Assembly (NCBI GenBank): GCA_016188495.1 | Contig: JACPHU010000002.1 | Location: forward strand, 111,466 to 175,465 | Origin: Candidatus Uhrbacteria bacterium | GTDB lineage: Bacteria > Patescibacteriota > Patescibacteriia > UBA9934 > GWF2-40-263 | Length of the DNA stretch: 64,000 nt | Reading direction: 5' to 3' | Shown: positions 1-64,000 of the stretch, piece by piece | How the letters are laid out: each line of letters starts with the position of its first letter | How positions within the stretch are numbered: position 1 is the stretch's first letter | Program-made: the position numbers and the translations under genes | The notes under the pieces: model-generated | Database searches by the model: none | Told to the model about the DNA's origin: nothing | The model's input: the letters and a program-made list of their open reading frames with translations, nothing else

Positions 1-1
1 G

Positions 2-919
2 CTTTCTCAAAAAATTCTTTCAGGAGTGTTGCGCACAGGAGAACGGTTTGGCGCCGGGTATGTGTGTGACGTTCTTCGTGGATCTGCACGGGATCGTGTG
101 GTTGAAAATAAACATGATCGGCTCTCTGTGTATGGTATTGCGAAAGATGTCTCTCGTCAGGAAGTGATGCTTTCGATTGATTTGCTTTTGCGCTATGGCT
201 ATTTGGAAAAACAGCTTGGAGAATATCCAACTCTGCGAGTGAGTGGGGAAGGAAAAAAAGCGTTGACACACCGAGAACCTATTTTATTGCCGAAAATAGA
301 AACGGGTTCTGTGTTGAAACGTGCAAAAAAGGAAAAGGAGACAGATTACGATTTCGAGTTGTTTACCAAACTGCGCCAGTTAAGAAAACAGATTGCCGAT
401 CAGCAGGGAGTCCCTCCATTTGTGGTATTTGGAGATAGAAGTCTTCAAGAGATGTCACGAGCATATCCTCAAGACACAACTGCATTTTCAACGATTTTTG
501 GAGTAGGAGACACGAAGCTAAAGCAATACGGAGAATTATTCGTGAGCCATATTGTTGAGTATGTTCAAGAGAAGGGGATGAGCGTAACCGCACCAAAGAA
601 AGAAGTTATTCTTTTAAAAAAAGAACGTATTGGATCTACGATACAAAAAACAAAAGAGCTTATTGAGAAGAAATATACCCTGGAACAGATCGCGAACGCA
701 CGAGGATTCGTTTGCTCTACCATTGTGCAACATATTGAACAACTGGTTCAGATGGGAGCGGAGTTGGACATTGAGTATCTCAAACCCGCACCTGAAAGAA
801 TAGAAAAAATCAAAGAAGCTTTTGTTCACACAAATTCATCAGCGTTATCTCCCGTCAAAGAATTTCTTGGAGAAGAATATTCTTACGACGAGATTCGTCT
901 TGGAAGATTGTTTTTGTGA
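2..919 (+). CDS. recQ: RecQ-family DNA helicase, C-terminal part (5'-truncated by window edge): RQC winged-helix + HRDC + extra C-terminal HTH-like tail
   Basis: Frame is open from position 2. The motif 'ERFGAGYVCDVLRGS...' matches the RecQ RQC domain. 'FELFTKLRQLRKQIADQQGVPPFVVFGDRSLQEM' matches HRDC. Confidence 0.75.
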   Translation, partial: LSQKILSGVLRTGERFGAGYVCDVLRGSARDRVVENKHDRLSVYGIAKDVSRQEVMLSIDLLLRYGYLEKQLGEYPTLRVSGEGKKALTHREPILLPKIETGSVLKRAKKEKETDYDFELFTKLRQLRKQIADQQGVPPFVVFGDRSLQEMSRAYPQDTTAFSTIFGVGDTKLKQYGELFVSHIVEYVQEKGMSVTAPKKEVILLKKERIGSTIQKTKELIEKKYTLEQIANARGFVCSTIVQHIEQLVQMGAELDIEYLKPAPERIEKIKEAFVHTNSSALSPVKEFLGEEYSYDEIRLGRLFL

Positions 920-958
920 AATGTTTTTGTCTCATTTGTTATACTGCTCTCTACAACT

Positions 959-2251
959 ATGGCTCAAAAAATAACGATGGGAAAAGAATTTAAAGCGGCT
1001 TATAAGGCGATGAATGAAACAGATCAACATCTGTTTCTTACGGGTCGTGCTGGAACGGGCAAATCCACCCTTCTTGAATATTTTCGCAAACAGACACAGA
1101 AAAAACATGTAGTGTTGGCGTCCACGGGTGTCGCAGCTCTTCATGTAAAGGGACAAACGATCCATTCCTTTTTTGGTTTTCATCCGGCTATTGCCCCAGA
1201 GCTCGTTCAAAGGGCATTTCCTGACGCTCTGCCTCTTTTTAATGCAATTGAGACGATTGTGATTGACGAGATTTCCATGGTCCGTGCAGATCTTTTAGAT
1301 TGTATTGATCGCGCATTGCGTCTAAATCGCGGACGACCAAAAGAACCTTTTGGAGGAGTCCAAATGATTTTTATTGGAGATTTATTCCAGCTTCCTCCTG
1401 TTGTGACACGCGATGAAACCGTTCGTTTTGAAACAGAATATTCCTCGCCTTATTTTTTTTCGGCGAACGTCATGCGTGAGATAAAGATACATTTGATTGA
1501 GTTGAAAAAAGTGTATCGACAAAAAGAAAAATTTTTTATCGATCTATTGGAACGTCTACGCACAGGGATGTCGGATGAAGCCGATGTGGACGCGTGGAAT
1601 GAACGCCATGATCCTTATTTTGATCCAACAGAAGAAACGGGCTTTATTCACCTCACGACAACCAATAAAATGGCTCAGCAACGTAATGACTATGAATTAA
1701 AGCAACTTCCTGGAAAAGAATGGAAATTACACGCGCAATCTTTAGGTGAACTTCCAGATCGGAGAATGCCTTCCGAATCCGTTATTTGTGTAAAAGAAGG
1801 GGCGCGCATCATGTTTACCACCAATGATCCTGAAAAACGTTGGGTGAATGGAACGCTTGGAACGATTATACGTATTCGACAAAAAGAGCTTGCCAAATTT
1901 CCTTTGCTTGAAGTTGAATTGGAAGACGGTTCTTGTGTGGAAGTTCAACAGCATAAATGGGAATTATTTGAATATGAACACGATGGCGACGGAGGCCTTG
2001 CAGAATCAGTGATCGGTTCTTACACGCAATATCCCATTACTCTTGCTTGGGCCGTGACGATTCATAAAGGACAAGGAAAAACATTTGACCGTATTCTTGT
2101 GGATGTGGGCTGGGGAGCTTTTGCTCATGGGCAGCTCTATGTGGCACTGAGCCGTTGTACGACTTTTAAAGGTTTGGTGCTCCTTAAACCTTTTCGAACC
2201 AAAGACGTGATTCTTGATCAAGCTGTGGTGGATTTTATGAATATTTTTTGA
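959..2251 (+). CDS. PIF1/RecD-like ATP-dependent DNA helicase
   Basis: Walker A 'GRAGTGKST'; 'IVIDEISMV'; C-terminal 'WAVTIHKGQGKTFD...LYVALSRC' typical of Pif1/RecD2 family. Confidence 0.8.
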   Translation: MAQKITMGKEFKAAYKAMNETDQHLFLTGRAGTGKSTLLEYFRKQTQKKHVVLASTGVAALHVKGQTIHSFFGFHPAIAPELVQRAFPDALPLFNAIETIVIDEISMVRADLLDCIDRALRLNRGRPKEPFGGVQMIFIGDLFQLPPVVTRDETVRFETEYSSPYFFSANVMREIKIHLIELKKVYRQKEKFFIDLLERLRTGMSDEADVDAWNERHDPYFDPTEETGFIHLTTTNKMAQQRNDYELKQLPGKEWKLHAQSLGELPDRRMPSESVICVKEGARIMFTTNDPEKRWVNGTLGTIIRIRQKELAKFPLLEVELEDGSCVEVQQHKWELFEYEHDGDGGLAESVIGSYTQYPITLAWAVTIHKGQGKTFDRILVDVGWGAFAHGQLYVALSRCTTFKGLVLLKPFRTKDVILDQAVVDFMNIF

Positions 2252-2285
2252 CTTTCATCCCTCTTTCTTGTAATATTTCAAAATA

Positions 2286-2313
2286 AAACACCGCTTTGGA
2301 GGCGGTGTTTGTG
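2286..2313 (+). terminator. Rho-independent terminator after the Pif1-like gene
   Basis: Hairpin ACACCGC-tttggag-GCGGTGT followed by TTTGTGT. Confidence 0.6.
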
Positions 2314-2333
2314 TATCACATTATTCCTCTTTT

Positions 2334-3794
2334 ATGGCTCAAGGCAATACCGTTATTCGATTTGAAAATGTTTCTTTTGGATACGATGACGATAGTCCCA
2401 TTCTGGATGAGACAAGTTTTTCTGTTCCTGAAAATGGAAAGTTTACGGTGATGGGACAAAACGGAGCAGGAAAGAGCACGATTTTTAAACTCATTACCGG
2501 TGAGTTAAAACCAGATGAGGGAAAGATTCATCTTCCTCTTAATGCCACGATCGCCACAGCCAAACAGGTGATGGCGCGTGAGTATTTGACTCAAACGGTA
2601 TCGGAGTTTTTTGCGCACGCCTTTGCCGAAAAAAAATATGATTTGGATCGCAGAATCCAGAATGTTCTGGACACCGTAAACCTCTCGACTTCGCTTGAGA
2701 AAAAAATCGGAGAGTTCTCCGGGGGACAACAAGCACGCTTATTACTGGCGTATGCCCTGATTCAGGAGCCTGATATTTTGTTATTAGATGAGCCGACCAA
2801 TAATTTGGATCGCGACGGCATCGATCATCTCACCGCGTTTCTCATCATGTACGATAAGACCGTTCTGGTCATTTCCCATGACGCGGATTTTTTGAACGCT
2901 TTTACCGAAGGCGTGCTCCATCTGGATGTGTTTACCGGCAAGGTGGAAAAGTACGACGGAAACTATACGGATGTGGTTGAGGAAATTTCTGTCCGTGTGG
3001 AGCGTGACCGCATGAACAACGCCCGCATGCTCAAGGAGATTCAGGACCGCAAAGACAAGATCAACTTCTTCGCCCACAAAGGAGGAAAAATGCGCAAGCT
3101 TGCAAGCAAGCTGCGCGACCAGGTCGCGGATGCCGAAGAAAACATGGTCGACGTGAAGCGCGATGACAAGACGATTAAAGAGTTTACGATTCCCGCACAG
3201 CTGTTTACGGATGTCATTGTTCATTTGACCTCTGTGAAGGTGATTAAAAACCATCAGCCCCAGGATGTTGCATTGGATTTGAAATTGCGCAAAGGGCAGC
3301 ACTTGCTTGTGAGCGGACCAAACGGGATCGGCAAGAGCACGCTGCTGCGCACTTTGTTTGAAGGACAAGATGCTGGCGCGAAGATTACGGAAGGCGTGCA
3401 GGTGGGGTATTACCGCCAGGATTTTTCCGGGCTGGATTTTGAACAGACCGCCTATCAGTCGCTTGAGTCGGTGATGGGGGTTCCAAACAATGAAACGTTG
3501 CGTCGCACCGCCGCCCAGTTTTTGCTTGATTCCGACGCGTTGCGCACCAAAGTGGGAGCCCTGTCAGAAGGCCAGAAGGGGTTGTTGTGCTTTGCCCGTT
3601 TCGTGCTGCAGGCTCCGGGGCTTTTGATTTTTGACGAGCCGACCAATCACATCAATTTCCGCCATTTGCCTGTTATCGCAGAAGCCCTCAATACGTATGA
3701 AGGCGCGATGATCGTCGTCAGCCACGCGGAAGAATTTGTGAAAAGCATTCGTTTCGATCAAGAGCTCGATTTATCTACGAAAGGTTCTTCGTAA
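2334..3794 (+). CDS. ABC-F family ATPase (two tandem ABC domains, no TM domain)
   Basis: Two Walker A motifs (GQNGAGKST, GPNGIGKST). Two signature motifs (LSGGQQAR, LSEGQKG). Two Walker B motifs (LLLDEPTN, LIFDEPTN). Confidence 0.85.
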   Translation: MAQGNTVIRFENVSFGYDDDSPILDETSFSVPENGKFTVMGQNGAGKSTIFKLITGELKPDEGKIHLPLNATIATAKQVMAREYLTQTVSEFFAHAFAEKKYDLDRRIQNVLDTVNLSTSLEKKIGEFSGGQQARLLLAYALIQEPDILLLDEPTNNLDRDGIDHLTAFLIMYDKTVLVISHDADFLNAFTEGVLHLDVFTGKVEKYDGNYTDVVEEISVRVERDRMNNARMLKEIQDRKDKINFFAHKGGKMRKLASKLRDQVADAEENMVDVKRDDKTIKEFTIPAQLFTDVIVHLTSVKVIKNHQPQDVALDLKLRKGQHLLVSGPNGIGKSTLLRTLFEGQDAGAKITEGVQVGYYRQDFSGLDFEQTAYQSLESVMGVPNNETLRRTAAQFLLDSDALRTKVGALSEGQKGLLCFARFVLQAPGLLIFDEPTNHINFRHLPVIAEALNTYEGAMIVVSHAEEFVKSIRFDQELDLSTKGSS

Positions 3795-3797
3795 GAT

Positions 3798-4487
3798 ATG
3801 TTTCATCCAACCGTGTTGTACGAAGATAATCATCTTCTGGTCGTCGAAAAGCCTGTGAATATTCCCGTACAGGAAGACGCGAGCGAGGATATGGATTTTC
3901 TGACTCTGCTGAAACAGTGGATTAAAGAAAAAGATCACAAGCCTGGCAATGTGTTTCTTGGGCTCGTGCATCGACTAGATCGTCCGGTGGGAGGGGCGAT
4001 GGTGTTTGCCAAAACATCCAAAGCCGCATCCCGCCTGGGCAAACAGATGTATGCCCGGACCTTTGAAAAAGAATATCTGACCGTAGTGCGAGGAACCCCG
4101 ATGTTTGATTCCGGTCGACTCGTACACTGGCTTTTGAAAGATGAAATCACAAATGTCGTTTCTGTGGTCAATGAAACAACGCCAGATGCCAAACGTGCGG
4201 TTCTTGAGTACGAAGTTCTTCAGACGCAAGAGAATTTGAGCCTTGTCCATATCCAATTGGAAACCGGCCGTTCGCACCAGATACGTGTGCAGTTGGCATA
4301 CATGGGATGTCCGATTTACGGAGATCAAAAATACGGCGCTTCCGTAAATGAACCAGGCCAGCAATTAGCTTTGTGGTCGACGCAGATCCGTTTTTTTCAT
4401 CCAACAAAAGATGAACCAATGATGTTTACAAGTACTCCACCAAAAGAATATCCATGGAATCTTTTTGGCGATCAAATTGATTTTTGA
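3798..4487 (+). CDS. RluA-family pseudouridine synthase
   Basis: Catalytic 'HRLDRPVGG' motif; 'SHQIRVQLAYMGCPIYGDQKYG'. Confidence 0.85.
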   Translation: MFHPTVLYEDNHLLVVEKPVNIPVQEDASEDMDFLTLLKQWIKEKDHKPGNVFLGLVHRLDRPVGGAMVFAKTSKAASRLGKQMYARTFEKEYLTVVRGTPMFDSGRLVHWLLKDEITNVVSVVNETTPDAKRAVLEYEVLQTQENLSLVHIQLETGRSHQIRVQLAYMGCPIYGDQKYGASVNEPGQQLALWSTQIRFFHPTKDEPMMFTSTPPKEYPWNLFGDQIDF

Positions 4488-4537
4488 AATATAAAAAAAG
4501 CTTCGTCCTGTTGAGGAGAAGCTTCCGTATGTGTTAC

Positions 4538-5911
4538 TTACTCGAGACACAACACAGTATAGTCTTGTTTTCCCTCCGTGTTGATGAAGGTAACCTCGAC
4601 CTGTGCGGCAACGACCCTGAAGTCAATGACCTTTTTAACAGAGGTCGGCATCAGGGGCGCCATGATTTTTTCGCCATTGACGTAGACCGCTTCGGTCCCG
4701 TCGGGCTCTCTCTTGGCATAGACGGCTTTGGTCCCCACGGGAAGAAAACGGATACTCATACCAATAGAGTGTCCGTTTTCGTCGTACGCAGGTACATACG
4801 CATCGCGCATCTGCGGATCCAATACGGTGTCACCCTCAATCAGGATGAACTCGTATGAACTCTTCATGACCAGCGCGATCGGAGCTTTTGCTCCCATACT
4901 CACCTGGAGCACGTCGTTCAGCGGGGGGCCCATAAGTTCTCCGCCCCAGGACAGGCGATTTCCCCACTCACCCGCAATGGTCAACAACGGTTTTCTCCCC
5001 ACCTCGCCGTTGAACTGGCGAGCGTGGGAGGTTCCTGTAAATCTCCGGAACCCTTTTTCAGCGTCCCAGATGAGGGTATGGTCGTACCATTTGCCGACCC
5101 TGTTGTTTCCGCTATGGATGCGGAACATGATGAACGATCCGAACTGCTGAAATTCGGTAACAGTTCCTCGAACATACTCGAGATTCTTCTCATATGCCCG
5201 ATAGAGATCTGTTAAATCGTGATGTTCACCCCCGATACTGATTCCCTCCACACGGTTCTCATCTTCCGACACATTCAGCGTGATGGCTTCTCCGCTTCGC
5301 GCCAGCGCGTACGGCTTGTGTGCGAAGGGGCCCTGAAGAATGTTTCCATTCTCGAGCACCCAACAGACGATGTTCCACGACACTGTCCTGAGAGCCAGTA
5401 TCGTTCGACCCCTCAAGTGTTCGAAAGAAGAAGATGCATCACGATCACGATCCATATAATGGATCTCGTCTACTCTACCTAGGGACAGGGCTGAGGGTCC
5501 ATAACACAAGATGGAGTCATTCTCCGTGGTCGTACCAACGATGAGGATGTGGCCTGCGCCATAGGCGGCATTCCACCTATTTACACCCTTGACCACTCGC
5601 ACTGAGGCGAAGGTCCTGAGGGTTGATCCGTACACGTAATCCCAGACTTCCCGGTCATCCTTCTGGGCACGTCGAGCGATATAGCTGAGGTGGTCTGTCG
5701 AGATGAGCGTGATTTCCTGATACACGGGTCCGATACTCGCTGTTCCGTTTCGATAAATGAGGATTGATTCGCCACCCGTCCTTTTGAGAAGGAGGATGGA
5801 ATTCCCCTCGTATCCCCGGATAATGCTTTCGCAATCGCAGAATTCGACTCCACGGATCAAAAGCTTACCACCCATAACCGTGATGTCGCCACCGTGCATT
5901 GACTGCAGCAT
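4538..5911 (-). CDS. Hypothetical 457-aa protein, no signal peptide, in a visibly GC-rich island
   Basis: Long uninterrupted ORF. Composition is clearly different from neighbours. No motif recognised. Confidence 0.5.
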   Translation of the reverse strand: MLQSMHGGDITVMGGKLLIRGVEFCDCESIIRGYEGNSILLLKRTGGESILIYRNGTASIGPVYQEITLISTDHLSYIARRAQKDDREVWDYVYGSTLRTFASVRVVKGVNRWNAAYGAGHILIVGTTTENDSILCYGPSALSLGRVDEIHYMDRDRDASSSFEHLRGRTILALRTVSWNIVCWVLENGNILQGPFAHKPYALARSGEAITLNVSEDENRVEGISIGGEHHDLTDLYRAYEKNLEYVRGTVTEFQQFGSFIMFRIHSGNNRVGKWYDHTLIWDAEKGFRRFTGTSHARQFNGEVGRKPLLTIAGEWGNRLSWGGELMGPPLNDVLQVSMGAKAPIALVMKSSYEFILIEGDTVLDPQMRDAYVPAYDENGHSIGMSIRFLPVGTKAVYAKREPDGTEAVYVNGEKIMAPLMPTSVKKVIDFRVVAAQVEVTFINTEGKQDYTVLCLE

Positions 5912-6492
5912 GCTTTACTCCCTATTTTTGGTTGAATTGCATGAAGTAAGAAGACGTTCTGTCCTTCAGGCAACCACCTTTTATACACGAAAATTCATTT
6001 TTTGTCAACCAATCCGAACAGACCGTTGAAAAACTCGAATATCATGCCAAATTTTATTCCCTGAACTGTTCGTCGTGAGCTAGTCGAACGATCGAAGGGG
6101 CAAAATTTGGCTAAATCATCTGCGGCCTTCGACGGATTCGACAAGCTCACCGTAGACAGGCTCAGGCAATATGAGGAGTATTTCAACGGTCTCCTGTCTT
6201 TAAAAAAATAGAGACAAGGACGATATTTGGTAGCGAATACGACAGGGGCTGCTTGGCGTGTACCTGTGTTTTATCTTGAAAATGTTTAAGGAGAAATTCT
6301 TAGATTTCTAAATCTCTTGTTTTATCGTTGGTCAGATATCCAATCTTTTTTTGTCTTTCTTTATTCTATTCTTTTGTTGATCGTGACAAAAACCGTAGTA
6401 GATATGATTTCTTATGGAAAAGAACACGGCTTTTTTTTATTTGCTGCAAAACAAGCTGTTTGAAAGACAGCGACGGAGAGTTTTATGTTAAA

Positions 6493-6915
6493 ATGGCTGT
6501 AATGTTTTATTTTTTTTACCTCTTTCTTTTTTACAGTTTCGTTGGATGGCTGATTGATTCAGGTTATCGTTCTTTTTTAGATCGTCGATGGGTTCGAGGG
6601 GGATTTTCTGTTTTGCCATTTGCGCCAAGCTATGGGCTAGGAGCCGTTTTCTTGTTTTCTCTGGGGCCATTGGTGGCACCTCTACCGTTAGCTATGCAAT
6701 GGATGTTGTTAGGTTTTTTCTTTGCTGCTTATGAATACACGTGTGGACATTTGGGTGTTCTGTTAAACAAACGCCGTCTTTGGGATTACTCCGGCGGATT
6801 TTTAAACATCCACGGACATACGGATCTGTTGCATGCGATCTATTGGGCCACGCTTTCATTAGGGGTTTTTCATTGGTTCCACCCTTGGCTGCTTGAAATA
6901 TTCTTTAAAACATAA
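6493..6915 (+). CDS. Polytopic membrane protein resembling the 'putative ABC-transporter type IV' (PF06541-like) family; start uncertain (ORF open from 6328)
   Basis: Motif 'FLFYSFVGWLIDSGYRSFLDRRWVRGGFSVLPFAPSYGLGAV' resembles the YSFxGW...NRGFxxGPxxPxYGxGA signature. Upstream 6328-6490 encodes a degenerate partial duplicate of the N-terminus. Confidence 0.5.
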   Translation: MAVMFYFFYLFLFYSFVGWLIDSGYRSFLDRRWVRGGFSVLPFAPSYGLGAVFLFSLGPLVAPLPLAMQWMLLGFFFAAYEYTCGHLGVLLNKRRLWDYSGGFLNIHGHTDLLHAIYWATLSLGVFHWFHPWLLEIFFKT

Positions 6916-6989
6916 GTTTTAGGGAAACTTCTTGTTTTTTCTGTGTTTGTTTGATACATTTTTCTTGTCTTTAACCAAGGAGGCTCCCA

Positions 6990-7190
6990 ATGGGGAATGA
7001 AGATCCCAAGAATACGTCTTCGGATGAACCACTGTTTTCTTCTCAAACAACAAAGGAACAGAAGAAGGAGGATGGTCATTCACCACATAATTCCCAGCAG
7101 GAACGTCGAAAGTTTCTTCCACCGTTAAGACGGCGGGAATCAAGGTTCTGGCAGACAGAAGGATTTTTTGAAGAGGAAGAAAAAAAGTAA
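6990..7190 (+). CDS. Small charged hypothetical protein (66 aa)
   Basis: Strong SD 'AAGGAGG' 7 nt upstream of ATG. A hairpin terminator follows. The protein is low-complexity and K/E/R-rich. Confidence 0.3.
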   Translation: MGNEDPKNTSSDEPLFSSQTTKEQKKEDGHSPHNSQQERRKFLPPLRRRESRFWQTEGFFEEEEKK

Positions 7191-7273
7191 TATCTCTGAT
7201 CCGGAGCTTTTCTCATTGAAGCATCCGGATTTTTTATTGACTTTCAAGCTCGACCCTTTATGATAACGATCAC

Positions 7274-8521
7274 ATGAAAAAAACTTATGACCACATCGAG
7301 TTATTAGCACCTGCTGGATCTTACGAAGCCTTGCAGGCGGCCATCCATGCAGGATGCGATGCGATTTATTTTGGATTGGGAGGGTTCAACATGCGTGCCA
7401 ATACATCCCAAGCATTTACGCTTGAGGACTTGAAACAGATCGCGCATATTTGCCATGAGGCTCATGTCCGATGTTATCTTGCTCTTAACACGCTGATTTA
7501 TGATGGACAGATTGAGGAAATGAAAAAGGTGATTGATGCTGTAAAAGAAAACGATGTCGATGCGATCATCACTTTTGATACCTCTGCCATTTCGTATGCA
7601 CGAGAGTGCGGCGTGGAAGTTCATCTTTCCACCCAGCATTCCGTTTCCAACATCGAGGCCGTGAAGTTTTTTTCCACGGTTGCTGATCGGATTGTCTTGG
7701 CGCGCGAGCTCACACTAGAACAGATTAAGCAGATTACCCATGAGATTGAGCAGCAGAAGGTATGCGGACCTTCCGGGAGACTCATGGAAATCGAGATTTT
7801 TATCCATGGAGCCATGTGCGTGGCCGTGAGCGGACGCTGTGGCATGAGTTTGTATATGTTCGGGACATCCGCGAATTGTGGTGAGTGCAGCCAGCCCTGC
7901 CGCCGCGCGTTTACAGTGACAGACAAGTCCACGGGCAAGCAGCTTGATATCGAGAACGAGTATGTCATGTCTACAGAAGATTTGTGTACGATCGGTATGC
8001 TGGATGAGATTTTAGACTCCGGCGCTGTCTCGTTGAAGATCGAAGGACGAGGCCGTGCACCCGAATATGTGGACGAGGTTGTAAGATGTTATAGAGAAGC
8101 GATTGACGCCATCCGGGAAGGAACATACACAAAGGAGAAGATTGCCCAGTGGAATACACGACTGAGCTCTGTCTTTAATAGAGGACTCAGCGAGGGATTT
8201 TACCGCGGGGAAGCGTTTAAGCATTGGAGCGGTGAAGCCAATTCTCGCGCCACACAAAAAAGAATTTACGTGGGAATGGTCACGCACTATTACCCCAAAC
8301 AATCCATCGCAGAAATTTCTGTACAGGCGGATGATCTGACCGACGGGCAAGAATGCCTTATTACCGGCACAACCACGGGTGTGTTGCGCTGTAAGGCAGA
8401 GAAGATGATGATAGACGAACAAACAGTTTCAAACGCCAAGCAAGGCGATTGTGTGACGCTCGTTGTTCCAGGAAGAGTGAGGGCAAAAGATAAGTTATAT
8501 AAATTGGTTCCTACAAAATAA
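7274..8521 (+). CDS. Peptidase U32 family protein (collagenase-like; YegQ/TrhP-type)
   Basis: N-terminal 'ELLAPAGSYEALQAAIHAGCDAIYFG' matches the U32 family. A Cys-rich segment 'CGECSQPC' is present. Confidence 0.85.
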   Translation: MKKTYDHIELLAPAGSYEALQAAIHAGCDAIYFGLGGFNMRANTSQAFTLEDLKQIAHICHEAHVRCYLALNTLIYDGQIEEMKKVIDAVKENDVDAIITFDTSAISYARECGVEVHLSTQHSVSNIEAVKFFSTVADRIVLARELTLEQIKQITHEIEQQKVCGPSGRLMEIEIFIHGAMCVAVSGRCGMSLYMFGTSANCGECSQPCRRAFTVTDKSTGKQLDIENEYVMSTEDLCTIGMLDEILDSGAVSLKIEGRGRAPEYVDEVVRCYREAIDAIREGTYTKEKIAQWNTRLSSVFNRGLSEGFYRGEAFKHWSGEANSRATQKRIYVGMVTHYYPKQSIAEISVQADDLTDGQECLITGTTTGVLRCKAEKMMIDEQTVSNAKQGDCVTLVVPGRVRAKDKLYKLVPTK

Positions 8522-8523
8522 AA

Positions 8524-8552
8524 AATCACCGCCTCAACAGCGGTGATTTTTT
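8524..8552. terminator. Bidirectional hairpin terminator between the U32 gene (+) and membrane protein gene (-)
   Basis: ATCACCGC-ctcaaca-GCGGTGAT flanked by an A-run and a T-run. Confidence 0.7.
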
Positions 8553-8565
8553 AAAAGAATTGTTT

Positions 8566-10692
8566 TTATGGAAAATCATACCTGAACAAATACACTTGCC
8601 CCTCACCCAGACTGCGCCAGTCGTTGGCGGTGGTTTTGGCGGTTTCGATGATACGCGGGGCGTCCCACCAGTAGTTGTTGACAAGAAAGAATACCGTGTC
8701 GACGTCTCCATGCATTGGCACAAGCGAAAGAGCTTCTTGGGCGGTTTCGCGTGTGGGGTGATCGTTCATGGTAAGGAAATATTGGTACAGTTTTTCTCCT
8801 GTAGGGATTGGATAGAAAAAAAGATCGCCATAATAGCGGAATCCGATTTCTTGGATGGCAGCAGCAGAAACGGATTGGTTGGCCAGCACCAGATACGGCT
8901 TTCCTTGAGCAAGTGTTTCTGCAAGATGTACGGCATCAATATCCGCCTGGCTCACGTTGAATCCTCGGTTGGTTTCATAGGTATCTCGTCTTGGGTAGCT
9001 TAGGTAGAATGTACTAGCTATCATGACCACCAAAAGAAAAAGGACTCCTGCTCGCAGGACAAATGGTTGCTGTTTAATATTTACGAAGACGTGTCCAAGC
9101 CCCAAAATAAGCAGAGGTGCTAAAAAGAAGAGGATGAGCGGCAAAAGACGATCAGCATAATTTGAACGCTCGTAATTGATGAGAAAGGTAAATTCAAGAA
9201 GCGTGGACATGATGAAATAGTTCATGCCAAGGGCTGCGACCATAATCAACAGAATGCGAAATCGACGGGACAGATCTTTTCGGTATTCTATCCAAGCAAA
9301 ACCAGCGATCAGTATAAATAAAAGGAACGCGTTGAAACCGTAGAGATAGACCAGATCCAACACAGGATCAAATCGGTTTTCAAAAAAGATCGTCAGATTG
9401 AGTCCGTTGATCCAGCTCACAGGATTTAAAGCGCTCCAGTTTATGCCCAGGGATTGTCCACTGATGAGCGCGTTTGCAACGAAACTTAATGGAAGCACGA
9501 TGCACGAAAAGGCAATAAGGAGGATTCGAATGATTTTATTTGTTTTGGGAGTACGAGGATTGGTTCGTCGAGGATCAGTCATTAGAAGCATGAAATAGAG
9601 TCCCGCAGGAATACCGGCAATAGGATGAATGAGAACTGTGGCGAGCGTTGTCAGACCCAACACACCCAGACGGGGGTGTTCTTTTTCAAGCAGATAGGGA
9701 ATAGAAGCAAGGATTCCCAGGAGAACCCAAAGATTTGCCAGAGCCTGCGGGGTGGTCACAATAAATTGTGACAACGGAAGCATGAATAAACCTGATAGGC
9801 ACAACATGGCTGTGGACCTGGTACGCAGGATATGGACGCACGCAAAGTACCAAGCCATGGGAAGCAACATGGCGGTTAAGAACGGAACCAAAAAGGTGTC
9901 CGCCAGATCAACCGAAAATTCAAACCCGTGATGAAGAAATAACACCAATACATACTGCCCAATATAATAAAAAGGTTTTGGCGTGATCGTTCCAACATCG
10001 GCCAGATGAAGTTCTGTTGCTTTGTGAATGAATGAGTCAAATCCAAATCCGATAGGGAACACAATGGCAACGATGCTGATGGTGGCAAACAACAGAATGC
10101 AAACAAGGCTCAACGAAAGAGCTCGTTCTTTGCCTCGCCACAAGAGTCCAAGAATAAGGGTGGTGATCAGTAGATAGCTGATAAAGATGGTTGTTGGTAG
10201 TCGTTCCCAAACAGAACGGACCGCCTCTATGACGGGAGTATTTGCCAATGTGATAAAAAAGTACACGAATAACAAAAGACAAAGACTGGATACCAACCAG
10301 ACAGCAGAAGGGATGCGGTGGCGTTTTTCATGCCACAGATCATGCAAATGAGTGAAGAGCGTTTTTGTTTGGAAACGTTTCGTACACCAAAGGATGATTG
10401 GCGGGGTAAGGAGAATAACGGTGGTGATGAGACCTGACGTGACCTGCCAAACATAGTAGGCAAACGTCAGAACGATGAGAAGACACGAGAGCAATACCCA
10501 AAACCCGAGCCACCAACGCAAAATCGCTTTTTCAGAAAACACGATGACCCCACCTAATTCCCAGCCGAAGACGACGGCGTAGGAAATCAATAAAAAAATT
10601 CCTAAGACGGCGTTGTGCCACAGAGCGTTATTTAAAACAAAAAAAACTAGAAACAGGACACAAAAAATGGTAAGCTCAAGACGTCGCAACAT
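8566..10692 (-). CDS. Large polytopic membrane protein (708 aa) with C-terminal soluble domain; possible GT-C/YfhO-like envelope protein
   Basis: More than 12 hydrophobic segments. Sits in a glycosylation gene neighbourhood. Confidence 0.6.
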   Translation of the reverse strand: MLRRLELTIFCVLFLVFFVLNNALWHNAVLGIFLLISYAVVFGWELGGVIVFSEKAILRWWLGFWVLLSCLLIVLTFAYYVWQVTSGLITTVILLTPPIILWCTKRFQTKTLFTHLHDLWHEKRHRIPSAVWLVSSLCLLLFVYFFITLANTPVIEAVRSVWERLPTTIFISYLLITTLILGLLWRGKERALSLSLVCILLFATISIVAIVFPIGFGFDSFIHKATELHLADVGTITPKPFYYIGQYVLVLFLHHGFEFSVDLADTFLVPFLTAMLLPMAWYFACVHILRTRSTAMLCLSGLFMLPLSQFIVTTPQALANLWVLLGILASIPYLLEKEHPRLGVLGLTTLATVLIHPIAGIPAGLYFMLLMTDPRRTNPRTPKTNKIIRILLIAFSCIVLPLSFVANALISGQSLGINWSALNPVSWINGLNLTIFFENRFDPVLDLVYLYGFNAFLLFILIAGFAWIEYRKDLSRRFRILLIMVAALGMNYFIMSTLLEFTFLINYERSNYADRLLPLILFFLAPLLILGLGHVFVNIKQQPFVLRAGVLFLLVVMIASTFYLSYPRRDTYETNRGFNVSQADIDAVHLAETLAQGKPYLVLANQSVSAAAIQEIGFRYYGDLFFYPIPTGEKLYQYFLTMNDHPTRETAQEALSLVPMHGDVDTVFFLVNNYWWDAPRIIETAKTTANDWRSLGEGQVYLFRYDFP

Positions 10693-10726
10693 AAAAAAGC
10701 ATCGAGTGATTTCACTATTTTAACAT

Positions 10727-11305
10727 ATGTTTGAGCGCAACCCGCAGAAGTTGTTTCCGCACGATTATCTCATGCGCTATACCTTCATTCCTTTGATTCC
10801 GTCCTTCATTACACCCAACATGGTTACGGTATTCCGGATGGTGATGACTCCCGTAGTACTGTGGTTTCTCTATCTTGAACAGTTCACGATTGGTGTGCCG
10901 CTTTTTTTGTTCGTTGCTTTTACCGACGCACTGGACGGATCACTGGCACGTTTACGCAACCAAATTACCCAGTGGGGGACATTTTATGATCCGCTCGCAG
11001 ACAAGATTCTTATCAGTGCTGTCATTTTGTTAGTGGTGGTCCAGCACGTTAATGTTATTTTCGGGGTGTTGATTCTCGGTATTGAAGCGCTTCTTTTGAT
11101 TGGAGGATGTATTAAAAAAATGAATGGAAAAATAATAGGGGCAAATATTTTTGGCAAAACAAAAATGTTTCTTCAGGTAATTGGAGTATTACTGCTGTTG
11201 ATCGCTCTTTGGGCTGGTTTTGATTTGTTTATCCCACTGTCTGTAGGAACTCTTTCATTGGCGATCGTTTTTGCGGTGATTAGTCTTTTTACCTATGGCC
11301 TCTAA
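10727..11305 (+). CDS. CDP-alcohol phosphatidyltransferase family protein
   Basis: Motif 'DALDGSLARLRNQITQWGTFYDPLADK' matches D-G-x2-A-R-x8-G-x3-D-x3-D. Confidence 0.8.
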   Translation: MFERNPQKLFPHDYLMRYTFIPLIPSFITPNMVTVFRMVMTPVVLWFLYLEQFTIGVPLFLFVAFTDALDGSLARLRNQITQWGTFYDPLADKILISAVILLVVVQHVNVIFGVLILGIEALLLIGGCIKKMNGKIIGANIFGKTKMFLQVIGVLLLLIALWAGFDLFIPLSVGTLSLAIVFAVISLFTYGL

Positions 11306-12926
11306 ACATACAGAGACCTCTGCAAATCGTTGGAGAACAATCGGCATGATGATCGTCGTTAGTTTCTTTTTTCTTGGGAGCTTGATATTAGTGAACCGAT
11401 CCTTTCTTTTTGTTTCTCCAGATGAAACCGCGAATGCGTATTTTGCAGAATTGTTTGCGAACACATTCTCATTTCAAGGTCCTTACATGCCGTTGGCTGA
11501 TCAATTCGATCGTATCCATCCTCGCAGTACAGTGAATAATCATGGGCAACTTTTACCAGGAAGTTTTTTAGGACTTTCTTTTTTATATGGGACGATTTCC
11601 ATTGTGTTTGGAAAATGGGTCTTTTGGATTTTGACACCTCTGATAACCATTCTGACGGCTTATGCGTGCAGGAAATTGATTGCTCAATGGACGAACGAGT
11701 CCATCGGTTTGATCACATCTGTCTTGTTTTTGGTTCATCCCGCCGTCTGGTATTACGCGTCGCGGGGCATGATGCATAATGTGTTGTTTATTGATTTGCT
11801 CATTTTGGCATGTTGGATGTGGGTGGTACGGCCTTTTAATCAGAAATGGTCTTCCTCGATTTTTCTTGATGGGTTTTTTGCAGGGCTCTTTTTAGGTCTT
11901 GCTCTTTTTGTTCGTTCTAATGAAGGTATTTGGATTGCGGTCGTTCTTTTTCTTTCGGGTCTTATTTGGTGGAGATCGCTTTCATGGCGCCCCTTATTGG
12001 CGGGATTGTGCGGATTGTCTTTGGGGGTAGGATTGCTTTTTTTAATGAACACGCTGACGTACGGTCATCCACTAACGACAGGATATACGTTTCATGTTTC
12101 TTCTTTCGCACAGCCTCCCGTGCAACAAGCTGTTGATATGGAGACGTTGGCAGACACGGTAACGGTTCTTCCTTTTGGATTTCATCCTCACACGGCTTGG
12201 CAGCATTTTTCTTCTTACGGCGTTGAGATGTTTTGGTGGCTGAGTCTACTGGTGCTGCCAGGGTTTTTTATTCTCTGGTCACAGAAAGAAAATCGCTGGA
12301 CCGTACGATGGCTGCTCGTTCTTTCCGGATTGGTCAGTATCTGGTTGGTATTGATGTACGGTAGCTGGGAGATTCACGATAATCCTGATCCGACGCAAAT
12401 TACGATGGCCAATTCCTATGTCCGATATTGGCTTGCCTTGTATGTATTTTCAACACCCATGACGGCGGCGTTGGTTTATTGGGTCATGAAGCGTGGCCGA
12501 TCTCTTTTTTCTCAGCGTCTCATTATTGTTTCCACCCTTCTTCTGATCGTTGGATTGAATGTGAGAGCGGTCTTTTTACAAGGCCAAGATGGACTTGTGA
12601 GAATGCGCGATGAATTACAACGATCACAAGAAATTCAAGCCTCTGTGTTGCGATATACCTCTCCCGAAAGCGTTATCGTCGTTGATCGTTCAGATAAGCT
12701 TTTTTTTCCGCATAGACAGGTTTGGTATCCTCTGCGAGAGCAAGCAACATATGAGGCTATGCCCAAGCTCGTGGAAGCAACTCAACTGTATTATTATGGA
12801 ATTACCTTTCCACAAGCAGATATGGGGTATCTCAATACAGATCGCCTTAAACGCATGGATCTTCAAATCGAGTTGATTGAATCATTCGAACACGAATCCC
12901 TTTATCGTATTTTCAGATCGCTATAA
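11295..12926 (+). CDS. GT-C fold glycosyltransferase-like membrane protein (ArnT/PMT-like)
   Basis: First-loop 'DETANAY' acidic motif; multiple TM helices. Confidence 0.6.
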   Translation: MASKHTETSANRWRTIGMMIVVSFFFLGSLILVNRSFLFVSPDETANAYFAELFANTFSFQGPYMPLADQFDRIHPRSTVNNHGQLLPGSFLGLSFLYGTISIVFGKWVFWILTPLITILTAYACRKLIAQWTNESIGLITSVLFLVHPAVWYYASRGMMHNVLFIDLLILACWMWVVRPFNQKWSSSIFLDGFFAGLFLGLALFVRSNEGIWIAVVLFLSGLIWWRSLSWRPLLAGLCGLSLGVGLLFLMNTLTYGHPLTTGYTFHVSSFAQPPVQQAVDMETLADTVTVLPFGFHPHTAWQHFSSYGVEMFWWLSLLVLPGFFILWSQKENRWTVRWLLVLSGLVSIWLVLMYGSWEIHDNPDPTQITMANSYVRYWLALYVFSTPMTAALVYWVMKRGRSLFSQRLIIVSTLLLIVGLNVRAVFLQGQDGLVRMRDELQRSQEIQASVLRYTSPESVIVVDRSDKLFFPHRQVWYPLREQATYEAMPKLVEATQLYYYGITFPQADMGYLNTDRLKRMDLQIELIESFEHESLYRIFRSL

Positions 12927-12931
12927 ATTTT

Positions 12932-14356
12932 TTGATCTTTCCGTTCATGTTTATTCTCCGTTTTCTACAATTAGTGATCATTAGCATTCCTGTCGGATTG
13001 TTTCTTTGGTTGGCAAATCAGTGGTTCGTTCCCTCCGGCGTCTTTAAGATTTCTCACGTTGTTGGAGAGTCTTCGTCCTTTATTGATGAACTTAGACCAG
13101 AAACACGTGTCAGTTCTGTTGAAAAAAATGAGCAAGGGCAATCTGTTCAGTCTGTTTTTGGAGATCCTGTCTTTTTTTTCCTTCACCCGCATCGAGTTTT
13201 TAGCAACATGAATCTGGAAGTCTGGTTTCAAAATGAGGGTCTTCCGTTGATTGAATTAGGCGCGTTGTCAAAGATTCATCCCGAGGTTTATACGCTTACC
13301 CCTCTTCAAAATAGAATTATTGATGATTCTTCGTGGAATCGGCTAGAAAAAAATGGGCTGGTTTTACTTCAGCGCCAACAGATCTACCAATCAGTGGATG
13401 ATTTTTTTGCGAATCCTCCTGAACGAAATCAGGTTGCTGTGTATCGAACCTCGTTTGAAAGCCCGTTTCGGCTTCCTTCGTATCAATCAACAAACAAGAA
13501 GCAGATGATCGATGTTTCTTTGCGGGGACATCATGAATTTAAAACCTATATTAAAAATGAAACTCTTCTTTTTCGCGTCTCCTTTATGGATATGAACCGC
13601 GATGAAGGGGAAGATGTGACGCGTCTGACGGTGTTTAATGAATCGGGTCAGCCTGTTGCCGAAGCTCGCGCAGCCGATGATGGAAACGCAAGTCAGGACG
13701 CCCATGTGGTAGACGGGCTCAGGACGATCGACCTTCGAACAGATGGTTTACCAGAAGGGGTTTATAAAGTCGTGATGGACGCTCCACGTGATATTTTTTT
13801 TCGCAAAGTAGAAACGTCTCAACAGAAAATGGTTTTTTTAAACACGCTTTTTATCGGGGATGAAATCGGCTACCGAGAACCTGGCCAAGGAGCCACATTT
13901 TATACTCAATCGCAGCGACTGCGTTTTCAGACGCGACACGCAGAAGGCGTCCAAACGGTTCTTGCAGGTGACGCGTCTGTGACGATTGCCCAACCGTATG
14001 AGTGGTACACGCTTTCTTTGGACGGACAAGGAGTCCGTTCCGTTACTCTTCCTGCAGGGGATGTAGAAATTGTGACGGAGGGGGGGGTCTCATTTTCAAA
14101 AGAACAGTTTTTTGAACCGGATCCTCCCTCGCTTAACGCCTACGCATCGTTGGATCAAATGGGAGTTGATTATGTGCTCGCGCGTTATACCTCTCCGCAT
14201 AAGGAAGGGGAGTGGTTGGTTGCCAATGTCGAATTTCCTGTGAGTCTTTTGTATACAGACAATCAAACATGGAAATTTAGTTTTTCAACGCCAGGTATTG
14301 AAGAGCTAGATGCCCGTTTTAAGATCCATCAAATCAATGCGTTGCTATATCGCTAG
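12932..14356 (+). CDS. Membrane-anchored hypothetical protein with large extracytoplasmic domain
   Basis: N-terminal TM helix followed by a 440-aa hydrophilic region. Follows the GT-C-like gene. Confidence 0.5.
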   Translation: MIFPFMFILRFLQLVIISIPVGLFLWLANQWFVPSGVFKISHVVGESSSFIDELRPETRVSSVEKNEQGQSVQSVFGDPVFFFLHPHRVFSNMNLEVWFQNEGLPLIELGALSKIHPEVYTLTPLQNRIIDDSSWNRLEKNGLVLLQRQQIYQSVDDFFANPPERNQVAVYRTSFESPFRLPSYQSTNKKQMIDVSLRGHHEFKTYIKNETLLFRVSFMDMNRDEGEDVTRLTVFNESGQPVAEARAADDGNASQDAHVVDGLRTIDLRTDGLPEGVYKVVMDAPRDIFFRKVETSQQKMVFLNTLFIGDEIGYREPGQGATFYTQSQRLRFQTRHAEGVQTVLAGDASVTIAQPYEWYTLSLDGQGVRSVTLPAGDVEIVTEGGVSFSKEQFFEPDPPSLNAYASLDQMGVDYVLARYTSPHKEGEWLVANVEFPVSLLYTDNQTWKFSFSTPGIEELDARFKIHQINALLYR

Positions 14357-14359
14357 CCT

Positions 14360-14722
14360 ATGAAAGGATTTTTTGCTCAAAAAAATTTGATAGAACCATT
14401 AGTTCGAACAGGGTTTTTGACCTCTCTTCTTTTTTATATTCTTTTTTGGTTTACTGATTTTTTGATTCCAGGCTTTGTTTCCCGTTATTTTTCTGTTCAC
14501 CTTTTTCTCCTTACAGCATTGGTTTGCGGTCTCTTATGGTCTCATGTCATTGACACCTATAGACAGCACCCGCAATGGCGGCGTTTTATTGTTTTTTCTT
14601 TGGGGTTTATGTTTGCTCTGTTAACATGGAAGTTCACTTCCGGATTAGGATTTGAACGTTTTTTTCTGGTTATGGTAGTCTTTTTTACTCCAACTCTACT
14701 TTCTTTTTTTCTCAATGAATAA
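14360..14722 (+). CDS. Small 4-TM membrane protein
   Basis: Hydrophobic 120-aa ORF tightly packed between neighbours. Confidence 0.45.
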   Translation: MKGFFAQKNLIEPLVRTGFLTSLLFYILFWFTDFLIPGFVSRYFSVHLFLLTALVCGLLWSHVIDTYRQHPQWRRFIVFSLGFMFALLTWKFTSGLGFERFFLVMVVFFTPTLLSFFLNE

Positions 14723-14724
14723 TT

Positions 14725-15720
14725 ATGAAAATTCTATTAACTGGCGGCGCAGGATTCATGGGATCTAACATGATTCACTATCTCCTTGCTACATACCAAG
14801 ATGTTGAAGTGGTTAATTTTGATGATCTGACCTATGCAGGAAACTTAGAAAGTTTGACCGATATAGCCCAAGATCCGCGTTACACGTTTGTAAAGGGGAA
14901 TATCGTTGACCCTTTAGCTGTGGAGGAGGCTATTGCGGGAGTTGATGTTGTGATTAATTATGCGGCAGAAACTCATGTAGATCGCTCAATTTTGGAACCA
15001 CGCGCGTTTATCGATACCAATGTGTATGGCGTTTACAATATTTTAGAGGCGGTTCGCAAGCACAAGATTCATCGGTATATCCAAATTTCAACCGACGAAG
15101 TATTTGGAGCGGTTCTTGAGGGAGAAAGCGACGAACAATCGAAGTTTGAACCTCGTTCTCCTTACTCCGCGTCCAAAGCCGCAGGGGACCATTTGTGTGC
15201 GGCTTATGCGATCACGTACGGCGTGCCGGTTATTGTTACACATTCCTGTAATTTTTACGGTCCTTATCAGTTTCCCGAAAAGTTGATCCCGCTGTTTACG
15301 ATGAATCTTCTTGAAGGAAAAAAAGTTCCAGTGTATGGAGACGGTCAGCAAGTACGAGAATGGATTTTTACTCAAGATCATTGTCGGGCCGTAGATACCA
15401 TTATGCGAAAAGGCAATCCTGGAGAGGTTTACAATATCGGGACGGGATATCGCGTTCCAAATATGGAGGTCGTTAAACAACTGCTCGATCTCACGGATCG
15501 TGGAGAGGAAGCTATTGAATATGTGACCGATCGTCCAGGACACGATCGTCGATACGCTGTGAATTCAAATAAGTTAAGAACCGAGCTTGGTTGGGAGCCT
15601 CAGGTAAGTTTTGAAGAAGGTCTTGCAAAAACAGTGGAATGGTATAAAAACAATCCAGACTGGGTAAACCGTTGTCGAACAGGGGAATATCAGGAGTATT
15701 ATCAAAAACAATACGGGTAG
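14725..15720 (+). CDS. rfbB: dTDP-glucose 4,6-dehydratase
   Basis: 'MKILLTGGAGFMGSN'; catalytic 'YSASKAAGDHL'; 'TDEVFG'. Confidence 0.9.
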   Translation: MKILLTGGAGFMGSNMIHYLLATYQDVEVVNFDDLTYAGNLESLTDIAQDPRYTFVKGNIVDPLAVEEAIAGVDVVINYAAETHVDRSILEPRAFIDTNVYGVYNILEAVRKHKIHRYIQISTDEVFGAVLEGESDEQSKFEPRSPYSASKAAGDHLCAAYAITYGVPVIVTHSCNFYGPYQFPEKLIPLFTMNLLEGKKVPVYGDGQQVREWIFTQDHCRAVDTIMRKGNPGEVYNIGTGYRVPNMEVVKQLLDLTDRGEEAIEYVTDRPGHDRRYAVNSNKLRTELGWEPQVSFEEGLAKTVEWYKNNPDWVNRCRTGEYQEYYQKQYG

Positions 15721-15772
15721 GACTTTCTCACTTGGCGCATAGCTTTGTCGAAATCTACGTTTTTTGTTCAAT

Positions 15773-15816
15773 CTTCAACAAGTTCAGATTGACCCTGAAT
15801 TTATTGAAGGGTCACT
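15773..15816 (+). repeat. About 45-bp imperfect direct repeat R1 (CTTCAACAAGTTCAG...TTATTGAAGGGTCAC)
   Basis: 15/15 identical start and about 80% identity overall with R2 at 17625-17676. Together they bracket a 1.85 kb segment. Confidence 0.6.
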
Positions 15817-15894
15817 GTATGTGAATACAGCTCACAAAAAGCCTCGATTTCTTCGCGCTCTGCATCCAATTGAGAAAGTCCTAATGAGAATAAA

Positions 15895-15923
15895 TAAAAA
15901 ACCACCCGTTTCAGAGGGTGGTT
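15895..15923 (-). terminator. Terminator of the GC-rich minus-strand gene 15949-16560
   Basis: CCACCC-gtttcaga-GGGTGG with a T-run on the minus strand (A-run on plus). Confidence 0.6.
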
Positions 15924-15948
15924 ACGCCGTGTCTTTAGTGAAAGATTA

Positions 15949-16560
15949 TCAGTGAAAGATCATTGCACAACTGATCCCGGTACTCACGAGAAACATTAGC
16001 GCATGGGCAATGGCCCATTCACTGGGGTTCCAGCTACCTGTATTTTCCGGGGTTACTATTTGATATTCTCGTTCCCCAAAGAATCCTGGCCCTTTCTTGG
16101 TGAGTACCTTTCGTGGAATACAGAGCCTTTTATAAGACCAGAAGAGAATCAGGGAAGTCAGAAAAAAGAATGGGATTCCGACTACTGCACCGAGTAAATC
16201 CTTGGTCAGACCTACAGCATCTTCGCCCATGATTTTCCAGGCGATCATGAGCATGGTGAAGTGTCCGACTTCCGTGTTTCCAAATTTGGTCACTTCACCA
16301 TTGAGAGCGCTGAGCGCTCCGGAGACTCCTTCGCCGATTTCCTTTCCGATGCCGGCATACTTGCCGACCTGCTCCAGGTTGGTGAGTGTTTCTCCGACCT
16401 TGATCTGCGCGATCTGACCTTGGGTCAACTGACTGGCCGGAACCACGTAGGTTTGGGGCGGTTCCGGTGCCTGCTGTTGTCCCAAAGCGGTGGCAGACGC
16501 GAAGGCGAGCATCATCAACACAGCGACGATCATTGAACGGACTCGGGATCTGATCTGCAT
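15949..16560 (-). CDS. Hypothetical secreted/membrane protein (GC-rich island)
   Basis: N-terminal signal-like 'MIVAVLMMLAFASATALG'. A hairpin terminator lies at 15895-15923. Higher GC than flanks. Confidence 0.5.
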   Translation of the reverse strand: MQIRSRVRSMIVAVLMMLAFASATALGQQQAPEPPQTYVVPASQLTQGQIAQIKVGETLTNLEQVGKYAGIGKEIGEGVSGALSALNGEVTKFGNTEVGHFTMLMIAWKIMGEDAVGLTKDLLGAVVGIPFFFLTSLILFWSYKRLCIPRKVLTKKGPGFFGEREYQIVTPENTGSWNPSEWAIAHALMFLVSTGISCAMIFH

Positions 16561-16657
16561 GTTTGCTCCTTGATTCTCCCTTTGTTGTTTACGGACGGTA
16601 ACGGGAGATCGGAGGCTATCTTAAAAAAACTTTTTTGTCAATATTGTTAACAAAATT

Positions 16658-17575
16658 ATGAAAATTCTTATTTTTGGTAAAGGATACATGGGTGAACGCT
16701 GTGCAGGAGTATGGGCAGATGAGGCTGTACTTTCCGACGTTCGTGTAACGTCTGTTGAAGACGCGTTAGCCGAAATTCAGCGTCATCAGCCAGACGTCGT
16801 TTTCAATGCGGCTGGAGTAAAAGGCAAACCCAATGTGGATTGGTGTGAAGACCATCCTCTTGAGACGATTTTGGGAAATACACTGATGCCACTGATGCTC
16901 GCGCATGCCTGCCAACAGGCCGGGGTGTATTTGCTGCACATGGGGTCCGGATGCATTTTTTACGGAGACTCCCATCACGAAGATAAGGCCTGGAAAGAAC
17001 ATGACTTTGGAAATCCGACACCTGTGTATTCGCGCAGCAAGTGGGCGGCGGATTTGGTCCTTACAACTCTGCCGAACGTCGGGGTCGCGCGCATTCGCAT
17101 GCCGATTGACTGGATTCCGTCCCCTGGAAATTTGATCGATAAACTGGCTGGATTCGATAAAGTGATTGACGTAGAGAATTCCGTCACCATCGTTGATGAT
17201 ATGGTCGAGGTGTTTTATCAGCTTCTGGAAAAACGTGCTCCTGGCATTTTCCACGTGACAAACCCTGGAACGATGCGTCATCGAGATTTGATTCAGTTAT
17301 ACGAGGAACTCGTTGATCCGACTCATACGAATGAATGGATTTCAAACGACGAACTCGTCGCTCATGGTCTTGCGACAAGAGGACGATCAAACAATACGTT
17401 AGCCTCCGAAAATTTAACAAAGTTTGGCATCACCATGAGGCCTATTGAAGAAGCTCTGAGGGAAACATTGGAAAAATACGCTGCAGCCAAGAAAGAAGAA
17501 GAGCACGGCTGCGAAAACGGTGACAATTGTTGCGGCGGCGGATGCTGCGGTATGGATGGAGGAGGATGCTGTTAG
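16658..17575 (+). CDS. RmlD-like NAD(P)-dependent sugar-nucleotide reductase/epimerase with unusual Cys/Gly-rich C-terminal tail
   Basis: 'MKILIFGKGYMG' Rossmann motif. 'YSRSK' matches catalytic YxxxK. Tail is 'HGCENGDNCCGGGCCGMDGGGCC'. Confidence 0.65.
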   Translation: MKILIFGKGYMGERCAGVWADEAVLSDVRVTSVEDALAEIQRHQPDVVFNAAGVKGKPNVDWCEDHPLETILGNTLMPLMLAHACQQAGVYLLHMGSGCIFYGDSHHEDKAWKEHDFGNPTPVYSRSKWAADLVLTTLPNVGVARIRMPIDWIPSPGNLIDKLAGFDKVIDVENSVTIVDDMVEVFYQLLEKRAPGIFHVTNPGTMRHRDLIQLYEELVDPTHTNEWISNDELVAHGLATRGRSNNTLASENLTKFGITMRPIEEALRETLEKYAAAKKEEEHGCENGDNCCGGGCCGMDGGGCC

Positions 17576-17589
17576 CGATTTTTCTCCTC

Positions 17590-17622
17590 ATATTCCCTGA
17601 GCGAGGAGTCATCGACGAGTCG
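17590..17622 (+). repeat. 33-nt exact repeat, copy 1 (ATATTCCCTGAGCGAGGAGTCATCGACGAGTCG) just after the stop of the RmlD-like gene
   Basis: Identical 33-mer at 57987-58019. Both copies are preceded by CTCCT. A third, partial copy (19/20 nt) lies on the minus strand at about 6157-6180. Confidence 0.8.
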
Positions 17623-17624
17623 CC

Positions 17625-17676
17625 CTTCAACAAGTTCAGGGTGATCATGAGTTTATCGAATGGTCGAAGGGTGCAG
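17625..17676 (+). repeat. About 50-bp imperfect direct repeat R2 (CTTCAACAAGTTCAG...TTATCGAATGGTCGAAGGGTGCA)
   Basis: See R1. R2 directly follows the 33-nt repeat copy 1. Confidence 0.6.
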
Positions 17677-17800
17677 ACGTGTTTACCCCTTCGACTCCGC
17701 TAGGACAACTTCTTATCGGAGCGATCAATAGAGGTCTGTCCCAAGTATAAAACCGCCAGAGATGGCGATTTTGTTTTGTGTATTTATGTCTGCTCGTTCA

Positions 17801-17829
17801 TTGACGCGAAGAAAACTGGTCGTTATACT
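17801..17829 (+). promoter_or_regulatory. Sigma70-like promoter (TTGACG - 17 nt - TATACT) for the putative TA pair
   Basis: Near-consensus -35 and -10 elements with 17-nt spacing, about 12 nt upstream of the 17841 start. Confidence 0.5.
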
Positions 17830-17840
17830 AAAGTCATAAT

Positions 17841-17993
17841 ATGGCTGAAAAAAATACATCTTATAGCTCTGCCCAGGCCAGGAAGATTGTTGCTGAATAT
17901 ATTGATCAGTCAGCTTTGCGTTTGACCAAGAGATTAAAAAAGGCCTATTCGGAAGAAAAAAAGCAGACCGTCAAAGTTCGGTCGTATGTTTAA
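17841..17993 (+). CDS. Small ORF (50 aa), candidate antitoxin of a type II TA pair
   Basis: Good sigma70-like promoter immediately upstream. Its stop overlaps the start of the next ORF by 8 nt. Confidence 0.3.
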   Translation: MAEKNTSYSSAQARKIVAEYIDQSALRLTKRLKKAYSEEKKQTVKVRSYV

Positions 17994-18336
17994 GATCTAT
18001 TATCGGGAGGCGGTTATTTCGGCTATCACAGGCTTCATTCGTGCATACGAAGAAGCTTTTTTTGAACTCTATCGAGAGAGCGGTTTAGTGACGGAACAAG
18101 AAATCATTGAGAACTATCGACGTTCAGCTCAAAAGTTAAACGAACAGATTTTTTCAGAAATCGAAAACTATTTGAGTGTAAAACAAGTACTCGGAAGGAA
18201 AGAACACAGACAATGGCATGAGTTTACATTTTACGTTGGGAGTCGTTTGATAACAGTTCATTACACGACGAACGATGCGGAAGTATTGAGAATAGTTGAA
18301 ATGATCGGGATTGAGCGAAAGCCGATTATCTTTTAA
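17986..18336 (+). CDS. RelE/ParE/YoeB-superfamily toxin-like protein (116 aa)
   Basis: C-terminal 'SRLITVHYTTNDAEVLRIVEM' resembles the R-x-I-x-Y...V-L-R-I-x-H signature. Overlapping two-gene arrangement. Confidence 0.4.
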   Translation: MFKIYYREAVISAITGFIRAYEEAFFELYRESGLVTEQEIIENYRRSAQKLNEQIFSEIENYLSVKQVLGRKEHRQWHEFTFYVGSRLITVHYTTNDAEVLRIVEMIGIERKPIIF

Positions 18337-18380
18337 TAAAATTGACTTTTTAAAAGGAAAAAGAGTAAAGTCGGCTTACT

Positions 18381-19463
18381 ATGAAAGCTCTTATTGCCGC
18401 AGGGGGTCATGCAACGCGATTGCGACCTATCACATGGACTCACAATAAACATATTATTCCGTTGGCTAATAAGCCAATGCTTTGGTATGTCTTGAAGAAA
18501 ATCACTGATGCAGGGATTAAAGACATTATTATCAATGTCAATCCAGGCGACGTGAAATACATGAGTGACCACTTGGGGGATGGTTCTGAATTCGGGGCTC
18601 ATGTGACCTATTTAGAACAGCGCGGGGGAGCAAAGGGATTAGCTCACGTGGTGGCAAACGCGGAAGAACATCTCAAAGGCGAACGATTTCTTTTTTTCTT
18701 GGGAGACAACATTATTTTGGGAAGCATCAATCAGTTTGTTGATCGGTTTGAACGAGAACAGCTTGATTGTATGATCGCCCTTTCACACGTGAAGGATCCT
18801 CATCGTTTTGGCGTGCCCGAGTTTCATCCAGACGGTACGCTTAAGCGTACCGTGGAAAAACCAAAAGATCCCCCCTCTTCCTTTGCGGTCACGGGGATTT
18901 ACCTTTTTGACGAACAGTTTTTTGATGCGTATAAGACGATCGAGCCATCCGAGCGTGGCGAGTATGAAATTACCGATGTTATTACGTGGTATATCCAAAA
19001 TGGAAAGGTGGGTCATGAAGAAATTACCGGCTGGTGGAAGGATACCGGTACCCCTGACGCGTTGATTGAAGGCAATGCTCTGATTATGGACGATACGCCT
19101 CGCGAAGAATTTTGCGTCCATTGTGAGCCCCATGAGGATGCTCAAATTCAAGGACCTGTTTCTATTGGGGCGGGGACAACGGTTTCTGCGGATTGTCTTA
19201 TTCGTGGACCTGTGGTTATTGGTGAGGGGTGTAAGATCGTTTCCAGTTATATTGGTCCGTATACGTCTATCGGAAACAATGTCGAAATTGTTAATTCAGA
19301 GGTAGAACATTCCATCTTATTTGATGGAGCGAAGATTGATACGACCCGTCGAATTGTGAATAGTTTGATCGGGCTTAACGCTCATCTGGTTGATTGCAAG
19401 CGTTCCCACCCAAAAAGTGGTCACAGACTGATTATCGGTGATAACAGCTTTGTCGAATTATAA
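18381..19463 (+). CDS. Sugar-1-phosphate nucleotidyltransferase (long-form glucose-1-phosphate thymidylyltransferase-like with C-terminal beta-helix)
   Basis: 'AAGGHATRLRPIT' matches the GxGTRLxPxT nucleotidyltransferase motif. Confidence 0.8.
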   Translation: MKALIAAGGHATRLRPITWTHNKHIIPLANKPMLWYVLKKITDAGIKDIIINVNPGDVKYMSDHLGDGSEFGAHVTYLEQRGGAKGLAHVVANAEEHLKGERFLFFLGDNIILGSINQFVDRFEREQLDCMIALSHVKDPHRFGVPEFHPDGTLKRTVEKPKDPPSSFAVTGIYLFDEQFFDAYKTIEPSERGEYEITDVITWYIQNGKVGHEEITGWWKDTGTPDALIEGNALIMDDTPREEFCVHCEPHEDAQIQGPVSIGAGTTVSADCLIRGPVVIGEGCKIVSSYIGPYTSIGNNVEIVNSEVEHSILFDGAKIDTTRRIVNSLIGLNAHLVDCKRSHPKSGHRLIIGDNSFVEL

Positions 19464-19480
19464 GGCACAGGAATAAAAAT

Positions 19481-19508
19481 AAGAGCCATTTGGCTCTTAT
19501 TTTTAGTT
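19481..19508. terminator. Bidirectional terminator between the rmlA-like gene (+) and PEGA gene (-)
   Basis: AAGAGCC-attt-GGCTCTT flanked by A/T runs. Confidence 0.6.
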
Positions 19509-20870
19509 TTGAAGAGGTCTTTTATACCAGTCCCATTGGGATGACGATTGTTGGAACAGATGGAGCGTTGTGCCTTGCCGATCTATCCAAAAGATTCCAG
19601 GTAAGTCTTTGAGGAGAATGGTTTGAGAAAGAATGCGCGCACCATCCAAAGTAAGTGCTGTGGTTGTTCCGTCGGACTGATAGATTGCTGTATTTCCTTC
19701 CGGGTACCAGTCCAAGTGAGTGATGGGACGACTCAGTCGTACAAGAGTGTCTGTTTGGTGTGTGGTTTGAACGTATCGTTTAATATCGTAACCGCTTGAG
19801 TACAGGAGAATGTCTCCGGAAGCATTCCATTTCCACAAAGAGGCCTCCTCATCAAAGAGAATAGGCTGTTCTTTATTTACGGGATCAATCAGAATAAGTC
19901 GATTTTGACGATCGTTATGTAACCCTATTAAGTTCTTTGGAGTTTCTACAAACGTATATTCTCCAAGGGGGAGATACGTGATGATGGAAGCTGTTGCGCC
20001 ATCTTGATAAGAGATCACTTCTTTGTTATTGGCTTGTGAAACAGTTATTTCCTTTTCGGAATGACTGATAATCGCTGAAGCCTTAAAGTTAAGAGGAGTT
20101 AATTCTCTTGTTGAAAGAGAGAAACGAGATATCTTCTCTTTTGAAAGGAGATAGAGTTGATCGTTTTTTCCCGCATCCCACCAGATACGGTCAATAGGAT
20201 CTTCGGTTTGGGGAAGTTCAATGAGTTCTCCATTACTTACATGCGAAATGGTCATTTGGATGTGCGATTCTTTACTTCGTTCAAGTGATAAAAAGGTTCC
20301 CTCTGATGACCAAGAAAGATCATAGGTGCTTTCTGAATCATAAGGCAGTCGCATGAGAAGTTTTTTTTGAGCATCTTCTACGTGTACCCGCCAGACTTCA
20401 AGCCAGGAGCTTTCTTGAGTGATATAAGCAAAACTGTCTGTTTTTGGATTGATCGAGAGGTCTATGAGGCCGATCATCTTTTCTTGTTCGGGTTGTTTGT
20501 CTAAAAAGAGGACGACCTCGTTGAGGATGCGTGCCTCCCGACTCAAAAAAGACAAAGAGGTTTCCCAAGGAAGGTAGCCGGTTTTTTGAAGGGTAATGAG
20601 ATGTTCTCCAGGAACGATGGTATTGATGACGGCAGGAGTTCGGTCTGTGGAGGGGAGTGTATCGATGAGAATCATCGCATTTCGAGGAATGCTTGAAATA
20701 TTCAAGATAGCCGTATGGACGATTCTTCCGTGAGAAAGATCAAAACGATATCCTGCCGTGTAGAGGACAATCAAAGGGGCAGAGATAAGAAAAGCAAACA
20801 AAAAGATGAGAAAGAGAATCAGGCGAAAGGGTTTGGACATATCATGTTCTATTGTATATCCTGTAGACAT
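19503..20870 (-). CDS. Membrane-anchored PEGA-domain + beta-propeller protein
   Basis: N-terminal TM. PEGA-like segment 'ISSIPRNAMILIDT...VPGEHLITLQKTGYLPWET'. Repetitive beta-strand-rich C-terminal region. Confidence 0.6.
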   Translation of the reverse strand: MSTGYTIEHDMSKPFRLILFLIFLFAFLISAPLIVLYTAGYRFDLSHGRIVHTAILNISSIPRNAMILIDTLPSTDRTPAVINTIVPGEHLITLQKTGYLPWETSLSFLSREARILNEVVLFLDKQPEQEKMIGLIDLSINPKTDSFAYITQESSWLEVWRVHVEDAQKKLLMRLPYDSESTYDLSWSSEGTFLSLERSKESHIQMTISHVSNGELIELPQTEDPIDRIWWDAGKNDQLYLLSKEKISRFSLSTRELTPLNFKASAIISHSEKEITVSQANNKEVISYQDGATASIITYLPLGEYTFVETPKNLIGLHNDRQNRLILIDPVNKEQPILFDEEASLWKWNASGDILLYSSGYDIKRYVQTTHQTDTLVRLSRPITHLDWYPEGNTAIYQSDGTTTALTLDGARILSQTILLKDLPGIFWIDRQGTTLHLFQQSSSQWDWYKRPLQN

Positions 20871-20872
20871 CT

Positions 20873-22168
20873 ATGGCGATAACATCAAGATCTTTTCCTC
20901 GTTCTTTTTTTGTCTTATCTGTATGCTTAACAACGATTATTACCTTTAGTCTTGGATTTTTTATCGGAGAATCCAGAGGAGTTCAATCGGTTGTTCCGCA
21001 AGGTCAAGGACAGGTATTGGACCAGGGCGATGTTCCAAATTATCTTCAAGAAGATATTGATTTTAAGCAATTTTGGAATATTTGGAGTTTGGTCAAAGAA
21101 GAGTTTTACCGTCAGCCTGTTTCGGATATTGATTTGTATTATGGCGCACTCAAAGGCTTAGTGGCAGGATTAGACGATCCTTACTCTGTCTATTTTGATC
21201 CCGAAGAGGCTGCAGAATTCGCTGCTAATCTCGAGGGTTCTTTTGAAGGTATCGGTGCAGAAATCGGTATAAAAGATGACAAGCTTCAAATCGTTGCCCC
21301 TCTGAAAGGGATGCCAGCTGATCAGGCAGGTTTGCTTCCTGGGGACTGGATCGTGATGATTGATACAACAGAAACAACGGGGATGAGTGTTGAGAAAGCG
21401 ATTTCGCTTATTCGAGGAGAAAAGGGGACGGAAGTTGTGTTAACCATTAGTCGTGAAGGAACAAATGATTTAATGGAAGTTTCTATTATTCGCGATAAGA
21501 TTGTGGTTGATAGCGTAAAATGGACCACAGATGAACAAAACGTGATGACTATTTCTATTTCTACGTTTAATCATGACACATCAGCTCTTTTCACTCAGGC
21601 GATACAGCAGGCTCTTGAACAGAATGTTTCAGGGATTATCCTTGATCTGCGCAGCAATCCGGGAGGATTGCTCACCACAGCCATTGATATTTCTTCTGCC
21701 TGGGTAGGTTATGATCCTGTGGTGATCGAACGAACAAAACAAGAAGCCAATACCTTTAAGGGAATTATGCCACCACGCCTTCAGGGGATTCCTACGGTTA
21801 TTCTTGTGAATGGGGGAAGTGCTTCGGCCTCTGAAATTGTTTCCGGCGCTCTTCAGGATTACGGATATGCGACAGTGGTGGGAACCCAAACATTTGGAAA
21901 GGGTTCCGTGCAGGATTATCAAGAGCTTCCTGATGGATCTTCTGTAAAAATTACAACGGCTGAATGGTATACTCCAAAAGGACGTACGATTAACAAAACG
22001 GGTATTTCTCCAGACGTAGAGATCCCTTATTCTTTAGAGGAATATAAGGCAGGTATCGATCCTCAGCATGACGTTGCGTTAGAGATTATTTTTGGAACCT
22101 ATGACCCAAAACAAAACACGACCGAAGAAAGTGATCCCGCAAAAGATCCAGCAACGGGTATCAATTAG
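20873..22168 (+). CDS. ctpA: Carboxyl-terminal processing protease (S41 family, PDZ domain)
   Basis: PDZ segment 'GLLPGDWIVMID'. Catalytic 'VNGGSASASEIVSGALQDYG...GKGSVQ'. Confidence 0.85.
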   Translation: MAITSRSFPRSFFVLSVCLTTIITFSLGFFIGESRGVQSVVPQGQGQVLDQGDVPNYLQEDIDFKQFWNIWSLVKEEFYRQPVSDIDLYYGALKGLVAGLDDPYSVYFDPEEAAEFAANLEGSFEGIGAEIGIKDDKLQIVAPLKGMPADQAGLLPGDWIVMIDTTETTGMSVEKAISLIRGEKGTEVVLTISREGTNDLMEVSIIRDKIVVDSVKWTTDEQNVMTISISTFNHDTSALFTQAIQQALEQNVSGIILDLRSNPGGLLTTAIDISSAWVGYDPVVIERTKQEANTFKGIMPPRLQGIPTVILVNGGSASASEIVSGALQDYGYATVVGTQTFGKGSVQDYQELPDGSSVKITTAEWYTPKGRTINKTGISPDVEIPYSLEEYKAGIDPQHDVALEIIFGTYDPKQNTTEESDPAKDPATGIN

Positions 22169-22643
22169 ACAGATTCCTGAACGTCCTTCCAAAAAAGAAC
22201 CTGTTCAACGAGAGGTATCTGCTGGGGGTATTGTGTTTCGTAAGGTAGGGAATACGATTTCTTTTGCCGTGATGAAAGATTCTTATGGGAAATGGACTTT
22301 TCCTAAAGGGCATGTGGAATTAGGCGAGGATTTAGAGGAAGCAGCTGCCCGTGAGACGCTCGAAGAATTGGGATTAGAACAAATTCGTTTGTTGGATTAT
22401 CTAGGGAAAATCGATATTTGGTTTCGGGATAAATTTCATAAAAAAGGACAGCTTATCCATAAGGATATCCATTATTATCTTTTCCAAACCCTTGCTGAGA
22501 GTCAACTTCATCCAGACCCTGAAGAACACGTCTATGAGGCAAAATGGGTTTCATTGAGTAAGGTTGAACGTGTTTCAAGCTACGCAGATATGGTACCCAT
22601 TGTGAAACGGGCTATTGAGATTTTGAAACAAACTCAAAGATAA
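22092..22643 (+). CDS. Nudix hydrolase (start uncertain; overlaps ctpA 3' end)
   Basis: Nudix box 'GHVELGEDLEEAAARETLEELG'. Confidence 0.7.
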   Translation: MEPMTQNKTRPKKVIPQKIQQRVSIRQIPERPSKKEPVQREVSAGGIVFRKVGNTISFAVMKDSYGKWTFPKGHVELGEDLEEAAARETLEELGLEQIRLLDYLGKIDIWFRDKFHKKGQLIHKDIHYYLFQTLAESQLHPDPEEHVYEAKWVSLSKVERVSSYADMVPIVKRAIEILKQTQR

Positions 22644-22646
22644 ACT

Positions 22647-23036
22647 TTGTTTATGAAGTTGACGTTTAGTGGACGTGTGGAACAAGGTGAAGGAATGGCC
22701 ACACGCTTGGGATGTCCCACGGCCAATATCGCTATAAAAGCAGGTCTTCTGATTCCAGGACTTGGTGTGTATGTTGGGGAAGCTGACTTGCAGGGAGTTC
22801 GATATCCGGCTCTTATTTGTATCAGCGACGGACGTACAGGAGTAAATTTAAAAATGGAGGTCCATTTACTTGGATTTAATCAAGATCTTACAGGCAAATA
22901 CCTTCACGTTATTCTTCACGAGAAACTGCGCGACATCGTTCCTTTTCCCGGAGAAGAAGAGATGGCTCGCATGATTGAGAACGATCTTTTTCAAGCTCGG
23001 GAATGGTTTGCTCACAAATCGACGTCCGCACTATGA
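22647..23036 (+). CDS. Riboflavin kinase (monofunctional, RibF C-terminal-domain type)
   Basis: 'GEGMATRLGCPTAN' matches the GxGxGxxxGFPTAN motif. Confidence 0.75.
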   Translation: MFMKLTFSGRVEQGEGMATRLGCPTANIAIKAGLLIPGLGVYVGEADLQGVRYPALICISDGRTGVNLKMEVHLLGFNQDLTGKYLHVILHEKLRDIVPFPGEEEMARMIENDLFQAREWFAHKSTSAL

Positions 23037-23058
23037 GTATGATCTGCCAGCCAGGTTA

Positions 23059-23086
23059 TAAACAGGTGTAAAATAAACCTGTTTTC
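23059..23086 (+). terminator. Terminator after the riboflavin kinase gene
   Basis: AAACAGGT-gtaaaataa-ACCTGTTT then T-rich. Confidence 0.5.
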
Positions 23087-23140
23087 AAATATTTAAGCCC
23101 ATGTTACTATTATCCCCGTAAAAATTAAGTTTTCTATTTT

Positions 23141-23422
23141 ATGGCAAAGATGACTAAGAGCCAATTCATGGCATCCTTCGGAGAGATGCTCGGCATTTCA
23201 AAAAAAGAGGCAACAGAGAAGTGGGAGGCATTTGTTGAAATGGCTTTGAAAGAAGTTCGTCAAGGCGGGGAGTTCAATCTTCCAAGCCTTGGAAAGCTTA
23301 TCAAAAAGACTCGTGCCGCTCGCACAGGTCGCAATCCATTGACAGGCGCTTCCATTCAAATTCCGGCAAAGACCGTTGTCAAATTCCGTGTTGCAAAATC
23401 TGCAAAGGATTCCGTACTTTAA
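23141..23422 (+). CDS. hup: HU-family DNA-binding protein
   Basis: 'RTGRNPLTGASIQIPAKTVVKFRVAK' is the HU arm signature. Confidence 0.9.
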   Translation: MAKMTKSQFMASFGEMLGISKKEATEKWEAFVEMALKEVRQGGEFNLPSLGKLIKKTRAARTGRNPLTGASIQIPAKTVVKFRVAKSAKDSVL

Positions 23423-23443
23423 ATAAGTACGATAAAAGTCGCT

Positions 23444-23464
23444 TAAAAGAGCGACTTTTATATT
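23444..23464 (+). terminator. Terminator after the HU gene
   Basis: AAGTCGCT-taaaag-AGCGACTT + TTATATTT. Confidence 0.6.
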
Positions 23465-23481
23465 TCTTTGATTAATTTTTT

Positions 23482-24597
23482 ATGCAAGATACCAAAGAAA
23501 AAGCGATTTTAATGGATTTAATTCATCCTCGTCTGGGAAAGGAACAAGCGTTAGAACGAATGGTTGAACTTGAGGAGTTGGTGAATACCTATGGAGGCAT
23601 TGTCATTGTGAAAGCCTGGCAGAAACGTTTTTCTCCACATCCAAAAACATATATCGGGACAGGAAAGGTGGAGCTATTAGGTCAGGAAGCAAAGACATTG
23701 GGGGCAAAATTATTGATTATCAATGCTCAACTTAAACCCCGCCAACTTTATGATCTCTCAGAAATGCTTAAACCGTTTAAGGTTCAGGTGTGGGATCGAA
23801 TTGATTTAATTCTGAAGATTTTTGCCAAGCATGCCCGTACCACTGAGGCAAAACTTGAAATTGAACTTGCATGTGTGCGTCATATGGGTCCCAGAATTTT
23901 TGGTATGGGTATGGAGTTATCTCGACAGGGTGGAGGAATTGGAACCGTAGGTATTGGTGAGACAAATATTGAACGCATGAAACGGCATTTAAAAGAGAAA
24001 GAACGACGTCTGAAAGACAAATTGAAAGCCTATGAAAACGGAAGGGAATTAACGCGTACACACAGAACTCGTCGCGGATTTAAGACTGTTTCTGTGGTTG
24101 GTTATACCAATGCCGGTAAAACAACGTTATTGAATGCCCTTACAGGCAGAAAGGAATATGTGGCAGATAAGTTATTTGCCACGCTTGATACTCGTGTGGG
24201 CCAGTTGTTCCTCCCACAGAGCCAGAGTGTTGCTCTTGTGTCTGATACGATTGGTTTTATTAAAGATCTTCCTCCGGAACTCCTTAATGCTTTTTCTTCC
24301 ACGTTATCGGAGGCTGTGGATGCAGATGTGCTTCTTCATGTGATTGACGGAAGCGATCCTGATTGGGAAAAGCGTTTTTATGTGGTTGAAAGCATTTTAA
24401 ATCAGTTAGGACTTGCAGCTACTCCTACGATTCTGGTGGTGAATAAAGAGGATCAAATATCTAAGGAAAGAAAGTCCACTATTGAGAAACAATGGCAAGA
24501 TCGAGAATTTTTTTGGATTTCTGCCGCTTCTGCTACAGGTCTTGAATTCTTGGTAGAGAAAATTGAACAGGTTTTTTTAGAAAAAACGTTTAAATAA
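23482..24597 (+). CDS. hflX: GTPase HflX
   Basis: N-terminal HflX domain; G1 'GYTNAGKTTLLNALTG'; 'FATLDT'. Confidence 0.9.
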   Translation: MQDTKEKAILMDLIHPRLGKEQALERMVELEELVNTYGGIVIVKAWQKRFSPHPKTYIGTGKVELLGQEAKTLGAKLLIINAQLKPRQLYDLSEMLKPFKVQVWDRIDLILKIFAKHARTTEAKLEIELACVRHMGPRIFGMGMELSRQGGGIGTVGIGETNIERMKRHLKEKERRLKDKLKAYENGRELTRTHRTRRGFKTVSVVGYTNAGKTTLLNALTGRKEYVADKLFATLDTRVGQLFLPQSQSVALVSDTIGFIKDLPPELLNAFSSTLSEAVDADVLLHVIDGSDPDWEKRFYVVESILNQLGLAATPTILVVNKEDQISKERKSTIEKQWQDREFFWISAASATGLEFLVEKIEQVFLEKTFK

Positions 24598-24626
24598 AAA
24601 ATCAGCCCGGGAAGGCCGATTTTTTA

Positions 24627-24872
24627 TTAGCTCACTAACTCTGCTTTTTTCAGAGCAATCAGATCGTAAGGCTTTCCTTCTCGATCCCATTTTTTGAGCG
24701 TTCGTAATCCTCTTGTAGAAATAATGACCGTGACGGTGCGACCAGTAGATGGGTCTACAAGTCGTTTTTTCTGCAAATTAGGATAGAGTTTACGCTTGGT
24801 TTTGACGTTAGAGTGAGAAACATTGTACCCCGTCGTCGTTTTTTTACCGGTAATAATGCAGGAATGGGACAT
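24627..24872 (-). CDS. rpmB: 50S ribosomal protein L28
   Basis: 'MSHSCIITGKKTTTGYNVSHSNVKTKRK...' matches the L28 N-terminus. Confidence 0.8.
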   Translation of the reverse strand: MSHSCIITGKKTTTGYNVSHSNVKTKRKLYPNLQKKRLVDPSTGRTVTVIISTRGLRTLKKWDREGKPYDLIALKKAELVS

Positions 24873-24929
24873 AAACAGTATGGTTTAATGATGTGAGGAG
24901 TATAACTGAACGCTTTAAAAGTGTCCAGA

Positions 24930-25001
24930 TGAGACTGTTACAAAACTAGCGATCTTGCCTGCCTACCGGTAGGTAGGTCTCATCGAGTTTTGTAACAGTC
25001 T
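24930..25001. repeat. Palindromic repeat element, copy C (short form): 19-bp outer inverted repeat flanking core CGATCTTGCC...TCTCATCG with internal palindrome CCTACCGGTAGG
   Basis: Left arm 'gagactgttacaaaactag' and right arm 'cgagttttgtaacagtctc' are complementary. Conserved sub-terminal 'aaaact.g cgatcttgcc' and 'tctcat cgagtttt' are shared with copies A, B and E. Confidence 0.7.
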
Positions 25002-25050
25002 CTCACGTAACAATCTCAAGATCCTATTTTTATGTTAAAATAGCTTTAAT

Positions 25051-25587
25051 ATGCAGCAAAATCTTCCAAAGTCCTGGATTTTTGTTTTTTTGGTGGTAAC
25101 GACACTAGTGATCGTCATTCTTCTGATTGGTCCAGAAAAACAAATTTCTAAGCAAAAACAAGTGGAACAGTCTCAGCAAACCACGGAACCATCCAGATCC
25201 ACTACGTTTGAATCTATGTTGGAAGCTGCGGACAATGCTATTTATGTTGAGAACCAAAAAACGGGAGCATCCTCTGTACAGATAGGATTCGTTGTCCTTT
25301 CCCGTCCGGGCTATGTCGTTGTTTTTAATGATCAGCAAGGAATTCCTGGATCTGTGATCGGTCAATCCGATCTCCTCTCCTCAGGCGGAGAACATTTTGC
25401 TATACCAGTGAGCAATCCTCTTCAAGAAGGGGAAGTCTACTATGCCATACTCTATCACGACGACGGAGATGAGCGATTGCGTTTAGAGAAAGACGTGCAG
25501 GTCACTGATAGTCAAAATTCAGTCATTCTGATGAATTTTATTGCCTCGCAAGAGGCAGAACCTGAACAAGGAGCCATTGCTCCTTGA
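25051..25587 (+). CDS. Membrane-anchored hypothetical protein
   Basis: N-terminal TM 'IFVFLVVTTLVIVILLIG'; no recognised domain. Confidence 0.45.
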   Translation: MQQNLPKSWIFVFLVVTTLVIVILLIGPEKQISKQKQVEQSQQTTEPSRSTTFESMLEAADNAIYVENQKTGASSVQIGFVVLSRPGYVVVFNDQQGIPGSVIGQSDLLSSGGEHFAIPVSNPLQEGEVYYAILYHDDGDERLRLEKDVQVTDSQNSVILMNFIASQEAEPEQGAIAP

Positions 25588-25671
25588 AGATTTCTTTCAT
25601 TTAGAGTATCTTCGGCAAAGGATTATCGCAGGTACGTGGTAATCTGTTGGTCGTTCTTTGGAGACAGTAAC

Positions 25672-26106
25672 ATGTCCAGACTCAGATCTCATCAGGTAGG
25701 CCATGGTTCCGGTTCTCCAGCAACCACGAGCAAGAAGGATGCTTACAGCGCTTTTCAATCGCTCAGTGGTCGATTCAAAGCAGGTGGAGAGATTCATGGG
25801 GAAGAGCTGTTTGAGTTGGCGGTTTCTACCACAAGGAATTTTTCCGGCATGGATAGTACCCAGGTTCTGGAAATTTTCCATTTTCTTTTGAGTTTTCGGG
25901 TACGAATGGATGAGAGAGATATCCGTTCTTTTTCCAACAAGATCGAGAAGATCGCCAGATACCTGTCTCCTAAGATTTCACGAAACGGGGAGATGATTCT
26001 CAACCCATTTCTCGGCCGTCTGACGACAGGGCATCAGCTTCGTACCACGATCAACAGAGAAGCCACTCGCGTCGGGCAGATCGAGGCGGCGCTCGTCTTC
26101 GTCTGA
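25672..26106 (+). CDS. Hypothetical protein (higher-GC segment; strand choice uncertain, an 94-aa ORF overlaps on the minus strand)
   Basis: ORF only; elevated GC relative to flanks. Confidence 0.3.
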   Translation: MSRLRSHQVGHGSGSPATTSKKDAYSAFQSLSGRFKAGGEIHGEELFELAVSTTRNFSGMDSTQVLEIFHFLLSFRVRMDERDIRSFSNKIEKIARYLSPKISRNGEMILNPFLGRLTTGHQLRTTINREATRVGQIEAALVFV

Positions 26107-26182
26107 TCTTTTTTCCCTCTTGCTTGAGTCCAGCTATTGAGTTGGGCTCTTTTTTGTTTTTGTGTGTTAAAATGAACTGACT

Positions 26183-26929
26183 ATGCATACCAAAAAAAAT
26201 ACGTTACAGAAAGAATTCATTGAGTCTGACTCTGAAGGACATCTTTTTTGTCGACTTCCTCTTGCTCCGGATGAAAATCGTTCACAACCTCCAAAGCTTT
26301 ATGAAATCACCTGGCGCATTTTTCGTATCATGGCCGAGTTTGTAGAGGGATTTCAATTTCTTTCTGAATCAAGTCGAGAAGTCACGTTTTTCGGATCAGC
26401 CAGACTCAAAAAGAGTCATCGTTGGTATAAGGAGGCGGAGAAACTCGGCAAGATGCTGGCTCAGTGCGGATTCACCGTTATTACAGGAGGAGGCCCTGGA
26501 ATTATGGAGGCAGGGAATAAAGGGGCAAAAGAAGGTGGAGGGGTTTCTATTGGATTAAATATCCAGTTACCAACAGAACAGCGTATTAATCCTTACGTCA
26601 CCAAAGGTCGAGGGTTTCATTATTTTTTTACCAGAAAAGTCATGTTGGCCGCTTCGGCTCAAGCCTACGTTTATTTCCCTGGCGGATTTGGAACCCTCGA
26701 TGAGTTTTTTGAGATCGTGACGCTTATCCAAACAGGTAAAATGCAACGTATTCCCGTTGTGTGCGTAGGGAAAGAATTTTGGTCAGGTTTGTTTGAGTGG
26801 TCACAAAAAGTTCAGCTTGAAAAACTCAAAGTTATTTCCGCAAAAGATATGGATCTTTTTCATGTGGTAGATACAGCTCAGGAGGCCTTTGATATTATCA
26901 CCACTTCTCCCGATCGATCTTTTTTTTAA
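26183..26929 (+). CDS. LOG-family (cytokinin riboside 5'-monophosphate phosphoribohydrolase-like) protein
   Basis: 'GGGPGIMEAGNKGA' and 'PGGFGTLDEFFE' LOG motifs. Confidence 0.85.
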   Translation: MHTKKNTLQKEFIESDSEGHLFCRLPLAPDENRSQPPKLYEITWRIFRIMAEFVEGFQFLSESSREVTFFGSARLKKSHRWYKEAEKLGKMLAQCGFTVITGGGPGIMEAGNKGAKEGGGVSIGLNIQLPTEQRINPYVTKGRGFHYFFTRKVMLAASAQAYVYFPGGFGTLDEFFEIVTLIQTGKMQRIPVVCVGKEFWSGLFEWSQKVQLEKLKVISAKDMDLFHVVDTAQEAFDIITTSPDRSFF

Positions 26930-26932
26930 GAT

Positions 26933-28279
26933 ATGGAACCATTGCGAGTCGCACAAAAAGCTCAAGCATGGGTTGTGGATGTGAACATGGGATATGGTCA
27001 TTCCCGTGCTGCTTACGCATTAAAAGATCTCTCCGCCGGCAGTATTGTTTCTGCAAACGATTATTCGGGTATTCCTCCACAGGATCGAACCTACTGGCAG
27101 GAGAGTCGGGAATTGTACGAATGGATTTCTCGAATGAAACCTATTCCCGTGGTTGGAAATTTTTTGTTTGAGACCATGGATCATTGGCAGCAAATTCCTT
27201 CCTTTTATCCTCGACGAGATTTATCTAAACCCAATACTCAGCTTAAACAAATTTATCGTCTGATTCACAAAGGTTTTGGAAAGCATTTTATCCAGACACT
27301 TTCTCGAACTCCTCTTCCGTTTGTCACAACGTTTTTTATCCCCGCTTTTTTTGCTGATTATTTTGATTATCCAGGCGACATTTGGTGTGTGACCACTGAT
27401 GCGGATATTTCTCGTGCATGGGCGCCGATGGATCCACAGCGCAGTCGGATTAAGTATTTGGCCAGCAATGGCCGTGTGGTAGAACGCCTTAAGCTTTATG
27501 GAGTGCGTGATGATCATATTTTTCTTTCCGGATTTCCTCTTCCAAAAGAACTCGTTGGTGGCCCAACAGGCGAAGTATTAAAAGATTTGCTGACAGAACG
27601 TCTGTGCAATTTAGATCCGAAGGGGATTTTTCATGCTCGTTATGAACGCACTTTGCGAGCACAACTAGGCCCTGCCCGCTGTAAACGAACAACCGCTGCT
27701 CATCCGCTTACTCTTACTTATAGCGTTGGAGGAGCAGGAGCCCAGCGAGCGTTAGGAGTAAAAATTCTTCAAAGTTTGAAGTCGCGGATTGCTCGTCACG
27801 AAATTCGTTTCAATTTATTACCCGGATATCGAAAAGATGCCGCTGTGTACTATCGAAACGCGGTAAAGGAGATCGGATTAAAAAAAGAGTTAGGTAGCTG
27901 GGTCGTCGTTCCTGAACATACCTCGCGAGCTGATTATTTTTCTGATTTTACAGAAATTCTCAAAACAACAGATATTCTTTGGACAAAACCAAGCGAGCTT
28001 TCTTTTTATTGCGGATTGGGAATAGCGATGATCATGGCTCCCCCTATCGGTTCTCAGGAAGATTTTAATCGTGTCTGGCTTAGTTATGTTGGAGGAGGAG
28101 TTTCCCAAAACGATCCTCGATATACCAGTGAATGGCTCTTTGATTGGATCGATTCAGGAGGCGTCGCGCGCATGGCGTGGAATGGGTACATTGAAGCTCC
28201 AACGCACGGAACGTATCGTATCGAAGATTTGGTTTTGGGAAGAAAAAGCGAACTTCATTCATTACCGCTTATTGTGTAA
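26933..28279 (+). CDS. Putative GT-B glycosyltransferase (MGDG-synthase/GT28-like)
   Basis: N-terminal 'GYGHSRAAYAL' resembles GxGHxxAAxA. C-terminal 'ILWTKPSELSFYCGLGIAMIMAP' resembles GT-B C-domain. Confidence 0.45.
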   Translation: MEPLRVAQKAQAWVVDVNMGYGHSRAAYALKDLSAGSIVSANDYSGIPPQDRTYWQESRELYEWISRMKPIPVVGNFLFETMDHWQQIPSFYPRRDLSKPNTQLKQIYRLIHKGFGKHFIQTLSRTPLPFVTTFFIPAFFADYFDYPGDIWCVTTDADISRAWAPMDPQRSRIKYLASNGRVVERLKLYGVRDDHIFLSGFPLPKELVGGPTGEVLKDLLTERLCNLDPKGIFHARYERTLRAQLGPARCKRTTAAHPLTLTYSVGGAGAQRALGVKILQSLKSRIARHEIRFNLLPGYRKDAAVYYRNAVKEIGLKKELGSWVVVPEHTSRADYFSDFTEILKTTDILWTKPSELSFYCGLGIAMIMAPPIGSQEDFNRVWLSYVGGGVSQNDPRYTSEWLFDWIDSGGVARMAWNGYIEAPTHGTYRIEDLVLGRKSELHSLPLIV

Positions 28280-28281
28280 CT

Positions 28282-29862
28282 ATGGACAAAGCGTTAGAAC
28301 ATTTGTTGAACACGATTGTTCAAACAAGGCATCAGACAGAGCTTTCTGAAAAAGAGGAAGATGTCATTAAAGTCTCAGACACCGTTTCTGCGGCTGCCTC
28401 TGTTTATGAAACCGTTCGTAATACACTGGAATACGACGAAGAACATTTGCTTCGACGAAATGCGATCCGTCGTATTTTAAAACGCTGTCTTGTCGAGGGC
28501 TCTCAAGCCCAAATGGCCGGAACGCTTGTTAAGGAATTAATCTGGGCAAGATATCTTCCCAATGGTCGGGTCCCCACCAAAGTTATTGAAAAAGTTGAGT
28601 TGATTTTAGAAAAATACAGCGTCCTTTTTGGAATACTCGAATCGGAAACATCGCAAGGACAGCAAGGGTACGATTGGTTGCTTGATGCGGCTTCCGTAGA
28701 AATGGAATATTTTCTTGTTCCTCCTTCGATCGATGAGGCTCTTGCCAGTTTCGCGTATCAGGAGTTGAAGCGTCGTGTGGACTGGCAGACCCATTCTTTT
28801 CCAGAGGCAGACCGCGACCTCCAACTCTACATCGCCATTCATCGAAGTGTCCTGAATTCAAATCCCGCCACGCTTCGTTATCGTCTCTTAACTCTCTATT
28901 ATCCACATTGGCGCAAAGCAAAAAAAGACGATCTTGTTGTGAAGGAAATCATGACGAATTTGCCCAAAGTGATTGATTCCATCGAAAAGCAAATAGGGCA
29001 TTCTGCACAAGATGACGTTTACCGTTTCATTCGTCGGCATGCCATTATTTTTCACTTGCTCTGCGATATCGCCAAAGATAATCCAGAAGCCTTTACGACT
29101 TCGCTCGTGAGCGGGGATATGGAAAGCATCGATGCAGCCATCACCAAGGCTGCGGAGGCACGTTATGCTCTTTTTAGAAGCAGACTAACAAGAACCGTGA
29201 TGCGAGCCGCATTCTTTTTGTTGCTCACCAAATCCATTCTCGCGTTTTTAGTGGAATATCCTTATGAGGTGTTTATTCTTCAGACGACCGATTTTTTTCC
29301 TTTAACCGTTAATATTCTTTTCCCCCCAATTCTTCTTTCTTTGATTAGTTTAACGATTCGTATCCCCAAATCTGAAAATACCGCTCGGATTCTGGAAGAA
29401 CTTCATGCCATTTTTGGGACAGGAGATGAATTCTCTATTGTATTTAAACGTCGTCGAGCCTGGGGAGGGGTTCTTTGGTGGATATTCAACGGACTCTATC
29501 TCTTGATTCTCGTGTTAATGATTTGGCTGATTGTTTCCACACTCAGAACGTTTCATTTTAACGGATTGTCCATATTCTTTTTTATCTTCTTTCTTTCTTT
29601 AGTTGCGTATTTTGGTTTGCGTATCCGTAATACCCGTCGTGAGTTGGTAGTGATCGATATGTCTCGAGGGATGTTTGGTACGCTTATGGACGTTCTCTTT
29701 CTTCCTATCATTCGAGCTGGTCGTTGGGTTGCCTTGCGGGCGCCGCGAGTGAATATTTTTCTGTTCTTTTTTGATTTTATTATTGAAGCGCCCTTTAAGA
29801 CGGCTATTGGTATTGTGGAAAGTTGGTTGGGGTTCTTACGAGAAAAACGAGAAGAGATTTAG
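28282..29862 (+). CDS. Hypothetical protein with soluble N-terminal half and multi-TM C-terminal half
   Basis: ORF abuts the GT-B-like gene (3-nt gap), suggesting an operon partner. Confidence 0.5.
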   Translation: MDKALEHLLNTIVQTRHQTELSEKEEDVIKVSDTVSAAASVYETVRNTLEYDEEHLLRRNAIRRILKRCLVEGSQAQMAGTLVKELIWARYLPNGRVPTKVIEKVELILEKYSVLFGILESETSQGQQGYDWLLDAASVEMEYFLVPPSIDEALASFAYQELKRRVDWQTHSFPEADRDLQLYIAIHRSVLNSNPATLRYRLLTLYYPHWRKAKKDDLVVKEIMTNLPKVIDSIEKQIGHSAQDDVYRFIRRHAIIFHLLCDIAKDNPEAFTTSLVSGDMESIDAAITKAAEARYALFRSRLTRTVMRAAFFLLLTKSILAFLVEYPYEVFILQTTDFFPLTVNILFPPILLSLISLTIRIPKSENTARILEELHAIFGTGDEFSIVFKRRRAWGGVLWWIFNGLYLLILVLMIWLIVSTLRTFHFNGLSIFFFIFFLSLVAYFGLRIRNTRRELVVIDMSRGMFGTLMDVLFLPIIRAGRWVALRAPRVNIFLFFFDFIIEAPFKTAIGIVESWLGFLREKREEI

Positions 29863-29908
29863 GGAGGTACTTTTAGAGAGATTTCTCTCGACTTTATATT
29901 AAATAATC

Positions 29909-30904
29909 ATGCACGACCCTCGTCGTAAAAAGTTTTTTTCTCTTTTTTTAGGATCTCTGTTTCTTTTGGCTGTCGTTTTTTTTACCTATACGTTTTTGTG
30001 GATTCAGACAGCATCCGATACAGAGCCTGTTTTTGGGATTACCTATTCATGGGTTTATGCTCGCCAGCTAGGATTAGATCCGCGCCAGACCTATCACGAT
30101 CTGATTGAAGATCTACAGGTTCGTTCCGTCCGGCTTCCTCTCTACTGGTCTGAGATTGAGCCAAAACAAGGAGAGTTTGATTGGACTCTTCCCGATGAGT
30201 TTATCCAGTTTTCTCAGGATTATGAGATAAAACTCACTGTGGTCATTGGGGCTAAGGTTCCTCGTTGGCCTGAATGTTTTATTCCTGATTGGGCAGAACA
30301 ATTAGATCCTTCCCAGAAGAGACAAGCATTAGATTCTTTTTTGGAAAAAGTTGTTCAACGCTACAAGCGTTTTCCAACCATCATCCGCTGGCAGATAGAA
30401 AACGAACCTTTTTTCCCTTTTGGGGAATGTCCGAATCTTTCCCAAACGGAATTTCAAGAACACGTGAATCTTGTGCGTTCGTTTGATGATCGGCCTATTC
30501 AAGTCTCTGTCAGTGGTGAACTTGGATCTTGGTCAGAGGCTGCGCGCTCGGCAGACATTCTTGGAATTTCCTTATATCGTCAAACATGGAATCCTTTTTT
30601 TGGTTATATAATCTATCCGCTGACTCCTGATTATTATTTTTTTCGTTCGCATCTGATACAAAAATTCGTCCCTCAGGTGATCATTTCCGAGTTACAAGCT
30701 GAGCCTTGGTTTTCAGATTCCATTCAATCACGATCTCTCACTGACTGGTATAAGATGTTTACGGTTGAAATGTTTGAACACAATGTTCAGTTTGCTCGCA
30801 AGACCGGATTGGGAGAAGTCTATTTATGGGGAGCTGAATGGTGGTATAGACTGAAAGAAAGCGGGGATGATCGTTTATGGGAAGCTGCCAGATCTCTTTT
30901 TTAA
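29909..30904 (+). CDS. Membrane-anchored TIM-barrel glycoside hydrolase (GH5-like)
   Basis: N-terminal TM. 'RWQIENEPF' resembles the GH5 catalytic NEP motif. Confidence 0.55.
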   Translation: MHDPRRKKFFSLFLGSLFLLAVVFFTYTFLWIQTASDTEPVFGITYSWVYARQLGLDPRQTYHDLIEDLQVRSVRLPLYWSEIEPKQGEFDWTLPDEFIQFSQDYEIKLTVVIGAKVPRWPECFIPDWAEQLDPSQKRQALDSFLEKVVQRYKRFPTIIRWQIENEPFFPFGECPNLSQTEFQEHVNLVRSFDDRPIQVSVSGELGSWSEAARSADILGISLYRQTWNPFFGYIIYPLTPDYYFFRSHLIQKFVPQVIISELQAEPWFSDSIQSRSLTDWYKMFTVEMFEHNVQFARKTGLGEVYLWGAEWWYRLKESGDDRLWEAARSLF

Positions 30905-30916
30905 ATATCGATCTTT

Positions 30917-32335
30917 ATGAAAAAAAATACGTCGTTTGATGTGATTGTCCTGGGGTCTGGTTCTGCAGGGTTTTCTGCTGTTCAAGCAGCTCATGCGCAG
31001 GGCGCCTCCGTCTGTTTAATTGAAAAGGATCGCCTAGGAGGAGACTGTCCTAATAAAGCATGTATCCCATCTAAGGCGTTATTGAAAGCTGCCACATTTT
31101 ATCGCACGCTCAATCGGGCTCGAGATTTTGGTATAGAACTTGGCGGAAAATCTTTTCAGTTTAAAAAAATCATGCAGTATCGACAAACCATTGTAGACAC
31201 GATTACCGGGGGAGGAGATCGTGGCGATCGATACGTTGAGATTCTGAATCAGATGGATATCGACAGGCGTTTTGGACAGGCTTCTTTTTTAGACTCTCAC
31301 ACCATAGAAATAAATGGTGAGCAGCTTTATGGCAAAACAGTTGTCATTGCCACAGGAACCGTGGATTTCATCCCTCCTATTGTTGGATTAGAAGACGTTC
31401 GTTTTTGGACATGGACAGAGGCGTTGGAAACAAAAAACCAACCTAAGTCATTAGCGATTATCGGTGCAGGTCCTGTTGGGTGCGAGCTGGCAACATTTTA
31501 TGCCTCTTTTGGTACACGCATTCTTCTATTACAGAGTCATCCCGTCATATTAGAGAGAGAAGATAGGGAAATAAGTCTTTTGGCGGAAGGTGTGCTCAAA
31601 CAAATGGGCGTGGAGGTTGTGGTTAATGCGCAGATAGAGGAGATCGTTCACGCCAGAGGAGGTGTTGCCGGGCTTTCTGTCAGTTCTGAAGAGTTTTCTT
31701 CTAAGATGCACGCGGTTGAACGCATTGTTGTCACAACAGGAAAACGAGCAAATATAGAAGGATTGAATGTATCGTTGGCAGGAGTTCATTTGGATAAAAA
31801 GGGTTACGTAAAAACAAAAAAGGATCAATCTACGAACATTCCGCACATTTTCGCTGCCGGAGATGTGGACGGGGGATTGCAGTTTACTCATACTGCTCAT
31901 CAAGAGGGTTGGGTCGCGGGTTTTAATGCCGCCCTTTTTGTTAAGCCCAAAAAAGGGAAGTCACTTCAGACCGACCAGCGAGTTGTTCCGCGCGTGACGT
32001 TTTTAGCATCGGAAGTCGCTTCTGTGGGAATGACTCAGGAAGAGGTTATCCATCAATATGGAAAGGTGTTGGTCGGAAGATATACTATGGCTTCTCTTGG
32101 ACGTGCCCTGACCGATGGTGTAACGCAAGGCATGATTAAACTCGTGGCTCATCCTAAATCACGTAAGCTCTTAGGTGCCCATGTGATCGGGGAACGGGCA
32201 GGGGAAATGATCCATGAGGCAGCATTGGCAATCTTTTTGAATGCAACGATAGATAAAATAGCTCAAATGGTTCACGCGTTTCCAACGTTTTCGGAAGGTC
32301 TTAAGGCAGCGGCCTCGGCGGCACAAATAGAATGA
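30917..32335 (+). CDS. FAD-dependent pyridine nucleotide-disulfide oxidoreductase (dihydrolipoyl dehydrogenase/mercuric reductase class)
   Basis: 'VIVLGSGSAG' FAD motif. Redox-active disulfide 'GGDCPNKACIPSK'. Confidence 0.8.
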   Translation: MKKNTSFDVIVLGSGSAGFSAVQAAHAQGASVCLIEKDRLGGDCPNKACIPSKALLKAATFYRTLNRARDFGIELGGKSFQFKKIMQYRQTIVDTITGGGDRGDRYVEILNQMDIDRRFGQASFLDSHTIEINGEQLYGKTVVIATGTVDFIPPIVGLEDVRFWTWTEALETKNQPKSLAIIGAGPVGCELATFYASFGTRILLLQSHPVILEREDREISLLAEGVLKQMGVEVVVNAQIEEIVHARGGVAGLSVSSEEFSSKMHAVERIVVTTGKRANIEGLNVSLAGVHLDKKGYVKTKKDQSTNIPHIFAAGDVDGGLQFTHTAHQEGWVAGFNAALFVKPKKGKSLQTDQRVVPRVTFLASEVASVGMTQEEVIHQYGKVLVGRYTMASLGRALTDGVTQGMIKLVAHPKSRKLLGAHVIGERAGEMIHEAALAIFLNATIDKIAQMVHAFPTFSEGLKAAASAAQIE

Positions 32336-33825
32336 TTGTTATGAGGTTTTTATCTTTTTTTCACAAAATCATTCGACGTCTTTATTTTTCTCAGGATCTG
32401 ATTTCCCAAAAAAATAAGAAGATTTCGCTTCATTCTTTTTTTGGATGGGAAAGCGTAAGCGTTGATCAAACGATCCAATCAGGGACCTATATCTACGGTT
32501 TTTTTCGTTCTATCATGAAGATGCTTCCCAAACAGACTCGAGCGAAACAGATTCTTGTATTGGGATTAGGTGCAGGAACTTGTCTCAAAGTCATTCGCAA
32601 ACAATTTCCAGAGGCTCATATTGTGGCCGTTGAATATGATGAGGTGATGGTGCAATTAGCTCGAGAATGTGTTTTAAAAAAGCAATCTCATGATTGGTTG
32701 GAGATAAGACAAGGAGATGTTTTGGATGTGTTGCCCTTATTGAATCAGCCATTTGATCTTATTTTTGTCGATTTATTTTGCGGTTCGTTTGTTTCTCCTT
32801 CGGTTTCAACGCCTGAATTTTTACAGCAGCTTCAGCGACTTCTTTCATGGGATGGGTATCTCGTCGTTAATTTTTATTTAGAAGAAGCCTCGATCTCTGG
32901 GAGAGTCGAACAGTTTTTTTCTTCTCATAGTAAGAAACGCTATAATACCAATAGCGTAGGTTTATTTCGCCATTACGGAAAAGGCCGTGTAGGAGAGGTT
33001 CTTCCCGAAGGATTTTTTGATAAGGAACAATCTCATCAATACCTCACCACTCATATTTCCAAGGCCAAGCGAACTCAATTACGAGAAGAACCAGGAGTTC
33101 TTGGGCTCCAATCCTCTTTAGGTTCCATTTCGTGGGAACGTTATGTGGGCGATCACCCTCCTGATCTTTCTCCTTCCTCTCAGATCCGACTCATTCAATG
33201 GCAGCCTTTGACCAATCAGCGACATCGGGGATGGATTCCGGTTCCTCGTTATTTCTCCTCTATCTATAAAAAGGGAATAGCGATTATTGACCAAGAGGCG
33301 TATTGGAATATGTGGTCCTCACAAGCAAAGCGCCAACGTGCTAAATTTTTGCACCAGGAAAATTTGTTTTGCGAACGTGTTGATGTGAAAACTTTTGAAC
33401 AGGCTTATCATGATTCAAAAGCTCTTGATTGGTTCACACGAACCGCTTTTCTTCGCGTGATTACTTTTCATGTGTTGGCCAGACCAGCAAGCGTCAATTT
33501 ATGGGTGATCAAAGATAAAAATCAAGAAGGTCGCATCGTTGCGGGACTTGTGACGGTGGATTTTGATGATATTTCACAGTCGGTCCATATGTGTTCTTTC
33601 ATCCATAAAGAATCGAAGTCGGAACCTTTAGGAGTTCCGTTGATTGATTATTGGTATAAACATTGTTTAGATCGTGGAATTCGTTTTGCCAATTTTGGCA
33701 TTCTTCGCCAAGGGTCAGATCCTCGTGCGTGGCAGGGATATACCAATTTCAAGCGTCAGTTTCATTTGCACGAAATTTGTTATCCTTCTCTTCTTTTTCG
33801 CATCGTTTTTCCTTCTAAAAGATAG
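32332..33825 (+). CDS. Fusion protein: spermidine-synthase-like class I SAM methyltransferase domain + C-terminal GNAT/FemAB-like domain
   Basis: 'ILVLGLGAGTC...VAVEYDEVMV...FDLIFVDLF'. C-terminal acyltransferase-like region is tentative. Confidence 0.55.
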   Translation: MIVMRFLSFFHKIIRRLYFSQDLISQKNKKISLHSFFGWESVSVDQTIQSGTYIYGFFRSIMKMLPKQTRAKQILVLGLGAGTCLKVIRKQFPEAHIVAVEYDEVMVQLARECVLKKQSHDWLEIRQGDVLDVLPLLNQPFDLIFVDLFCGSFVSPSVSTPEFLQQLQRLLSWDGYLVVNFYLEEASISGRVEQFFSSHSKKRYNTNSVGLFRHYGKGRVGEVLPEGFFDKEQSHQYLTTHISKAKRTQLREEPGVLGLQSSLGSISWERYVGDHPPDLSPSSQIRLIQWQPLTNQRHRGWIPVPRYFSSIYKKGIAIIDQEAYWNMWSSQAKRQRAKFLHQENLFCERVDVKTFEQAYHDSKALDWFTRTAFLRVITFHVLARPASVNLWVIKDKNQEGRIVAGLVTVDFDDISQSVHMCSFIHKESKSEPLGVPLIDYWYKHCLDRGIRFANFGILRQGSDPRAWQGYTNFKRQFHLHEICYPSLLFRIVFPSKR

Positions 33826-33887
33826 ATATTTGGATAAATACATAAGGTCTTTTTGAATAAAGAGGATATGTTATACTAGCGTTTATT

Positions 33888-34451
33888 ATGTCAAAAGAAA
33901 TTGTCTTTGATATTGAAACACAAACGGCGGCGGGGTCTGATTTGCGCGAAATGAAAATTTCCGTAGTAGGCGTTTTTTTCTACGAAACCAATTCATATGA
34001 ATGTTTTGAAGAAAAAGATTTTCCAAGGCTTTGGAAGTATTTAGAACAGAGCGATCGTCTGATCGGATATAACTCCCGTTTTTTCGATACACCCATTTTA
34101 AACAACTATTATCCAGGTGATCTGAATAAATTTGTTCAATTGGATATTTTGGAAGAGATTCATAAAGCGTTAGGTTTTAGGTTGAAACTGGATGATGTTG
34201 CGGCAGCAACGATTGGTCAGAGAAAATCAGGGCATGGGTTGCAAGCGGTAGAGTGGTGGAAACAGGGAGAGATCCAAAAAATTAAAGACTACTGTCTTCA
34301 GGATGTAAAAGTCACCAAGGAGGTTTATGAGTACGGTCTTAAATACAAAGCACTTGCTTATGAAGATCGATTGACCGGCCGTAAAGCGATTCCTGTTGAT
34401 TTTTCTAAAAAGGAGCAGGCTTCCTCTATAAATTTAAGCATGGGATTTTAA
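33888..34451 (+). CDS. DEDD-type 3'-5' exonuclease (RNase H-like fold)
   Basis: Exo I motif 'VFDIETQT'; size and spacing of acidic residues. Confidence 0.6.
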   Translation: MSKEIVFDIETQTAAGSDLREMKISVVGVFFYETNSYECFEEKDFPRLWKYLEQSDRLIGYNSRFFDTPILNNYYPGDLNKFVQLDILEEIHKALGFRLKLDDVAAATIGQRKSGHGLQAVEWWKQGEIQKIKDYCLQDVKVTKEVYEYGLKYKALAYEDRLTGRKAIPVDFSKKEQASSINLSMGF

Positions 34452-34503
34452 GAGATCATTCATTTTTTCGAATGAAATTCTGTGGATAACGGTTATCTTT
34501 GAC

Positions 34504-34558
34504 ACACTACATATCGTGGTCTAGAATAAAAGATAACCACAACATATAGTATTTGTGG
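34504..34558 (+). promoter_or_regulatory. Two NrdR-box-like palindromes upstream of nrdJ (ACACTACATATCGTGG; CCACAACATATAGTATTTGTGG)
   Basis: The first matches about 13/16 positions of the acaCwAtATaTwGtgt-type consensus. No nrdR gene is visible in the window. Confidence 0.25.
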
Positions 34559-34668
34559 AAATGAATTTTTGAAGCCCTCATCCTCTTCTCAAGACAAAAG
34601 ATGATCCAAAAGCGGATCTTCTTTTCATCTCTAGTGCCTTTTAATTTTTTTCCGCTCATACTCGCCCT

Positions 34669-37600
34669 ATGTCGGACCACGCCTCCCAAAATCTTCAATC
34701 CACCGTTGATGCCAAAAACGTCTCCGACGTCGTTTGGAATTTTATGACCTCTGTAAAGACCGTTCAAAAACGCAACGGAGAAGAGCAGTCTTTTGATCAG
34801 GTGAAACTTTTTTCTTCTCTGTGCAAGGCGTTTGCCTCAGCGGGGATGAAGGATCAATCCATTCTTGAACGGGTAACGTCTCAAGTGATGACTCGTTTGA
34901 CCAAACAGTTTGACGGTCACAGCATTCCTTCTTTTTTTGATATTCGAGAATGTGTCACCGTCACCTTGATTGATAACAATCTTGTGTATGTGGCAAAACG
35001 ATACGCTTCTTATCGCGGATCCAAATCCAACGATGAGCGAAAAGAAGTGTATGGCCATGGTATTGTCGTTGACCGCTATTTTACAAAATCGAGTATTCAT
35101 CCGTACGACGAGATTGAATGGGAAACGCGAGACGCCACCATTACCGATTCAAAAGGGAAGGTTGTGTTTGAGCAAAAAGGAGTGGAAGTTCCAAAATCTT
35201 GGACACAGACAGCAACGAATATCGTTGTGTCAAAATATTTTTTTGGAACGATCGGAAAAGAAGATCGCGAATATTCCGTAAAACAGCTTGTTGGTCGCGT
35301 GGCAAAAACGATTACGCAATGGGGAACGAAAGATGGATACTTTCACACACAAGAAGACGCCAAAGCCTTTGACGATGAATTGCATTACATTCTGGTCAAT
35401 CAAATGGCTGCGTTCAACTCACCTGTTTGGTTTAACGTTGGGACAGATCGTCCGCAACAGTGTTCTGCTTGTTTTATCAATTCTGTTCAAGATGACATGC
35501 GTTCGATTTTAAGCTTGTGTGTCACAGAAGGCATGTTGTTTAAGGGGGGATCTGGCGCAGGATCCAACTTATCGAAATTGCGTTCACGTCATGAGTTTTT
35601 GGGAGGTAGCAATGGAAAAGCTTCAGGACCCGTTTCTTTCATGAAAGGATTAGATGCCTTTGCTGGTGTGATTAAAAGCGGTGGAAAGACACGTCGTGCT
35701 GCAAAGATGGTGATCTTAGATATTGACCATCCAGATATCGACGATTTCATCATGTGCAAAGTGAGAGAAGAAAAGAAAGCGTGGACGCTTATGGATGCAG
35801 GATACGATGGATCTCTTGATGGAGACGCCTATGCTTCCATTTATTTTCAAAATGCAAATAATTCTGTCCGTGTGACCGATGAGTTCATGCAAGCGGTTGA
35901 AAAAGACGGTGACTGGACAACTCATGCTGTGACCACAGGGGAACCTGTACAAACTTGGAAAGCAACAGAACTCATGAACATGATGGCCGATGCTGCCTGG
36001 CAGTGTGGCGATCCTGGAATGCAATACGATACCACTATCAACAAATGGCATACATGTAAGAATACCGATCGTATTTACGCTTCCAATCCTTGTTCTGAGT
36101 ACATGTTTTTGAATGATAGCGCTTGTAACCTTGCCTCCCTCAACCTCATGCGATTTCGAAAAGAGGTCGATGGAGAAATGATGTTCGATGTAGAAGCCTT
36201 TAAAAAGGCTAACGAAATCATCATTACGGCGATGGAAATTATTGTTGGGAATTCTGCCTATCCTACTCCTGCCATTGAACAAAATAGTCACGATTATCGC
36301 CCTCTTGGAATTGGCTATGCCAATTTGGGAGCCCTTTTGATGAGTCGCGGCCTTGCTTATGATTCCGATGAAGGTCGCAATCTTGCCGCAGCTATTTCTT
36401 CTCTTCAAAGTGGACATTGTTATTATCAGTCTGCCAAGATTGCAGAGAAGATCGGTCCTTTTGCTGGATATAAACGCAATGAAGAACCTTGTTTGGAGGT
36501 CATGCGTATGCACCGCGATGCTTCTTATGAAATGGGGGGAGAAGGCGTTCCAGAAGATCTGCTCAAAGAGTCACGAACCTGTTGGGACAATGTGGTTGAG
36601 CATGGAAGTAAATACGGTTTGCGCAATGCGCAAATTTCCGTTATCGCTCCCACAGGTACCATTTCTTTTCTGATGGATTGCGATACCACAGGTATTGAAC
36701 CGGATATTGCTCTTGTGAAATATAAATGGCTTGTGGGTGGAGGGATGTTGAAAATCGTGAATAACACCGTGCCTGAAGCGTTAACTCGTCTTGGATATAC
36801 GGCACAGCAGAGAGAGCAGATCCTGGCTTTCGTTGAAGAAAAAGACACTATTGAAGGAGCCCCAAATTTGAAGTCAGAACATCTTTCTGTTTTTGACTGC
36901 GCATTCAAAGCGGCGCAAGGAACACGAACGATCCACTACATGGGTCATCTTCGTATGATGGCCGCGGTCCAGCCGTTTATTTCCGGAGCCATTTCAAAAA
37001 CCGTGAACATGCCTCACGAAGCGACGGTGGAGGATATCGCCGGCGTGTATATGGAAGGATGGCGTTTGGGCCTGAAGGCCATCGCGATTTACCGTGATGG
37101 ATCCAAACGACAACAAGCTCTCACCACCTCCAAAGAGAGCGATGCGAAAAAACAAAATACCGACGCCAAAAAACAGGATGAGATAAAGAAAACGCAAGAG
37201 GTATCCCAGGTGATTCCTACCGTGACGATTCAGACGGATACGCGTCTTCGACGCAGACGGCTTTCGGATGAACGTCGCAGTATTACCCATAAGTTCGCGG
37301 TTGGAAATCAGGAAGGATATATCACCGTTGGATTATATGATGACGGAACTCCGGGAGAACTTTTCATCACGATGTCCAAACAGGGTTCCGTCATCTCAGG
37401 ACTTATGGATTCTTTCGCCACAGCGATTTCTATCGGTCTTCAATATGGTGTTCCGCTGGAAGTGTTGGTGAACAAGTTTGTTCACATGCGTTTTGAACCT
37501 TCCGGTTACACGAACAATCCACAAATTCGCATTGCCAAATCGATCACCGATTATATCTTCCGTTGGCTCGCCATCAAATTTCTGCCACGTGAAAGTCAGC

Positions 37601-37890
37601 TTGCTGTAGGGATTAATTACACTCAAGACACTCAGGAGATCATTGAGCCTGTGACAGAAATGGAATCATTGGCCCAACAGCTTGCACAAGACGTTGCGAG
37701 CAAGGATCAATCTAATTTGTTTGAACTTGCCAAACAAAATGTTTTGACACAGACGAGATCTACCGCGCATACCCAAACGTTCGACAACCAGTCCGATGCT
37801 CCTGCCTGCGATACGTGCGGCTCCATGATGGTTCGCAACGCTGCATGTTATAAGTGTCTCAATTGTGGCGCCACGAGCGGATGTAGTTAA
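34669..37890 (+). CDS. nrdJ: Ribonucleotide reductase, class II (adenosylcobalamin-dependent) large monomeric form with ATP-cone and C-terminal Zn ribbon
   Basis: 'NPCSEYMFLNDSACNLASLNL' active-site motif. ATP-cone 'VQKRNGEEQSFDQVKL'. C-terminal 'CDTCGS...CYKCLNCG'. No nrdB nearby. Confidence 0.75.
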   Translation: MSDHASQNLQSTVDAKNVSDVVWNFMTSVKTVQKRNGEEQSFDQVKLFSSLCKAFASAGMKDQSILERVTSQVMTRLTKQFDGHSIPSFFDIRECVTVTLIDNNLVYVAKRYASYRGSKSNDERKEVYGHGIVVDRYFTKSSIHPYDEIEWETRDATITDSKGKVVFEQKGVEVPKSWTQTATNIVVSKYFFGTIGKEDREYSVKQLVGRVAKTITQWGTKDGYFHTQEDAKAFDDELHYILVNQMAAFNSPVWFNVGTDRPQQCSACFINSVQDDMRSILSLCVTEGMLFKGGSGAGSNLSKLRSRHEFLGGSNGKASGPVSFMKGLDAFAGVIKSGGKTRRAAKMVILDIDHPDIDDFIMCKVREEKKAWTLMDAGYDGSLDGDAYASIYFQNANNSVRVTDEFMQAVEKDGDWTTHAVTTGEPVQTWKATELMNMMADAAWQCGDPGMQYDTTINKWHTCKNTDRIYASNPCSEYMFLNDSACNLASLNLMRFRKEVDGEMMFDVEAFKKANEIIITAMEIIVGNSAYPTPAIEQNSHDYRPLGIGYANLGALLMSRGLAYDSDEGRNLAAAISSLQSGHCYYQSAKIAEKIGPFAGYKRNEEPCLEVMRMHRDASYEMGGEGVPEDLLKESRTCWDNVVEHGSKYGLRNAQISVIAPTGTISFLMDCDTTGIEPDIALVKYKWLVGGGMLKIVNNTVPEALTRLGYTAQQREQILAFVEEKDTIEGAPNLKSEHLSVFDCAFKAAQGTRTIHYMGHLRMMAAVQPFISGAISKTVNMPHEATVEDIAGVYMEGWRLGLKAIAIYRDGSKRQQALTTSKESDAKKQNTDAKKQDEIKKTQEVSQVIPTVTIQTDTRLRRRRLSDERRSITHKFAVGNQEGYITVGLYDDGTPGELFITMSKQGSVISGLMDSFATAISIGLQYGVPLEVLVNKFVHMRFEPSGYTNNPQIRIAKSITDYIFRWLAIKFLPRESQLAVGINYTQDTQEIIEPVTEMESLAQQLAQDVASKDQSNLFELAKQNVLTQTRSTAHTQTFDNQSDAPACDTCGSMMVRNAACYKCLNCGATSGCS

Positions 37891-37917
37891 GCCTTGACGT
37901 TGAATAAAGACAAAATA

Positions 37918-37948
37918 AAAGACAAGGTCCTTTGACCTTGTCTTTTAA
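37918..37948 (+). terminator. Terminator after nrdJ
   Basis: AGACAAGGTC-cttt-GACCTTGTCT + TTTAATT. Confidence 0.7.
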
Positions 37949-37972
37949 TTAGGATATCGTTTTTATACTAGG

Positions 37973-38530
37973 ATGCGTAAACGAAAAAAGAGAAGGGAGC
38001 CGATCATGCCCAACCTACGAGTCCAAGTGCGTTCTTTCATGCGCAATATCATGCGCTGGAAATTCGTCTTTGATGTGTTGACGCTTCTGCTGATCAGTCT
38101 CCTGCTGGGGAGCTACTACGTTCCCTGGATTCACGTGAGTTCACAGTTAGTGGATTATTGGTTTTCCACACTCGTCATCTTCGTCGGCGCGCGGGAGGTC
38201 GGACGATGGATCGGTGATCACAAGCAGGGAAAGTACATCCTGCGCTTCATCGCCCATGGCGAGATCTATCTTCTTCTTTTTTTGATCCTACCTTTTGTCA
38301 TGGGTGTTCCCGAGTCCTTTTTTACAAACGCTCCTACAGCTCAACAGAAAGCCGTGATGGTCATGGCTACTGACCTGGGCCTCAAAGTTTCTTTCCTTTA
38401 TGCCACCAGCGCGGTGAGTAAAGGAGGAAGCGAAAAGTACCAGGATTTTGTGGAGAAACTCTCCGCATTTATCAATGCCGTTTTGACTCCCAAAAAACCT
38501 TCTGAGAAACCTGACTCGCGCACCGGATGA
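37973..38530 (+). CDS. Hypothetical membrane protein (GC-rich island)
   Basis: ORF with 3-4 TM segments; start may be internal (MPNLRV at 38006). Confidence 0.4.
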   Translation: MRKRKKRREPIMPNLRVQVRSFMRNIMRWKFVFDVLTLLLISLLLGSYYVPWIHVSSQLVDYWFSTLVIFVGAREVGRWIGDHKQGKYILRFIAHGEIYLLLFLILPFVMGVPESFFTNAPTAQQKAVMVMATDLGLKVSFLYATSAVSKGGSEKYQDFVEKLSAFINAVLTPKKPSEKPDSRTG

Positions 38531-38602
38531 TCTGGTTTGCGAGTTTTTCTATTTTAAAACCCACCAGCATGTGTGGTGGGTATCGTTGATAGGGAGTTTA
38601 TT

Positions 38603-39277
38603 TCAGACTCCCAGGTTTGTTCGCAGATCGTTCACAGTCCTCTTGATAAGTCCGATTCCCTTGCTTGCCAGCAGAGCTGCTTTTGTCATGGCAGTCTCAG
38701 GGTGGACTTCATATTTGACCGGCGGTTCATGACCGTGCCAATCCTTTAGATGCTGTGAGCTTTCGAGAATACGGGGATCATCGAGCACAACAGCGATGGG
38801 ACGGCACATCACTCCTGCGTTCTCGAACATTGCTTCCGAGACCTGAATGACCCGACCCCGCCAAATGCCTTTGAAGGATCCGGCAGGGAACAGGCGCAGG
38901 ATTTCCCATGTGGGCAGATTCTGATTAAGACACAAGGTCGGATCTGTGTCGAAGCTTCCGATCTCGATCAGACAGACGTCACCCACATGGAAATTTCCGT
39001 GAGTTGTGACACCCTGCATCCGATACAACGGTCGAACCTCATACTCAAACGGAGGCTCTTTGTGGGACAATTTCCTTACGCCTTCGTTTTTATGCCCGTC
39101 GATACGGTCATCGGTGAAGAACGCCCGGATGGGCTGCGGTGACAGACGGGCGTCACCCATCTCGCTCACTTCGCCCCGATACCATGTGTCACCGCCGAAG
39201 TCATCGTACGTGGGGCCACTGAGCACATCCACATTCCTGCGAATGATTCGGATCTCACACATACCTCCCACAGACAT
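38603..39277 (-). CDS. Hypothetical protein, possibly MOSC-like beta-barrel (GC-rich island); start uncertain
   Basis: 'THGNFHVGDVCLIEIGSFDTDPTLC' loosely resembles the MOSC GENL..GD..PC motif. The listed ORF extends to 39439, overlapping the murE start. Confidence 0.3.
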   Translation of the reverse strand: MSVGGMCEIRIIRRNVDVLSGPTYDDFGGDTWYRGEVSEMGDARLSPQPIRAFFTDDRIDGHKNEGVRKLSHKEPPFEYEVRPLYRMQGVTTHGNFHVGDVCLIEIGSFDTDPTLCLNQNLPTWEILRLFPAGSFKGIWRGRVIQVSEAMFENAGVMCRPIAVVLDDPRILESSQHLKDWHGHEPPVKYEVHPETAMTKAALLASKGIGLIKRTVNDLRTNLGV

Positions 39278-39398
39278 CTTGGAAATATTTGTCCGTCCGA
39301 GGAATCGCGCTTTTGCCACTTTTATTCTCCTTTGTTGGTGGTTTAAGTGGAGGATTAGAATATACAAAATAAGCCAAAATGTCAATGGTTGTGATAAA

Positions 39399-40751
39399 AT
39401 GCCTGAACGTATGATTAAGCCGTTTCTTCGCAAAATCATTCCAGAGCCTTTGATAAGCGTTTATCATCTTATTTTGGCGCATGTAGCGGCTTTTTATTAT
39501 GGATATCCTTCACAACAGTTGATTGTGATCGGAGTGACTGGCACCAATGGAAAATCTACCACCGTTCAATTTATCGGGCGATTGTTGGAACACGCAGGCG
39601 AGAGAGTAGGTTGGACCAGTACGGCCAGTTTTAAAGTGGCAGATCACGAATGGGTGAACGATAAGAAAATGACCATGCTCGGACGTTTCCAAACGCAGAA
39701 ATTACTTCATCAAATGGTCAAATCAGGTTGTCGTTATGCGATTGTGGAGACTTCTTCTCAGGGTATTGCCCAATTTCGACATGTCGGCATCAATTATGAT
39801 ATCGCTGTATTCACGAATTTAACCCCCGAACACATCGAGGCTCATGGGGGATTTGAAAATTATAAAGCGGCAAAGGGAGCTTTTTTTGCGTCGTTAAAAA
39901 AAGGTTTGCGAAAAAAAATAGACCGGAAAGAAATAGACAAAACAATCATTGTGAATCTGGATGATCTACATGCGGAATACTTCCTTTCTTTTGGCGCAGA
40001 TCGTTCTACAGGATTTAGCATGCGCAATACACAACGACCTTTTGCACGTTTGAATACAGCACCTGTGATTGCGACAGAAGTACAATTTTCAGGAACCTGT
40101 ACACTGTTTACCTACGACGATCTCTTGTTTCATTTCAAACCTATCGGCCCATTTTATTTTTACAATCTTCTCGCTGCCATGACCGTGGCTCGTGAATTGG
40201 GGGTTGGTTCACAAGCACTGCGTGCGGCTGTTGAATCGCTTGAGCCTGTTCCGGGTCGTTTAGAGAACATCGATGAAGGACAACCATTCACGGTCATTGT
40301 TGATTACGCGTATGAGCCAGCGGCACTTTTGGCCCTTTACCAAGCGATTGCGTTGATAAACCACGAGCGGATCATTCATATTTTAGGATCTGCAGGCGGG
40401 GGAAGGGATGTTGCTCGTCGTCAGGTACTGGGGCGTATGGCTGCCCAGAACGATGATATTGTGATTGTGACCAACGAAGATCCTTATGATGAATCTCCGA
40501 TGCAAATCATTACAGATGTCGCCGATGCGGCACAGCAGGAAGGTAAAAAAGATGAGACAGATCTTTTTCGTATTTTAGATAGGGAAAAGGCGATCGAATA
40601 TGCCATTGCCCTTGCTCAACCGAAGGATCTTATTTTAATTACAGGTAAGGGCAGTGAGCCTGTTATGGCTGTGGCTCAAGGAAAAAAAATTCCTTGGGAT
40701 GATCGTCTGGTCGCCCGAAAAATTCTCAAAAAACAGTATGGAAGCACCTAA
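39399..40751 (+). CDS. murE: Mur ligase family, MurE-like (UDP-MurNAc-L-Ala-D-Glu:diamino acid ligase)
   Basis: P-loop 'IGVTGTNGKSTT'; 'TNLTPEHIEAHGGFENY'; C-terminal 'VTNEDPYDESP'. Start chosen at 'MPERM' rather than the ORF-track 39006. Confidence 0.7.
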   Translation: MPERMIKPFLRKIIPEPLISVYHLILAHVAAFYYGYPSQQLIVIGVTGTNGKSTTVQFIGRLLEHAGERVGWTSTASFKVADHEWVNDKKMTMLGRFQTQKLLHQMVKSGCRYAIVETSSQGIAQFRHVGINYDIAVFTNLTPEHIEAHGGFENYKAAKGAFFASLKKGLRKKIDRKEIDKTIIVNLDDLHAEYFLSFGADRSTGFSMRNTQRPFARLNTAPVIATEVQFSGTCTLFTYDDLLFHFKPIGPFYFYNLLAAMTVARELGVGSQALRAAVESLEPVPGRLENIDEGQPFTVIVDYAYEPAALLALYQAIALINHERIIHILGSAGGGRDVARRQVLGRMAAQNDDIVIVTNEDPYDESPMQIITDVADAAQQEGKKDETDLFRILDREKAIEYAIALAQPKDLILITGKGSEPVMAVAQGKKIPWDDRLVARKILKKQYGST

Positions 40752-41259
40752 GTTTATTGAACTGAAAGCTCATGAGGAGGTCCTGGAAGTTGTGTATGCC
40801 TCTATGATTCCTCGCCTGCCACGCGTGACGCTTCTGGTTGTCTGGATCCTTTTACCTTTTTTCTTTCTTTTCCCTTTGTGGCGAGAAGGGGGAATTGGAT
40901 TGGCTATTTTTGCGATATGGCTTTTTTCAGGCGTTCTTTTGCTTGTGCGCGCATACCTGACGTGGTCACGGACCGTTTTTGTCGTGACAGATATGAGGGT
41001 GATTGATTATGATCAAAAAGGTTTTTTCCATCGCGTCGTCACTCAAACACGTTTTGATCAGATCGATGAAGTGAGCTATCACATAAAAGGAATTTTTCCT
41101 ACACTGTTTGGATACGGAACACTCCAGCTCCAATTGCAGGGTTCTTCAGCAGATATTCAGGTTGAGCAAGTAAAACGTCCAAATCGTATCGCAGATCTGA
41201 TCAATGATTTGCGTCGTGAAAGTGAAATTTCTGACTCAGCATTGCATGCCAATCCCTAA
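40738..41259 (+). CDS. Bacterial PH-domain (bPH_2/YdbT-like) membrane protein
   Basis: Two TM segments then 'RTVFVVTDMRVIDYDQKGFFHRVV...GTLQL'. Start overlaps murE stop by 14 nt. Confidence 0.6.
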   Translation: MEAPKFIELKAHEEVLEVVYASMIPRLPRVTLLVVWILLPFFFLFPLWREGGIGLAIFAIWLFSGVLLLVRAYLTWSRTVFVVTDMRVIDYDQKGFFHRVVTQTRFDQIDEVSYHIKGIFPTLFGYGTLQLQLQGSSADIQVEQVKRPNRIADLINDLRRESEISDSALHANP

Positions 41260-41704
41260 GTCTTCATTTATTCAACGAATGGTTCGATGGCGATTCTTGA
41301 TCGTACTGAATATTTTTGTCATTGTTTTTCTGGGAATTTCTTTTGGCCGGGAGATTATTCGTAATCATTCTATCGGGTCAGAAATTGCCCGGCTGCAAGA
41401 ACAGGCTGATTCGCTTGCGGCTAAAAATATAGAAATTTCTGAGTTAAAGACAGCTATTCAAACAGAATCTTATATTGAACGTGAAGCACGTTTAAAACTT
41501 GGAATGAAAAAACCTGGAGAAACCGTCTACGTCATCCAAGAACAAACCCAAGATCAATCTCAGACAGCTACAACAGATGATCCAAATGATCCATTAGGAT
41601 TGGTTATTCAAGATTCGGAGGATGCTGAGGCAGTTGCGAATCCAACCAAGTGGTGGTATTACTTCTTTGATAAACAATCCTATAATACGTTTAGGGATCT
41701 CTAA
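41246..41704 (+). CDS. ftsB: Septum formation initiator (FtsB/DivIC-like) cell division protein
   Basis: TM + coiled coil + 'YIEREARLKLGMKKPGETVYVI' signature. Confidence 0.65.
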   Translation: MPIPKSSFIQRMVRWRFLIVLNIFVIVFLGISFGREIIRNHSIGSEIARLQEQADSLAAKNIEISELKTAIQTESYIEREARLKLGMKKPGETVYVIQEQTQDQSQTATTDDPNDPLGLVIQDSEDAEAVANPTKWWYYFFDKQSYNTFRDL

Positions 41705-41852
41705 AAATGGCGTCTTTTCGTTTCATGGGCGCCCGCCGACCCCACTCTCCCTATGGGGAATAGGGTTCGCGGGGCTCGACCCGCCCGAACGAACGTTCGA
41801 CGGTCGGGCGGGCAGCCCATTCAACGAAAATCCATCCATTTTTAGAGATCCT
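41693..41852. repeat. Palindromic repeat element, copy D (divergent right end), between ftsB-like and PPIase genes
   Basis: Outer IR 'agggatctctaaaaatgg' / 'ccatttttagagatcc(t)t'. Core shares 'tttcatgggcgcccgcc' and '...gttcgacggtcgggcgggcagcccattcaa' with copies A and E. Confidence 0.7.
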
Positions 41853-41865
41853 TCATTAGTAAATA

Positions 41866-42854
41866 TGAATGATGAACCTCTCTGCGAACAGATCGTTGAT
41901 CCGTCAACCGAAGTGCCGGTTGAACACCAAGCGACCTCTCCAGTACCTACTTTTTCTAAACAGAAAACATTTTTACAAAATCCAAAAGTGAGGATTGTCG
42001 CCATTCTTTTGATTCTCGTTATCGGATTTTCATTGATGACTTGGCAGGTTTATGCTAAACCCGTCACCGACCCTTTTGTTCGCAAGGTCGTTCAGATCGT
42101 TCCTTATCCCGCTCTTTCTGTAGAGGGAACAACTGTGAGCATGAAGGATTTTCTCACCGAATATGATTCATTGAGTCGTTATTTTGAAAGTCTTGAAGGC
42201 CAGACAGCCCCTCCTGCCGATCAGTTAGAGGTTGCGATTGCCGATACTCTTGTAAACAAACTAGCGATTCAAAAACTAGCAAAAAATGACGGAATCACAT
42301 TAGACCAGGATCGAGTAGAAAAATATTACCAGGACATCTTGTCCTCTCAAGAGAGCGAAGAAGTCTTTACCAAAAATCTCCAAGAGACCTTTGGATGGAC
42401 TCCAGAAGAGTTTAAATCTCGCATTGTCGATTCTATTGTGTTGGCGTTGCAGATGACAGATGCTGTTCTCAATAATGAAGAGCTTCAGAAAGAGCGGTTA
42501 GCTCTGATCCAGAGCGCTTCTGAACGAGTAAAGACAGGAGAGGATTTCGAGACGGTCGCTAAAGAAGTTCACGCCTCGTTTAACGGCATTGAAAGCGATT
42601 TAGGCTTTATTCAAAGTTCCGTCATTCCAGAAAGCTGGTCCAGTCAGGTTCAGTCTCTTGAAGTGGGCGACGTGACAGAAATCATTACCTTGCCAGAAGG
42701 ATATGTGATTTTTAAACTGCTAGATCGTACGGGGGAAGACGACCAGACTCAACTTCATTTGCTTTCTATTACCGTTCCCAAGCAAAATCTTGAAGAAGTC
42801 GTAGACGCCTATTTAGATACCGTCACGGTTAAACGTTACGTCGGAGAGAAATAA
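41866..42854 (+). CDS. Membrane-anchored parvulin-type peptidyl-prolyl isomerase (PrsA/SurA-like foldase)
   Basis: TM 'VRIVAILLILVIGF'. Parvulin-like 'VKTGEDFETVAKEV...DLGFIQSS...YVIFKL'. Start chosen after repeat element D, not at the ORF-track 41622. Confidence 0.6.
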
Positions 42855-42963
42855 AAACCCATTTTAAATTTATAAAGGAAAAGTGCTACTGATGAGGCAC
42901 TTTTTCTCTTGATCTTCCTGATAGCTCCTGTTATTATTTTCGGGTCTTAGAATATATCTTCAT

Positions 42964-43105
42964 GCTGTGAATGATGAAACTCGATGAGATTGTCTTGAAT
43001 GGGCTGCCCGCCCGACCGTCGAACGACTGAACAGGATTGATCGTCGTTCAGTCGGGCGGGCGGGCGCCCGAAAACCTCAAGATCGCGAGTTTCATCATTC
43101 ACAGC
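42964..43105. repeat. Palindromic repeat element, copy E (inverted orientation), ending 4 nt before tRNA-Thr
   Basis: Outer IR 'gctgtgaatgatgaaactcg' / 'cgagtttcatcattcacagc'. Core is the reverse-complement arrangement of copies A/D ('atgagattgtcttgaatgggctg...gggcgggcgcccgaaaacctcaagatcg'). Confidence 0.75.
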
Positions 43106-43109
43106 TCTT

Positions 43110-43185
43110 GCCACTGTAGCTCAGTTGGTAGAGCAATGCTTTCGTAAAGCAGAGGTCGGCGGTTCAAATCCGCCCAGTGGCTCCA
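43110..43185 (+). tRNA. tRNA-Thr (anticodon CGT), CCA encoded
   Basis: Manual cloverleaf: acceptor GCCACTG/CAGTGGC, D-stem GCTC/GAGC, anticodon stem ATGCT/AGCAG, loop TTCGTAA, T-stem GGCGG/CCGCC. Confidence 0.85.
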
Positions 43186-43256
43186 GAAAAACTCTCATGT
43201 CTATGGGAGTTTTTCTTTAAAACAAAAAGAACTCTTTTCCAAGGGTTCTTTTTGTT

Positions 43257-43330
43257 TGGAGCGGGATACGGGAATTGAACCCGCTTCTTCAGCTTGGGAA
43301 GCTGACATATTACCAGTGTACGAATCTCGC
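43257..43330 (-). tRNA. tRNA-Gly (anticodon CCC), CCA encoded; one A-C mismatch in acceptor stem
   Basis: Manual fold on the minus strand: anticodon stem TCAGC/GCTGA with loop TTCCCAA; T-loop TTCAATT. Short D-loop typical of tRNA-Gly. Confidence 0.7.
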
Positions 43331-43340
43331 AGAAGATATT

Positions 43341-44279
43341 TTATCTTTCTATAACAGCCATTTCTTTTATTTCTTTCATTGCTTGTCGATAGCGTTGTTG
43401 TTCTTGTTCCATTCGTTGTTTTTGAGTTTGAATTTTTTCCTCGATTTCTGGCGATAGTTGAATTTCTGGATTTCCAACCAAACGTCGTAAGAGTTTACGC
43501 CATGTTGGATTTTCAATAGATTCCAATTCTTTTATCTGTTTATAGCGAGGTTTAATAAAAGCTCCTTTGTGGTCACTAATGGATGGTGGTGACGGATATT
43601 TTCGTTCGGCATCAGTCTCGACACCAAGGGGTTTGAAGATAAGATCATCACGAGTATCTTCCTTTTTTCTAAAAGACCCAAGAATTGCAGCTTTGTCAAA
43701 AGAAGCAGTTGAGAACGCGTGTGTAAGTAAATTTTGTGCAAGGTCTAATGTTTGACCTGAAAAAATAAAACTATCAACGATTAAAATGCGTGGCGGAAGT
43801 GATTTGAATGTTTCTTGTAATTCGGTAATGAGCAATTTTAATTTTTTGTTTGCCTCTTCCTGCCGAAAAAGCATGTATTCTTCTTGTCTATCATATCCAT
43901 ATTTTTTTCTGGATTCTTTTTTTATTTCTTTCATCGTTTTTTTATCATAGTAATGATCGTAATAATATTGCATTTTGTCATATCCAGTGATGAGTTCTCT
44001 GCCTACTTTGATATATTTTATTTCTGGAAATTTTTTGTCTGGAAAACGATGTTGCCATCGCGCATGAAGCAAATGCGACCAGATTCGAGCGCCTTGATCA
44101 AGAAAAATAAGGGCGTCATAGTTGGTTTGAGAAAGTTGATCCAAAAAATGATCTGCAGCCTCAAGCATCAACTCGCGGTCTTTTGTGTCAAAAATTTCAA
44201 ATTTTGATTTTTCAACAGATTCCATTTTTTTCAATGCCGTTGTTTCTGGAATAAATTTAGATCCACCTTCTTTCATCAT
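43341..44279 (-). CDS. Phosphoribosyltransferase-like protein (type I PRT PRPP-binding motif), AT-rich
   Basis: 'ILIVDSFIFSGQTL' resembles the PRPP-binding loop. Confidence 0.45.
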   Translation of the reverse strand: MMKEGGSKFIPETTALKKMESVEKSKFEIFDTKDRELMLEAADHFLDQLSQTNYDALIFLDQGARIWSHLLHARWQHRFPDKKFPEIKYIKVGRELITGYDKMQYYYDHYYDKKTMKEIKKESRKKYGYDRQEEYMLFRQEEANKKLKLLITELQETFKSLPPRILIVDSFIFSGQTLDLAQNLLTHAFSTASFDKAAILGSFRKKEDTRDDLIFKPLGVETDAERKYPSPPSISDHKGAFIKPRYKQIKELESIENPTWRKLLRRLVGNPEIQLSPEIEEKIQTQKQRMEQEQQRYRQAMKEIKEMAVIER

Positions 44280-44352
44280 AGAGATACGTTAAGGTTTAAA
44301 ATTATCTTCCTCTTGTGAATGTCTGTACTGCCGGGTATCATATAAAGGAATT

Positions 44353-45159
44353 ATGAGCATGACAAGAATTCTTTTTTCCCTTTCATTTTTTTTTCTTTCA
44401 TTTTTCCTGACACCTGTTTTTGCTCAGGAATTGGAAACAGTGGTTTCAACTCAGTTTGATGCGGCAACGATCGTAAAAGGATATACACTTGAATCCAGCG
44501 ATACGATCATGCGATTGGGGATCCGTCCTGAAACACTCAATGTTTCTACCCGAGTGGATGTGAAAACATTGGATCCTTCTCTCATGCAAGATACGCTTGC
44601 TTCTTTTGTTCAAGATCCAAACAATCCCGTATCGCCTCCTGTCCTTTTGGGAAATATTTATCTTTTTGATATCCTTAATAAAGAAAGTTACGATGGAAGC
44701 GATTTCTTTTTTTTGGAGATCAAATATCCCCAAGAGCAGACAAATGATCAGGACTTGCACGGTCGCCGTCGCATTTTTTTCTTCAATGGAGTGAAAAGCG
44801 TATGGGAAGAGCTTCCATCCGAGGATAGTCCTGATACGAAGTCCGTCCGCGCACTTATCCATTTGCCGTATGCACGTTTGGCTATTTTTGAAGATCAGAT
44901 CCCTGAAATAGGAGAGGCGAGCTGGTATGGTTATGAAGGTTGCGATTGCGCGGCCTCGCCTGATTATCCACAAGGAACTTCTTTGCTGGTTACAAGCATC
45001 AGTGATCCTACCAAGTCAGTGACTGTGCGCGTAAATGATTATGGTCCTGATCGCACGGTTTTTCCTGATCGCATTATTGATTTGGATAAAACAGCTTTTG
45101 CTAAGCTGGCGCCGTTGGGAGCTGGAGTGATTCAAGTTCAAGTAACATTGTTGCCATGA
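44353..45159 (+). CDS. rlpA: RlpA-like (double-psi beta-barrel) septal lytic transglycosylase family protein, secreted
   Basis: Signal peptide. C-terminal DPBB 'ASWYGYEG...TSLLVTSISDPTKSVTVRVNDYGP...RIIDLDKTAF'. Confidence 0.75.
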   Translation: MSMTRILFSLSFFFLSFFLTPVFAQELETVVSTQFDAATIVKGYTLESSDTIMRLGIRPETLNVSTRVDVKTLDPSLMQDTLASFVQDPNNPVSPPVLLGNIYLFDILNKESYDGSDFFFLEIKYPQEQTNDQDLHGRRRIFFFNGVKSVWEELPSEDSPDTKSVRALIHLPYARLAIFEDQIPEIGEASWYGYEGCDCAASPDYPQGTSLLVTSISDPTKSVTVRVNDYGPDRTVFPDRIIDLDKTAFAKLAPLGAGVIQVQVTLLP

Positions 45160-45836
45160 TTCGTTTTAAAAATGTTTCCAAATTGTATCCGCCCAATATT
45201 ATTGGTCTGGATGGGATCAGTCTCCACGTTCAACCTGGAGAATTTGTTTCCATTGTTGGGAAAAGCGGAACCGGAAAATCCACGCTTGCCAAATTACTCT
45301 TCGCAGAAGAGAGGCCCTCTCGCGGGATCATCGAAATTGGGGGATGGGACATTACGCATATTCATGATCGGGACATTCCTTTATTACGCAGACAAATAGG
45401 AGTGGTTTTCCAAGATTTCAAGCTTCTTCAAAAAAAGACCGTGTACGAAAATGTGGCCTTTGCCCTTCAAGTAGCGGGGGTTCGTCCAAGACGAATTCGA
45501 GAGGTTGTTCCTCAAGTACTAGATATTGTAAATCTTGGGAATAAGCTTGCTCGTTATCCTAAACAGCTTTCGGGAGGAGAACAGCAGCGCGTGGCGATTG
45601 CTCGGGCTCTTGTTCATTCTCCAAAGATGTTGATTGCCGATGAGCCAACAGGGAATCTCGATACACTCAATTCGCGTGAGATCATGGACTTACTGAAAAA
45701 AATTAATGAATTTGGCACCACCATCGTCCTGGTTACACACGATCGGGAAATGGTAAATCGTCTCAGACGGCGTGTCATTACTCTTGAGGACGGGAAGATT
45801 GTGTCAGATGTAGAGGAAGGGCGTTATAAGCTTTAA
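45156..45836 (+). CDS. ftsE: Cell division ATP-binding protein FtsE
   Basis: 'GKSGTGKSTL', 'LSGGEQQRVAIARAL', 'LIADEPTGNLD'; followed by ftsX. Confidence 0.9.
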   Translation: MIRFKNVSKLYPPNIIGLDGISLHVQPGEFVSIVGKSGTGKSTLAKLLFAEERPSRGIIEIGGWDITHIHDRDIPLLRRQIGVVFQDFKLLQKKTVYENVAFALQVAGVRPRRIREVVPQVLDIVNLGNKLARYPKQLSGGEQQRVAIARALVHSPKMLIADEPTGNLDTLNSREIMDLLKKINEFGTTIVLVTHDREMVNRLRRRVITLEDGKIVSDVEEGRYKL

Positions 45837-45845
45837 AGGAGGAGT

Positions 45846-46760
45846 ATGTTTGTTTCTAGCTACCGTGTCGTAAAATTTGCTCTTCAAAATTTTTGGAGAA
45901 ATTTTTGGTTATCACTCATTACTCTGAGCATGCTTTTGCTCACGTTGTTTACGGTGAATATTCTCCTTGTATTGAATGTTGTCACAGATCGAGCTATTTC
46001 TTTGGTTGAGGATCGTGTTGAACTGTCTGTGTATTTTTATGATCAGACACAAGACACGACCTTGTCTTCCGCCGTTGCCTATTTGCGCGGACTCAGTCAG
46101 GTGAGAGATGTAGAGATTATTTCCGCGGACGAAGCTTATCAGCAATTTATTCAACGCCATGCAAACGATGCGCAGATCATGGCTTCTTTAGAGGAATTAG
46201 GCGAGAATCCGTTCGGTCCCACGCTTGTTATCAAAGCGGGTGAGGTGGGAGATTTTGAGATGATTATTGATGCGTTGGATAATCCTCAATTCCGGGACAG
46301 TATTCGTGAAAAGGATTTTTCCGATTATCAAAGTATTATTGAACGCATTCAATCAACGACAGATCGTATTCAAGTATTTGTTGTCATCCTTGCGGTTATT
46401 TTTCTCTTTATCGCCTGTTTGATTGTGTTCAATACGGTTCGTATTGGTATTTTTATCCATCGAGACGAGATCGGTATTATGCGATTGGTTGGAGCGAATA
46501 ATTGGTTTATTAAAGCTCCTTTTTTGCTTGAAATGGTCTTACTGAGCTTAATGGCGGTTGGGATAACGATCGGACTTATTTATCCCGCTCTTATTCTGAT
46601 TGAGCCGCAGGTGGGGGTATATTTCGGATCCCAATCAGCCGGACTGCTTGAATATTTTACTCAACACGGACTTCTTATTTTCGGCGGAGAATTTCTCGCA
46701 CTCGTCGTTATCACCTTTCTTTCAACAGGTATGGCGATGAAGAAGTATTTGAAGGTCTAA
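45846..46760 (+). CDS. ftsX: Cell division permease-like protein FtsX
   Basis: Four TM segments with a large first extracytoplasmic loop; synteny with ftsE. Confidence 0.8.
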   Translation: MFVSSYRVVKFALQNFWRNFWLSLITLSMLLLTLFTVNILLVLNVVTDRAISLVEDRVELSVYFYDQTQDTTLSSAVAYLRGLSQVRDVEIISADEAYQQFIQRHANDAQIMASLEELGENPFGPTLVIKAGEVGDFEMIIDALDNPQFRDSIREKDFSDYQSIIERIQSTTDRIQVFVVILAVIFLFIACLIVFNTVRIGIFIHRDEIGIMRLVGANNWFIKAPFLLEMVLLSLMAVGITIGLIYPALILIEPQVGVYFGSQSAGLLEYFTQHGLLIFGGEFLALVVITFLSTGMAMKKYLKV

Positions 46761-46795
46761 AATGTAGCGATCAAAATAATCGGGTTTAATCATTT

Positions 46796-47170
46796 ATGAC
46801 TTTAAAAAAACGAATTGAAATATCTGATTTTACAGCTATTTTTTCTCTCTCGCTTATTTTAGTTTGGATTTCTCATTTTTTATTTTTTACATTGACAGGG
46901 TCAAATGATATTAAAGATATTTTTGCCACAGGAGGTTTTCCCATAAGGTCTTTTTCTTATCCAGGTCCAGCGATGGGTAATGATCATGTTCCTCCCCAGA
47001 TGTGGGGAGGATTTGCTCTGAATATTCTTTTTTGGTTGTTTGTTTGTTCTTTTCTCTTTCAATTTTTTCCAGAAAAATATAAGTCAGAAAAAATAAGACG
47101 CATTATTTTTTGTAGCGCTATCATTCTTACTCTTTTTGGAAAGTTTTATTTTTTGTTGAAATTTGATTAA
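46796..47170 (+). CDS. Small hydrophobic hypothetical protein
   Basis: ORF with 3-4 TM segments; AT-rich. Confidence 0.4.
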   Translation: MTLKKRIEISDFTAIFSLSLILVWISHFLFFTLTGSNDIKDIFATGGFPIRSFSYPGPAMGNDHVPPQMWGGFALNILFWLFVCSFLFQFFPEKYKSEKIRRIIFCSAIILTLFGKFYFLLKFD

Positions 47171-47183
47171 AGAGACTTAATAA

Positions 47184-47207
47184 GTTCGAATCCCTGTCTA
47201 TACACCA
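47184..47207 (+). repeat. Orphan tRNA 3'-end fragment (GTTCGAATCCCTGTC...ACCA) in inverted orientation relative to tRNA-Gln
   Basis: 15/15 nt identical to the T-arm/acceptor 3' strand of the adjacent tRNA-Gln, followed by 'tatacacca'. There is no upstream sequence able to complete a cloverleaf. Confidence 0.55.
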
Positions 47208-47243
47208 AAGAAAAAACAACCGTCAATGACGATTGTTTTTTCT

Positions 47244-47317
47244 TGGTTCCCGGACAGGGATTCGAACCCCGATACCCAGGACCAAAACCTGGTGTCCTGC
47301 CTTTAGACGATCCGGGA
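47244..47317 (-). tRNA. tRNA-Gln (anticodon TTG), CCA encoded
   Basis: Manual fold: acceptor TCCCGGA/TCCGGGA, anticodon stem CCAGG/CCTGG with loop TTTTGGT, T-stem CGGGG/CCCTG (one G-U). Confidence 0.8.
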
Positions 47318-47328
47318 GCGTAGTGAGC

Positions 47329-47357
47329 GTACAAACAAGATCAGATCTTGTTTGTAC
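47329..47357. promoter_or_regulatory. 29-bp perfect palindrome GTACAAACAAGATC-A-GATCTTGTTTGTAC upstream of tRNA-Gln
   Basis: Perfect 14-bp arms with a 1-nt centre. Too tight a loop for an RNA hairpin, so more likely a dimeric protein-binding or cruciform site. Confidence 0.5.
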
Positions 47358-47368
47358 CGAACGGAGCG

Positions 47369-47490
47369 ACCGGATCTGGCTCGAAGAGACAGATCCGGGA
47401 TGTAAACGTATTCCTAGGATCTAACGTTCATCAGATCCGGGATGTAAGCTCATTGCTAAATGGCGAGATCTGTCTCTCTAGACAGATCCG
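47369..47490. promoter_or_regulatory. Array of five CAGATCCG(G)/CCGGATCTG motifs in both orientations (iteron-like)
   Basis: Copies at about 47370 (inverted), 47388, 47431, 47465 (inverted) and 47481. They form two additional 9-bp-stem inverted repeats. Confidence 0.5.
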
Positions 47491-47586
47491 TGAGCTTTCA
47501 CACTCACTGCATGTATCTTTGACCACGAAATAGTACCTAATCTCCCTTTTTCTTTCAAGAGCAGGAGATTAATTCTTTTTCCCTTG

Positions 47587-48420
47587 TTAATCAATGAATG
47601 TTTGTTCGAAAAGGATTTCTTTGCCATAAAAAAGTGAAGCTAAACCAGAAAGATCTTCGCGATTTGTTGTAAAGTACGTCCGTTCTCCTGTTTTAGATAA
47701 TCGTTCATCTAATTCCACATGTCTTTCCAGATAAGAAGCGAGACTGACGGCCGTGATGTCGCCTTGTGTCAAAAGATGGATTCCTGTTGGCAAATGAGCA
47801 CGAAACAGAGAAGAAACCAGGGGATAGTGGGTACACGCCAACAAGACCGCTTCTACTTGGGGATCTTGAATCAATAATTTTTGAACGCACTTTTTAACAA
47901 GCTGATCAGCCCGGTCACTCGTGTGTTCTCCTTTTTCAATCAGATCCACAAGATCAGGACAAGCGATTTGGGTCACTTTCATTTCCGGACGCAACTTATA
48001 GAGTTCATGAATATACGCTTGTGATTCAACAGCGGCAGGAGTGGCAAAAATTCCAACGCGTTTATTGTGTTTGGCCAAATATTCCGCTGCTGGACGAATA
48101 ACCCCTAATACGCGCCGATCTGGAAATTCAACGGGAAGAATTTCTTGTTGGATACGTCGCAACGCTTGAGCGCTTGCTGTATTACAAGCGATCACAACCA
48201 AAGGACATCCTTTTTTCAAGAGAAAACGAACACCTTGAAGGGTGAATTCAAAAATTTCCTCTTCTGACCGTACTCCGTAGGGTGTCCGTGCATTATCCCC
48301 AAGATAGATTGTTGAATAATGGGAAAGTCGTTCGTGAATAGGTTTAAGAATACTTAAACCCCCAAAACCAGAATCAAAAACACCAATCATAGTTTGCACA
48401 GGATAGCGAAAGTCTTGCAT
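47587..48420 (-). CDS. murI: Glutamate racemase
   Basis: 'IGVFDSGFGGLS' and 'VIACNTAS' motifs. Start placed at MQDFRY (the ORF-track ORF extends to 48645). Confidence 0.8.
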   Translation of the reverse strand: MQDFRYPVQTMIGVFDSGFGGLSILKPIHERLSHYSTIYLGDNARTPYGVRSEEEIFEFTLQGVRFLLKKGCPLVVIACNTASAQALRRIQQEILPVEFPDRRVLGVIRPAAEYLAKHNKRVGIFATPAAVESQAYIHELYKLRPEMKVTQIACPDLVDLIEKGEHTSDRADQLVKKCVQKLLIQDPQVEAVLLACTHYPLVSSLFRAHLPTGIHLLTQGDITAVSLASYLERHVELDERLSKTGERTYFTTNREDLSGLASLFYGKEILFEQTFID

Positions 48421-48502
48421 AAAGGGAAGTCTTTTTTTCAACAGTTTTTTGTGTGACCGTATTGGTTGGCATAAGAAGTTATTTATGGCACCATAGAGAC
48501 GT

Positions 48503-48997
48503 ATGTCAAAACCCATTTGTTTATTTATCGGTCGTTTCCAGCCATACCATATTGGACACCATATGGTCATTAAAGGAATGACAAAGGTGTGCCGCAAAGT
48601 GATTATTGGAATTGGAAGCTCAGATAAATCGGGAAGTAAACTCAATCCTTATACAGCCCAAGAACGTAAAGAAATGATTCAACAAGCCCTTCAAGATGAG
48701 GATATTATTCCGCTTTTTGATGTGGAGTTTATCAATCTTCCAGATCATCCGGATGACGACGTGTGGGCACAACAGGTTCTTGAGCATGCGAAACAGGTAG
48801 ATATGATTTGGACGGGGGATCCAGCAGTGAAAAAGTGTTTCGAAGGAAAAATTGAGATTAAGGAGATAAAAGAGGTTCCAGGAATCAGTTCCACCAGTAT
48901 CCGTGAAATGATCAAAAAAGGAGATTTAGACTGGAAGACAAAAGTTCCCGCTTCCGTTGTCAAAGCGGTACAAGATTTGGGAACGGATCGAATGTAA
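48503..48997 (+). CDS. Nicotinamide-nucleotide adenylyltransferase (archaeal/NadM-type cytidylyltransferase fold)
   Basis: 'IGRFQPYHIGHH' matches GRFQPxHxGH. Confidence 0.8.
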   Translation: MSKPICLFIGRFQPYHIGHHMVIKGMTKVCRKVIIGIGSSDKSGSKLNPYTAQERKEMIQQALQDEDIIPLFDVEFINLPDHPDDDVWAQQVLEHAKQVDMIWTGDPAVKKCFEGKIEIKEIKEVPGISSTSIREMIKKGDLDWKTKVPASVVKAVQDLGTDRM

Positions 48998-49072
48998 CCT
49001 ATTCAACTTGACAGAATTCCTTATTTTTTGCAGAATTTGATTAATTAATTCTTTTTAGAAGGAAAATATCTT

Positions 49073-49312
49073 GTGATTAACGTAAAGCGCCGCAAAGGTG
49101 AAAGTTTTGAAAGTTTGTATCGACGTTTTAGCCGTCGTATGCAACAAAGTGGAACGACTCTTGAAGCCAAGAAAAATCGTTTCCATGTCGACGAACCTAA
49201 TAAGACGAGACAAAAAAAGTCCGCTCTTCGCCGTTTGGCTGTACGTATCAAGCGCGAATATCTTATACGTGTTGGACAGCTTGACGAAACTCAAACGATT
49301 TCTCGTCACTAA
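49073..49312 (+). CDS. rpsU: 30S ribosomal protein S21 (GTG start)
   Basis: 'VKRRKGESFESLYRRFSRRMQQSG...' matches S21. SD 'AAGGAAAA' upstream. yqeY follows, a conserved pairing. Confidence 0.85.
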   Translation: MINVKRRKGESFESLYRRFSRRMQQSGTTLEAKKNRFHVDEPNKTRQKKSALRRLAVRIKREYLIRVGQLDETQTISRH

Positions 49313-49320
49313 ATATTTGT

Positions 49321-50076
49321 ATGACTCTGGCAGAAACCATTTCACAAAACATGAAGGTTGCCATGAAAGCCAAAGACAACGCAACGCTTTCCACGTTGCG
49401 TTTGTTGCTTTCTGCGATAAAAAATAAGCAGATCGATGTTGGCCATGTCTTATCTGACTCAGAGATTCAAGACGTCGTGAAAACTCAGGTAAAACAACTC
49501 AAGGATGCTGTTGACTCTTTTACTCAAGGAGGTCGTGAGGATATGGCTCAGGCTTCTGCAGCTGAAATTCAGGTGCTTGAACAATTTCTTCCTGCACAAA
49601 TGAGCGACGAAGAACTGACTCAAATTCTCAAGAGAGTGGTTGAATCCAGCGGAGCGCAAAGTAAAGCAGATATAGGAAAAGTGATGGGGTCTGCGATGCA
49701 GGCGGTTGCAGGACGTGCAGACGGATCGCGTGTAAAGACGATTGTCCAATCTCTTTTGCCTGTTCTTATCCTGGTTGTGTTTGGAGCGATGTCTGCCAAT
49801 CATGAGACGGTCGCTGCGATTCCTTTGTTGGACACATTAAGTAACGGGACTCAATATACCGAATTACTTTTACGATTATTTCGTGTCCTTGTCCTTTGGT
49901 TGGGAATTCCCGCTATTACCATGATTTTAACCGGAGGATTTGAATATACCACCGCTTCTTATCGGGATGAAGTTCATCATCATTCCTTGAGCAAATTGAC
50001 CTTCGGTGTTTTTGCTACATTGATTATCGCTGCTTTATTCGCCTTTTGTACCATTATTCTTCAACAAATTCAGTAA
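49321..50076 (+). CDS. yqeY: GatB/YqeY-domain protein with unusual C-terminal two-TM extension
   Basis: N-terminal about 150 aa match YqeY. C-terminal about 100 aa is hydrophobic. Confidence 0.65.
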   Translation: MTLAETISQNMKVAMKAKDNATLSTLRLLLSAIKNKQIDVGHVLSDSEIQDVVKTQVKQLKDAVDSFTQGGREDMAQASAAEIQVLEQFLPAQMSDEELTQILKRVVESSGAQSKADIGKVMGSAMQAVAGRADGSRVKTIVQSLLPVLILVVFGAMSANHETVAAIPLLDTLSNGTQYTELLLRLFRVLVLWLGIPAITMILTGGFEYTTASYRDEVHHHSLSKLTFGVFATLIIAALFAFCTIILQQIQ

Positions 50077-50077
50077 A

Positions 50078-50207
50078 GAGATCTCTCCAAAACTCGCGAC
50101 CTTCCCTTTCACGGGCGCCCGCCCTCCACACTCTCCCTATTGTGAATAGGGTTCGTATGGCTCAACAGCCCGTTCAAGGCAATCTCATCGAGTTTTGGAG
50201 AGATCTC
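50078..50207. repeat. Palindromic repeat element, copy A, immediately after the yqeY stop
   Basis: Outer IR 'gagatctctccaaaactcg' / 'cgagttttggagagatctc'. Core 'cgaccttccctttcacgggcgcccgcc...cccgttcaaggcaatctcat' contains the GGGCGCCC palindrome. Confidence 0.75.
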
Positions 50208-50288
50208 AATAGATTTTTGAAAAGACAAAAAACGGGGATTGTTCCCCGTTTTTTTAATCACGTATACTTTCTTATAAAATAGTTCTGT

Positions 50289-51293
50289 ATGGAAAAAAAG
50301 CTTGTTGCCAATAAGGCCGTCATCGTGAATCCTCAGGGGAAAATTTTGCTTGTTCGTGATGCGGGAAAATTTGATCATACACAGGCGTTGGGAAAATGGG
50401 ATTTTCCTGGTGGACGGATGGATGCGTTGGAATCTCCTCAAGAAGGATTGTTACGTGAACTGAAAGAAGAAGTAGGATTTGACCCTCATCAGGTTCACAT
50501 TCAACAGCCACTTCAGATTGGTTTTTGGGGGATGGGGGGCGATATTCAACAGAATCCAGTCGTGGGGATTTTTTATCTCGTCCGTTTGTTGGGGGAAGTC
50601 GAGATTGTGTTATCAGAGGAACATACGGAATTTTTTTGGTTTGATCCAAAACAGACGATTCCTAATGATGTGTGGCCTCGAGTATCTGAAGCGATAGAAG
50701 CGTATCGAAGACAAGAGGGGATTGCCGTGGCATCTGACGCACAGGTGAAAGGCTACCAAGGGTATGGTCTTATTCAGCTGTTTACAGGAAATGGAAAAGG
50801 GAAAACCACCGCGGCTTTAGGAGAAGTCTTACGTGCTGTTGGGGCTGGAAAAAAGGTAGGAATCGTCTTTTTTGATAAAGGGGGAGAGACTCATTATTTT
50901 GAACGTAAAATGATTGATCAGATAGAGGGGATTGATTACGTTGCCACGGGCCGCGATCGAATCGATCCGGTGACCGGACGATTTGATTTTTCTATTCAAG
51001 AAATTGATAAACAGGAAGGAAAACGAGGATTAGAAGAGATTCGTCGAATGTTTAAAGAAGGATGTGATTTGGTTGTGATGGACGAGATTAATTCAAGTGC
51101 AGATTTGGGCATTGTTTCTATCGAAGAGGTTTTGAGTGTTCTGGATGAAAAACCTAAACAAACAGAACTCATTATGACAGGGCGCAATGCTCCCGAAGCA
51201 TTCCTCACTCGTGCTCATCTTGTGACGGAAATGCGTTTGCGCAAGCATTATTTTTATTCAGGCGTAAAAGCACGCGAAGGGTTGGATTATTAG
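50289..51293 (+). CDS. Fusion protein: N-terminal Nudix hydrolase + C-terminal cob(I)alamin adenosyltransferase (CobO/BtuR-type)
   Basis: Nudix box 'GGRMDALESPQEGLLRELKEEVG'. P-loop 'FTGNGKGKTTAALG' typical of CobA/CobO. Confidence 0.75.
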   Translation: MEKKLVANKAVIVNPQGKILLVRDAGKFDHTQALGKWDFPGGRMDALESPQEGLLRELKEEVGFDPHQVHIQQPLQIGFWGMGGDIQQNPVVGIFYLVRLLGEVEIVLSEEHTEFFWFDPKQTIPNDVWPRVSEAIEAYRRQEGIAVASDAQVKGYQGYGLIQLFTGNGKGKTTAALGEVLRAVGAGKKVGIVFFDKGGETHYFERKMIDQIEGIDYVATGRDRIDPVTGRFDFSIQEIDKQEGKRGLEEIRRMFKEGCDLVVMDEINSSADLGIVSIEEVLSVLDEKPKQTELIMTGRNAPEAFLTRAHLVTEMRLRKHYFYSGVKAREGLDY

Positions 51294-51329
51294 AAAGCTG
51301 GGTATGTGAGGATGAATGTTAGACACTCG

Positions 51330-52595
51330 TTATTGTAATAACAACGTGGCTAATCCCAGAAAGAACAGAAATCCAAGGACATCGGTAGCAGTGGTAATAA
51401 AGATCGTGGCTGATGTGGCAGGATCTTTTCCTAATTTTTTCATCATGAGCGGAACGAGCGTTCCAAAAAAAGCAGAGACAACCAAATTAGTAATCATGGC
51501 CAGACCAAGAATCAAAGCAATAAGAACGTCATGGTTAAAGACCATAACAATCACCGCCACGATTAAGCCGTTAATCAGTCCGTTGGTAAATCCGGCAATC
51601 AGTTCTCGTTTAAGCGTTGGCCACGCGCTTTGCAGATCAATTTGATTCATGGCAATTCCACGGACAAGAACAGCGAGTGTCTGAGTTCCAGCATTTCCTC
51701 CCATTCCGGCAACAATAGGCATATAGACGGCGAGGAGCACGTATTTACTAATCGTATCTTGAAATAAGCTTACAATGGAAGCTGCAAAGAATGCTGTTCC
51801 AAGGTTGATCATGAGCCATTTGTATCGAAAACGAATTTTACTTGGCGCTGAATCAAGAACGGATTCTTCTTTGTCGATTCCTGCAAACTGATAAAGGGAA
51901 GAAGCTGTTTTGTCATCAAGATTCCTTAAGACGGAGTCAGCATAAATGATTCCCAACACATTGCCTTCCCGGCTCAAAACAGCGACTTTATTGTGTGACT
52001 GTTTTTTGAATGCTTGGAGCACTTCCTCTCGTGAGGCTTGGTGTCTGATGGTGGGTAGAGGTCGAACAAATGTTTTGATGGGATCGGTGGGGGAACCGAG
52101 CCCAAGTGCATGGCCAGGGAGCTGACCAATCAGTTTTCCCTGTCTCATGACAACTATGGTAGGGAGGCGTCCTGTTTTTTGTTCATGCGTTTTAAATCGT
52201 CTTGCGGCCTGTGCGATGGTATCCATTTCCTCTATTTGGATGTAATTGAGATTCATCAAACCTGCAGCGGTTTGGGGATCAAATTCAGAAAGAAAGGTGA
52301 TTTGTTCCTGGAAGGTTTTATTCAGGGCAGTGATTGCATTTTTTTGTTTGGATGTTGGAAGAAGTTGAACAAGATCTGCCGCCTGGTCAGGATCAAGGTG
52401 TTCAAGGATATCCGCGAGCTCATCCCGAGAAAGTTGTTTTAACAAATCTCGAGTCACGTCTTTGCTTAAACATAAGAGCACGTTCACTCGTTCATCGTGA
52501 GAGAGATTCAAAAAACGTTTGAGACGATCTTTAGGATGAAAGCTGATATCACGAACAGCTTCAGGGCATTGGATATTTGAAATGGGTTCAGACAT
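51330..52595 (-). CDS. mgtE: Magnesium transporter MgtE
   Basis: MgtE N-domain, CBS pair and C-terminal TM bundle. Start chosen at MSEP (the ORF-track TTG start at 52628 abuts a terminator). Confidence 0.75.
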   Translation of the reverse strand: MSEPISNIQCPEAVRDISFHPKDRLKRFLNLSHDERVNVLLCLSKDVTRDLLKQLSRDELADILEHLDPDQAADLVQLLPTSKQKNAITALNKTFQEQITFLSEFDPQTAAGLMNLNYIQIEEMDTIAQAARRFKTHEQKTGRLPTIVVMRQGKLIGQLPGHALGLGSPTDPIKTFVRPLPTIRHQASREEVLQAFKKQSHNKVAVLSREGNVLGIIYADSVLRNLDDKTASSLYQFAGIDKEESVLDSAPSKIRFRYKWLMINLGTAFFAASIVSLFQDTISKYVLLAVYMPIVAGMGGNAGTQTLAVLVRGIAMNQIDLQSAWPTLKRELIAGFTNGLINGLIVAVIVMVFNHDVLIALILGLAMITNLVVSAFFGTLVPLMMKKLGKDPATSATIFITTATDVLGFLFFLGLATLLLQ

Positions 52596-52632
52596 AAGCG
52601 TTAAAGAAATTATAATGTATTCAATCAAAACA

Positions 52633-52661
52633 AAAAACCTCGTACCAAGACGAGGTTTTTA
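52633..52661 (-). terminator. Terminator after the ASCH-like gene, just upstream of mgtE
   Basis: AAAACCTCG-taccaaga-CGAGGTTTT. Confidence 0.6.
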
Positions 52662-52667
52662 TATAGG

Positions 52668-52931
52668 TTACTCAAGAGAAATGATCTGTAAACCTTTTTC
52701 TTTGATTTGATCTTCAGGCCAAAAAAGTTTGTCTATCTGGAATGTTCCAACATACGTCACCATTTTTTCTATTACTCTTCCCGTATAGGATTGAGTTTCA
52801 GGATCCCATTCTTCCAACAGAAGAATATCACCCTCATTGATTTCAAAGTCATTCAAACGCAATTCGTATTTCTTTTTTCCAGAAAGGATCGCTTCAAAAT
52901 AAACAGGCCAGACCTTTTTCTTGATCGTCAT
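52668..52931 (-). CDS. Small PUA-like/ASCH (DUF3850-like) domain protein
   Basis: 'KVWPVYFEAILSGKKKYELR' pattern; 87 aa. Confidence 0.45.
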   Translation of the reverse strand: MTIKKKVWPVYFEAILSGKKKYELRLNDFEINEGDILLLEEWDPETQSYTGRVIEKMVTYVGTFQIDKLFWPEDQIKEKGLQIISLE

Positions 52932-53034
52932 AGAATAGATCGTTAAACAGATTTGATCCCTTTAATTTATCACCGTTCTTTTAAAAGAAAAATACCGACG
53001 AGTTCATCCTAGAGGGTAAGGATGGACCTGTCGG

Positions 53035-54150
53035 TTAAGGATTCTTTCTGTTTTTTTTCATGAGCTGACGAAGCCTCATGAATTGTTCTATTTCACCGGT
53101 CATTCCTGCTATTTGCGGAAAATCAGTAGGAACTTTTTGCGCAAATTGAGGCTCAAGTTCGATTAACGATACCCCAGAACCTTCAAGATCCAGCATGGGA
53201 TAGGCACCATAAGCAATACCAAACGATCCCTGCTGTGTTTGAACTTTGTAGTAAGTGAACGCTCTGGCAATATCATCGACCGTTTCATCCTCCTCTTCAT
53301 TCAGATTCGCTGTTATCCCGTGTCGCAGATGTTCCGGGAGAGTCGTACGATTCACGGAAATATTTTTAAAACCGCTTGATTCCAATATTTCCTTTATACC
53401 CTCGATCGTTTCTCGCTCCTGCTCTTTGATTCGTTCTGCGTTAAGTTGTCTGAAACATTCCCCGTGATAGAAACGTTCAACATATATATTCAGACGATCT
53501 TCAGATTGAACGACATGAGTTGTCGTCACTTCACGCCAACCCCTCTGCTCTGCCGTAGAGAGGTATTGTTTCACATTGGTATCTACCCATTGAGGATTCT
53601 GTATGTCTATTGGATCGCTCAGACTTCGGAGTGCATCTGTTTGAGCAGATAGCTCTTCTTTTACCTGAGAAAGAGTTTTTCCTGCAAACAAAGAGAGTTC
53701 CAACTCCTCAAAACATCCCTCTGCATCAACGTCGTGACAAGTGAGCAGATCCCAACCTTTGCCACATCTAGCACAGATCATGTGCGGAGGCGGCAGCGGA
53801 AAGCTGGGTGTCATCCCAATGATGGATTCATAGACGGAGTAAGGACTTTTTTCCAGCCGCATCTCTACATGTTCATTGAGAAACCTATCGAATTCTTCAT
53901 CGGTCATAACGTTGGGCATTGCGTTACGATCTGAACCGGTAAAGATCTTTCGATGAAGTCGAGAACACTGACCAAACTCATCAGAACGATATCGTCCAAG
54001 AAGAATGAACGGTTCTAAGGTGCCATATTCTTCACCCTCCGTTCCGTCAGATTTATAACCTCCTTTTTCGTTTCGCAAATGCATGAGAGCGTAGAAGGTT
54101 TCATAAGACGAAAGCTGTGAAGTGATACCTTCTTTCGTGTTGTGATTCAC
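53035..54150 (-). CDS. Hypothetical 371-aa protein with Cys/His cluster
   Basis: Motif 'HMICARCGKGWDLLTCHD'; no family recognised. Confidence 0.5.
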   Translation of the reverse strand: MNHNTKEGITSQLSSYETFYALMHLRNEKGGYKSDGTEGEEYGTLEPFILLGRYRSDEFGQCSRLHRKIFTGSDRNAMPNVMTDEEFDRFLNEHVEMRLEKSPYSVYESIIGMTPSFPLPPPHMICARCGKGWDLLTCHDVDAEGCFEELELSLFAGKTLSQVKEELSAQTDALRSLSDPIDIQNPQWVDTNVKQYLSTAEQRGWREVTTTHVVQSEDRLNIYVERFYHGECFRQLNAERIKEQERETIEGIKEILESSGFKNISVNRTTLPEHLRHGITANLNEEEDETVDDIARAFTYYKVQTQQGSFGIAYGAYPMLDLEGSGVSLIELEPQFAQKVPTDFPQIAGMTGEIEQFMRLRQLMKKNRKNP

Positions 54151-54266
54151 GTCTTCTCCTTTATTTCATTGGCTATGAACATGCAACACAATAAAGCATT
54201 ATCAAAAAATATTTAAAATGTCAATGGATTGTAAACAAAAATATCCTACTGTCCATATTTTCGGAC

Positions 54267-54614
54267 TCATTTTGTAAAACTATTTATCAGGCCGGATAAC
54301 AATCTCGAAACTTCTTCTAGATTTGTTTTCAAACCAGCTAGTTCTTTATTTTCGATTATTTTTTCATCACAAAGTAATTCCAATAAAGAGGCGCATTCAA
54401 AAACTGATCCACGAGAAATGACGTAAAAATTCTTACGGTCTTGTTTAGATAATTTACCTGTACCTTCCGCGATATTTATGACCATACTGACAGAGGCTCG
54501 ATAAAGTTGGTCTCGCAAAAAAGCATTGGTCTTTTTATCAATCAATATTTTCTGAATTTTTGCGTTTACTTCTTTGGCTTTTTGGTAAGCTACAAGTTTT
54601 TCAAAGTCGAACAT
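54267..54614 (-). CDS. Four-helix-bundle protein (TIGR02436-like, the family often found in rRNA intervening sequences)
   Basis: 'FEKLVAYQKAKEV...INIAEGTGK...SRGSVFECASLLEL' resembles that family. Confidence 0.6.
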   Translation of the reverse strand: MFDFEKLVAYQKAKEVNAKIQKILIDKKTNAFLRDQLYRASVSMVINIAEGTGKLSKQDRKNFYVISRGSVFECASLLELLCDEKIIENKELAGLKTNLEEVSRLLSGLINSFTK

Positions 54615-54684
54615 AATTCTGGAAAATACTAGATTCTAGAATCTAGAGTCTAGTAACTAGATTCTAGTCCCGCCAAAGGCGGGC

Positions 54685-54761
54685 TGGTCGGGCTAGTGGG
54701 ACTTGAACCCACGGCCTCCAGACCCCCAGCCTGGCGCTCTAGCCTACTGAGCTATAGCCCG
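54685..54761 (-). tRNA. tRNA-Pro (anticodon GGG), CCA encoded
   Basis: Manual fold: acceptor CGGGCTA/TAGCCCG, D-stem GCTC/GAGC, anticodon stem CCAGG/TCTGG with loop CTGGGGG (G37), T-stem GTGGG/CCCAC. Confidence 0.75.
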
Positions 54762-54765
54762 ATAT

Positions 54766-54892
54766 GAAGTTCTTCTAAAACTTGCGATCTTGCCTTTCAC
54801 GGGGCCCCATTGGCTTGTCGCCGTATGGCGAATACGGCTCTGTCGCCAATTTCCCCGTTCAAGGCAATCTCATCAAGTTTTAGAAGAACTTC
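54766..54892. repeat. Palindromic repeat element, copy B, starting 5 nt from the 5' end of tRNA-Pro
   Basis: Outer IR 'gaagttcttctaaaacttg' / 'caagttttagaagaacttc'. Core 'cgatcttgcctttcacggggcccc...ccccgttcaaggcaatctcat' contains the GGGGCCCC palindrome. Confidence 0.75.
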
Positions 54893-54978
54893 TTTCGTTG
54901 CGATCATACGATGTTTTTATCAATTCATCAACAATTATTTTCTTCTTTTTTTCAAATTTCTGTTAATATAAGCCTCAT

Positions 54979-57900
54979 ATGAGACGTGAGGGTGAAGCTT
55001 TACATGATCGTGAATCAGCTAAAAAACAAGAAATTTCTTTTTCTGATATTCAGGATGATTTAACTTCTGTATTGGTCAGTCAACGCGAGTTTGTTTCTAG
55101 ACAGGAGTCAGATCGTCTTCCCGAACTTATTTTAGATGAATCTGCGTTTGATCAGTTATCCCAATCTCAACGTACCGCGGTTGAACAAAATGTACGATTA
55201 CTTTCATTGTTATCTGGACATCGGGGAAGCATGCTTCGACGTCAGTTAAAGTCTCTTCAAAATCCATCCGTGGCTAAACTCGCTCAATTATTGGAGTGGT
55301 CCAATAGCGTTGTAAAAAGTGGAGTTTTTTCTTTTGATGAAACAATAACCACACCGCCTTCTGATTTTTTACAAAAGAAAAAGGATCCACGTGAGCTGTA
55401 TGAATATGTACTAGCCGCTTCCGCGATGGGTGAGGAAGAGTCAGTTAATCCAGAAGCGCTTTCTGAAACCATCCGTCGAAGTTTGCATTTGGCGCCTGGA
55501 AAAGGTGATGCGGATATCAATAAGGTGTTGTTTGGCGATCGGTCTAAAGAGATAAAAGTTGTTTTAGACACCTTAGGATTTATTCCTCGCCAGCTTTATA
55601 AATATCCCTCTTTCAGAATACTTGAGCCTGCACAGGTTATTGCTGCTGAGCGCCAACTTCGAGAAATAGAGCAGTCTCATCCTTCATTGCGTCATCAAGC
55701 CCGCGAGGAACGTACCCAGGTCACTCAAGCATTATTTACCAGTGGCATTGCAAAGAAATTACGAACAGGCGGAACAGATACCCGATACGTGACCTTGGAC
55801 TCAAACGGTGTCCGCATTCATTTTGACGGACGTGTTTCTGGAAAAGGGAAATCCCTTTTAGACCGTCCATTTGTGGCGCATATTCCCTACGGTCTTTTAT
55901 CGGATGAATGTGTTTCAGAATTAGAAAAGCATTGGCTTCAAACAGAAGCTGAAGGATTAGAATTACGGCTTCGTCGAGCTCAAGAGAATTATGACATCCC
56001 AGAGAGCCGCGCCAAAAAAGAGCATCAAGTTTCTGCTTTTGCTGACACCTTGGGTTTAACCAAAGAAACTCCGGAATTGACGTATCAAGCCTTTAAAAAA
56101 GAACTTGTTGAATTTCCTGATCGTTTTGCAAAACGCGTTTTAGACAGCGGTGAGATCATTCCAGATCAGCTGCTTGAACGATTGTTTGCAGATATGCAGG
56201 AGAAGGGGATCTTTGTTTCCATGCGGTTTGCGGAGGCAGTCACGGCTTTCATTTCCACAGAAGCTCTTTCGAATAAACGATTGTTTCTTCAGCACGGTAT
56301 TAAAGATAACCAAAAACAAACGTATCAAGCTCGCGCCCGAGTCATGAGCGACCCTCGTTATTACAATGCCCTAAAAATTGTCCGTTCGGTTCTTGTACAG
56401 CACCCTTACTCCGATCCTGAAAAACAGTTTTTGGTTTTTCGCGGACAATATAAAAAATCCAACGAAGGCCGTCAGCATACCTTTTTAGAAGTTGTTCATG
56501 AGGGTCAGATGGCAAAGGTGTTAGTCGATGAACAAAAGGAGTTTAAATCAGATCAGTTAGAACGCACACCTGTGTTTTCTCGAGAAGTATATGAAGAGTT
56601 GGAAGAAAGTTTAGTGGCTTTTGATTATTTTCTTGGACGGATTGATCAGATGCGACGGCTTGTCCGTTATAAAAACAAACACTGGGAAACAAAATTTCGT
56701 GAAGACATGAAAGAGGTGGAGATTTTTGTGCTCACCAATGTCAGTCATCGATATAAAGACCTTCGTGTTCTTATTGATCGATTGCAAACCCAAGAGATGC
56801 CTGAAGAAACTCTTTTGTCTTTTTTCTACGTTCTTCAACAGACACAAGAAGAGTATCGAACGTTTCTCTACCAAGGCGCTACGCCGGAACTCATCGGTTT
56901 CCGAGATTTTTTTCGTCCAAGTGTTCGAGTGCAGGAAATTGAGTATGGCCAAGAATTTTTATCTTTAGCAACACGGATGTGTCCTGAGTGGGGGGTTGAT
57001 AAAGAATTGAGTACAGAATCTCAACCTATTCGTGTGATTGCCTTGAATCATCTTATTCAACATCCATCAGAAACAATCCCTGTCGATGTTGAAGAGGCTG
57101 TGTTAGATAAATTACGTGTAAATCGTAATCGTCCTTTGATCAACGTGGTAGGTGGTTGTAAGTTTGTCGCTGGAATGGAGAATCCTGAAGACCATCCGCT
57201 TAATAAAATGAGTTTAGCTGTGCTAAACGTTGCTCACGAAGTAAAAGCCAATGTCGCTGTTCCTGGGACACAGTCTGGAATCGGAGTGTACTTTGGACAA
57301 CAAAATGTGAGATACCGACGAACCACAGATCATTTTCCGTTTAAAGAACGTGCACATCTCTTTTCTATTTCCACCGGTGGGAATACCGTTTATCCAGAGA
57401 ATCCTTGGATGGAAAAGACAGATCCATCCGAACGATATGCTGTGGCGCCAGTGGACACAGTTGTCACACCTATTACGGCTTTATGGGAAGCTAAAGGGAA
57501 GGAGCGTTTAAGAGGTTACGATCTTCATATTGTTTATATGGAGTCATTGTTTGCTCGTATTAGTAAAGAGCAGCCTCGTGTCCTGGTAGCGGGCAACGGT
57601 GGTATTTTTTCTATTTTGGAAATTAATGAGTCCATCAAGCATGGGTTTGATATTCTTCTGATCGAAGATTCTGGTCGTTTTGCAGAAGCAGCTTCAGCGG
57701 TTATGAGAGAAATCGACCACTTACCAGATCCAGAGGATCCAGGATTTGATGAACATGTGCGTTTATTGTTGCAGGCTACACTTCCAACGGATGTTATGAA
57801 AGAATTTTTTAAAAAGGATTTTGGAGAGACAACACCTCCTCAAGGAGATCTGAAAGAAAATTACGAGGTGTTTCGAGATCATTTTCGACGATTCGTTGTC

Positions 57901-57987
57901 TTAGCAAAGCAATTTCCTAACAAAGTTCATGTGACTCATCTGGATTCACTTGAAAGAGATATACGGACGTTTGTCACACCTCCTTAA
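54979..57987 (+). CDS. Large hypothetical protein (1002 aa) with C-terminal LOG/SLOG-like Rossmannoid domain
   Basis: C-terminal 'VVGGCKFVAG' and 'LVAGNGGIFSILEINESIKHG' resemble the two LOG-family glycine-rich motifs. N-terminal about 650 aa unassigned. Confidence 0.55.
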   Translation: MRREGEALHDRESAKKQEISFSDIQDDLTSVLVSQREFVSRQESDRLPELILDESAFDQLSQSQRTAVEQNVRLLSLLSGHRGSMLRRQLKSLQNPSVAKLAQLLEWSNSVVKSGVFSFDETITTPPSDFLQKKKDPRELYEYVLAASAMGEEESVNPEALSETIRRSLHLAPGKGDADINKVLFGDRSKEIKVVLDTLGFIPRQLYKYPSFRILEPAQVIAAERQLREIEQSHPSLRHQAREERTQVTQALFTSGIAKKLRTGGTDTRYVTLDSNGVRIHFDGRVSGKGKSLLDRPFVAHIPYGLLSDECVSELEKHWLQTEAEGLELRLRRAQENYDIPESRAKKEHQVSAFADTLGLTKETPELTYQAFKKELVEFPDRFAKRVLDSGEIIPDQLLERLFADMQEKGIFVSMRFAEAVTAFISTEALSNKRLFLQHGIKDNQKQTYQARARVMSDPRYYNALKIVRSVLVQHPYSDPEKQFLVFRGQYKKSNEGRQHTFLEVVHEGQMAKVLVDEQKEFKSDQLERTPVFSREVYEELEESLVAFDYFLGRIDQMRRLVRYKNKHWETKFREDMKEVEIFVLTNVSHRYKDLRVLIDRLQTQEMPEETLLSFFYVLQQTQEEYRTFLYQGATPELIGFRDFFRPSVRVQEIEYGQEFLSLATRMCPEWGVDKELSTESQPIRVIALNHLIQHPSETIPVDVEEAVLDKLRVNRNRPLINVVGGCKFVAGMENPEDHPLNKMSLAVLNVAHEVKANVAVPGTQSGIGVYFGQQNVRYRRTTDHFPFKERAHLFSISTGGNTVYPENPWMEKTDPSERYAVAPVDTVVTPITALWEAKGKERLRGYDLHIVYMESLFARISKEQPRVLVAGNGGIFSILEINESIKHGFDILLIEDSGRFAEAASAVMREIDHLPDPEDPGFDEHVRLLLQATLPTDVMKEFFKKDFGETTPPQGDLKENYEVFRDHFRRFVVLAKQFPNKVHVTHLDSLERDIRTFVTPP

Positions 57988-58019
57988 TATTCCCTGAGCG
58001 AGGAGTCATCGACGAGTCG
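57987..58019 (+). repeat. 33-nt exact repeat, copy 2, overlapping the stop codon of the 1002-aa gene
   Basis: Identical to 17590-17622; followed by a strong hairpin terminator. Confidence 0.8.
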
Positions 58020-58039
58020 AAGGGGCATTGAAATTAAAT

Positions 58040-58080
58040 AACCACCAGATCCCGAAGGAGTCTGGTGGTTTTCGTTTTTT
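58040..58080 (+). terminator. Strong rho-independent terminator after the 1002-aa gene
   Basis: CCACCAGA-tcccgaaggagt-CTGGTGG + TTTTCGTTTTTT. Confidence 0.75.
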
Positions 58081-58227
58081 GCCTCCCTATACCCCGGGTG
58101 GCGGACCACGTTACTCGCAAGCAACATGGTGAGGGGTGAGTTGATGAGCCGCAGCTCTTCAACTCTCGAAGTCCTTAACCGCAGTTTTGGACCTCGGCCC
58201 TCTCTCCACCCGTAGGTGAGGAGAAGG

Positions 58228-58845
58228 CTAGCTATTGATCAGATCGATTGACTTCTGGACGGCACTGGTCATGCTGTCGCAGATATACACGTTGGGGTAA
58301 TCCTTGACCAGATCGCTCAGATACGACCGCATCCGGTTGGCATCCTTGAGATCTCGACCCAGAACCTCCTGGTTCTCGATCACGGTTCCCATCGGAATAT
58401 TCTCGATGGAGAGAACGACCGTTCGCCCGTCGGCTCCATACTTGAGAGCTTCCATGATCGAAACGCCGGCGCGAGTCTGTCCGTCGATGACGAACAGGAG
58501 CACCTTTGCCTCATCCTTGGCCGCGGCTTCGATTGCCACCAGTTCCGGTGACCAGTCGTCGACCTGGGGGTTGTAGAAGCTCACTCCAGCTTCTTCCAGC
58601 GTCGGAATGGCATAATCGAACCGCCAGGTGGTCGGGTTGCACGAGCCACCGAGAAACACAGAAGCATTCGAACCAGTAGCATTCTTCATCTCGTTTCCAT
58701 CCTTAGCAGGACTTTTTGTGAATAAACCTACCGTTGTCTGTCCCGCAATATGACGCGGGTAGGCACTGCTGCGACTCATCGTTTTTGGAGCACATGCTCT
58801 TTGACGATGACGGATGAGAATATCAGATTTTATCATTTTTGTCAA
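58228..58845 (-). CDS. Nucleoside 2-deoxyribosyltransferase-like protein (GC-rich island)
   Basis: 'SVFLGGSCNPTTWR' and overall size/pattern resemble the Nuc_deoxyribosyltransferase-like family. Visibly GC-rich. Confidence 0.55.
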   Translation of the reverse strand: MTKMIKSDILIRHRQRACAPKTMSRSSAYPRHIAGQTTVGLFTKSPAKDGNEMKNATGSNASVFLGGSCNPTTWRFDYAIPTLEEAGVSFYNPQVDDWSPELVAIEAAAKDEAKVLLFVIDGQTRAGVSIMEALKYGADGRTVVLSIENIPMGTVIENQEVLGRDLKDANRMRSYLSDLVKDYPNVYICDSMTSAVQKSIDLINS

Positions 58846-59088
58846 TAGTTTTAGACAGATGAAATATTTAGAACAAGCATATTTTGCTTTATTTAGTGAA
58901 AATTTTGACAGTTTTTTTAAAAGAAGTTATTCTTATAGTGGTTTATGACACAAACAAATGTTTCCATCTTCGTTCGCCGTTGCCGTTGTCTTTAAAGGAC
59001 GATACGCGGGTTTGTGATTTTAAATTCCTGTAACGTCGTCCTGTTTGGGCGATTTTTTGTTTGTCCAACCAGCAAAGGAGAAGAGATC

Positions 59089-59598
59089 ATGGCTCTCACA
59101 TGCCTGTTTCCTGCACCTATTTCTAAAGGTGTATGGCACGTTCTTTCAACCGCTCTGGGTTACGAACCAAAGATTGATTCTGAACGGAATACCCCAGAGA
59201 ATCTACAGGACCTTTATCAACGTTCATTAGCAGCTCTGCTTATGGACGGGAATGTACCCGTTGGGTTTATTGCCGCTTGGCCTGTGGCAGAGGGATTTGT
59301 CGAGATCGGTTCCGTGTGGATTCATCCCGACTATCGTCATCAAGGGTTGAGTCATCAGATTTACGATGCGATACTTTTGCTTAAAGGTGTTGGCCAACAG
59401 ATCGCTTTTGGTGTCACAACCAATCCTATTTCTGTCCATGTTGGGCACCGAGTAGGGCTTGAAGTGATGGAGAATTGGGACACGCCTGTTCCTCGAAATC
59501 TGACCTGTGGACCCTGCGAATTAGTTCGTTCAGAAAATCAACCAACCTGCGAAAAACGAAATAAAACCTGCTGGTTACGCATCAGGAAGAATACGTAA
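59089..59598 (+). CDS. GNAT-family N-acetyltransferase
   Basis: Motif A-like 'IHPDYRHQGLSHQIYDA'; SD 'AAAGGAGAAG' upstream. Confidence 0.6.
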   Translation: MALTCLFPAPISKGVWHVLSTALGYEPKIDSERNTPENLQDLYQRSLAALLMDGNVPVGFIAAWPVAEGFVEIGSVWIHPDYRHQGLSHQIYDAILLLKGVGQQIAFGVTTNPISVHVGHRVGLEVMENWDTPVPRNLTCGPCELVRSENQPTCEKRNKTCWLRIRKNT

Positions 59599-59625
59599 AA
59601 GAGGGTACGCATCCCTCTTTTTTGT
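59597..59625 (+). terminator. Terminator after the GNAT gene, at the boundary to the GC-rich block
   Basis: AGAGGG-tacgcat-CCCTCT + TTTTTG. Confidence 0.7.
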
Positions 59626-59920
59626 TTCCTACTCTTGACAAAATCACTCTTTCTGACTAAGGTCCTGCTCTTCAGATAGGGCCCGTCTGATTCAAAACGT
59701 TTTCTTTAGGAGAAAACTGTTTCATGCAAAGGCCCTTCTGCAAGAAAGGGTTCTTTTTATTTTGCGTATACCATACACGCGTTTGGATCATTTCTGTGTT
59801 TCAGGGGGCTCCTGTGCACAGAAGTGATCCTCAGACGCGTCTATGGTGTACCTCAATCTTCGTGTGGTCGTTCCTGTCAGATCACGTGTAAGAATATTGT
59901 TCGACAGGGAGGGTACTTCA

Positions 59921-61783
59921 ATGAACCGATGGATTCGTTATGCGGTGTTGGCCCTGAGCGTGATGCTCTGGACCGCTTGTTCCAAGAATGAGCAGCAGAG
60001 CGCGGCTCCTGCCGCCAATGAAACAGCTGCGCAGAATCAGTCCGCTGCACCCAATGTTCCTGCTTCGACCGTGGGTATGCCCGGCGGGGCGAAGATGTCC
60101 GGAGAACCGGTTCAGGTTCCGTATATCACCTGGGGTGGGGATTATCCCTTCTTCTGGTGTACGGGCGGGCTGCAGACACGTGAAAACACGATTTGCGCCC
60201 AGTACAAGACCAACGTGAAGTTGGTTCCCGGCGACAATTTCCAGACGCAGCTGGCCGATTACAAGGCTGGCAAAAGTCCGTTCCTGCGGGGCACCTTCGA
60301 AATGGTGGGTGTTCACACTGCCGAGCTGTGTGGAAATGACGCCAATGCCTGTCCCGAGTTCGTCTTCCAGATGACTTGGTCGGCGGGCGACCATCTCGTG
60401 ACCCGCGAGGGAATCACAGACCTCGCTCAGCTCAAGGGGAAGACCGTCGCTTTGCAGAAGAGCGGACCTCACATGGGATTCCTCTTTGCGATCCTTCAGG
60501 ATGCCGGCCTCAAGTGGTCGGATGTGAAGATCGTCTGGGTGGATAATCTCTCGGGTAACGGATCTCCGGCTGAGGCTTTGCAGAAGAACGCGTCCGTGGA
60601 TGGGGTGTTCGTAATCACTCCGGATATGCTCGCTTTGACCGGTGCCGAAAGCACGGTCAAGGGAGCGCATGTCCTGGTGTCGACCAAGGAACGCCGTCGT
60701 ACGATCGCGGATGCCTACTTCGTGCGCCATGATTGGGCACAGGCTCATCAGGAAGAGCTCCGAAACTTCGTCGCTGCCTATCTTTACAGTATGGAAGCGG
60801 TGAAAGCTCTGCAGGAAGCCTATGACGGCTCCGGTTCCCCCGAGTATAAGGCTCTGATGAGTTTTACGCTTCAGGCCTTGCCGACTATTCCGACGTTCGA
60901 AGATGCCGATGGTCTGTATCGCGATGCAACGTTCGTCGGACATTCCGGCGCCGTGGCGTTTCTGGACGCGCAGAACAAGGAAGGGATCAACACCTTCGTG
61001 AGTCGCTCAAACGCGATTGCTCGAGAACTGAATCTCGCCACGAACGATTTTCAGATCAACGTGGCTCCTGTGGATCTGTCCCACGCCGTGTTCAACTCTC
61101 TCAAGACCAAAGGATTGGCGAGGAAGACAGCGTTCAATGCCGAAGCCACCCGTGCGCAGCTGGAGCAGATGACCAACCAGGGAACCCTGGGAAAGAACAA
61201 GTCTCTGTCCTTCAGTGCGGGGTATGCTCCCAACCAGACGACGTTCGATGCCAGCCAATACAAGGTTGAGTTCGACCGAATTCTCGAATTGATGGGAAGC
61301 TATTCGACGGCTCCGGTGGCGATTCGTTGTCATGCGGATACGCTCATTGCTGTAGGTTCGATGCTTCAGACAGGAATGGAAGCGGGAGTGATTTCCCGTC
61401 AGGGAACCTCTGGTAACTATTCCTACTTTATTGATGGAGTTCCTCTGGACATCACCAATGCCTCAAAGATCGGCGGATTGATCCATGATCCGAGGTTCAA
61501 TCAGACAAAGAACGCTGATGCACAGAGTCCAACGGAGATTGCAGGTGCGGCCAAGACGCTCACCGAAGAGCGATGCCGAAATGCTCGGGACTCATTCCTG
61601 GCCTATGCCAAGTCAAAGGGATCTAAGATCTCTGACGCTCAGGTCGTCGCTCAGGGGGTGGGAATTGGTGAACCTGTGGTTGTTCTCCCACGTTCGGAAA
61701 AGGAAACGGCTGCCAATCGGCGCGTCGAGTTTTCCGTCGTACGTGTCGAGGTAGAAGCCACTAACCCTAGTTTCGATTACTGA
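59921..61783 (+). CDS. Lipoprotein fusion: periplasmic substrate-binding (NMT1/SsuA-like) domain + C-terminal OmpA-like peptidoglycan-binding domain (GC-rich block)
   Basis: Signal + 'LWTAC' lipobox-like. 'LKGKTVALQKSGPHMGFLFAILQDAGLKWSDVKIVWV' is SBP-like. C-terminal 'AANRRVEFSVV' is the OmpA_C signature. SD 'GGGAGGG' upstream. Confidence 0.65.
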   Translation: MNRWIRYAVLALSVMLWTACSKNEQQSAAPAANETAAQNQSAAPNVPASTVGMPGGAKMSGEPVQVPYITWGGDYPFFWCTGGLQTRENTICAQYKTNVKLVPGDNFQTQLADYKAGKSPFLRGTFEMVGVHTAELCGNDANACPEFVFQMTWSAGDHLVTREGITDLAQLKGKTVALQKSGPHMGFLFAILQDAGLKWSDVKIVWVDNLSGNGSPAEALQKNASVDGVFVITPDMLALTGAESTVKGAHVLVSTKERRRTIADAYFVRHDWAQAHQEELRNFVAAYLYSMEAVKALQEAYDGSGSPEYKALMSFTLQALPTIPTFEDADGLYRDATFVGHSGAVAFLDAQNKEGINTFVSRSNAIARELNLATNDFQINVAPVDLSHAVFNSLKTKGLARKTAFNAEATRAQLEQMTNQGTLGKNKSLSFSAGYAPNQTTFDASQYKVEFDRILELMGSYSTAPVAIRCHADTLIAVGSMLQTGMEAGVISRQGTSGNYSYFIDGVPLDITNASKIGGLIHDPRFNQTKNADAQSPTEIAGAAKTLTEERCRNARDSFLAYAKSKGSKISDAQVVAQGVGIGEPVVVLPRSEKETAANRRVEFSVVRVEVEATNPSFDY

Positions 61784-61796
61784 GAAGGAGGATCAC

Positions 61797-62777
61797 ATGA
61801 ACGGATATAAATTTCTCCTTCGACTGTGTGTCGTGTTGGGGATTGTCAGTTTCTTTTTGATCCCGATGATGGTTGGTGCGGCCGATATTCATAACACTAC
61901 CGTGATTGTGCTGGACGGTTCCGGTTCCATGGATGAATCCATGAGGGATCAAGCGACAGGCCAGTCCGTCAAGAAGATGGATGCGGCCAAAAAGGCCCTC
62001 AAGGATGTTATTGCCAAGGTGCCGTCGGATACCCATGTCGGAATTCTGGTCTTCACAAGCGGTCGCATGGGATGGCTCACAGATCCACCTCTTGGACAGG
62101 TTCAGGAGAACATCTTTTCGGCTCTGGATCAGGTCAGTCCTGGAGGAGGAACTCCGCTGGGACTGGGTATCAAGAACGGAACGGACATGCTCCTACATGA
62201 TCGTCAGACACAGAATAATGTCGGGCGATATCAGTTGATTGTGGTGACTGATGGTGAAAATACACAAGGTCCAGGGGTGGATGAATATGCTCCGTTGGTT
62301 GCTCCTCGCGGCATCCGGATGGATGTGATCGGTGTGGCCATGCCCGGTGGTGCCACTCATCAGCTCGCACAGTGGGCCGATTCTTATCAGCCGGCCGATG
62401 ATGCTGTAAGTCTCCAGACCGCTCTTAAGAAAGCGATCGTGGTGGAGGCGGGCGGAAAGGATGCTCCGGCAGACTTCTCTGCTACCGCAGGGCTTCCGAT
62501 GGAGGTAGCGAAAGTCTGGCTTGCCGCGCTCTCACAGACTCCCCCCAATTATCCGTTGGGAGAGCAGCCTCCTGTGGAGACCAAACCGAATCCTGCCTCT
62601 GCCGCAGTTCCTGTTGCTGAGGCACCTCCCGCTCCTCCTGAATTGGTTCAGTCCAGCTGTAGCACAGCAGGAACCGGAACCATCGGGAGCGGTCTGACAA
62701 CGCTCATGCTCGTGATCATCATTCTGACGTCTCTGGTTTCCAGACGTCGACTGATTCCTGTTCGTATCCGGCGTTAA
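61797..62777 (+). CDS. Secreted von Willebrand factor A domain protein with C-terminal Cys-containing TM + Arg-rich tail
   Basis: MIDAS 'DGSGSM' and 'VVTDGEN'. Tail is 'SSCSTAGTGTIGSGLTTLMLVIIILTSLVSRRRLIPVRIRR'. SD 'GAAGGAGGA'. Confidence 0.75.
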   Translation: MNGYKFLLRLCVVLGIVSFFLIPMMVGAADIHNTTVIVLDGSGSMDESMRDQATGQSVKKMDAAKKALKDVIAKVPSDTHVGILVFTSGRMGWLTDPPLGQVQENIFSALDQVSPGGGTPLGLGIKNGTDMLLHDRQTQNNVGRYQLIVVTDGENTQGPGVDEYAPLVAPRGIRMDVIGVAMPGGATHQLAQWADSYQPADDAVSLQTALKKAIVVEAGGKDAPADFSATAGLPMEVAKVWLAALSQTPPNYPLGEQPPVETKPNPASAAVPVAEAPPAPPELVQSSCSTAGTGTIGSGLTTLMLVIIILTSLVSRRRLIPVRIRR

Positions 62778-62934
62778 CGCCACGATGTCCTTCTCGTTTC
62801 ACTTCATGTGAGTCTACGAAGGACTTTTTTCCTAAGGTCATCTCAGTAACATGAGTTGATCTGAGGCTGAAAAGAATACATTTGTTCTATAAGGTTTAAG
62901 TTCTCTTCAACTGAATAGAAAGAAGGAGAATTCG

Positions 62935-64000
62935 ATGGCTGACAATGAAACGCGGGCAATGCGTAATTTGGGAGCCGGTATTCTGGCTCTTATCTTGATT
63001 GTGGTCCTTGGAGTGAGTTTCAAGTTTTTGATCTATCCCAAGTTGCAGTCTCGTCTAGTAGAATCTACCAGTGCAACAACAAGTTACACTTCGCAGATAA
63101 CCGTCTGTGGCGATTCGTTCGCCGGCTATGCCGTCGTGCGTTCGCCTGCCATGAAGCGTGAGCTCGCCTCCAAAGGGATTCGTCTCAATTGGAAAGATGA
63201 TGTAGCGGACTACGGCGCGCGCGCAAAGGCTGTGCGTGCCGGAGAGTGCGATTTCGCGGTCAATACCATCGACGCGGATCTGGTGACCGGACAGGATTTG
63301 GGAGAGTTTCCCGGTTCCATTATTTTCATCATCGATGAGAGTCATGGCGCCGATGGCGTGGTCGCCTACAAGACGGCCGTACCCAATGTCCAGGCACTCA
63401 ATCAAGCCGGAACCAAGATCGTCGTGACAGCAAATTCACCCAGTGAAACTCTGGCGCGGCAGATGATCTCGGGCATGCTTCCCATGCTCGCCAACGATCA
63501 ACATTGGCTGGAAGCGGCTGATGGTGCAGAGGCTGTCTATAAACAGCTCATCGGTACCAAGCCCAATGAGCGCAAAGCATTCGTTTTGTGGGAACCCTGG
63601 CTTTCCAAAGCTCTCGAAATCGACGGCGTTCAGAAGATCTACGATTCATCCGCCACTACAGCGACAATTGTTGATGTGATGACGGTGAATCGAAGTTATC
63701 TTTCCGAACGTGCCGATTTGGTGAACTTTTTCACTCAGGCCTATTTCAGGAATCTCTGGTCCTATACCAGTCAGCCTTCTGGACTCAGGGATCTGGTGAT
63801 CGAGGACGCCCAGGAGCAGGGAAGCAAGCTCATCAACGATCAGGCGCTTGCTATCGTGACAGGAATTCGATGGAAAAATACTTTGGAGAATTATGCCCAT
63901 ATGGGTCTGGTCCCCAGGTTTGAAGCCAAAGGCATTCCCAACATGGAAGACATGGTTTCGGGAATTTCTCGATTCTTGGTTCGCACAGGCAAACTTGCGA
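62935..64000 (+). CDS. Membrane-anchored NMT1/SsuA-like ABC-transporter substrate-binding protein (3'-truncated by window edge)
   Basis: ORF runs off the window end (not in the ORF track). SD 'AAGGAGAA'. N-terminal TM, then an SBP-like domain similar to the N-terminal half of the 59921 protein. Confidence 0.6.
   Translation, partial: MADNETRAMRNLGAGILALILIVVLGVSFKFLIYPKLQSRLVESTSATTSYTSQITVCGDSFAGYAVVRSPAMKRELASKGIRLNWKDDVADYGARAKAVRAGECDFAVNTIDADLVTGQDLGEFPGSIIFIIDESHGADGVVAYKTAVPNVQALNQAGTKIVVTANSPSETLARQMISGMLPMLANDQHWLEAADGAEAVYKQLIGTKPNERKAFVLWEPWLSKALEIDGVQKIYDSSATTATIVDVMTVNRSYLSERADLVNFFTQAYFRNLWSYTSQPSGLRDLVIEDAQEQGSKLINDQALAIVTGIRWKNTLENYAHMGLVPRFEAKGIPNMEDMVSGISRFLVRTGKLA

Follow-up and report, generated by a model that had tools for sequence, protein, structure and literature searches.

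The question raised by this locus is whether the GC-rich, gene-sized patches scattered along it are repeated horizontal insertions, as the initial annotation proposed, or a standing feature of the genome that carries them. The window (the whole 64,000-nt stretch of DNA analysed) comes from a Candidatus Uhrbacteria MAG of ∼43.5% GC, computed for the window minus its terminal block; it is hence not strongly low-GC, as had been described. The patches are real: GC is not uniform when computed, and against a backbone GC3 median of 0.384 (MAD-sd 0.053) all six island ORFs are strong outliers (GC3 0.53–0.70; robust z 2.8–5.9, binomial z 3.7–10.3). Each is essentially a single CDS:

4538–5911, minus strand: island 1, 457-aa soluble orphan protein, predicted to be beta-rich; GC 0.528, GC3 0.618
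15949–16560, minus strand: island 2, 203-aa protein MBI2473090.1 with a signal-peptide-like N-terminus and 2–3 hydrophobic helices by hydropathy; GC 0.516, GC3 0.578
25672–26106, plus strand: island 3, 144-aa soluble orphan MBI2473103.1 in a slot between DUF7282 and LOG; GC 0.497, GC3 0.531
37973–38530, plus strand: island 4, 185-aa membrane protein (by its hydrophobic segments), directly downstream of the class II RNR gene; GC 0.491, GC3 0.581
38603–39319, minus strand: island 5, 238-aa soluble orphan HYV70_00970, which has EPP(F/V)xYEV(R/H)P as an internal repeat; GC about 0.51–0.54, GC3 0.586
58228–58689, minus strand: island 6, 153-aa nucleoside 2-deoxyribosyltransferase-like protein (PF15891); GC 0.552, GC3 0.695

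We corrected the end of island 5 from 39277 to 39319 (a Mur-ligase gene begins near 39399). At island 6, GC richness covers the gene and a 150-nt tail at 58078–58227, the sole exception to the one-gene pattern, while 58690–58845, previously included, is ordinary 5′ flank (GC 0.44). Two GC3-rich stretches had been missed, the 3′ two-thirds of an ABC-F gene and a U32 peptidase gene. The island junctions are reproduced in independent assemblies (Logan L001 and L002, and an NCBI 190-kb contig). The excess is mainly synonymous (dGC3 +0.21 versus dGC1 +0.014 and dGC2 +0.045), with GC2 and GARP amino acids mildly raised. Intergenic GC (0.395) is close to backbone GC3 (0.38–0.39), so the backbone apparently sits at neutral composition.

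As first noted, the products are mostly unassignable, five of the six lacking a family. The island 1 protein finds only itself among 5.8e9 proteins and three fragmentary matches (54–77% identity) among 1.84e9 representatives, with no match in Pfam, NCBIfam, PHROG, PADLOC or PDB. For island 2, PHROGs of unknown function match weakly (E 1.8e-7). The suggested MOSC-like nature of island 5 finds no counterpart: neither MOSC nor any other family matches in Pfam or NCBIfam at E ≤ 0.01, and a PDB profile search is empty at E ≤ 1. Its six homologs among the 5.8e9 proteins all belong to close relatives. For island 6, the deoxyribosyltransferase-like label is matched by PF15891 (Nuc_deoxyri_tr2; 66.2 bits over a gathering cutoff of 30, E 3.9e-18, model positions 2–103 of 105); a PDB search gave no close solved structure, and within this broad family there is no closer foreign match.

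Relatives place most of the islands among inherited genes. In the sister lineage (GW2011_GWF2_39_13 type), islands 2–6 and the terminal block occupy the same syntenic positions, so islands 2–6 are not insertions specific to this genome. The block begins with two genes:

59843–62777, plus strand: SsuA/NMT1-like lipoprotein (GC3 0.626) and VWA protein (GC3 0.535)

These are 82% identical to the sister's in nucleotides, and the sister's block runs on for at least 9 kb at GC 0.47–0.58. At the islands, the sister orthologs are 60% identical for island 2 (GC3 0.607), 56% for island 3 (dN/dS 0.29) and 78% for island 4 (dN/dS 0.076). In the sister, an rve integrase comes after island 5. Much more remote Uhrbacteria or Parcubacteria also carry homologs of islands 3, 4, 5 and 6 and of the terminal-block genes; those of islands 3, 4 and 5 occupy the same slots in Uhrbacteria with an RNR identity of just 70–80%. 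Homologs of islands 1 and 5 are confined to close relatives and those of islands 3 and 4 to Uhrbacteria loci; for islands 1 and 2, the comparison covers one lineage or fragments. The closest homologs do not lie in a foreign donor lineage, as a foreign phylogenetic origin would have it. Synteny and homology show that islands 2–6 and the terminal block predate the sister split, and that islands 3, 4, 5 and 6 and the block predate much deeper ones. Conservation in relatives, which the initial annotation held to speak against islands, was found for five of the six, as patchy accessory genes and not as universal core. What stands of repeated horizontal insertion is that the genes are accessory and lineage-restricted, that several sit in variable slots and that the island 1 segment is absent from the sister. 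Across the class, slots of variable content lie between RNR and a conserved 335-aa gene, between DUF7282 and LOG, and between PsiS and a 708-aa gene. Since the families are patchy and the slots variable, some transfer within the class is likely.

Island 1, the sole island missing from the sister's syntenic slot, lies in a variable segment that adjoins a second compositional anomaly:

4488–8565: variable segment with island 1, a CmpB-like gene (6328–6915) and a U32 peptidase gene (7274–8521), replaced by a different cassette in the sister
About 2500–3794, plus strand: GC3-shifted tract (0.52–0.68) in the 3′ two-thirds of the core ABC-F gene

Searches of sister loci L008 and L009 by tblastn and blastn gave no match to the segment between the PsiS and 708-aa genes; the sister cassette there consists of a 92-aa secreted protein gene (GC3 0.516 versus a backbone of 0.30) and DUF1653. 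A palindromic terminator at 8519–8553 marks the right edge. GC3 is ordinary in the CmpB-like gene (0.367) and elevated in the U32 gene (0.517), and a fragment of an island 1 homolog (L104) likewise has GC3 0.617. By gene content, the segment is truly variable between lineages, through an event separate from the other islands. The ABC-F shift begins mid-gene (GC3 0.32 at 2334–2513, then 0.63–0.68 from about 2780) and is specific to the window's lineage, GC3 being 0.30–0.40 along the whole gene in L105, L106 and the sister. The two halves have equal amino-acid identity (0.94–0.95 versus 0.935–0.94), whereas nucleotide identity falls from 0.86 to 0.78; pS against the sister is 0.80. We best read this tract as the trace of a distinct event specific to this lineage, either a regional shift in GC or an import. 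Near island 6 is another difference from the sister:

58846–59580: indel, not GC-rich, with an acetyltransferase-like ORF at 59014–59598

The sister alignment skips this interval (L018 position 3162 to 3191), and the ORF has GC3 0.405 and a weak PHROG acetyltransferase match. Genes with demonstrable presence or absence are therefore not uniformly GC-rich: this ORF and the CmpB-like gene are ordinary, island 1 and the U32 gene elevated.

The excess was then followed into other genomes. We expressed the GC3 of each homolog relative to the conserved backbone of its own genome (dGC3) for 24 homolog instances from 10 other Uhrbacteria genomes. All 24 are positive (mean +0.236, Wilcoxon p = 1.2e-7), compared to a median of +0.008 for 110 control ORFs. 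Island GC3 follows host backbone GC3 with a slope of 0.95 and an intercept of +0.25 (rho 0.71, p = 3e-6; within-family rho 0.79–1.0 for isl3, isl4, isl5, tb1 and tb2), with the excess still above zero in the host that is richest in GC (backbone 0.69). Island GC3 thus co-evolves with the host at a roughly constant excess, about +0.25 or ∼1 logit unit. For island 3, jackhmmer homologs in the same DUF7282/LOG slot have GC3 of 0.86 in L022 (backbone 0.435), 0.75 in L024 (0.40), 0.93 in L028 (0.53), 0.84 in L034 (0.49) and 0.31 in L080 (0.24); island 4 homologs downstream of RNR have 0.789 in L028 (0.527) and 0.667 in L034 (0.488). Island 5 homologs found by HMM beside RNR (L028, L034, L043, L045 and L050) all have positive dGC3, and the family ranks first of 41 by mean dGC3 (family effect, eta2 = 0.36). 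The first two terminal-block genes, with orthologs at dGC3 +0.16 to +0.46 in L050, L055, L024 and L045, are of the same compositional class. Since the relatives of these genes are rich in GC in nearly all genomes examined, the excess is a lasting property of the gene families and not recent foreign DNA; nor does it serve as a donor signature, being present in every homolog against its own host. Measured against the sister, the islands are under purifying selection (dN/dS 0.076–0.29), and islands 2–5 are near synonymous saturation (pS 0.62–0.76). Synonymous divergence is 0.32 for island 6 (0.91 for a neighbour gene) and 0.73–0.74 for the terminal-block genes; most backbone genes lie at roughly 0.9–1.2. 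From saturated synonymous sites, together with an intergenic GC equal to backbone GC3, we infer that the excess is not leftover donor signal and must be actively maintained.

It is also bounded by genes. GC drops to 0.35–0.47 within 150 nt of the CDS ends (0.35–0.40 at 7 of 12 ends); RNR, Mur ligase and LOG are unaffected though only 70–100 bp from islands, and backbone GC3 shows no decay with distance from islands (rho −0.05, permutation p 0.38). Promoter-like and terminator-like signals of its own accompany every island, and the genes are monocistronic; examples are terminators at 15923–15900 (island 2) and 26126–26149 (island 3), and a promoter-like site at 39385–39357 (island 5). The reported bounding by hairpins holds for islands 2, 3, 4 and 5, where they are normal gene ends; the larger GC-rich repeats abut no island. 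A MITE-like element is present in four full copies of about 125–150 nt, with terminal inverted repeats AAAACTCGCGATCTT and AATCTCATCGAGTTTT as ends. Ordinary translational selection in highly expressed genes is not the cause, since the ribosomal protein L28 and HU genes reach GC3 of only 0.41; S12 and S7 of the sister have 0.33–0.34 versus a backbone of 0.30. Synonymous shuffling reveals only a weak trend toward additional mRNA structure (z +0.14 to −2.8 for islands, +0.12 to −1.6 for backbone).

Island 6 departs from host tracking and has conserved company:

54979–57987, plus strand: 1002-aa LSDAT/SLOG-domain protein (PF18171, E 6e-8), convergent to island 6
58078–58227, minus strand: conserved GC-rich non-coding element 3′ of island 6

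GC3 of island 6 is about 0.70 in three genomes irrespective of host: 0.695 in the window, 0.693 in the sister and 0.703 at Parcubacteria locus L102, where neighbours have 0.20–0.385; homologs in L103 and L015 have 0.486 and 0.453. Members of the family are also present on IMG/VR contigs and a phage-like contig of 453 kb. The partner has the low GC3 of native genes (0.32–0.33 in the window, 0.279 in L102), and in L101 and L102 its ortholog (970 aa, 36% identity over 938 aa) lies convergent with the homolog of island 6, so that the same pair, with its ∼1000-aa partner, recurs in a distant Parcubacteria genome. Burroughs and colleagues reportedly described in 2015 conflict or signalling systems, centred on nucleotides, in which PF15891 proteins are paired with proteins of the SLOG family. 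As a PF15891 member in a conserved convergent pair with a large LSDAT/SLOG protein, island 6 would resemble these, and SLOG effectors are known from Thoeris (PMC11204291). The resemblance is limited: neither protein matches a PADLOC model, the pair is known here from its genes, and the pairing leaves the composition of island 6 unexplained. The 3′ element is 95% identical to the sister's, and of all loci examined, just the window and the sister carry it. Its minus strand folds at −81.2 kcal/mol (z = −7.26), one hairpin showing one compensatory and three G·U-compatible changes between the two lineages; with no Rfam match at E ≤ 0.1, it is a candidate structured RNA or 3′ UTR.

The islands share features with several known patterns. 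Like genomic islands or islets acquired by horizontal transfer and recognised by atypical composition, they deviate in GC and codon usage over stretches the size of a gene and encode orphan or accessory proteins in lineage-variable slots; unlike those, they keep their positions in relatives (island 1 excepted), lack mobility signatures and have an excess that recurs in every homolog and tracks the host, the opposite of an ameliorating donor signature. GC-biased gene conversion has been held responsible for the elevated GC3 of recombining bacterial genes (Lassalle et al. 2015, PMC4450053), and there too the excess falls at third codon positions and does not stem from the optimal codons of highly expressed genes; here, however, it is bounded by single CDSs and heritable by gene family across a bacterial class. 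In 'group A' genomes (<36% GC), strain-specific genes exceed core and highly expressed genes in GC3, whereas above about 36% GC singletons are the lowest-GC3 class (Lopez et al. 2020, PMC7374057). Our accessory genes recall group A, but they occur in hosts with locus GC of about 35–57% and form only a subset, other fast-evolving or orphan genes having normal or very low GC3. Grasses have bimodal GC3 gene classes (for example PMC2895627), to which the islands may be likened in that each genome holds two compositional classes whose membership is common to orthologs; those are eukaryotic and tied to meiotic recombination and 5′–3′ gradients, so the comparison is an analogy only.

We favor, tentatively and at a little under an even chance, the reading in which the islands belong to an Uhrbacteria clade as resident accessory genes passed on vertically, forming a GC3-rich class kept up gene by gene. 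Our best reading of the force involved is a persistent one, either selection or biased conversion. The latter, in which recombination-prone accessory loci are swapped as alleles among strains and biased heteroduplex repair fixes AT-to-GC changes locally, is in our judgment unlikely, though several observations suit it: an excess mainly at third positions in non-optimal codons, as in recombining bacterial genes (Lassalle 2015, PMC4450053), mildly raised GC2 and GARP amino acids, and fast evolution in variable slots. A process acting on DNA would be expected to yield a shift like that in ABC-F, which adjoins the variable segment, starts mid-gene and is synonymous, amino-acid divergence not being raised. 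Yet, the ABC-F gene is the only exception to edges at CDS ends, neighbours 70–100 bp away are unaffected and there is no distance decay. The average differences that the 2015 study reportedly found to separate recombinant genes from non-recombinant ones look smaller to us than the +0.25 GC3 here. Decidedly improbable is recurrent xenologous replacement, by which families circulate among Uhrbacteria, other CPR bacteria and phages and the same slots are refilled from GC-richer donors. The patchy distribution, the variable slots, the 35–63% GC span of Uhrbacteria, the sister's rve integrase after island 5 and the host-independent GC3 and phage-like contigs of island 6 would fit such traffic. However, tracking of the host with a slope of about 1 and an excess still positive at backbone 0.69 imply no reversion toward a pool mean, identity ranks of homologs roughly parallel those of RNR, island 6 keeps the same native-GC partner across deep divergence, and islands 1 and 5 have no homologs outside the clade.

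The initial view, recent and independent gene-sized insertions possibly mobilized by GC-rich repeats, retains very little probability and is largely refuted for islands 2–6. Atypical composition, five proteins without a family, the absence of island 1 and its segment from the sister, and a 33-nt perfect repeat found both beside the region of island 6 and some 1 kb away from island 2 speak for it. Against it, the sister has five of the six islands in synteny, and deeper homologs exist for four; gene annotation and repeat scans of the island flanks found no integrase or other mobility gene, tRNA, target duplication or flanking direct repeat; the MITE-like repeats (41.7, 43.0, 50.1 and 54.8 kb) are at least 2–3 kb from islands and not at their borders; and the lineage-specific ORF 59014–59598 and CmpB-like gene have ordinary GC3. 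We hold it just as improbable that the islands were transferred long ago and have ameliorated incompletely, or that they persist from a GC-rich ancestor and decay at a slower rate than the backbone. Apart from the sister, the relatives closest in RNR do have loci at 45–56% GC, and window and sister are 3 GC points apart genome-wide; but saturated synonymous sites in islands 2–5 mean that these are not slow-evolving, and the excess persists at 70–80% RNR identity and in GC-rich hosts (0.93 versus 0.53 in L028).

Some evidence also counts against resident genes kept GC3-rich gene by gene. Selection at the level of the gene cannot explain the mid-gene start in ABC-F, and the patchy families and variable slots make some transfer within the class likely. 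The GC3 of island 6 does not track the host, and its family occurs on phage-like contigs; the modest GC3 of L28 and HU and the weak shuffling trend weigh in the same direction. Within that reading, as far as sequence can tell, most islands would encode proteins that are either associated with the envelope or of unknown function, and each would probably form a small transcription unit by itself. The favored mechanism would then be selection acting on the synonymous sites of the island transcripts: through codon choice or mRNA GC content, translation or stability may be tuned in genes that are monocistronic and used conditionally.

All six GC-rich, single-gene islands proposed in the initial annotation hold up when composition is computed per ORF, with a deviation far above sampling noise. 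The genome that carries them, described there as low-GC, is only moderately so: the window has 44.2% GC overall, 43.5% over 1-59800, and 53.5% in the terminal 4.2 kb, the latter containing the terminal-block genes for an SsuA/NMT1-like lipoprotein and a VWA protein (59843-62777). The islands, with their GC at third codon positions (GC3) from the per-ORF analysis, are:

4538-5911, minus strand: island 1, GC3 0.618
15949-16560, minus strand: island 2, GC3 0.578
25672-26106, plus strand: island 3, GC3 0.531
37973-38530, plus strand: island 4, GC3 0.581
38603-39319, minus strand: island 5, GC3 0.586
58228-58689, minus strand: island 6, GC3 0.695

The surrounding backbone, whose gene set is typical of CPR bacteria (RecQ, Pif1, ABC-F, class II RNR, Mur ligase, FtsEX, DivIC, HflX, and L28, among others), has a median GC3 of 0.384 (MAD-sd 0.053), which places the islands at robust z-scores of 2.8-5.9. 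The excess is chiefly at third positions and affects nearly every codon family (islands versus backbone: GC1 0.551 versus 0.537, GC2 0.413 versus 0.368, GC3 0.601 versus 0.393). Within 150 nt of the island CDS ends GC drops to 0.35-0.47, and to 0.35-0.40 at 7 of the 12 ends. The same sequence was assembled independently from SRR12113419. Two further GC3-rich stretches had been overlooked, the 3' part of the ABC-F gene and the U32 gene.

Atypical GC is routinely taken as evidence that a gene arrived recently by horizontal transfer, a common way of mining CPR genomes. The proposal that the islands are gene-sized horizontal insertions is nevertheless wrong for five of the six, which are present at the same sites in a sister lineage (GW2011_GWF2_39_13 type) whose contigs (~40% GC) are collinear with the window, with backbone amino-acid identity of 80-95%. 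The sister orthologs of islands 2, 3, 4, and 5 show identities of 60, 56, 78, and 76% and GC3 of 0.61, 0.45-0.47, 0.43, and 0.51, against a sister backbone at 0.30. Synteny extends to island 6 with its GC-rich tail and to the terminal block (87% amino-acid identity for island 6, 82% nucleotide identity for the terminal block). Only the segment 4488-8565, which holds island 1 and the CmpB-like and U32 genes, is replaced in the sister, by genes for a 92-aa secreted protein and a DUF1653 protein. In comparisons of window with sister, dN/dS for islands 3-6 is 0.076-0.29, and island 2 has a dN of 0.29 with saturated synonymous sites; backbone dS is 0.6-1.7, and island 6 and the terminal-block genes have lower dS. 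A recent swap with the sister was considered for the island 6 cassette, given an identity of 86-95% versus 80-87% in the flanks, but found no support, the boundary not being sharp. The sole clean indel near an island spans 735 bp (58846-59580) and carries one ORF of ordinary composition:

59014-59598: acetyltransferase-like ORF, 194 aa, GC3 0.405

Islands 3, 4, and 5 recur in distant relatives as well. A scan of a genome collection anchored on the RNR gene yielded 80 loci, and the best 64 of 80 (L019-L082) were analysed as Uhrbacteria-type relatives, the tabulated ones having a locus GC of 35-63%. The loci compared span 23 kb around a single anchor gene, supplemented by a few other contigs; ORFs of the relatives were called mechanically, and few relatives were available for islands 1 and 2. 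Profile searches located island 3 homologs in the variable slot between the DUF7282 and LOG genes of five genomes, RNR-adjacent homologs of island 4 in two and of island 5 in five, and terminal-block orthologs in four. In 24 of 24 tabulated instances, sister included, homolog GC3 exceeds that of the conserved backbone of the same genome, by a mean of +0.236 (range +0.057 to +0.46; Wilcoxon p = 1.2e-7), as in L028, where a homolog at 0.93 stands against a backbone at 0.53. The corresponding median difference for 110 other ORFs of the same loci is +0.008, and among 41 families each found in at least four loci the island 5 family ranks first. When island GC3 is regressed on host backbone GC3 (33 instances), the slope is 0.95 and the intercept 0.25 (rho 0.71, p = 3e-6); on the logit scale the islands exceed the host by a mean of 1.05. 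The island 6 family behaves alike in contexts unrelated to this one: it has a GC3 of 0.70 in a Parcubacteria genome where its neighbours are at 0.20-0.385, and is also raised in L103 and L015. The GC excess is therefore a property of gene families, carried through genomes with loci of ~35-57% GC.

These results exclude a leftover donor signature for most islands, because, with synonymous sites saturated, the excess is still present in all lineages and tracks the host. The resemblance of the islands to horizontally acquired islets is confined to composition; they fail the tests of presence/absence, mobility, and donor. The variable slots and the patchy distribution make some transfer within the class likely, above all for island 6. 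Downstream of RNR, Uhrbacteria have a variable slot that is prone to rearrangement: in one relative (L050, 11364-16563) terminal-block genes lie ~1.5 kb past island 5, where the window has 20 kb of backbone between them (39.4-59.8 kb), and in the sister an rve integrase gene comes next after island 5 (L003 14797-15951). A homolog among those closest to island 6 (61% identity) is on a 453-kb contig, L015 (ENA GROS21-1 scaffold_9), which looks like a huge phage, with dense small ORFs lacking Pfam matches and genes for PRPP synthetase, ADP-ribosylglycohydrolase, and CYTH proteins.

What, then, raises GC3 in these genes? A GC-rich neutral equilibrium, from which the backbone is pulled toward AT and which relaxed selection would unmask in the islands, is unlikely because intergenic GC (0.395) equals backbone GC3 and because GC3 is normal in other backbone genes that evolve fast (71-80% identity); the latter result also speaks against a general tie of fast evolution to high GC3. 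The codon bias of highly expressed genes is a poor fit too, since L28 and HU have a GC3 of only 0.41, which makes ordinary translational selection unlikely. The sharp edges of the islands argue against a diffuse regional process, as does GC3 in adjacent backbone genes, which shows no spill-over decaying with distance. Head-on orientation fails as a cause because GC is not high in other genes of the minus strand. Selection for specific mRNA structure likewise found no support, synonymous-shuffle z-scores being just marginally below those of the backbone; extra mRNA structure in the islands is only weakly indicated. With donor, equilibrium, translational, and regional accounts disfavoured, what remains is a force that acts on synonymous sites one gene at a time. 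We favour selection on the island transcripts, with the choice of codons or the GC content of the mRNA as its possible means, and the reduced dS of island 6 and of the terminal-block genes is consistent with such selection.

The main rival is GC-biased gene conversion (gBGC) at exchange-prone accessory genes, and it accounts better than selection for the tract next to island 1, the only place where the GC excess crosses gene borders. There, the core ABC-F gene (2334-3794) has a GC3 of 0.32 in its first 180 nt and 0.52-0.68 thereafter, with a switch near 2500-2800, and GC3 stays elevated across the PsiS gene (0.45-0.52) as far as island 1. In three relatives ABC-F GC3 is 0.30-0.40 along the whole gene. 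The two halves have equal amino-acid identity, while nucleotide identity falls from 0.86 to 0.78; the tract either is a lineage-specific regional shift in synonymous GC or was imported from a GC-rich cousin at equal distance. Since no strong minus-strand terminator was found between island 1 and the PsiS and ABC-F genes, antisense read-through from the island into these genes is conceivable. A fragment of an island 1 homolog from another sample is equally rich (GC3 0.617).

Islands 2-6 are each monocistronic amid long co-directional backbone arrays, being bracketed by their own promoter-like and terminator-like signals. The hairpin terminators noted at island borders are thus present, but as normal gene ends rather than insertion scars; of the repeats also placed there, and possibly linked to insertion, none of the ~130-nt GC-rich copies lies at an island border. 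Two repeat families were delimited:

41698-41846: GC-rich MITE-like element (family length ~125-150 nt)
42977-43105: MITE-like element, inverted
50076-50199: MITE-like element
54764-54884: MITE-like element
24929-25040: partial MITE-like element
17590-17622 and 57987-58019: perfect 33-nt repeat, directly after two stop codons
6056-6103, 15773-15813, and 17625-17665: repeats related to the 33-nt repeat

The MITE-like elements have terminal inverted repeats (AAAACTCGCGATCTT and AATCTCATCGAGTTTT), and two copies adjoin tRNA genes (Thr, Pro). The 33-nt family comprises short intergenic hairpin-formers (CCCTTC...GAAGGG) near islands 1, 2, and 6, where they do not form flanking pairs; a Logan contig (L002) terminates close to the 6056 copy.

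Other features of the window deserve mention. AT-rich outlier ORFs (43341-44279, 46796-47170, 54267-54614, and 14360-14722; GC3 0.21-0.29, robust z down to -3.3) have no Pfam match and, by composition, come closer than the GC-rich islands to classical candidates for foreign or decaying genes. Directly after the second of these lies a fragment resembling a tRNA T-arm and 3' end (47184-47215, plus strand; GTTCGAATCC...ACCA). Together with the 3' end of tRNA-Gln (47244-47317) it makes up an inverted repeat, and it could be an integration-site remnant. An Rfam E-value scan of the whole window returned only four tRNAs and one chance miRNA match. Among the tRNAs of the window, Thr (CGU), Gly (CCC), and Pro (GGG) read codons ending in G or C. 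An RmlD-like sugar-nucleotide-binding protein (16658-17575) has an unusual Cys/Gly-rich C-terminal tail (HGCENGDNCCGGGCCGMDGGGCC), and the GC3 of its gene is slightly raised (0.476 in the window, 0.438 in the sister).

The description of most island proteins as unassignable is borne out for islands 1-5, none of which matches Pfam or NCBIfam. Hydropathy agrees with a secreted island 2 and a membrane island 4 protein; the suggestion that island 5 is MOSC-like finds no backing in Pfam/NCBIfam or PDB searches. In a set of 5.8e9 proteins island 1 has no match but itself, and in 1.84e9 representatives it has three, all fragments; island 5 has six homologs, all from close relatives. AlphaFold2 pLDDT is 35.3 for island 1 and 48.5 for island 5 (6-sequence alignment), a quality too low for searching by fold. 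PDB sequence searches with islands 1, 5, and 6 gave nothing useful, PADLOC gave no matches for the island proteins or the 1002-aa partner of island 6, PHROGs gave island 2 only weak matches, to entries of unknown function, and a scan of viral contigs found no relative of island 1. Island 6 is, as initially annotated, deoxyribosyltransferase-like (PF15891, nucleoside 2-deoxyribosyltransferase-like protein), and its GC-rich non-coding tail resolves into a discrete element, syntenic in the sister:

54979-57987, plus strand: LSDAT/SLOG-domain protein, 1002 aa, convergent with the PF15891 gene (58228-58689, minus strand)
58078-58227, minus strand: GC-rich non-coding element, 150 nt, 3' of island 6 (sister: L018 2398-2546)

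The convergent pair is kept in a distant Parcubacteria genome (L102: 5001-5444 with 5585-8497), where the partner protein is 36% identical over 938 aa, and partner GC3 is native in all cases; the pair could be a nucleotide-signalling or defence module. The 150-nt element is 95% identical to that of the sister even though nearby synonymous sites have diverged. On the island 6 strand it is predicted to fold into a closing stem and three hairpins (-81 kcal/mol, z = -7.3); relative to the sister, one change is compensatory and several are G.U-compatible. It has no Rfam match and is a candidate new structured RNA or 3' UTR element.

Two described phenomena come nearest: the GC3 excess that recombining bacterial genes show in association with gBGC (PMC4450053), and the GC3 of singletons, which exceeds that of core genes in very low-GC genomes, while in genomes above ~36% GC singletons are reported as the lowest-GC3 class (PMC7374057). 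Our literature searches found no earlier account of such a pattern in CPR bacteria or Patescibacteria, nor of a family-heritable, host-tracking, CDS-bounded GC3 excess of ~+0.25 across a CPR class. It is possible, though we hold the idea tentatively and would rate it below an even chance, that Uhrbacteria and at least some other Parcubacteria maintain a conserved second gene class, composed of small, monocistronic, mostly envelope-associated or unknown-function accessory genes, whose synonymous sites are held ~1 logit richer in GC than the remaining genome in nearly every lineage examined, at any genomic GC. If so, a gene-specific force so far undescribed in CPR bacteria would be at work, for which a layer of translational control based on codon choice and locus-specific GC-biased repair are candidates. 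Should the pattern prove genome-wide, it would caution against composition-based calls of horizontal transfer in these lineages, and it would provide a clean natural system in bacteria for telling synonymous-site selection apart from biased gene conversion, since a constant offset accompanies one set of orthologs across many GC backgrounds. In function, these uncharacterised, conserved, probably surface-related genes and the SLOG/deoxyribosyltransferase-like pair would then stand out as a group of their own within episymbiotic bacteria.

Follow-up and report, generated by a model that had tools for sequence, protein, structure and literature searches.

Hairpin repeats and neighbouring genes in the window

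The window, a 64 kb stretch of DNA from a Candidatus Uhrbacteria MAG, contains six copies of a hairpin repeat (A-F), and A-E neighbour YqeY-like, ftsB/DivIC-like, surA, rpmB, DUF7282 and tRNA genes. A sequence-only reading had reported A-E, and all five were located where it placed them; the sixth, diverged copy F had been overlooked. CPR genomes are very small and tightly packed, yet the hairpins fill about 1.3% of the window.

Copy A (50,078-50,207, plus strand, 130 nt) runs from its L end (CGATC) to its R end (TCTCAT) on the plus strand and scored 87 bits with the covariance model. It begins 1 nt past the TAA of a YqeY-like ORF, upstream of that gene's terminator. A bidirectional terminator-like hairpin lies downstream at 50,227-50,254, and A is therefore inside the 3' UTR. 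Copy D (41,695-41,854, plus strand, 160 nt), which carries an additional GC-rich inner hairpin module, is inserted in the ftsB/DivIC-surA overlap between the flanks TTTAG (41,690-41,694) and ATTAG (41,855-41,859). Both A and D had been placed directly after stop codons. This was correct for A, but the stop codon of the ftsB/DivIC-like ORF is contained in the left arm of D, which supplies a new ftsB stop. The repeats thus insert at and alter gene ends, and D rewrites the FtsB C-terminus.

Two copies adjoin tRNA genes at the short distances noted before. The L end of copy B (54,766-54,892, plus strand, 127 nt, 89 bits), the best preserved of the window copies, is 4 nt from the 5' end (54,761) of tRNA-Pro(GGG) (54,685-54,761, minus strand), so that the complement of B is part of the tRNA leader. 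On the tRNA-Pro strand the promoter-like site TTGATG-17-TATGAT (54,903-54,931, minus strand) ends its second hexamer 10 nt upstream of B. Copy E (42,964-43,105, 142 nt, 64 bits) reads L to R on the minus strand, and 4 nt (TCTT) separate its L end from the start of the downstream tRNA-Thr(CGU) (43,110-43,185, plus strand), whose 5' leader contains E. A TG-extended promoter-like site, TTGATC-17-TATTAT (42,909-42,937, plus strand), lies upstream of both E and the tRNA. E is missing from the closest relative, where the flank around this site is identical.

Copy C (24,931-25,002, plus strand, 72 nt, 50 bits) is an internally deleted mini copy which retains the 19-bp stem, the CGATC/TCTCAT loop and the capping hairpin. 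It lies between rpmB (24,627-24,872, minus strand, start at 24,872) and a DUF7282 gene (start at 25,051). B and C had been described as preceding a downstream gene on the same strand, which does not hold because rpmB and tRNA-Pro are on the minus strand. The diverged copy F (6,020-6,192, plus strand, 173 nt) has the canonical arm AGACCGTTGAAAAACTCG, and 18 nt of its left arm are identical to the arm of L011, a copy in another genome. Its sub-terminal loop and interior differ from those of the other copies, and it was not recovered in the covariance model search.

About 27 further copies were found in other Uhrbacteria/Patescibacteria assemblies (GC 42-62%), giving about 33 distinct copies in total. 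Copy length ranged from 72 to 183 nt around a unit of about 130 nt, and the size variation consisted of deletions or nested GC-rich hairpin modules. The interiors of A-E had a GC content of 56-63% versus 44% for the window, in agreement with the GC-rich cores reported earlier. The shared sub-terminal blocks were also recovered, with three matches versus 0 expected for the right block and seven versus 1.1 expected for the left block. These results confirmed that A-F and the copies elsewhere are one genuine family of small non-coding rod-shaped hairpins. The family is probably restricted to Candidatus Uhrbacteria and close Patescibacteria, and it had no match in Rfam, phages or plasmids.

At the gathering threshold of Rfam 15, four tRNAs were the sole matches in the window. 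When both strands of copy A were scanned permissively, the single match was to SymR and was spurious, at 19.8 bits versus a gathering score of 61. Membership in any Rfam 15 family, including the self-cleaving ribozymes, was rejected, as no curated covariance model matched; the earlier failure to assign the copies to a named ribozyme was thus borne out.

Structure and covariation of the hairpin

Each copy folds as one long imperfect hairpin consisting of a 19-bp terminal stem, an internal loop and further helices. The length of the terminal stem is constant at 19 ± 1 bp, with perfect arm pairs of 17-20 bp in A, B, C and E and 16 bp in D, as expected from the copy-specific complementary arms described before. 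The stem gives way directly to an asymmetric internal loop of almost invariant sequence, with CGATC facing TCTCAT; its TCTCAT strand is retained despite an altered stem core in L028, L005b and L019a. The terminal stem has the consensus GAGACYNTNNN-AAAACTCG. Most of the outer arms derive from that consensus, and the arms therefore belong to the element rather than being arbitrary. The short palindromes that had been singled out (GGGCGCCC and others) correspond to the 5' strand of helix P2 together with the bases that follow it.

In alignment A3, 95.8% of the cells were paired, compared with only 33-47% in slid controls. Changes on both sides were found in 21 of the 34 pairs. Two-sided changes amounted to 96 cells versus a shuffled mean of 24.5, a value reached in none of the 500 shuffles, while one-sided (G-U) changes amounted to 5 cells. 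The inner helix UUGCC/GGCAA was replaced elsewhere by UCAAC/GUUGA, UUGCGG/CCGCAA or UUUCG/CGAAA. The arm covariation proposed from the sequence is real and strong, and the hairpin is maintained; the family is a clean natural case of helices staying paired through sequence turnover.

Copy B gave folding z-scores of -9.8 and -12.5 for its two strands. The complement folded better in 27 of 29 copies, by a mean of 8.7 kcal/mol (Wilcoxon p = 9e-6). This better-folding complement is the strand that would be transcribed in the tRNA leaders; among its features are a conserved G.U and tandem G.A loops.

Orientation at gene boundaries and mobility

In at least 18 copies the CGATC (L) end was flush (0-12 nt) with a tRNA end or a stop codon; the R end was flush with neither in any of them. 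As a rule, the copies are oriented with the CGATC end towards the adjacent gene. The L end was flush with a stop codon in A, D, G (the L024 copy after the surA stop), L001, L006, L011, L012, L017 and L021, and by eye in L003c and L005. It was flush with a tRNA in nine copies, seven at 5' ends (two each for Thr, Pro and Lys and one for Leu) and two at 3' ends. The seven lie 1-4 nt upstream of the tRNA 5' ends, in one orientation throughout and in several genomes, and the link to tRNA 5' ends reported earlier is real. About half of the copies follow stop codons in the opposite orientation, and the other strand would be transcribed there. A role as an intrinsic terminator was rejected, because A and G have separate canonical terminators of their own 20-30 nt further on and the tails past the stem are not consistently U-rich.

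A comparison of related genomes at orthologous sites, which the sequence-only reading had proposed, revealed variation at the sites of D, E, G and B among relatives with 80-89% protein identity. L024, L027 and the relatives that encode P0006 and P0038 have no insertion at the site of D, and L024 has none at that of E either. Behind the surA stop, L024-26 carry an additional copy which the window and L027 lack, and the tRNA-Pro site of L044 holds a different copy. An identical element, including the arms, was found in two different flanks (L016 and L021). Flanking direct repeats of at least 4 nt were found by script in 8 of 28 copies, versus 1% in cross-paired controls (p ~ 4e-10). One of the eight (L019a) was a boundary artefact, so that 7 of 27 remain; L006 showed a 5-nt repeat by eye. 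The repeats are 4-5 bp long, or 6 bp if the boundary may slide.

The empty sites in relatives and the apparent duplications of about 5 bp in younger copies identify the elements as insertions, and show that they are mobile DNA which inserts in trans and probably duplicates about 5 bp. These two observations, together with the consensus termini GAGAC...AAAACTCG, contradict the contrast drawn earlier between a selected hairpin and a transposase-recognised TIR. Flanking duplications are lacking in most copies, A, B, C and E among them, and in all of the tRNA-adjacent copies, whose arms are non-consensus. With no clean duplications and with degenerate loops, the window copies appear on balance to be mostly old and immobile.

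The approximately 400 kb of sequence examined yielded neither a transposase gene nor a longer element sharing these ends. The indel between B and L044 leaves 7 nt of one arm, which is closer to the asymmetric excision of REPINs than to cut-and-paste (cf. PMC3116915).

Proposed explanation and alternatives

Our verdict is that the copies are new MITE/REPIN-like mobile hairpins whose arms change jointly and always pair; of the candidates listed from the sequence, the MITE/REP-type mobile hairpin is the best reading. We consider it probable, if far from certain, that each copy is a non-autonomous mobile rod-like hairpin of the MITE/REPIN type sited at gene boundaries. Recognition or processing would require the folded single-stranded form, which would explain the drifting yet paired helices, the fixed loop and the fixed 19-bp stem. 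Insertions would survive, or be targeted, at gene boundaries with the CGATC end against the gene, and the copies would then be co-transcribed with their neighbours. One strand would enter 3' UTRs after stop codons, and the better-folding complementary strand would enter tRNA 5' leaders, from which RNase P may release it.

Bacterial MITEs include the Correia elements of Neisseria, ERIC/IRU of enterobacteria and RUP. The Uhrbacteria copies resemble them as small, non-coding elements with terminal inverted repeats (19 bp here), apparent short target duplications in part of the family and many dispersed intergenic copies that are strain-variable, with presence/absence polymorphism at orthologous sites and predicted co-transcription with their neighbours as hairpin RNA. 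They differ in that the whole element, and not the ends alone, is a covarying rod, in the strict orientation rule at gene boundaries and tRNA 5' ends, and in having no known parent IS; the host is a reduced CPR genome. The terminal repeats also vary within one genome yet remain complementary. Such variation counts against the explanation, since the ends that a sequence-specific DDE transposase binds do not usually vary in this way. So do the lack, in the 400 kb, of the autonomous partner that defines a MITE, the presence of duplications in only about one quarter of the copies and in none next to a tRNA, and the REPIN-like B/L044 indel.

The hairpins could instead be of the REPIN type proper, moved as single-stranded DNA by a RayT-like Y1 (HUH) transposase which reads the stem irregularity on one strand; we consider this possible but doubtful. 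HUH transposition (IS200/IS605, REP) is not known to give flanking direct repeats, and the 4-5 bp repeats found here are therefore not expected from it. REPINs, which are doublets of inverted REPs, are likewise extragenic, non-coding single long hairpins of about 100 nt with compensatory stem changes and asymmetric excision products (PMC3116915), the latter comparable to the B/L044 indel. REP activity is strand-specific and needs a conserved stem irregularity, and the E. coli TnpA-REP recognises a bulge in the REP (PMC8266576); in the present family the loop does not vary and the two strands fold unequally well. However, the conserved part of our family is this sub-terminal internal loop and not the ends, and the GTAG tetranucleotide 5' of the palindrome, the conserved defining feature of REP/RAYT (PMC8266576), is absent, with unconserved 5' flanks and GAGAC termini. 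Uhrbacteria/Patescibacteria have RayT-like proteins (PF01797, about 285 aa) in abundance, with 7926 hits at E<1e-20, some of them named RayT by JGI, and their genes are flanked by REP-like inverted repeats of their own (L045, L048). The repeats beside the two RayT genes examined are unrelated to the hairpin family, the covariance model finds none there, and no RayT is present in the window or at any element-carrying locus.

A functional structured RNA, in which the better-folding strand is an RNase P-released tRNA-leader RNA or a processing/stability element and mobility is only the means of spread, is unlikely. The seven uniformly oriented tRNA leader copies, the promoter-like sites upstream of E and B, and the leader strand itself, with its G.A loops, its G.U and a stability about 9 kcal/mol greater, speak for it. 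The tRNA-adjacent copies also keep perfect stems without duplications or consensus termini, suggesting that pairing is maintained in place. Against this, about half of the copies lie after stops and would expose the other strand to transcription, the sites of close relatives are empty with no visible replacement, neither strand matched Rfam, and the G-U intermediates that RNA families usually show are almost missing.

That same near-absence could mean DNA-level copying of the arms rather than selection, which counts against our preferred explanation. A selfish palindrome free of selection on structure, with its mismatches corrected by replication template switching or within-hairpin repair, is very improbable. 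In its favour, nearly all changes are Watson-Crick on both sides, transversion pairs included, one-sided changes are rare, and very similar copies of one genome are already separated by compensated pairs (two among about nine differences between L006 and L007; one between L005 and L010). Against it, such correction should also erase the internal loops, which are retained almost throughout the family and always with an unchanged strand asymmetry, and the stem length stays at 19 ± 1 bp.

Two further systems were rejected. Integron attC sites share imperfect variable inverted repeats, an active folded single strand and unpaired bases that set strand choice. However, the Uhrbacteria copies have GAGAC...GTCTC termini with no R/L box consensus (GTTRRRY), and they are dispersed among housekeeping genes and tRNAs with no integrase nearby rather than in cassette arrays, in line with the earlier failure to match attC. 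PATEs have a sub-terminal hairpin at each end, no terminal inverted repeats and no duplication; an IS200/IS605-derived PATE was rejected because each copy is one rod ending in 19-bp terminal repeats, and some copies have apparent duplications.

A more specific version of the mobile hairpin reading is speculative, and we think it unlikely in full. An enzyme would read the CGATC/TCTCAT loop on the folded single strand, cut a fixed 19 bp away and insert the hairpin one-way exactly at boundaries (in or near stops; 1-4 nt from tRNA 5' ends). Transcription of the leader copies would start at the tRNA promoters, and RNase P would free them as a discrete structured RNA, possibly a transposition intermediate or cofactor. 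If true, the geometry-set ends would make this a structure-guided boundary-targeting mobile element unlike IS-derived MITEs or REPINs. The mobilising enzyme, if found, could show whether the RayT-like transposases abundant in the phylum act on a wider range of substrates than is known, and could reveal how hairpin elements choose gene boundaries, which in this family are marked by a strict gene-facing end and a recurrent, oriented association with tRNA 5' ends.

Window copies and the folded hairpin

We located all five copies proposed by the sequence-only reading: A at 50078-50207, B at 54766-54892, C at 24931-25002, D at 41695-41854, and E at 42964-43105 (minus strand). The arms are complementary copy by copy, as had been described: the pairing is perfect over 16 bp in D and over 17-20 bp in the other four. 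The shared sub-terminal blocks were also recovered (right block, 3 matches versus 0.00 expected; left block, 7 versus 1.1), and the interiors were GC-rich (56-63% GC versus 44% for the window). Proximity to tRNAs was confirmed, with 4 nt between E and the start of tRNA-Thr (43110-43185, plus strand) and the 5' end of tRNA-Pro (54685-54761, minus strand) lying 4 nt before B. The five copies stand but the list was incomplete, as a sixth, diverged copy (F, 6020-6192) had been overlooked. The left arm of F, AGACCGTTGAAAAACTCG, equals over 18 nt the arm of the L011 copy from another genome, and its interior differs. The placement of B and C upstream of a same-strand gene was mistaken, since both genes concerned, rpmB and tRNA-Pro, are encoded on the minus strand. 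Because no window copy other than D has a flanking repeat and several have degenerate loops or inner-helix mismatches, we read the window copies as old.

With a basic length of about 130 nt, the element folds into a single rod. We call the strand reading CGATC...TCTCAT the sense strand, with L the CGATC end and R the TCTCAT end. The outermost helix, P1, has 19 bp: eleven variable pairs, then AAAACUCG/CGAGUUUU. Inside P1, CGAUC faces UCUCAU in an asymmetric internal loop, which is followed by the 7-bp helix P1b (UUGCCUU/AAGGCAA), a 2x2 loop (UC/UC), the 6-bp helix P2 (ACGGGC/GCCCGU), and two or three further helices, the last of which is the apical hairpin. D, E, and several copies from other genomes are longer by an additional GC-rich hairpin module, and C is an internal deletion that has kept P1 and the loop, with a small hairpin as its cap. 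The consensus of the element ends is GAGAC-N6-AAAACTCG. Nor are the outer arm sequences arbitrary: most can be reached in one to three steps from GAGACCKTTGC or GAGAYCTCTGC, and two further arm types recur (GCTGTGA... and GATTRTTTCC...).

Covariation was measured on an ungapped terminal-domain alignment of 21 copies with 500 shuffles. Standard pairs occupied 95.8% of cells, compared with 81.5% for shuffled partners and 33-47% for slid partners. Changes on both sides occurred in 21 of 34 pairs (96 cells versus a shuffled mean of 24.5), none of the 500 shuffles reached any of the observed measures, and the covariation proposed for the arms is thus borne out. One-sided wobble changes were very rare (5 cells versus 96 two-sided). 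The inner helix UUGCC/GGCAA became UCAAC/GUUGA in L003b, UUGCGG/CCGCAA in L003a and an extra L024 copy, and UUUCG/CGAAA in D and L019a, and P2 also changed, to AUGGGG/CCCCAU. The conserved core of P1 also showed compensated changes, to AAAUGAG/CUCAUUU in L028 and to AAAACUGG/CCAGUUUU in the second L005 copy. Two features were constant, the TCTCAT strand of the loop and the stem length (19 ± 1 bp). Closely similar copies in one MAG already differed by fully compensated pairs, transversions included; between L006 and L007, for example, there are roughly nine differences, and four of the positions involved make up two compensated pairs. Either strong selection for a Watson-Crick-paired stem or the copying of one arm into the other would fit this pattern.

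Distribution and placement at gene boundaries

The window's SurA/PpiC-like protein is 100% identical to an NCBI protein from a Candidatus Uhrbacteria MAG, where it lies on a 190-kb contig. Searching one genome per species for exact matches to the right block returned 11 true copies, every one in Uhrbacteria or unclassified Patescibacteria MAGs, and three additional matches within genes of other phyla that we attribute to chance. An independent left-block search of metagenome contigs returned nine additional loci. A covariance model built on the terminal domain, not on the full-length element, regained all copies from the pattern searches together with further diverged ones, and the total is about 33 distinct copies. 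The GC content of the host loci ranges from about 40% to 62%. In viral contigs, three pattern scans gave zero or chance matches only and the covariance model found no element; a canonical copy had no BLAST match among plasmids and phages. On this evidence the family is best read as confined to Uhrbacteria-like CPR bacteria. The earlier failure to match the repeats to a named ribozyme was borne out: a window scan at the Rfam gathering threshold returned tRNAs only, and a permissive scan of both strands of copy A returned only a spurious SymR match (19.8 bits against a gathering score of 61). Neither the hammerhead core, the K-turn, nor box C/D fitted the conserved loop when compared by eye with the consensus, and we found no account of such repeats in Patescibacteria in the literature. 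A weak covariance-model match (17.7 bits) at L045:6731-6830, where the neighbouring protein is only 52% identical, is a hairpin of about 100 nt; its arms are TTCGATTGGATCTC/GAGATCCAATCGGAA, and its apical hairpin (CGTAGTGGATTTAGGTCTACTG) resembles that of several copies of the family, to which it may be distantly related.

The two ends of the element were not equivalent with respect to genes. The L end lay 0-12 nt from the stop codon of the same-strand upstream gene in A, D, L001, L006, L011, L012, L017, L021, and G (the copy after the surA stop codon in L024-26), with L003c and L005 added by eye. In seven copies the L end was 1-4 nt from the 5' end of an opposite-strand tRNA: tRNA-Thr (window, L027), tRNA-Pro (window, L044), tRNA-Lys (L002, L023), and tRNA-Leu (L019). 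Two more copies (L004, L005) had the L end at a tRNA 3' end. In L005 and L006 the insertion splits the stop codon after its first base, and the element's GA remakes TGA. The R end was at least 97 nt from any gene 3' end and flush with no tRNA, so that boundary-flush ends numbered at least 18 for L and 0 for R. Stop codons carried within the element do not explain this orientation, because both ends are identical for 19 nt and, further in, the stops are on the R side and not the L side.

An unrelated 166-nt hairpin-bounded stretch (15718-15883; 40% GC), which occurs once in the window, has 18-bp arms TAGGACTTTCTCACTTGG / CCAATTGAGAAAGTCCTA with one mismatch. The first three bases of its arm are the TAG stop of the ORF at 14725-15720, a stop-flush position like that of the main family.

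Insertion sites in related genomes

Presence and absence were checked in related genomes, and the D, E, G, and B sites differed between relatives. The D site was empty in relatives with 88-55% identical SurA, and in element-free relatives ftsB/DivIC overlaps the surA start by 8-11 nt. In the window, D follows ...ACGTTTAG and precedes ATTAG; the last FtsB codons are replaced by D, which provides a new stop codon. At the E site the closest relative, L024, reads ...ATATCTTCAT|GCCACTG into tRNA-Thr with no E, and the 56 nt upstream of the site are identical to the window. In the more distant relative L027, tRNA-Thr is preceded, at 3 nt, by a copy of the same orientation whose arms are quite unlike those of E. 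G lies 1 nt past the surA stop codon, ahead of a terminator, and is absent from both the window and L027.

At the B site of L044 (neighbouring protein 89% identical), 3 nt separate tRNA-Pro from the copy that follows it, whose arms resemble those of E. To the right of that copy L044 keeps the 11-mer ATATGAAGTTC and then a homologue of the window's right flank. In the window ATATGAAGTTC consists of the 4-nt spacer and the first 7 nt of the B left arm, and the two genomes therefore differ here by B less 7 nt of one arm. This implies either an asymmetric loss of B in L044 or an outer stem of B that was partly built on an earlier flank. As a general rule, copying of the arms from the insertion site was rejected: arms matched their own flanks over 4.64 nt and the flanks of other copies over 4.51 nt, and one and the same element, with its arms, stands in unrelated flanks in L016 and L021, which shows that the arms travel with the element. 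B versus L044 was the sole exception.

Direct repeats of at least 4 nt flanking the stem were called by script in eight of 28 copies, compared with 1% of cross-paired flanks (p ~4e-10). One of the eight, L019a, was a boundary artefact, leaving seven of 27 copies, with TAAAC, ACACA, AGCGA, and four 4-nt repeats; in L006 a flanking ATACT was seen by eye. The termini of the copies with flanking repeats were all GAGAC or GAGGC. Young copies come from groundwater metagenomes (DeMMO3, Hainich, NC_groundwater). Degenerate tandem mini copies were observed at L020:577-700 and L022:1039-1160, in each case just downstream of a full copy; at one junction, CTCATCAAGTTT-CGA-AAACTTGATGGCGATC, an R-end motif stands head-to-head with an L-end motif. 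They may be clusters of decayed elements or the relic of an R-L junction.

Strand asymmetry and relation to known mobile elements

The complement of the sense strand folded better by 8.7 kcal/mol on average, and did so in 27 of 29 copies (p = 9e-6). On the complement strand tandem G.A mismatches form the 2x2 loops and the asymmetric loop is closed by a conserved G.U; at these positions the sense strand has U/C mismatches and C.A. It is the better-folding complement strand that tRNA precursors carry. Promoter-like sites lie upstream at 42909-42937 for E and at 54931-54903 (minus strand) for B, and the E promoter region is unaltered in the relative without E. Copies that follow a stop codon are instead represented in the mRNA by their sense strand; for A and G, the element is followed in turn by a terminator of its own, separate from it. 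We rejected an outward promoter at the R end, as its would-be -10 falls in the variable arm and is not conserved.

The copies are insertions, and the best reading of the family is a non-autonomous mobile hairpin of the MITE/REPIN kind. The element inserts, apparently with duplication of about 5 bp, and would probably be recognised as a folded single strand through the invariant loop, fixed 19 bp from the ends. Copies persist flush with gene boundaries and would be co-transcribed there. REPINs show compensatory changes across the hairpin and asymmetric excision products (PMC3116915), and they require a conserved irregularity in the stem of one strand (PMC8266576). The present family shares several of their traits but differs in having duplications and lacking the GTAG motif. 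HUH transposition does not make target duplications. No parent IS, such as a textbook MITE would have, was found in the fetched DNA either, and the family fits neither a plain REPIN nor a textbook MITE. Two less likely and more interesting readings are that the tRNA-leader copies act as RNA and that structure guides the insertion.

Scanning 35 ORFs of the window and L003 revealed no transposase, integrase, or reverse transcriptase. Pairing of all half-sites gave no long coding version in the fetched DNA, as each L half-site has a partner R half-site close by. RayT, the REPIN-linked Y1 transposase, was not found by tblastn in the window or in any element-carrying locus. RayT-like PF01797 proteins of about 285 aa are nevertheless extremely common in Uhrbacteria and Patescibacteria (7926 matches at E<1e-20, some bearing the JGI label RayT), and from these thousands of homologues REP/RAYT-type systems seem common in the phylum. 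A distant relative has a 286-aa PF01797 (Y1, IS200/RayT-like) gene between 49-nt inverted repeats (L045:629-1572), and the RayT-like gene at L048:9920-10953 has two REP-like 22-mers per side in inverted orientation; the repeats flanking these two genes are not the hairpin family. A likeness of arm GAGACTGTTGCAAA to the IS26/IS6 inverted repeat was rejected: it touches the variable part of one copy, and no IS6-family match was obtained even at E = 10. On a related CPR contig, palindromic repeats GTCATTGCGAGG(A)GCGAAGCGACGAAGCAATC of a different family occur as inverted pairs upstream of a GIY-YIG gene (L047:4270-4440).

Three other features of the window were observed. A gene of the '23S rRNA intervening sequence protein' family (PF05635; 54267-54614) adjoins tRNA-Pro, and the window contains no rRNA gene. 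The GC content of 58000-64000 is 48-55%, versus about 42-44% elsewhere in the window, and this region contains NMT1-like, VWA-domain, GNAT, and nucleoside deoxyribosyltransferase-like genes and no rRNA. At 47185-47207 (plus strand), where no tRNA was called, a 23-nt piece (GTTCGAATCCCTGTCTATACACCA) looks like a tRNA 3' end and is very similar to that of the convergent tRNA-Gln (47244-47317, minus strand), with a bidirectional terminator-like hairpin between them (47208-47244); the piece could be an integration-site remnant.

Follow-up and report, generated by a model that had tools for sequence, protein, structure and literature searches.

The tRNA-Gln transcription unit

The locus lies in a 64-kb stretch of DNA (64,000 nt; hereafter the window) from an uncultured Candidatus Uhrbacteria bacterium (CPR). 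A gene for tRNA-Gln(UUG) occupies the minus strand at 47244–47317, running 47317→47244, and is recognized both by ARAGORN and by the Rfam model RF00005 (56.3 bits). It begins with TCCCGGATCG, ends with CCCTGTCCGGGAACCA, encodes its own CCA and carries an A7-U66 allele; its sequence is identical in the related loci L001, L004, L177 and L185. Upstream on the same strand is murI (47587–48420, stop codon 47587–47589), encoding a 277-aa glutamate racemase with 100% identity to a named Candidatus Uhrbacteria glutamate racemase. murI served as the synteny anchor, and the order murI → tRNA-Gln holds in L004–L007, L085, L086, L187 and L196. On the other side, a unit comprising ftsEX and a 124-aa ORF converges on tRNA-Gln, with a terminator between them.

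Just past the murI stop codon, a sigma-70-type promoter (TTGAAA-17-TACTAT, 47530–47558, minus strand) precedes the tRNA, and we found no terminator between murI and this promoter. An equivalent TTGxxx-17-TAxxxT promoter is present at the same place in L001, L004, L005, L006, L007, L085, L086, L187, L196, L177 and L185. The tRNA-Gln unit itself is a normal tRNA-Gln(UUG) transcription unit. A preliminary description of this DNA had reported an inverted orphan copy of the tRNA-Gln 3′ end, a 29-bp palindrome and a cluster of short motifs at this gene. All are present, and the cluster and palindrome were rightly placed upstream of the tRNA, since the gene is on the minus strand.

The predicted 5′ leader carries copies of the tRNA 5′ end

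Because the motif array lies downstream of the conserved promoter, we read it as the 5′ leader of pre-tRNA-Gln, a structured segment of ~206 nt (47318–47523, minus strand). Its position between promoter and tRNA +1, on the tRNA strand, suggests that it is transcribed, from a start site that we placed by prediction. Leaders are ~10–30 nt long in L005, L006, L007, L085, L086, L187 and L196 and ~130–330 nt long in the window, L001, L004, L177 and L185. RNA folding of the leader gave z = −6.3 for the window, −7.9 for L177 and −3.8 for L004, and in the full pre-tRNA of the window the leader folded as a closed domain of its own with the cloverleaf kept.

The long leaders share a core of 82–98 nt consisting of TCCCGGAT, hairpin 1, TCCGTTCGG, hairpin 2 and CTCACTAC. 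An ~80-nt two-hairpin leader insert is common to a sub-clade, and in L177 it has an exact 17-nt direct repeat on both sides, which stops at tRNA position 8 and reaches 9 nt into the leader. The hairpin-bearing leader has persisted in a clade whose FtsX identity is just 76%; the letters of its repeats vary between species, while the hairpin form and the TCCCGGAT seed stay conserved. The array therein appears to be a clade-specific leader insertion and not, as the preliminary description allowed, an ordinary promoter conserved upstream of tRNA-Gln in all relatives. In the window the array is rich in GATC; the equivalents in L177 and L185 (GGATATGGCG) are without GATC, and a Dam/GATC or restriction-site cluster was rejected on this ground.

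The repeated motif, CAGATCCGG, occurs in three exact copies at 47370 (minus), 47390 (plus) and 47432 (plus) and in one copy with a single mismatch at 47483 (plus). There are no further exact copies within the 64-kb window, and allowing up to one mismatch gave 20 matches against 12.2 expected. Of the five copies counted earlier, these four stand; the fifth requires the half-motif GATCTG at 47467. What had been overlooked is that CAGATCCGG is the reverse complement of the first bases of tRNA-Gln (TCCCGGATC). Within the 64 kb, TCCCGGATC occurs three times, always on the minus strand and within 134 bp: once at the tRNA start and twice in the leader.

The leader copies of the tRNA start sit in hairpin-1 units on the minus strand. 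Unit 3 (47366–47405) carries the pseudo-5′ end TCCCGGATCTGTCT (47387–47400), including the exact 9-mer TCCCGGATC at 47392–47400, and the pseudo-5′ end forms the 5′ arm of a 13-bp hairpin (47370–47398). Unit 2 (47412–47447) combines the pseudo-5′ end TCCCGGATC at 47434–47442 with a hairpin at 47417–47438. Unit 1 (47462–47497) contains the GGATCTGTCT/AGACAGATC hairpin (47467–47488), whose 5′ arm matches tRNA positions 5–17 at 12 of 13 positions once an extra T is removed. Unit 3 is common to the window, L001, L004, L177 and L185. Units 1 and 2 are window-only extra copies, each absent from L001 and L004; by number, there are three hairpin-1 units in the window and L185 and one in L001, L004 and L177. 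In every unit the pseudo-5′ end is the 5′ arm of the hairpin, as judged from per-sequence RNA folds; in the MAFFT alignment, bulges shift the arms out of register. The extra T after C9 is common to all pseudo-5′ copies of the window clade, and the copies therefore appear to derive from one another, not from repeated integrations.

Hairpin 2 is the 29-nt perfect palindrome (47329–47357, minus strand), which inverted-repeat analysis bore out as first described: its 14-nt arms are 100% complementary and a single nucleotide separates them. It lies 11 nt upstream of tRNA +1 with the conserved TCCGTTCGG and CTCACTAC on its flanks. At the same place, L004, L001, L177 and L185 have hairpins with other stem sequences, and the window and L001, with FtsEX DNA 95% identical, nevertheless have wholly different hairpins there.

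Several other classes of repeat were considered for the array. A decayed upstream tandem copy of tRNA-Gln was suggested by a period of 82–84 nt, but a by-eye comparison showed no similarity past position 13. Dispersed repeats of the REP, MITE or BIME kind were rejected after blastn-short found no other copy of the motif in the 64-kb window or at unrelated loci, and a CRISPR-like array since the repeats are too short and too variable. Among the Rfam 15 covariance models only tRNA exceeded the threshold, and matches with E up to 10 were generic hairpins; a known ribozyme, riboswitch or sRNA was rejected accordingly.

The orphan fragment is the outer arm of a terminator palindrome

On the 3′ side, the orphan (47184–47207, plus strand) consists of an inverted copy of tRNA-Gln positions 53–67 (GTTCGAATCCCTGTC), then TATAC replacing CGGGA, then ACCA. 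GTTCGAATCCCTGTC occurs exactly twice in the 64 kb, at 47184–47198 (plus) and at 47253–47267 (minus, in the T-loop/T-stem of tRNA-Gln), so the inverted 15-nt copy noted earlier is exact; 45 nt separate the orphan from the tRNA-Gln 3′ end. A chance 15-mer, which would have removed the grounds for reading the orphan as a scar, was rejected: 0.18 matches with up to two mismatches are expected in the window, and the same type of fragment recurs in relatives. The preliminary description had taken the following ACCA as part of the orphan. The letters are there (47204–47207), but they seem better read as terminator stem pairing with the ACCA of tRNA-Gln itself, since the same pairing is found in L001, a strain without the orphan.

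The terminator is a bidirectional intrinsic hairpin (AAGAAAAAACAACCGTCA/TGACGATTGTTTTTTCTT, 47208–47244, both strands) with 18-nt arms that are 94% complementary. It is flanked by an A-run and a T-run on both strands, and its stem goes on into the ACCA end of tRNA-Gln. With an 18-bp stem and a T-run after it on each strand, it is predicted to terminate transcription independently of Rho; a simple terminator scan missed it owing to a loop of less than 3 nt. A homologous terminator stands at the native site in L085 (past the distal repeat described below), L195 and L001.

Centred on this terminator is an extended imperfect palindrome (47184–47267, both strands) with 32-nt arms that are 78% complementary. 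Its order is T-loop fragment, 5 × 5-nt bubble, ACCA plus terminator stem, loop, and the mirror image ending in the tRNA T-arm, and the orphan is its outer left arm. In a read-through RNA the whole would form one long hairpin (z = −8.5). The palindrome reaches into the tRNA by 0 nt in L004, 4 nt in L001, 7 nt in L086 and L177 and 24 nt, with the bubble, in the window. The orphan stands at the right-hand end of a window-specific segment, and homology with L001 resumes at 47204.

A convergent second tRNA remnant was rejected, as relatives have no tRNA there and neither ARAGORN nor Rfam finds one on that strand. Nor is the orphan the scar of an element integrated in the upstream plus-strand tRNA-Thr or tRNA-Gly, whose 3′ ends do not match it. 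The orphan 20-mer had no metagenome match in public collections, and its only match in viral contigs (L084) was an unrelated high-GC tRNA-like fragment.

Integrase islands and short inserts at the same tRNA in relatives

The DNA from FtsX to the tRNA-Gln terminator varies between strains. In the window, the variable segment (46780–47203, plus strand) holds the gene for a 124-aa small membrane protein (46796–47170; 94 homologue clusters). It is replaced by 1.76 kb with two ORFs in L001, by other DNA in L175 and L176 and by an integrase island in the L004 type; L185, L187 and L196 differ again in content, and the site is empty in L005. One mark of an att scar that the window does bear is strain-specific DNA whose start coincides exactly with the 3′ flank of the tRNA and whose site is empty in a relative.

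In a sister strain with 88% MurI identity, a tyrosine integrase, an HTH_17 protein and a type I restriction-modification island directly follow the same tRNA-Gln. The eight contigs of the L004 type, L004 itself included, have an integrase adjoining tRNA-Gln, as do L194 and L195. In L195, a 56%-identical integrase bounds an island of ~10 kb with a 23-nt direct repeat of tRNA positions 54–76. The L004-type loci compared stop inside the island, and contigs with FtsX from close strains are too short to reach its far end (attR). Pairs of the arm-type motif T[ATG]TGGGCAGTA are found in L004, L194 and L195. The island's 124-aa Bflower-like protein in L004 has no similarity to the 124-aa ORF of the window, which was rejected as its cargo kin. 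A PADLOC scan of the cargo ORFs returned almost nothing, and no relatives of the L004 integrase were found in viral contigs.

L085 and L187 carry inserts of ~190 bp with a 21-nt direct repeat of the tRNA 3′ end at either boundary, the two copies 190–191 nt apart. Within each insert, at a distance of 91 nt from the copy in the tRNA itself, lies a 13-nt T-loop fragment in inverted orientation that matches the host's own tRNA allele, and the two inserts have 73% homology outside their tRNA-derived parts. The orphan of the window aligns with this inverted fragment, to which it is probably homologous. The tyrosine integrase family uses the T-loop-to-CCA block, the same block as the repeats of these inserts. 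The inserts are not tied to the integrase of the L004 and L195 type because those islands, where readable, have no inverted T-loop fragment. The hairpin motif of the inserts had no match in viral contigs.

The remaining marks of an att scar, a 3′ direct repeat, an integrase and arm-type sites, are absent from the window. No second direct copy of TGGTTCCCGGACAGGGATTCG was found in it with up to three mismatches, tblastn with the L004 integrase gave only noise (E > 2), and T[ATG]TGGGCAGTA occurs at chance level with none near 47 kb. The direct repeat is seen in relatives (23 nt in L195, 21 nt in L085 and L187). On this comparison of sequences, the tRNA-Gln of this clade is an integration hot spot, and a live one, every examined strain differing.

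The suggestion that the orphan records integrase-mediated insertion thus finds support in the hot spot (the sister strain's integrase island, the L195 island, the L085 and L187 inserts and the variable flank) and in the integrases beside tRNA-Gln in relatives; in the form given it is not supported, as the window lacks a direct 3′ copy, an integrase and nearby arm-type sites. Since the orphan is inverted, it is not a classical displaced direct repeat; simple att duplication does not yield an inverted orphan.

Origin of the two flanks

We give a probability of about one half to the reading that both flanks of tRNA-Gln bear the traces of DNA that inserted and then decayed, the tRNA gene being a hot spot of recombination. 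Because tRNA-Gln sits at such a hot spot, leader and terminator would carry hairpin modules made from tRNA-end copies, each flank having collected short modules of the form "tRNA-end copy plus hairpin". On the 5′ side, transcription would start at the conserved promoter just past murI and continue through the ~206-nt leader, made of three hairpin-1 units, each opening with tRNA positions 1–9 to 1–13, and one 29-nt perfect hairpin. The ancestor probably had one two-hairpin insert of ~80 nt with the leader/tRNA junction duplicated around it, and the first hairpin unit of this insert then multiplied in tandem in the window strain. With the pseudo-5′ ends locked in local RNA hairpins, the true acceptor stem could form, and RNase P would remove the entire leader. 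On the 3′ side, the outer left arm of the terminator, that is the orphan, would correspond to the inverted T-loop fragment of the relatives' ~190-bp inserts; only this fragment would have survived in the window, the remainder having been replaced by the strain-specific segment with the 124-aa ORF. At none of the loci read is there an integrase or island on the 5′ side of tRNA-Gln, so it is the direct repeat that suggests an insertion origin for the 5′ module.

Persistence of the hairpins with altered stems over a clade of 76% FtsX identity could instead reflect selection for RNA function. The leader would then be a selected functional RNA element. Its hairpins may govern how fast, or in what order, pre-tRNA-Gln is processed, with the long ones serving as RNase III sites and the pseudo-5′ ends acting on the acceptor 3′ strand as decoys or as a toggle; or the hairpins may protect the murI mRNA 3′ end after RNase P cleavage. 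The conserved linear motifs TCCCGGAT, TCCGTTCGG and CTCACTAC around stems that differ and still pair, the strong folds with a closed leader domain beside an intact cloverleaf, and the lack of a terminator between murI and the tRNA-Gln promoter all fit this account. We nevertheless consider it somewhat unlikely. Most relatives of the same synteny have no leader module, unit copy number varies, and turnover between strains is very fast, with hairpin 2 wholly replaced between two strains as close as the window and L001. DNA palindromes can also stay symmetric without RNA selection, and Rfam offered no match.

A bolder and less probable proposal is that tRNA-Gln has been colonised on both sides by undescribed, gene-less hairpin mini-insertions of ~80–190 nt, bounded by tRNA-end duplications, the 3′ type having a co-varying inverted T-loop. 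Such elements would be non-autonomous and moved in trans or as folded single strands, and their 5′ versions would have been co-opted or tolerated in the leader by sequestering the decoy acceptor strand.

Both features might also have arisen by fold-back or template-switch errors of replication at a highly transcribed tRNA gene, with no site-specific recombinase: an existing hairpin, in the terminator or leader, would prime copying of the opposite arm, and the palindrome would grow into the tRNA ends. Every module is indeed a tRNA-end segment followed by an inverted copy close by, the terminator palindrome reaches progressively deeper into the tRNA across genomes (0, 4, 7 and 24 nt), the L187 arms match the host's own allele, and the G-rich plus strand suggests that tRNA-Gln is transcribed head-on to replication. 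Fold-back leaves unexplained the exact 21-nt and 17-nt direct repeats around inserts, as well as the fact that the L085 and L187 inserts are 73% homologous beyond their tRNA-derived parts, and a block substitution of 5 nt (TATAC for CGGGA) is not expected from it; we regard it as doubtful.

We think it quite improbable that a miniature, non-autonomous integrative element makes use of the inverted T-loop fragment as a functional component. In such an element an att core and an inverted copy 50–90 nt away would fold in single-stranded DNA and mimic the target duplex of the tRNA T-arm. Presumably such a folded site would resemble the folded attP of phage CTX or the attC sites of integrons. The identical geometry of L085 and L187 (core, inverted copy at 91 nt, distal repeat at 190–191 nt), the co-variation of the fragment with the host T-arm and the perfection of both direct repeats speak for a functional unit. 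No recombinase is linked to the inserts, however, no free or tandem copies were found, viral contigs gave no matches, and the window has no distal repeat.

Least credible of all, and very unlikely indeed, is the earlier comparison of the array to a replication, recombination or operator region, an iteron, operator, oriC or dif site to which a replication or recombination protein would bind. The clustering of repeats that face both ways and the perfect palindrome invite this comparison, but GC skew, run as had been advised, is positive across the whole window with no change of sign, DnaA boxes number 7 against 6.7 expected with none within 47100–47600, and together these exclude oriC and dif; the promoter precedes the array, placing it within a predicted transcription unit, and from one species to another the repeats keep only their hairpin form and the TCCCGGAT seed, GATC being lost in L177 and L185. 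A dif/Xer site would be a 28-bp sequence with two 11-bp arms and a 6–8-bp centre at the skew switch of the terminus, and the palindromes here have centres of 1–4 nt, arms of 9–14 nt and no conserved sequence.

Comparison with known systems

Tyrosine integrases act at the tRNA T-loop in Islander-type islands and in mycobacteriophage Ms6, whose attB is in the T-loop of tRNA-Ala (PMC4383910, PMC1762012); T-loop and upstream (D-loop) sublocations of integration and decayed att-only elements are also known (PMC4383910). Like T-loop-type sites, the present locus has an integrase beside the tRNA-Gln 3′ end in the sister strain, a 21–23-nt T-loop-to-CCA block in relatives and strain-variable content. 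Unlike them, the window has neither integrase nor direct repeat, and the one tRNA 3′ copy that it has runs in reverse orientation right beside the terminator.

CIMEs (cis-mobilizable elements) arise by decay of integrative elements: the integrase is gone, attL and attR remain, and several can build up in tandem (PMC5704250). The 3′ inserts of L085 and L187 have this configuration, as formally does the 5′ insert of L177 with its 17-nt direct repeat: att-like repeats around gene-less DNA. In the window only the inverted fragment is left. Units have multiplied in tandem in the window, L185 and L177, as in CIMEs. The inserts differ in being far smaller (~80–190 bp, roughly one attP) and built of hairpins, one of them on the tRNA 5′ side, and any mobility is putative.

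Islands integrating upstream of a tRNA gene, at the D-loop sublocation, have been reported for Klebsiella arg2. They share with our locus a copy of the tRNA 5′ end, up to the D-stem or D-loop, upstream of an intact tRNA; unlike there, no locus read here has an upstream integrase or island, and the L177 repeat covers tRNA sequence only up to position 8, together with 9 nt of leader. The terminator resembles bidirectional Rho-independent terminators in its G+C-containing stem, its A-run and T-run flanks and its place between tRNA-Gln and the convergent ftsEX/124-aa ORF unit. A plain terminator would not need the palindrome to run 24 nt into the tRNA, through the ACCA end to the T-arm, with a 5 × 5-nt bubble. 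Neisserial intergenic mosaic elements are made of short units parted by dRS3 repeats that serve as phage att sites. The leader is likewise made of short units parted by an att-like repeat at a recombination-prone intergenic site; here, unlike in those elements, it is the 5′ end of tRNA-Gln that is repeated, within a predicted transcription unit, and there are no dispersed copies in 64 kb.

Implications

tRNA genes are classical landing sites of genomic islands. To our knowledge, island integration at tRNA genes is little documented for CPR/Patescibacteria, and in the sister strain the tRNA-Gln hot spot holds an integrase island with a type I restriction-modification system. What remains of a hot spot may be att-sized inserts and inverted tRNA fragments, which can be mistaken for origins, operators or pseudo-tRNAs. 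Overall, we favour at even odds the view that the locus is recombination debris at a tRNA hot spot that now acts as RNA hairpins. If the mini-inserts are immobile, the locus is instructive but ordinary recombination debris. If they are mobile, they would be the smallest integrase-type elements known, and the leader copies of the tRNA 5′ end would allow the tolerance of pre-tRNA for decoy acceptor strands to be studied in a natural setting.

The tRNA-Gln gene and its duplicated ends

The window contains a single tRNA-Gln(UUG) gene on the minus strand (47317→47244) with an encoded CCA, as called by ARAGORN and Rfam. Upstream of it is murI, on the minus strand, and an rlpA-like gene, ftsE, ftsX and a 124-aa ORF flank it on the plus strand. 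The nearest genomes are Uhrbacteria MAGs, and a Candidatus Uhrbacteria glutamate racemase (190-kb contig) is 100% identical to the murI product. Among relatives (L-handles denote their loci or contigs), the order murI, tRNA-Gln and convergent ftsX is conserved in L004, L005 and L187, and the murI/tRNA-Gln adjacency also in L006, L007, L085, L086 and L196. An internal deletion of tRNA-Gln in DNBC01000007.1 (L168 5650–5660) was rejected as an NN-masked gap. The 124-aa ORF (46796–47170, +), which adjoins the orphan tRNA fragment described below, belongs to an unnamed but real small membrane-protein family with 94 homologue clusters at E ≤ 1e-3; its homologues are frequently the C-terminal portion of longer proteins, and in Pfam it has only a sub-threshold LysE match.

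As a whole, the preliminary description of repeats around this gene was confirmed. The 15-nt sequence GTTCGAATCCCTGTC is present twice in 64 kb, in the tRNA T-arm and inverted at 47184–47198, where it forms part of an orphan copy of the tRNA 3′ end (47184–47207). A perfect palindrome at 47329–47357 has 14-nt arms, and the CAGATCCGG motif occurs four times within 47370–47491, three times exactly and once with one mismatch. Since the tRNA is on the minus strand, this array (47318–47520), described as upstream, does lie 5′ of the gene. Two features had been missed. The array motif is the reverse complement of the bases with which the tRNA itself begins, and across the window TCCCGGATC has just three occurrences, each on the minus strand (tRNA +1, 47400 and 47442). 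In addition, the orphan, a hairpin (47208–47244) and the 3′ end of the tRNA together make up a single long imperfect palindrome, whose 32-nt arms are 78% complementary around an 18-bp core.

The 5′ array as a probable transcribed leader

A promoter (TTGAAA-17-TACTAT, 47558–47530) is located just past the murI stop codon, with an equivalent at the same site in every relative. The distance from promoter to tRNA +1 is only about 10–30 nt in L005, L006, L007, L085, L086, L187 and L196 and ~206 nt in the window. Judged from sequence, the array is probably a transcribed leader and not a promoter, origin or operator. The extra DNA is confined to genomes that share the window's tRNA allele (A7-U66, 5′ TCCCGGAT), namely L001, the L004-type sister strain, L177/L178 and L185. 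Its common core of 82–98 nt (166 nt in L185) is ordered TCCCGGAT, hairpin 1, TCCGTTCGG, hairpin 2, CTCACTAC(NN) and tRNA, and in L177 it is bracketed by an exact 17-nt direct repeat, TCACTACATTCCCGGAT, with 98-nt spacing.

In every fold the 5′ arm of hairpin 1 is the pseudo-5′ end, a copy of the first bases of the tRNA, whereas the stem of hairpin 2 is lineage-specific in sequence yet folds in each genome. Three hairpin-1 units are found in the window, three in L185 and one each in L001, L004 and L177. Unit 1 matches tRNA positions 5–17 at 12 of 13 bases when the sequence is read directly, and the copies in the window have an extra T after C9 in common and are therefore derived from one another. 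The spacers among the three L185 units (L185 5370–5510) are made of the short repeats GTCCACA and GCCCATA. Independent short-read assemblies of the window strain (Logan contigs L173 and L174) break at the array edge, at ~47546 and ~47515, consistent with heterogeneity in repeat number or in the population.

Folding predictions give the leader RNA a very high stability (z = −6.3 for the window, −7.9 for L177, −3.8 for L004), and in the predicted fold of the whole pre-tRNA it is a closed domain that leaves the cloverleaf intact. As an alternative to the insertion reading given below, a leader RNA function may be under selection, since the structure is conserved across 76%-identical lineages. An Rfam search returned the tRNA only and no other RNA family, and no further copies of the leader module were found in the window. 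The suggestion of an origin, dif or operator region was wrong: GC skew is positive over the entire window, and DnaA boxes are at chance level, with none in the array.

Integrase islands and variable content 3′ of tRNA-Gln

The stretch from the ftsX stop codon to the tRNA terminator has different content in each genome. This interval is 424 bp in the window, with the 124-aa membrane protein gene, and 1.76 kb with two other ORFs in L001, whose ftsEX DNA is 95% identical to that of the window; homology between the two restarts exactly at 47204. L175 and L176 are each different again, L005 has nothing there, and L185, L187 and L196 have other small ORFs. In L187 (3974–4447), a PhdYeFM-type antitoxin gene and then an 82-aa ORF occupy the hot spot, placed between ftsX and the gene-less insert of that genome described below.

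In the L004-type strain (eight contigs, 88% MurI identity to the window), an island begins 34 nt past tRNA-Gln and encodes a 395-aa tyrosine integrase (PF00589, E = 2.6e-33), an HTH_17 protein and type I restriction-modification. Integrases also abut tRNA-Gln(UUG) in L194 (94% identical to that of L004) and L195 (56%). A 23-nt direct repeat covering tRNA positions 54–76 bounds the L195 island of ~10.1 kb, and paired 11-nt arm-type-like repeats are present in all three islands. These islands follow the classical T-loop sublocation pattern (PMC4383910, PMC1762012). The L004-type island (L165, L166 and L194) encodes a complete type I system (HsdR, HsdS and HsdM), with an additional AAA_15/AAA_21/DUF4435 ATPase in L194.

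A second tRNA-linked strain difference lies between the DUF3850 and CobA/NUDIX genes, where an MgtE gene of the window (51330–52628, −) stands in the place of tRNA-Pro(CGG) in the L004-type strain (L004 2367–2443). In the region 54267–54761, a 23S_rRNA_IVP-family protein (PF05635, 115 aa) is encoded directly downstream of tRNA-Pro(GGG), and the spacer at 54640–54690 is a run of CTAGA/TCTAG palindromes.

Gene-less inserts and the orphan fragment

L085 and L187 carry an insert without genes after tRNA-Gln, bounded by perfect 21-nt direct repeats (positions 56–76) with 190–191-nt spacing; the two are 73% identical over 223 nt. At 91 nt from the copy in the tRNA itself, each has an inverted 13-nt copy of positions 53–65, after which come a small hairpin and the terminator. 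The inverted fragment matches the T-arm of its host (GAATCCCTG for L085, GATTCCTTC for L187). This co-variation, together with the perfect direct repeats, is poorly explained by any simple "dead scar" model. A folded single-strand att mechanism for the mini-inserts is a further, less likely alternative. In a second type (L086 and L177), the inverted copy comprises positions 58–68/69, and two conserved hairpins separate it from GGAACCA and the terminator. This unit is in tandem in L177, as a 189-nt duplication of the 3′ hairpin unit (4349–4657); in L178, which belongs to that species, the site is an N-masked gap, which suggests assembly difficulty or polymorphism.

The window orphan aligns with the L085/L187 fragment, sharing its position, its orientation and its first base (G53), and lacks the small hairpin, GC-rich part and distal repeat of those inserts. 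The window was searched for direct copies of the tRNA-Gln 3′ end, and none was found. The proposed integration scar stands in part: tRNA-Gln does lie at a recombination hot spot, but a classical att duplicate the orphan is not. The ACCA that follows the orphan is also present in L001, which has no orphan; in that genome it simply forms part of the terminator stem, paired to the ACCA of the tRNA. That stem takes in all or part of the tRNA's (GGA)ACCA end in the window, L001, L007, L085, L086, L177 and L187, so the 3′ acceptor strand of the primary transcript could pair with either the tRNA 5′ end or the terminator arm; L004 is an exception, its stem ending at AAGAAAAAA. An unrelated, high-GC viral IMG/VR contig (L084 340–420) has a tRNA-like 3′ fragment, ...GGGTTCGAATCCCTGTCTATACCCCA, that shares the orphan's 20-mer; no tRNA was called there, and it is probably an att-type fragment that matches by coincidence.

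Interpretation

On the most economical reading, site-specific insertion has long targeted tRNA-Gln, and both flanks would carry small remnants or miniature inserts made of hairpins and duplicated tRNA ends. For the 3′ side, relatives show a good link to integrase-type recombination, with exact direct repeats spanning the integrase's identity block; in the window that link is only indirect. For the 5′ side, where no integrase was seen, the evidence for insertion is the L177 direct repeat and a published precedent for upstream integration. Most likely the modules now serve as hairpins in RNA or DNA and nothing more: the leader would be cut away at maturation, its decoy acceptor strands would be locked up, and the 3′ module would act as an over-extended bidirectional terminator. 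Alternatively, the palindromes may have grown by fold-back or template-switch at a head-on transcribed tRNA gene.

It is unlikely that the locus represents a novel class of miniature elements that target tRNA genes. The restriction-modification and ATPase genes of the tRNA-Gln island represent defence cargo in a CPR genome.
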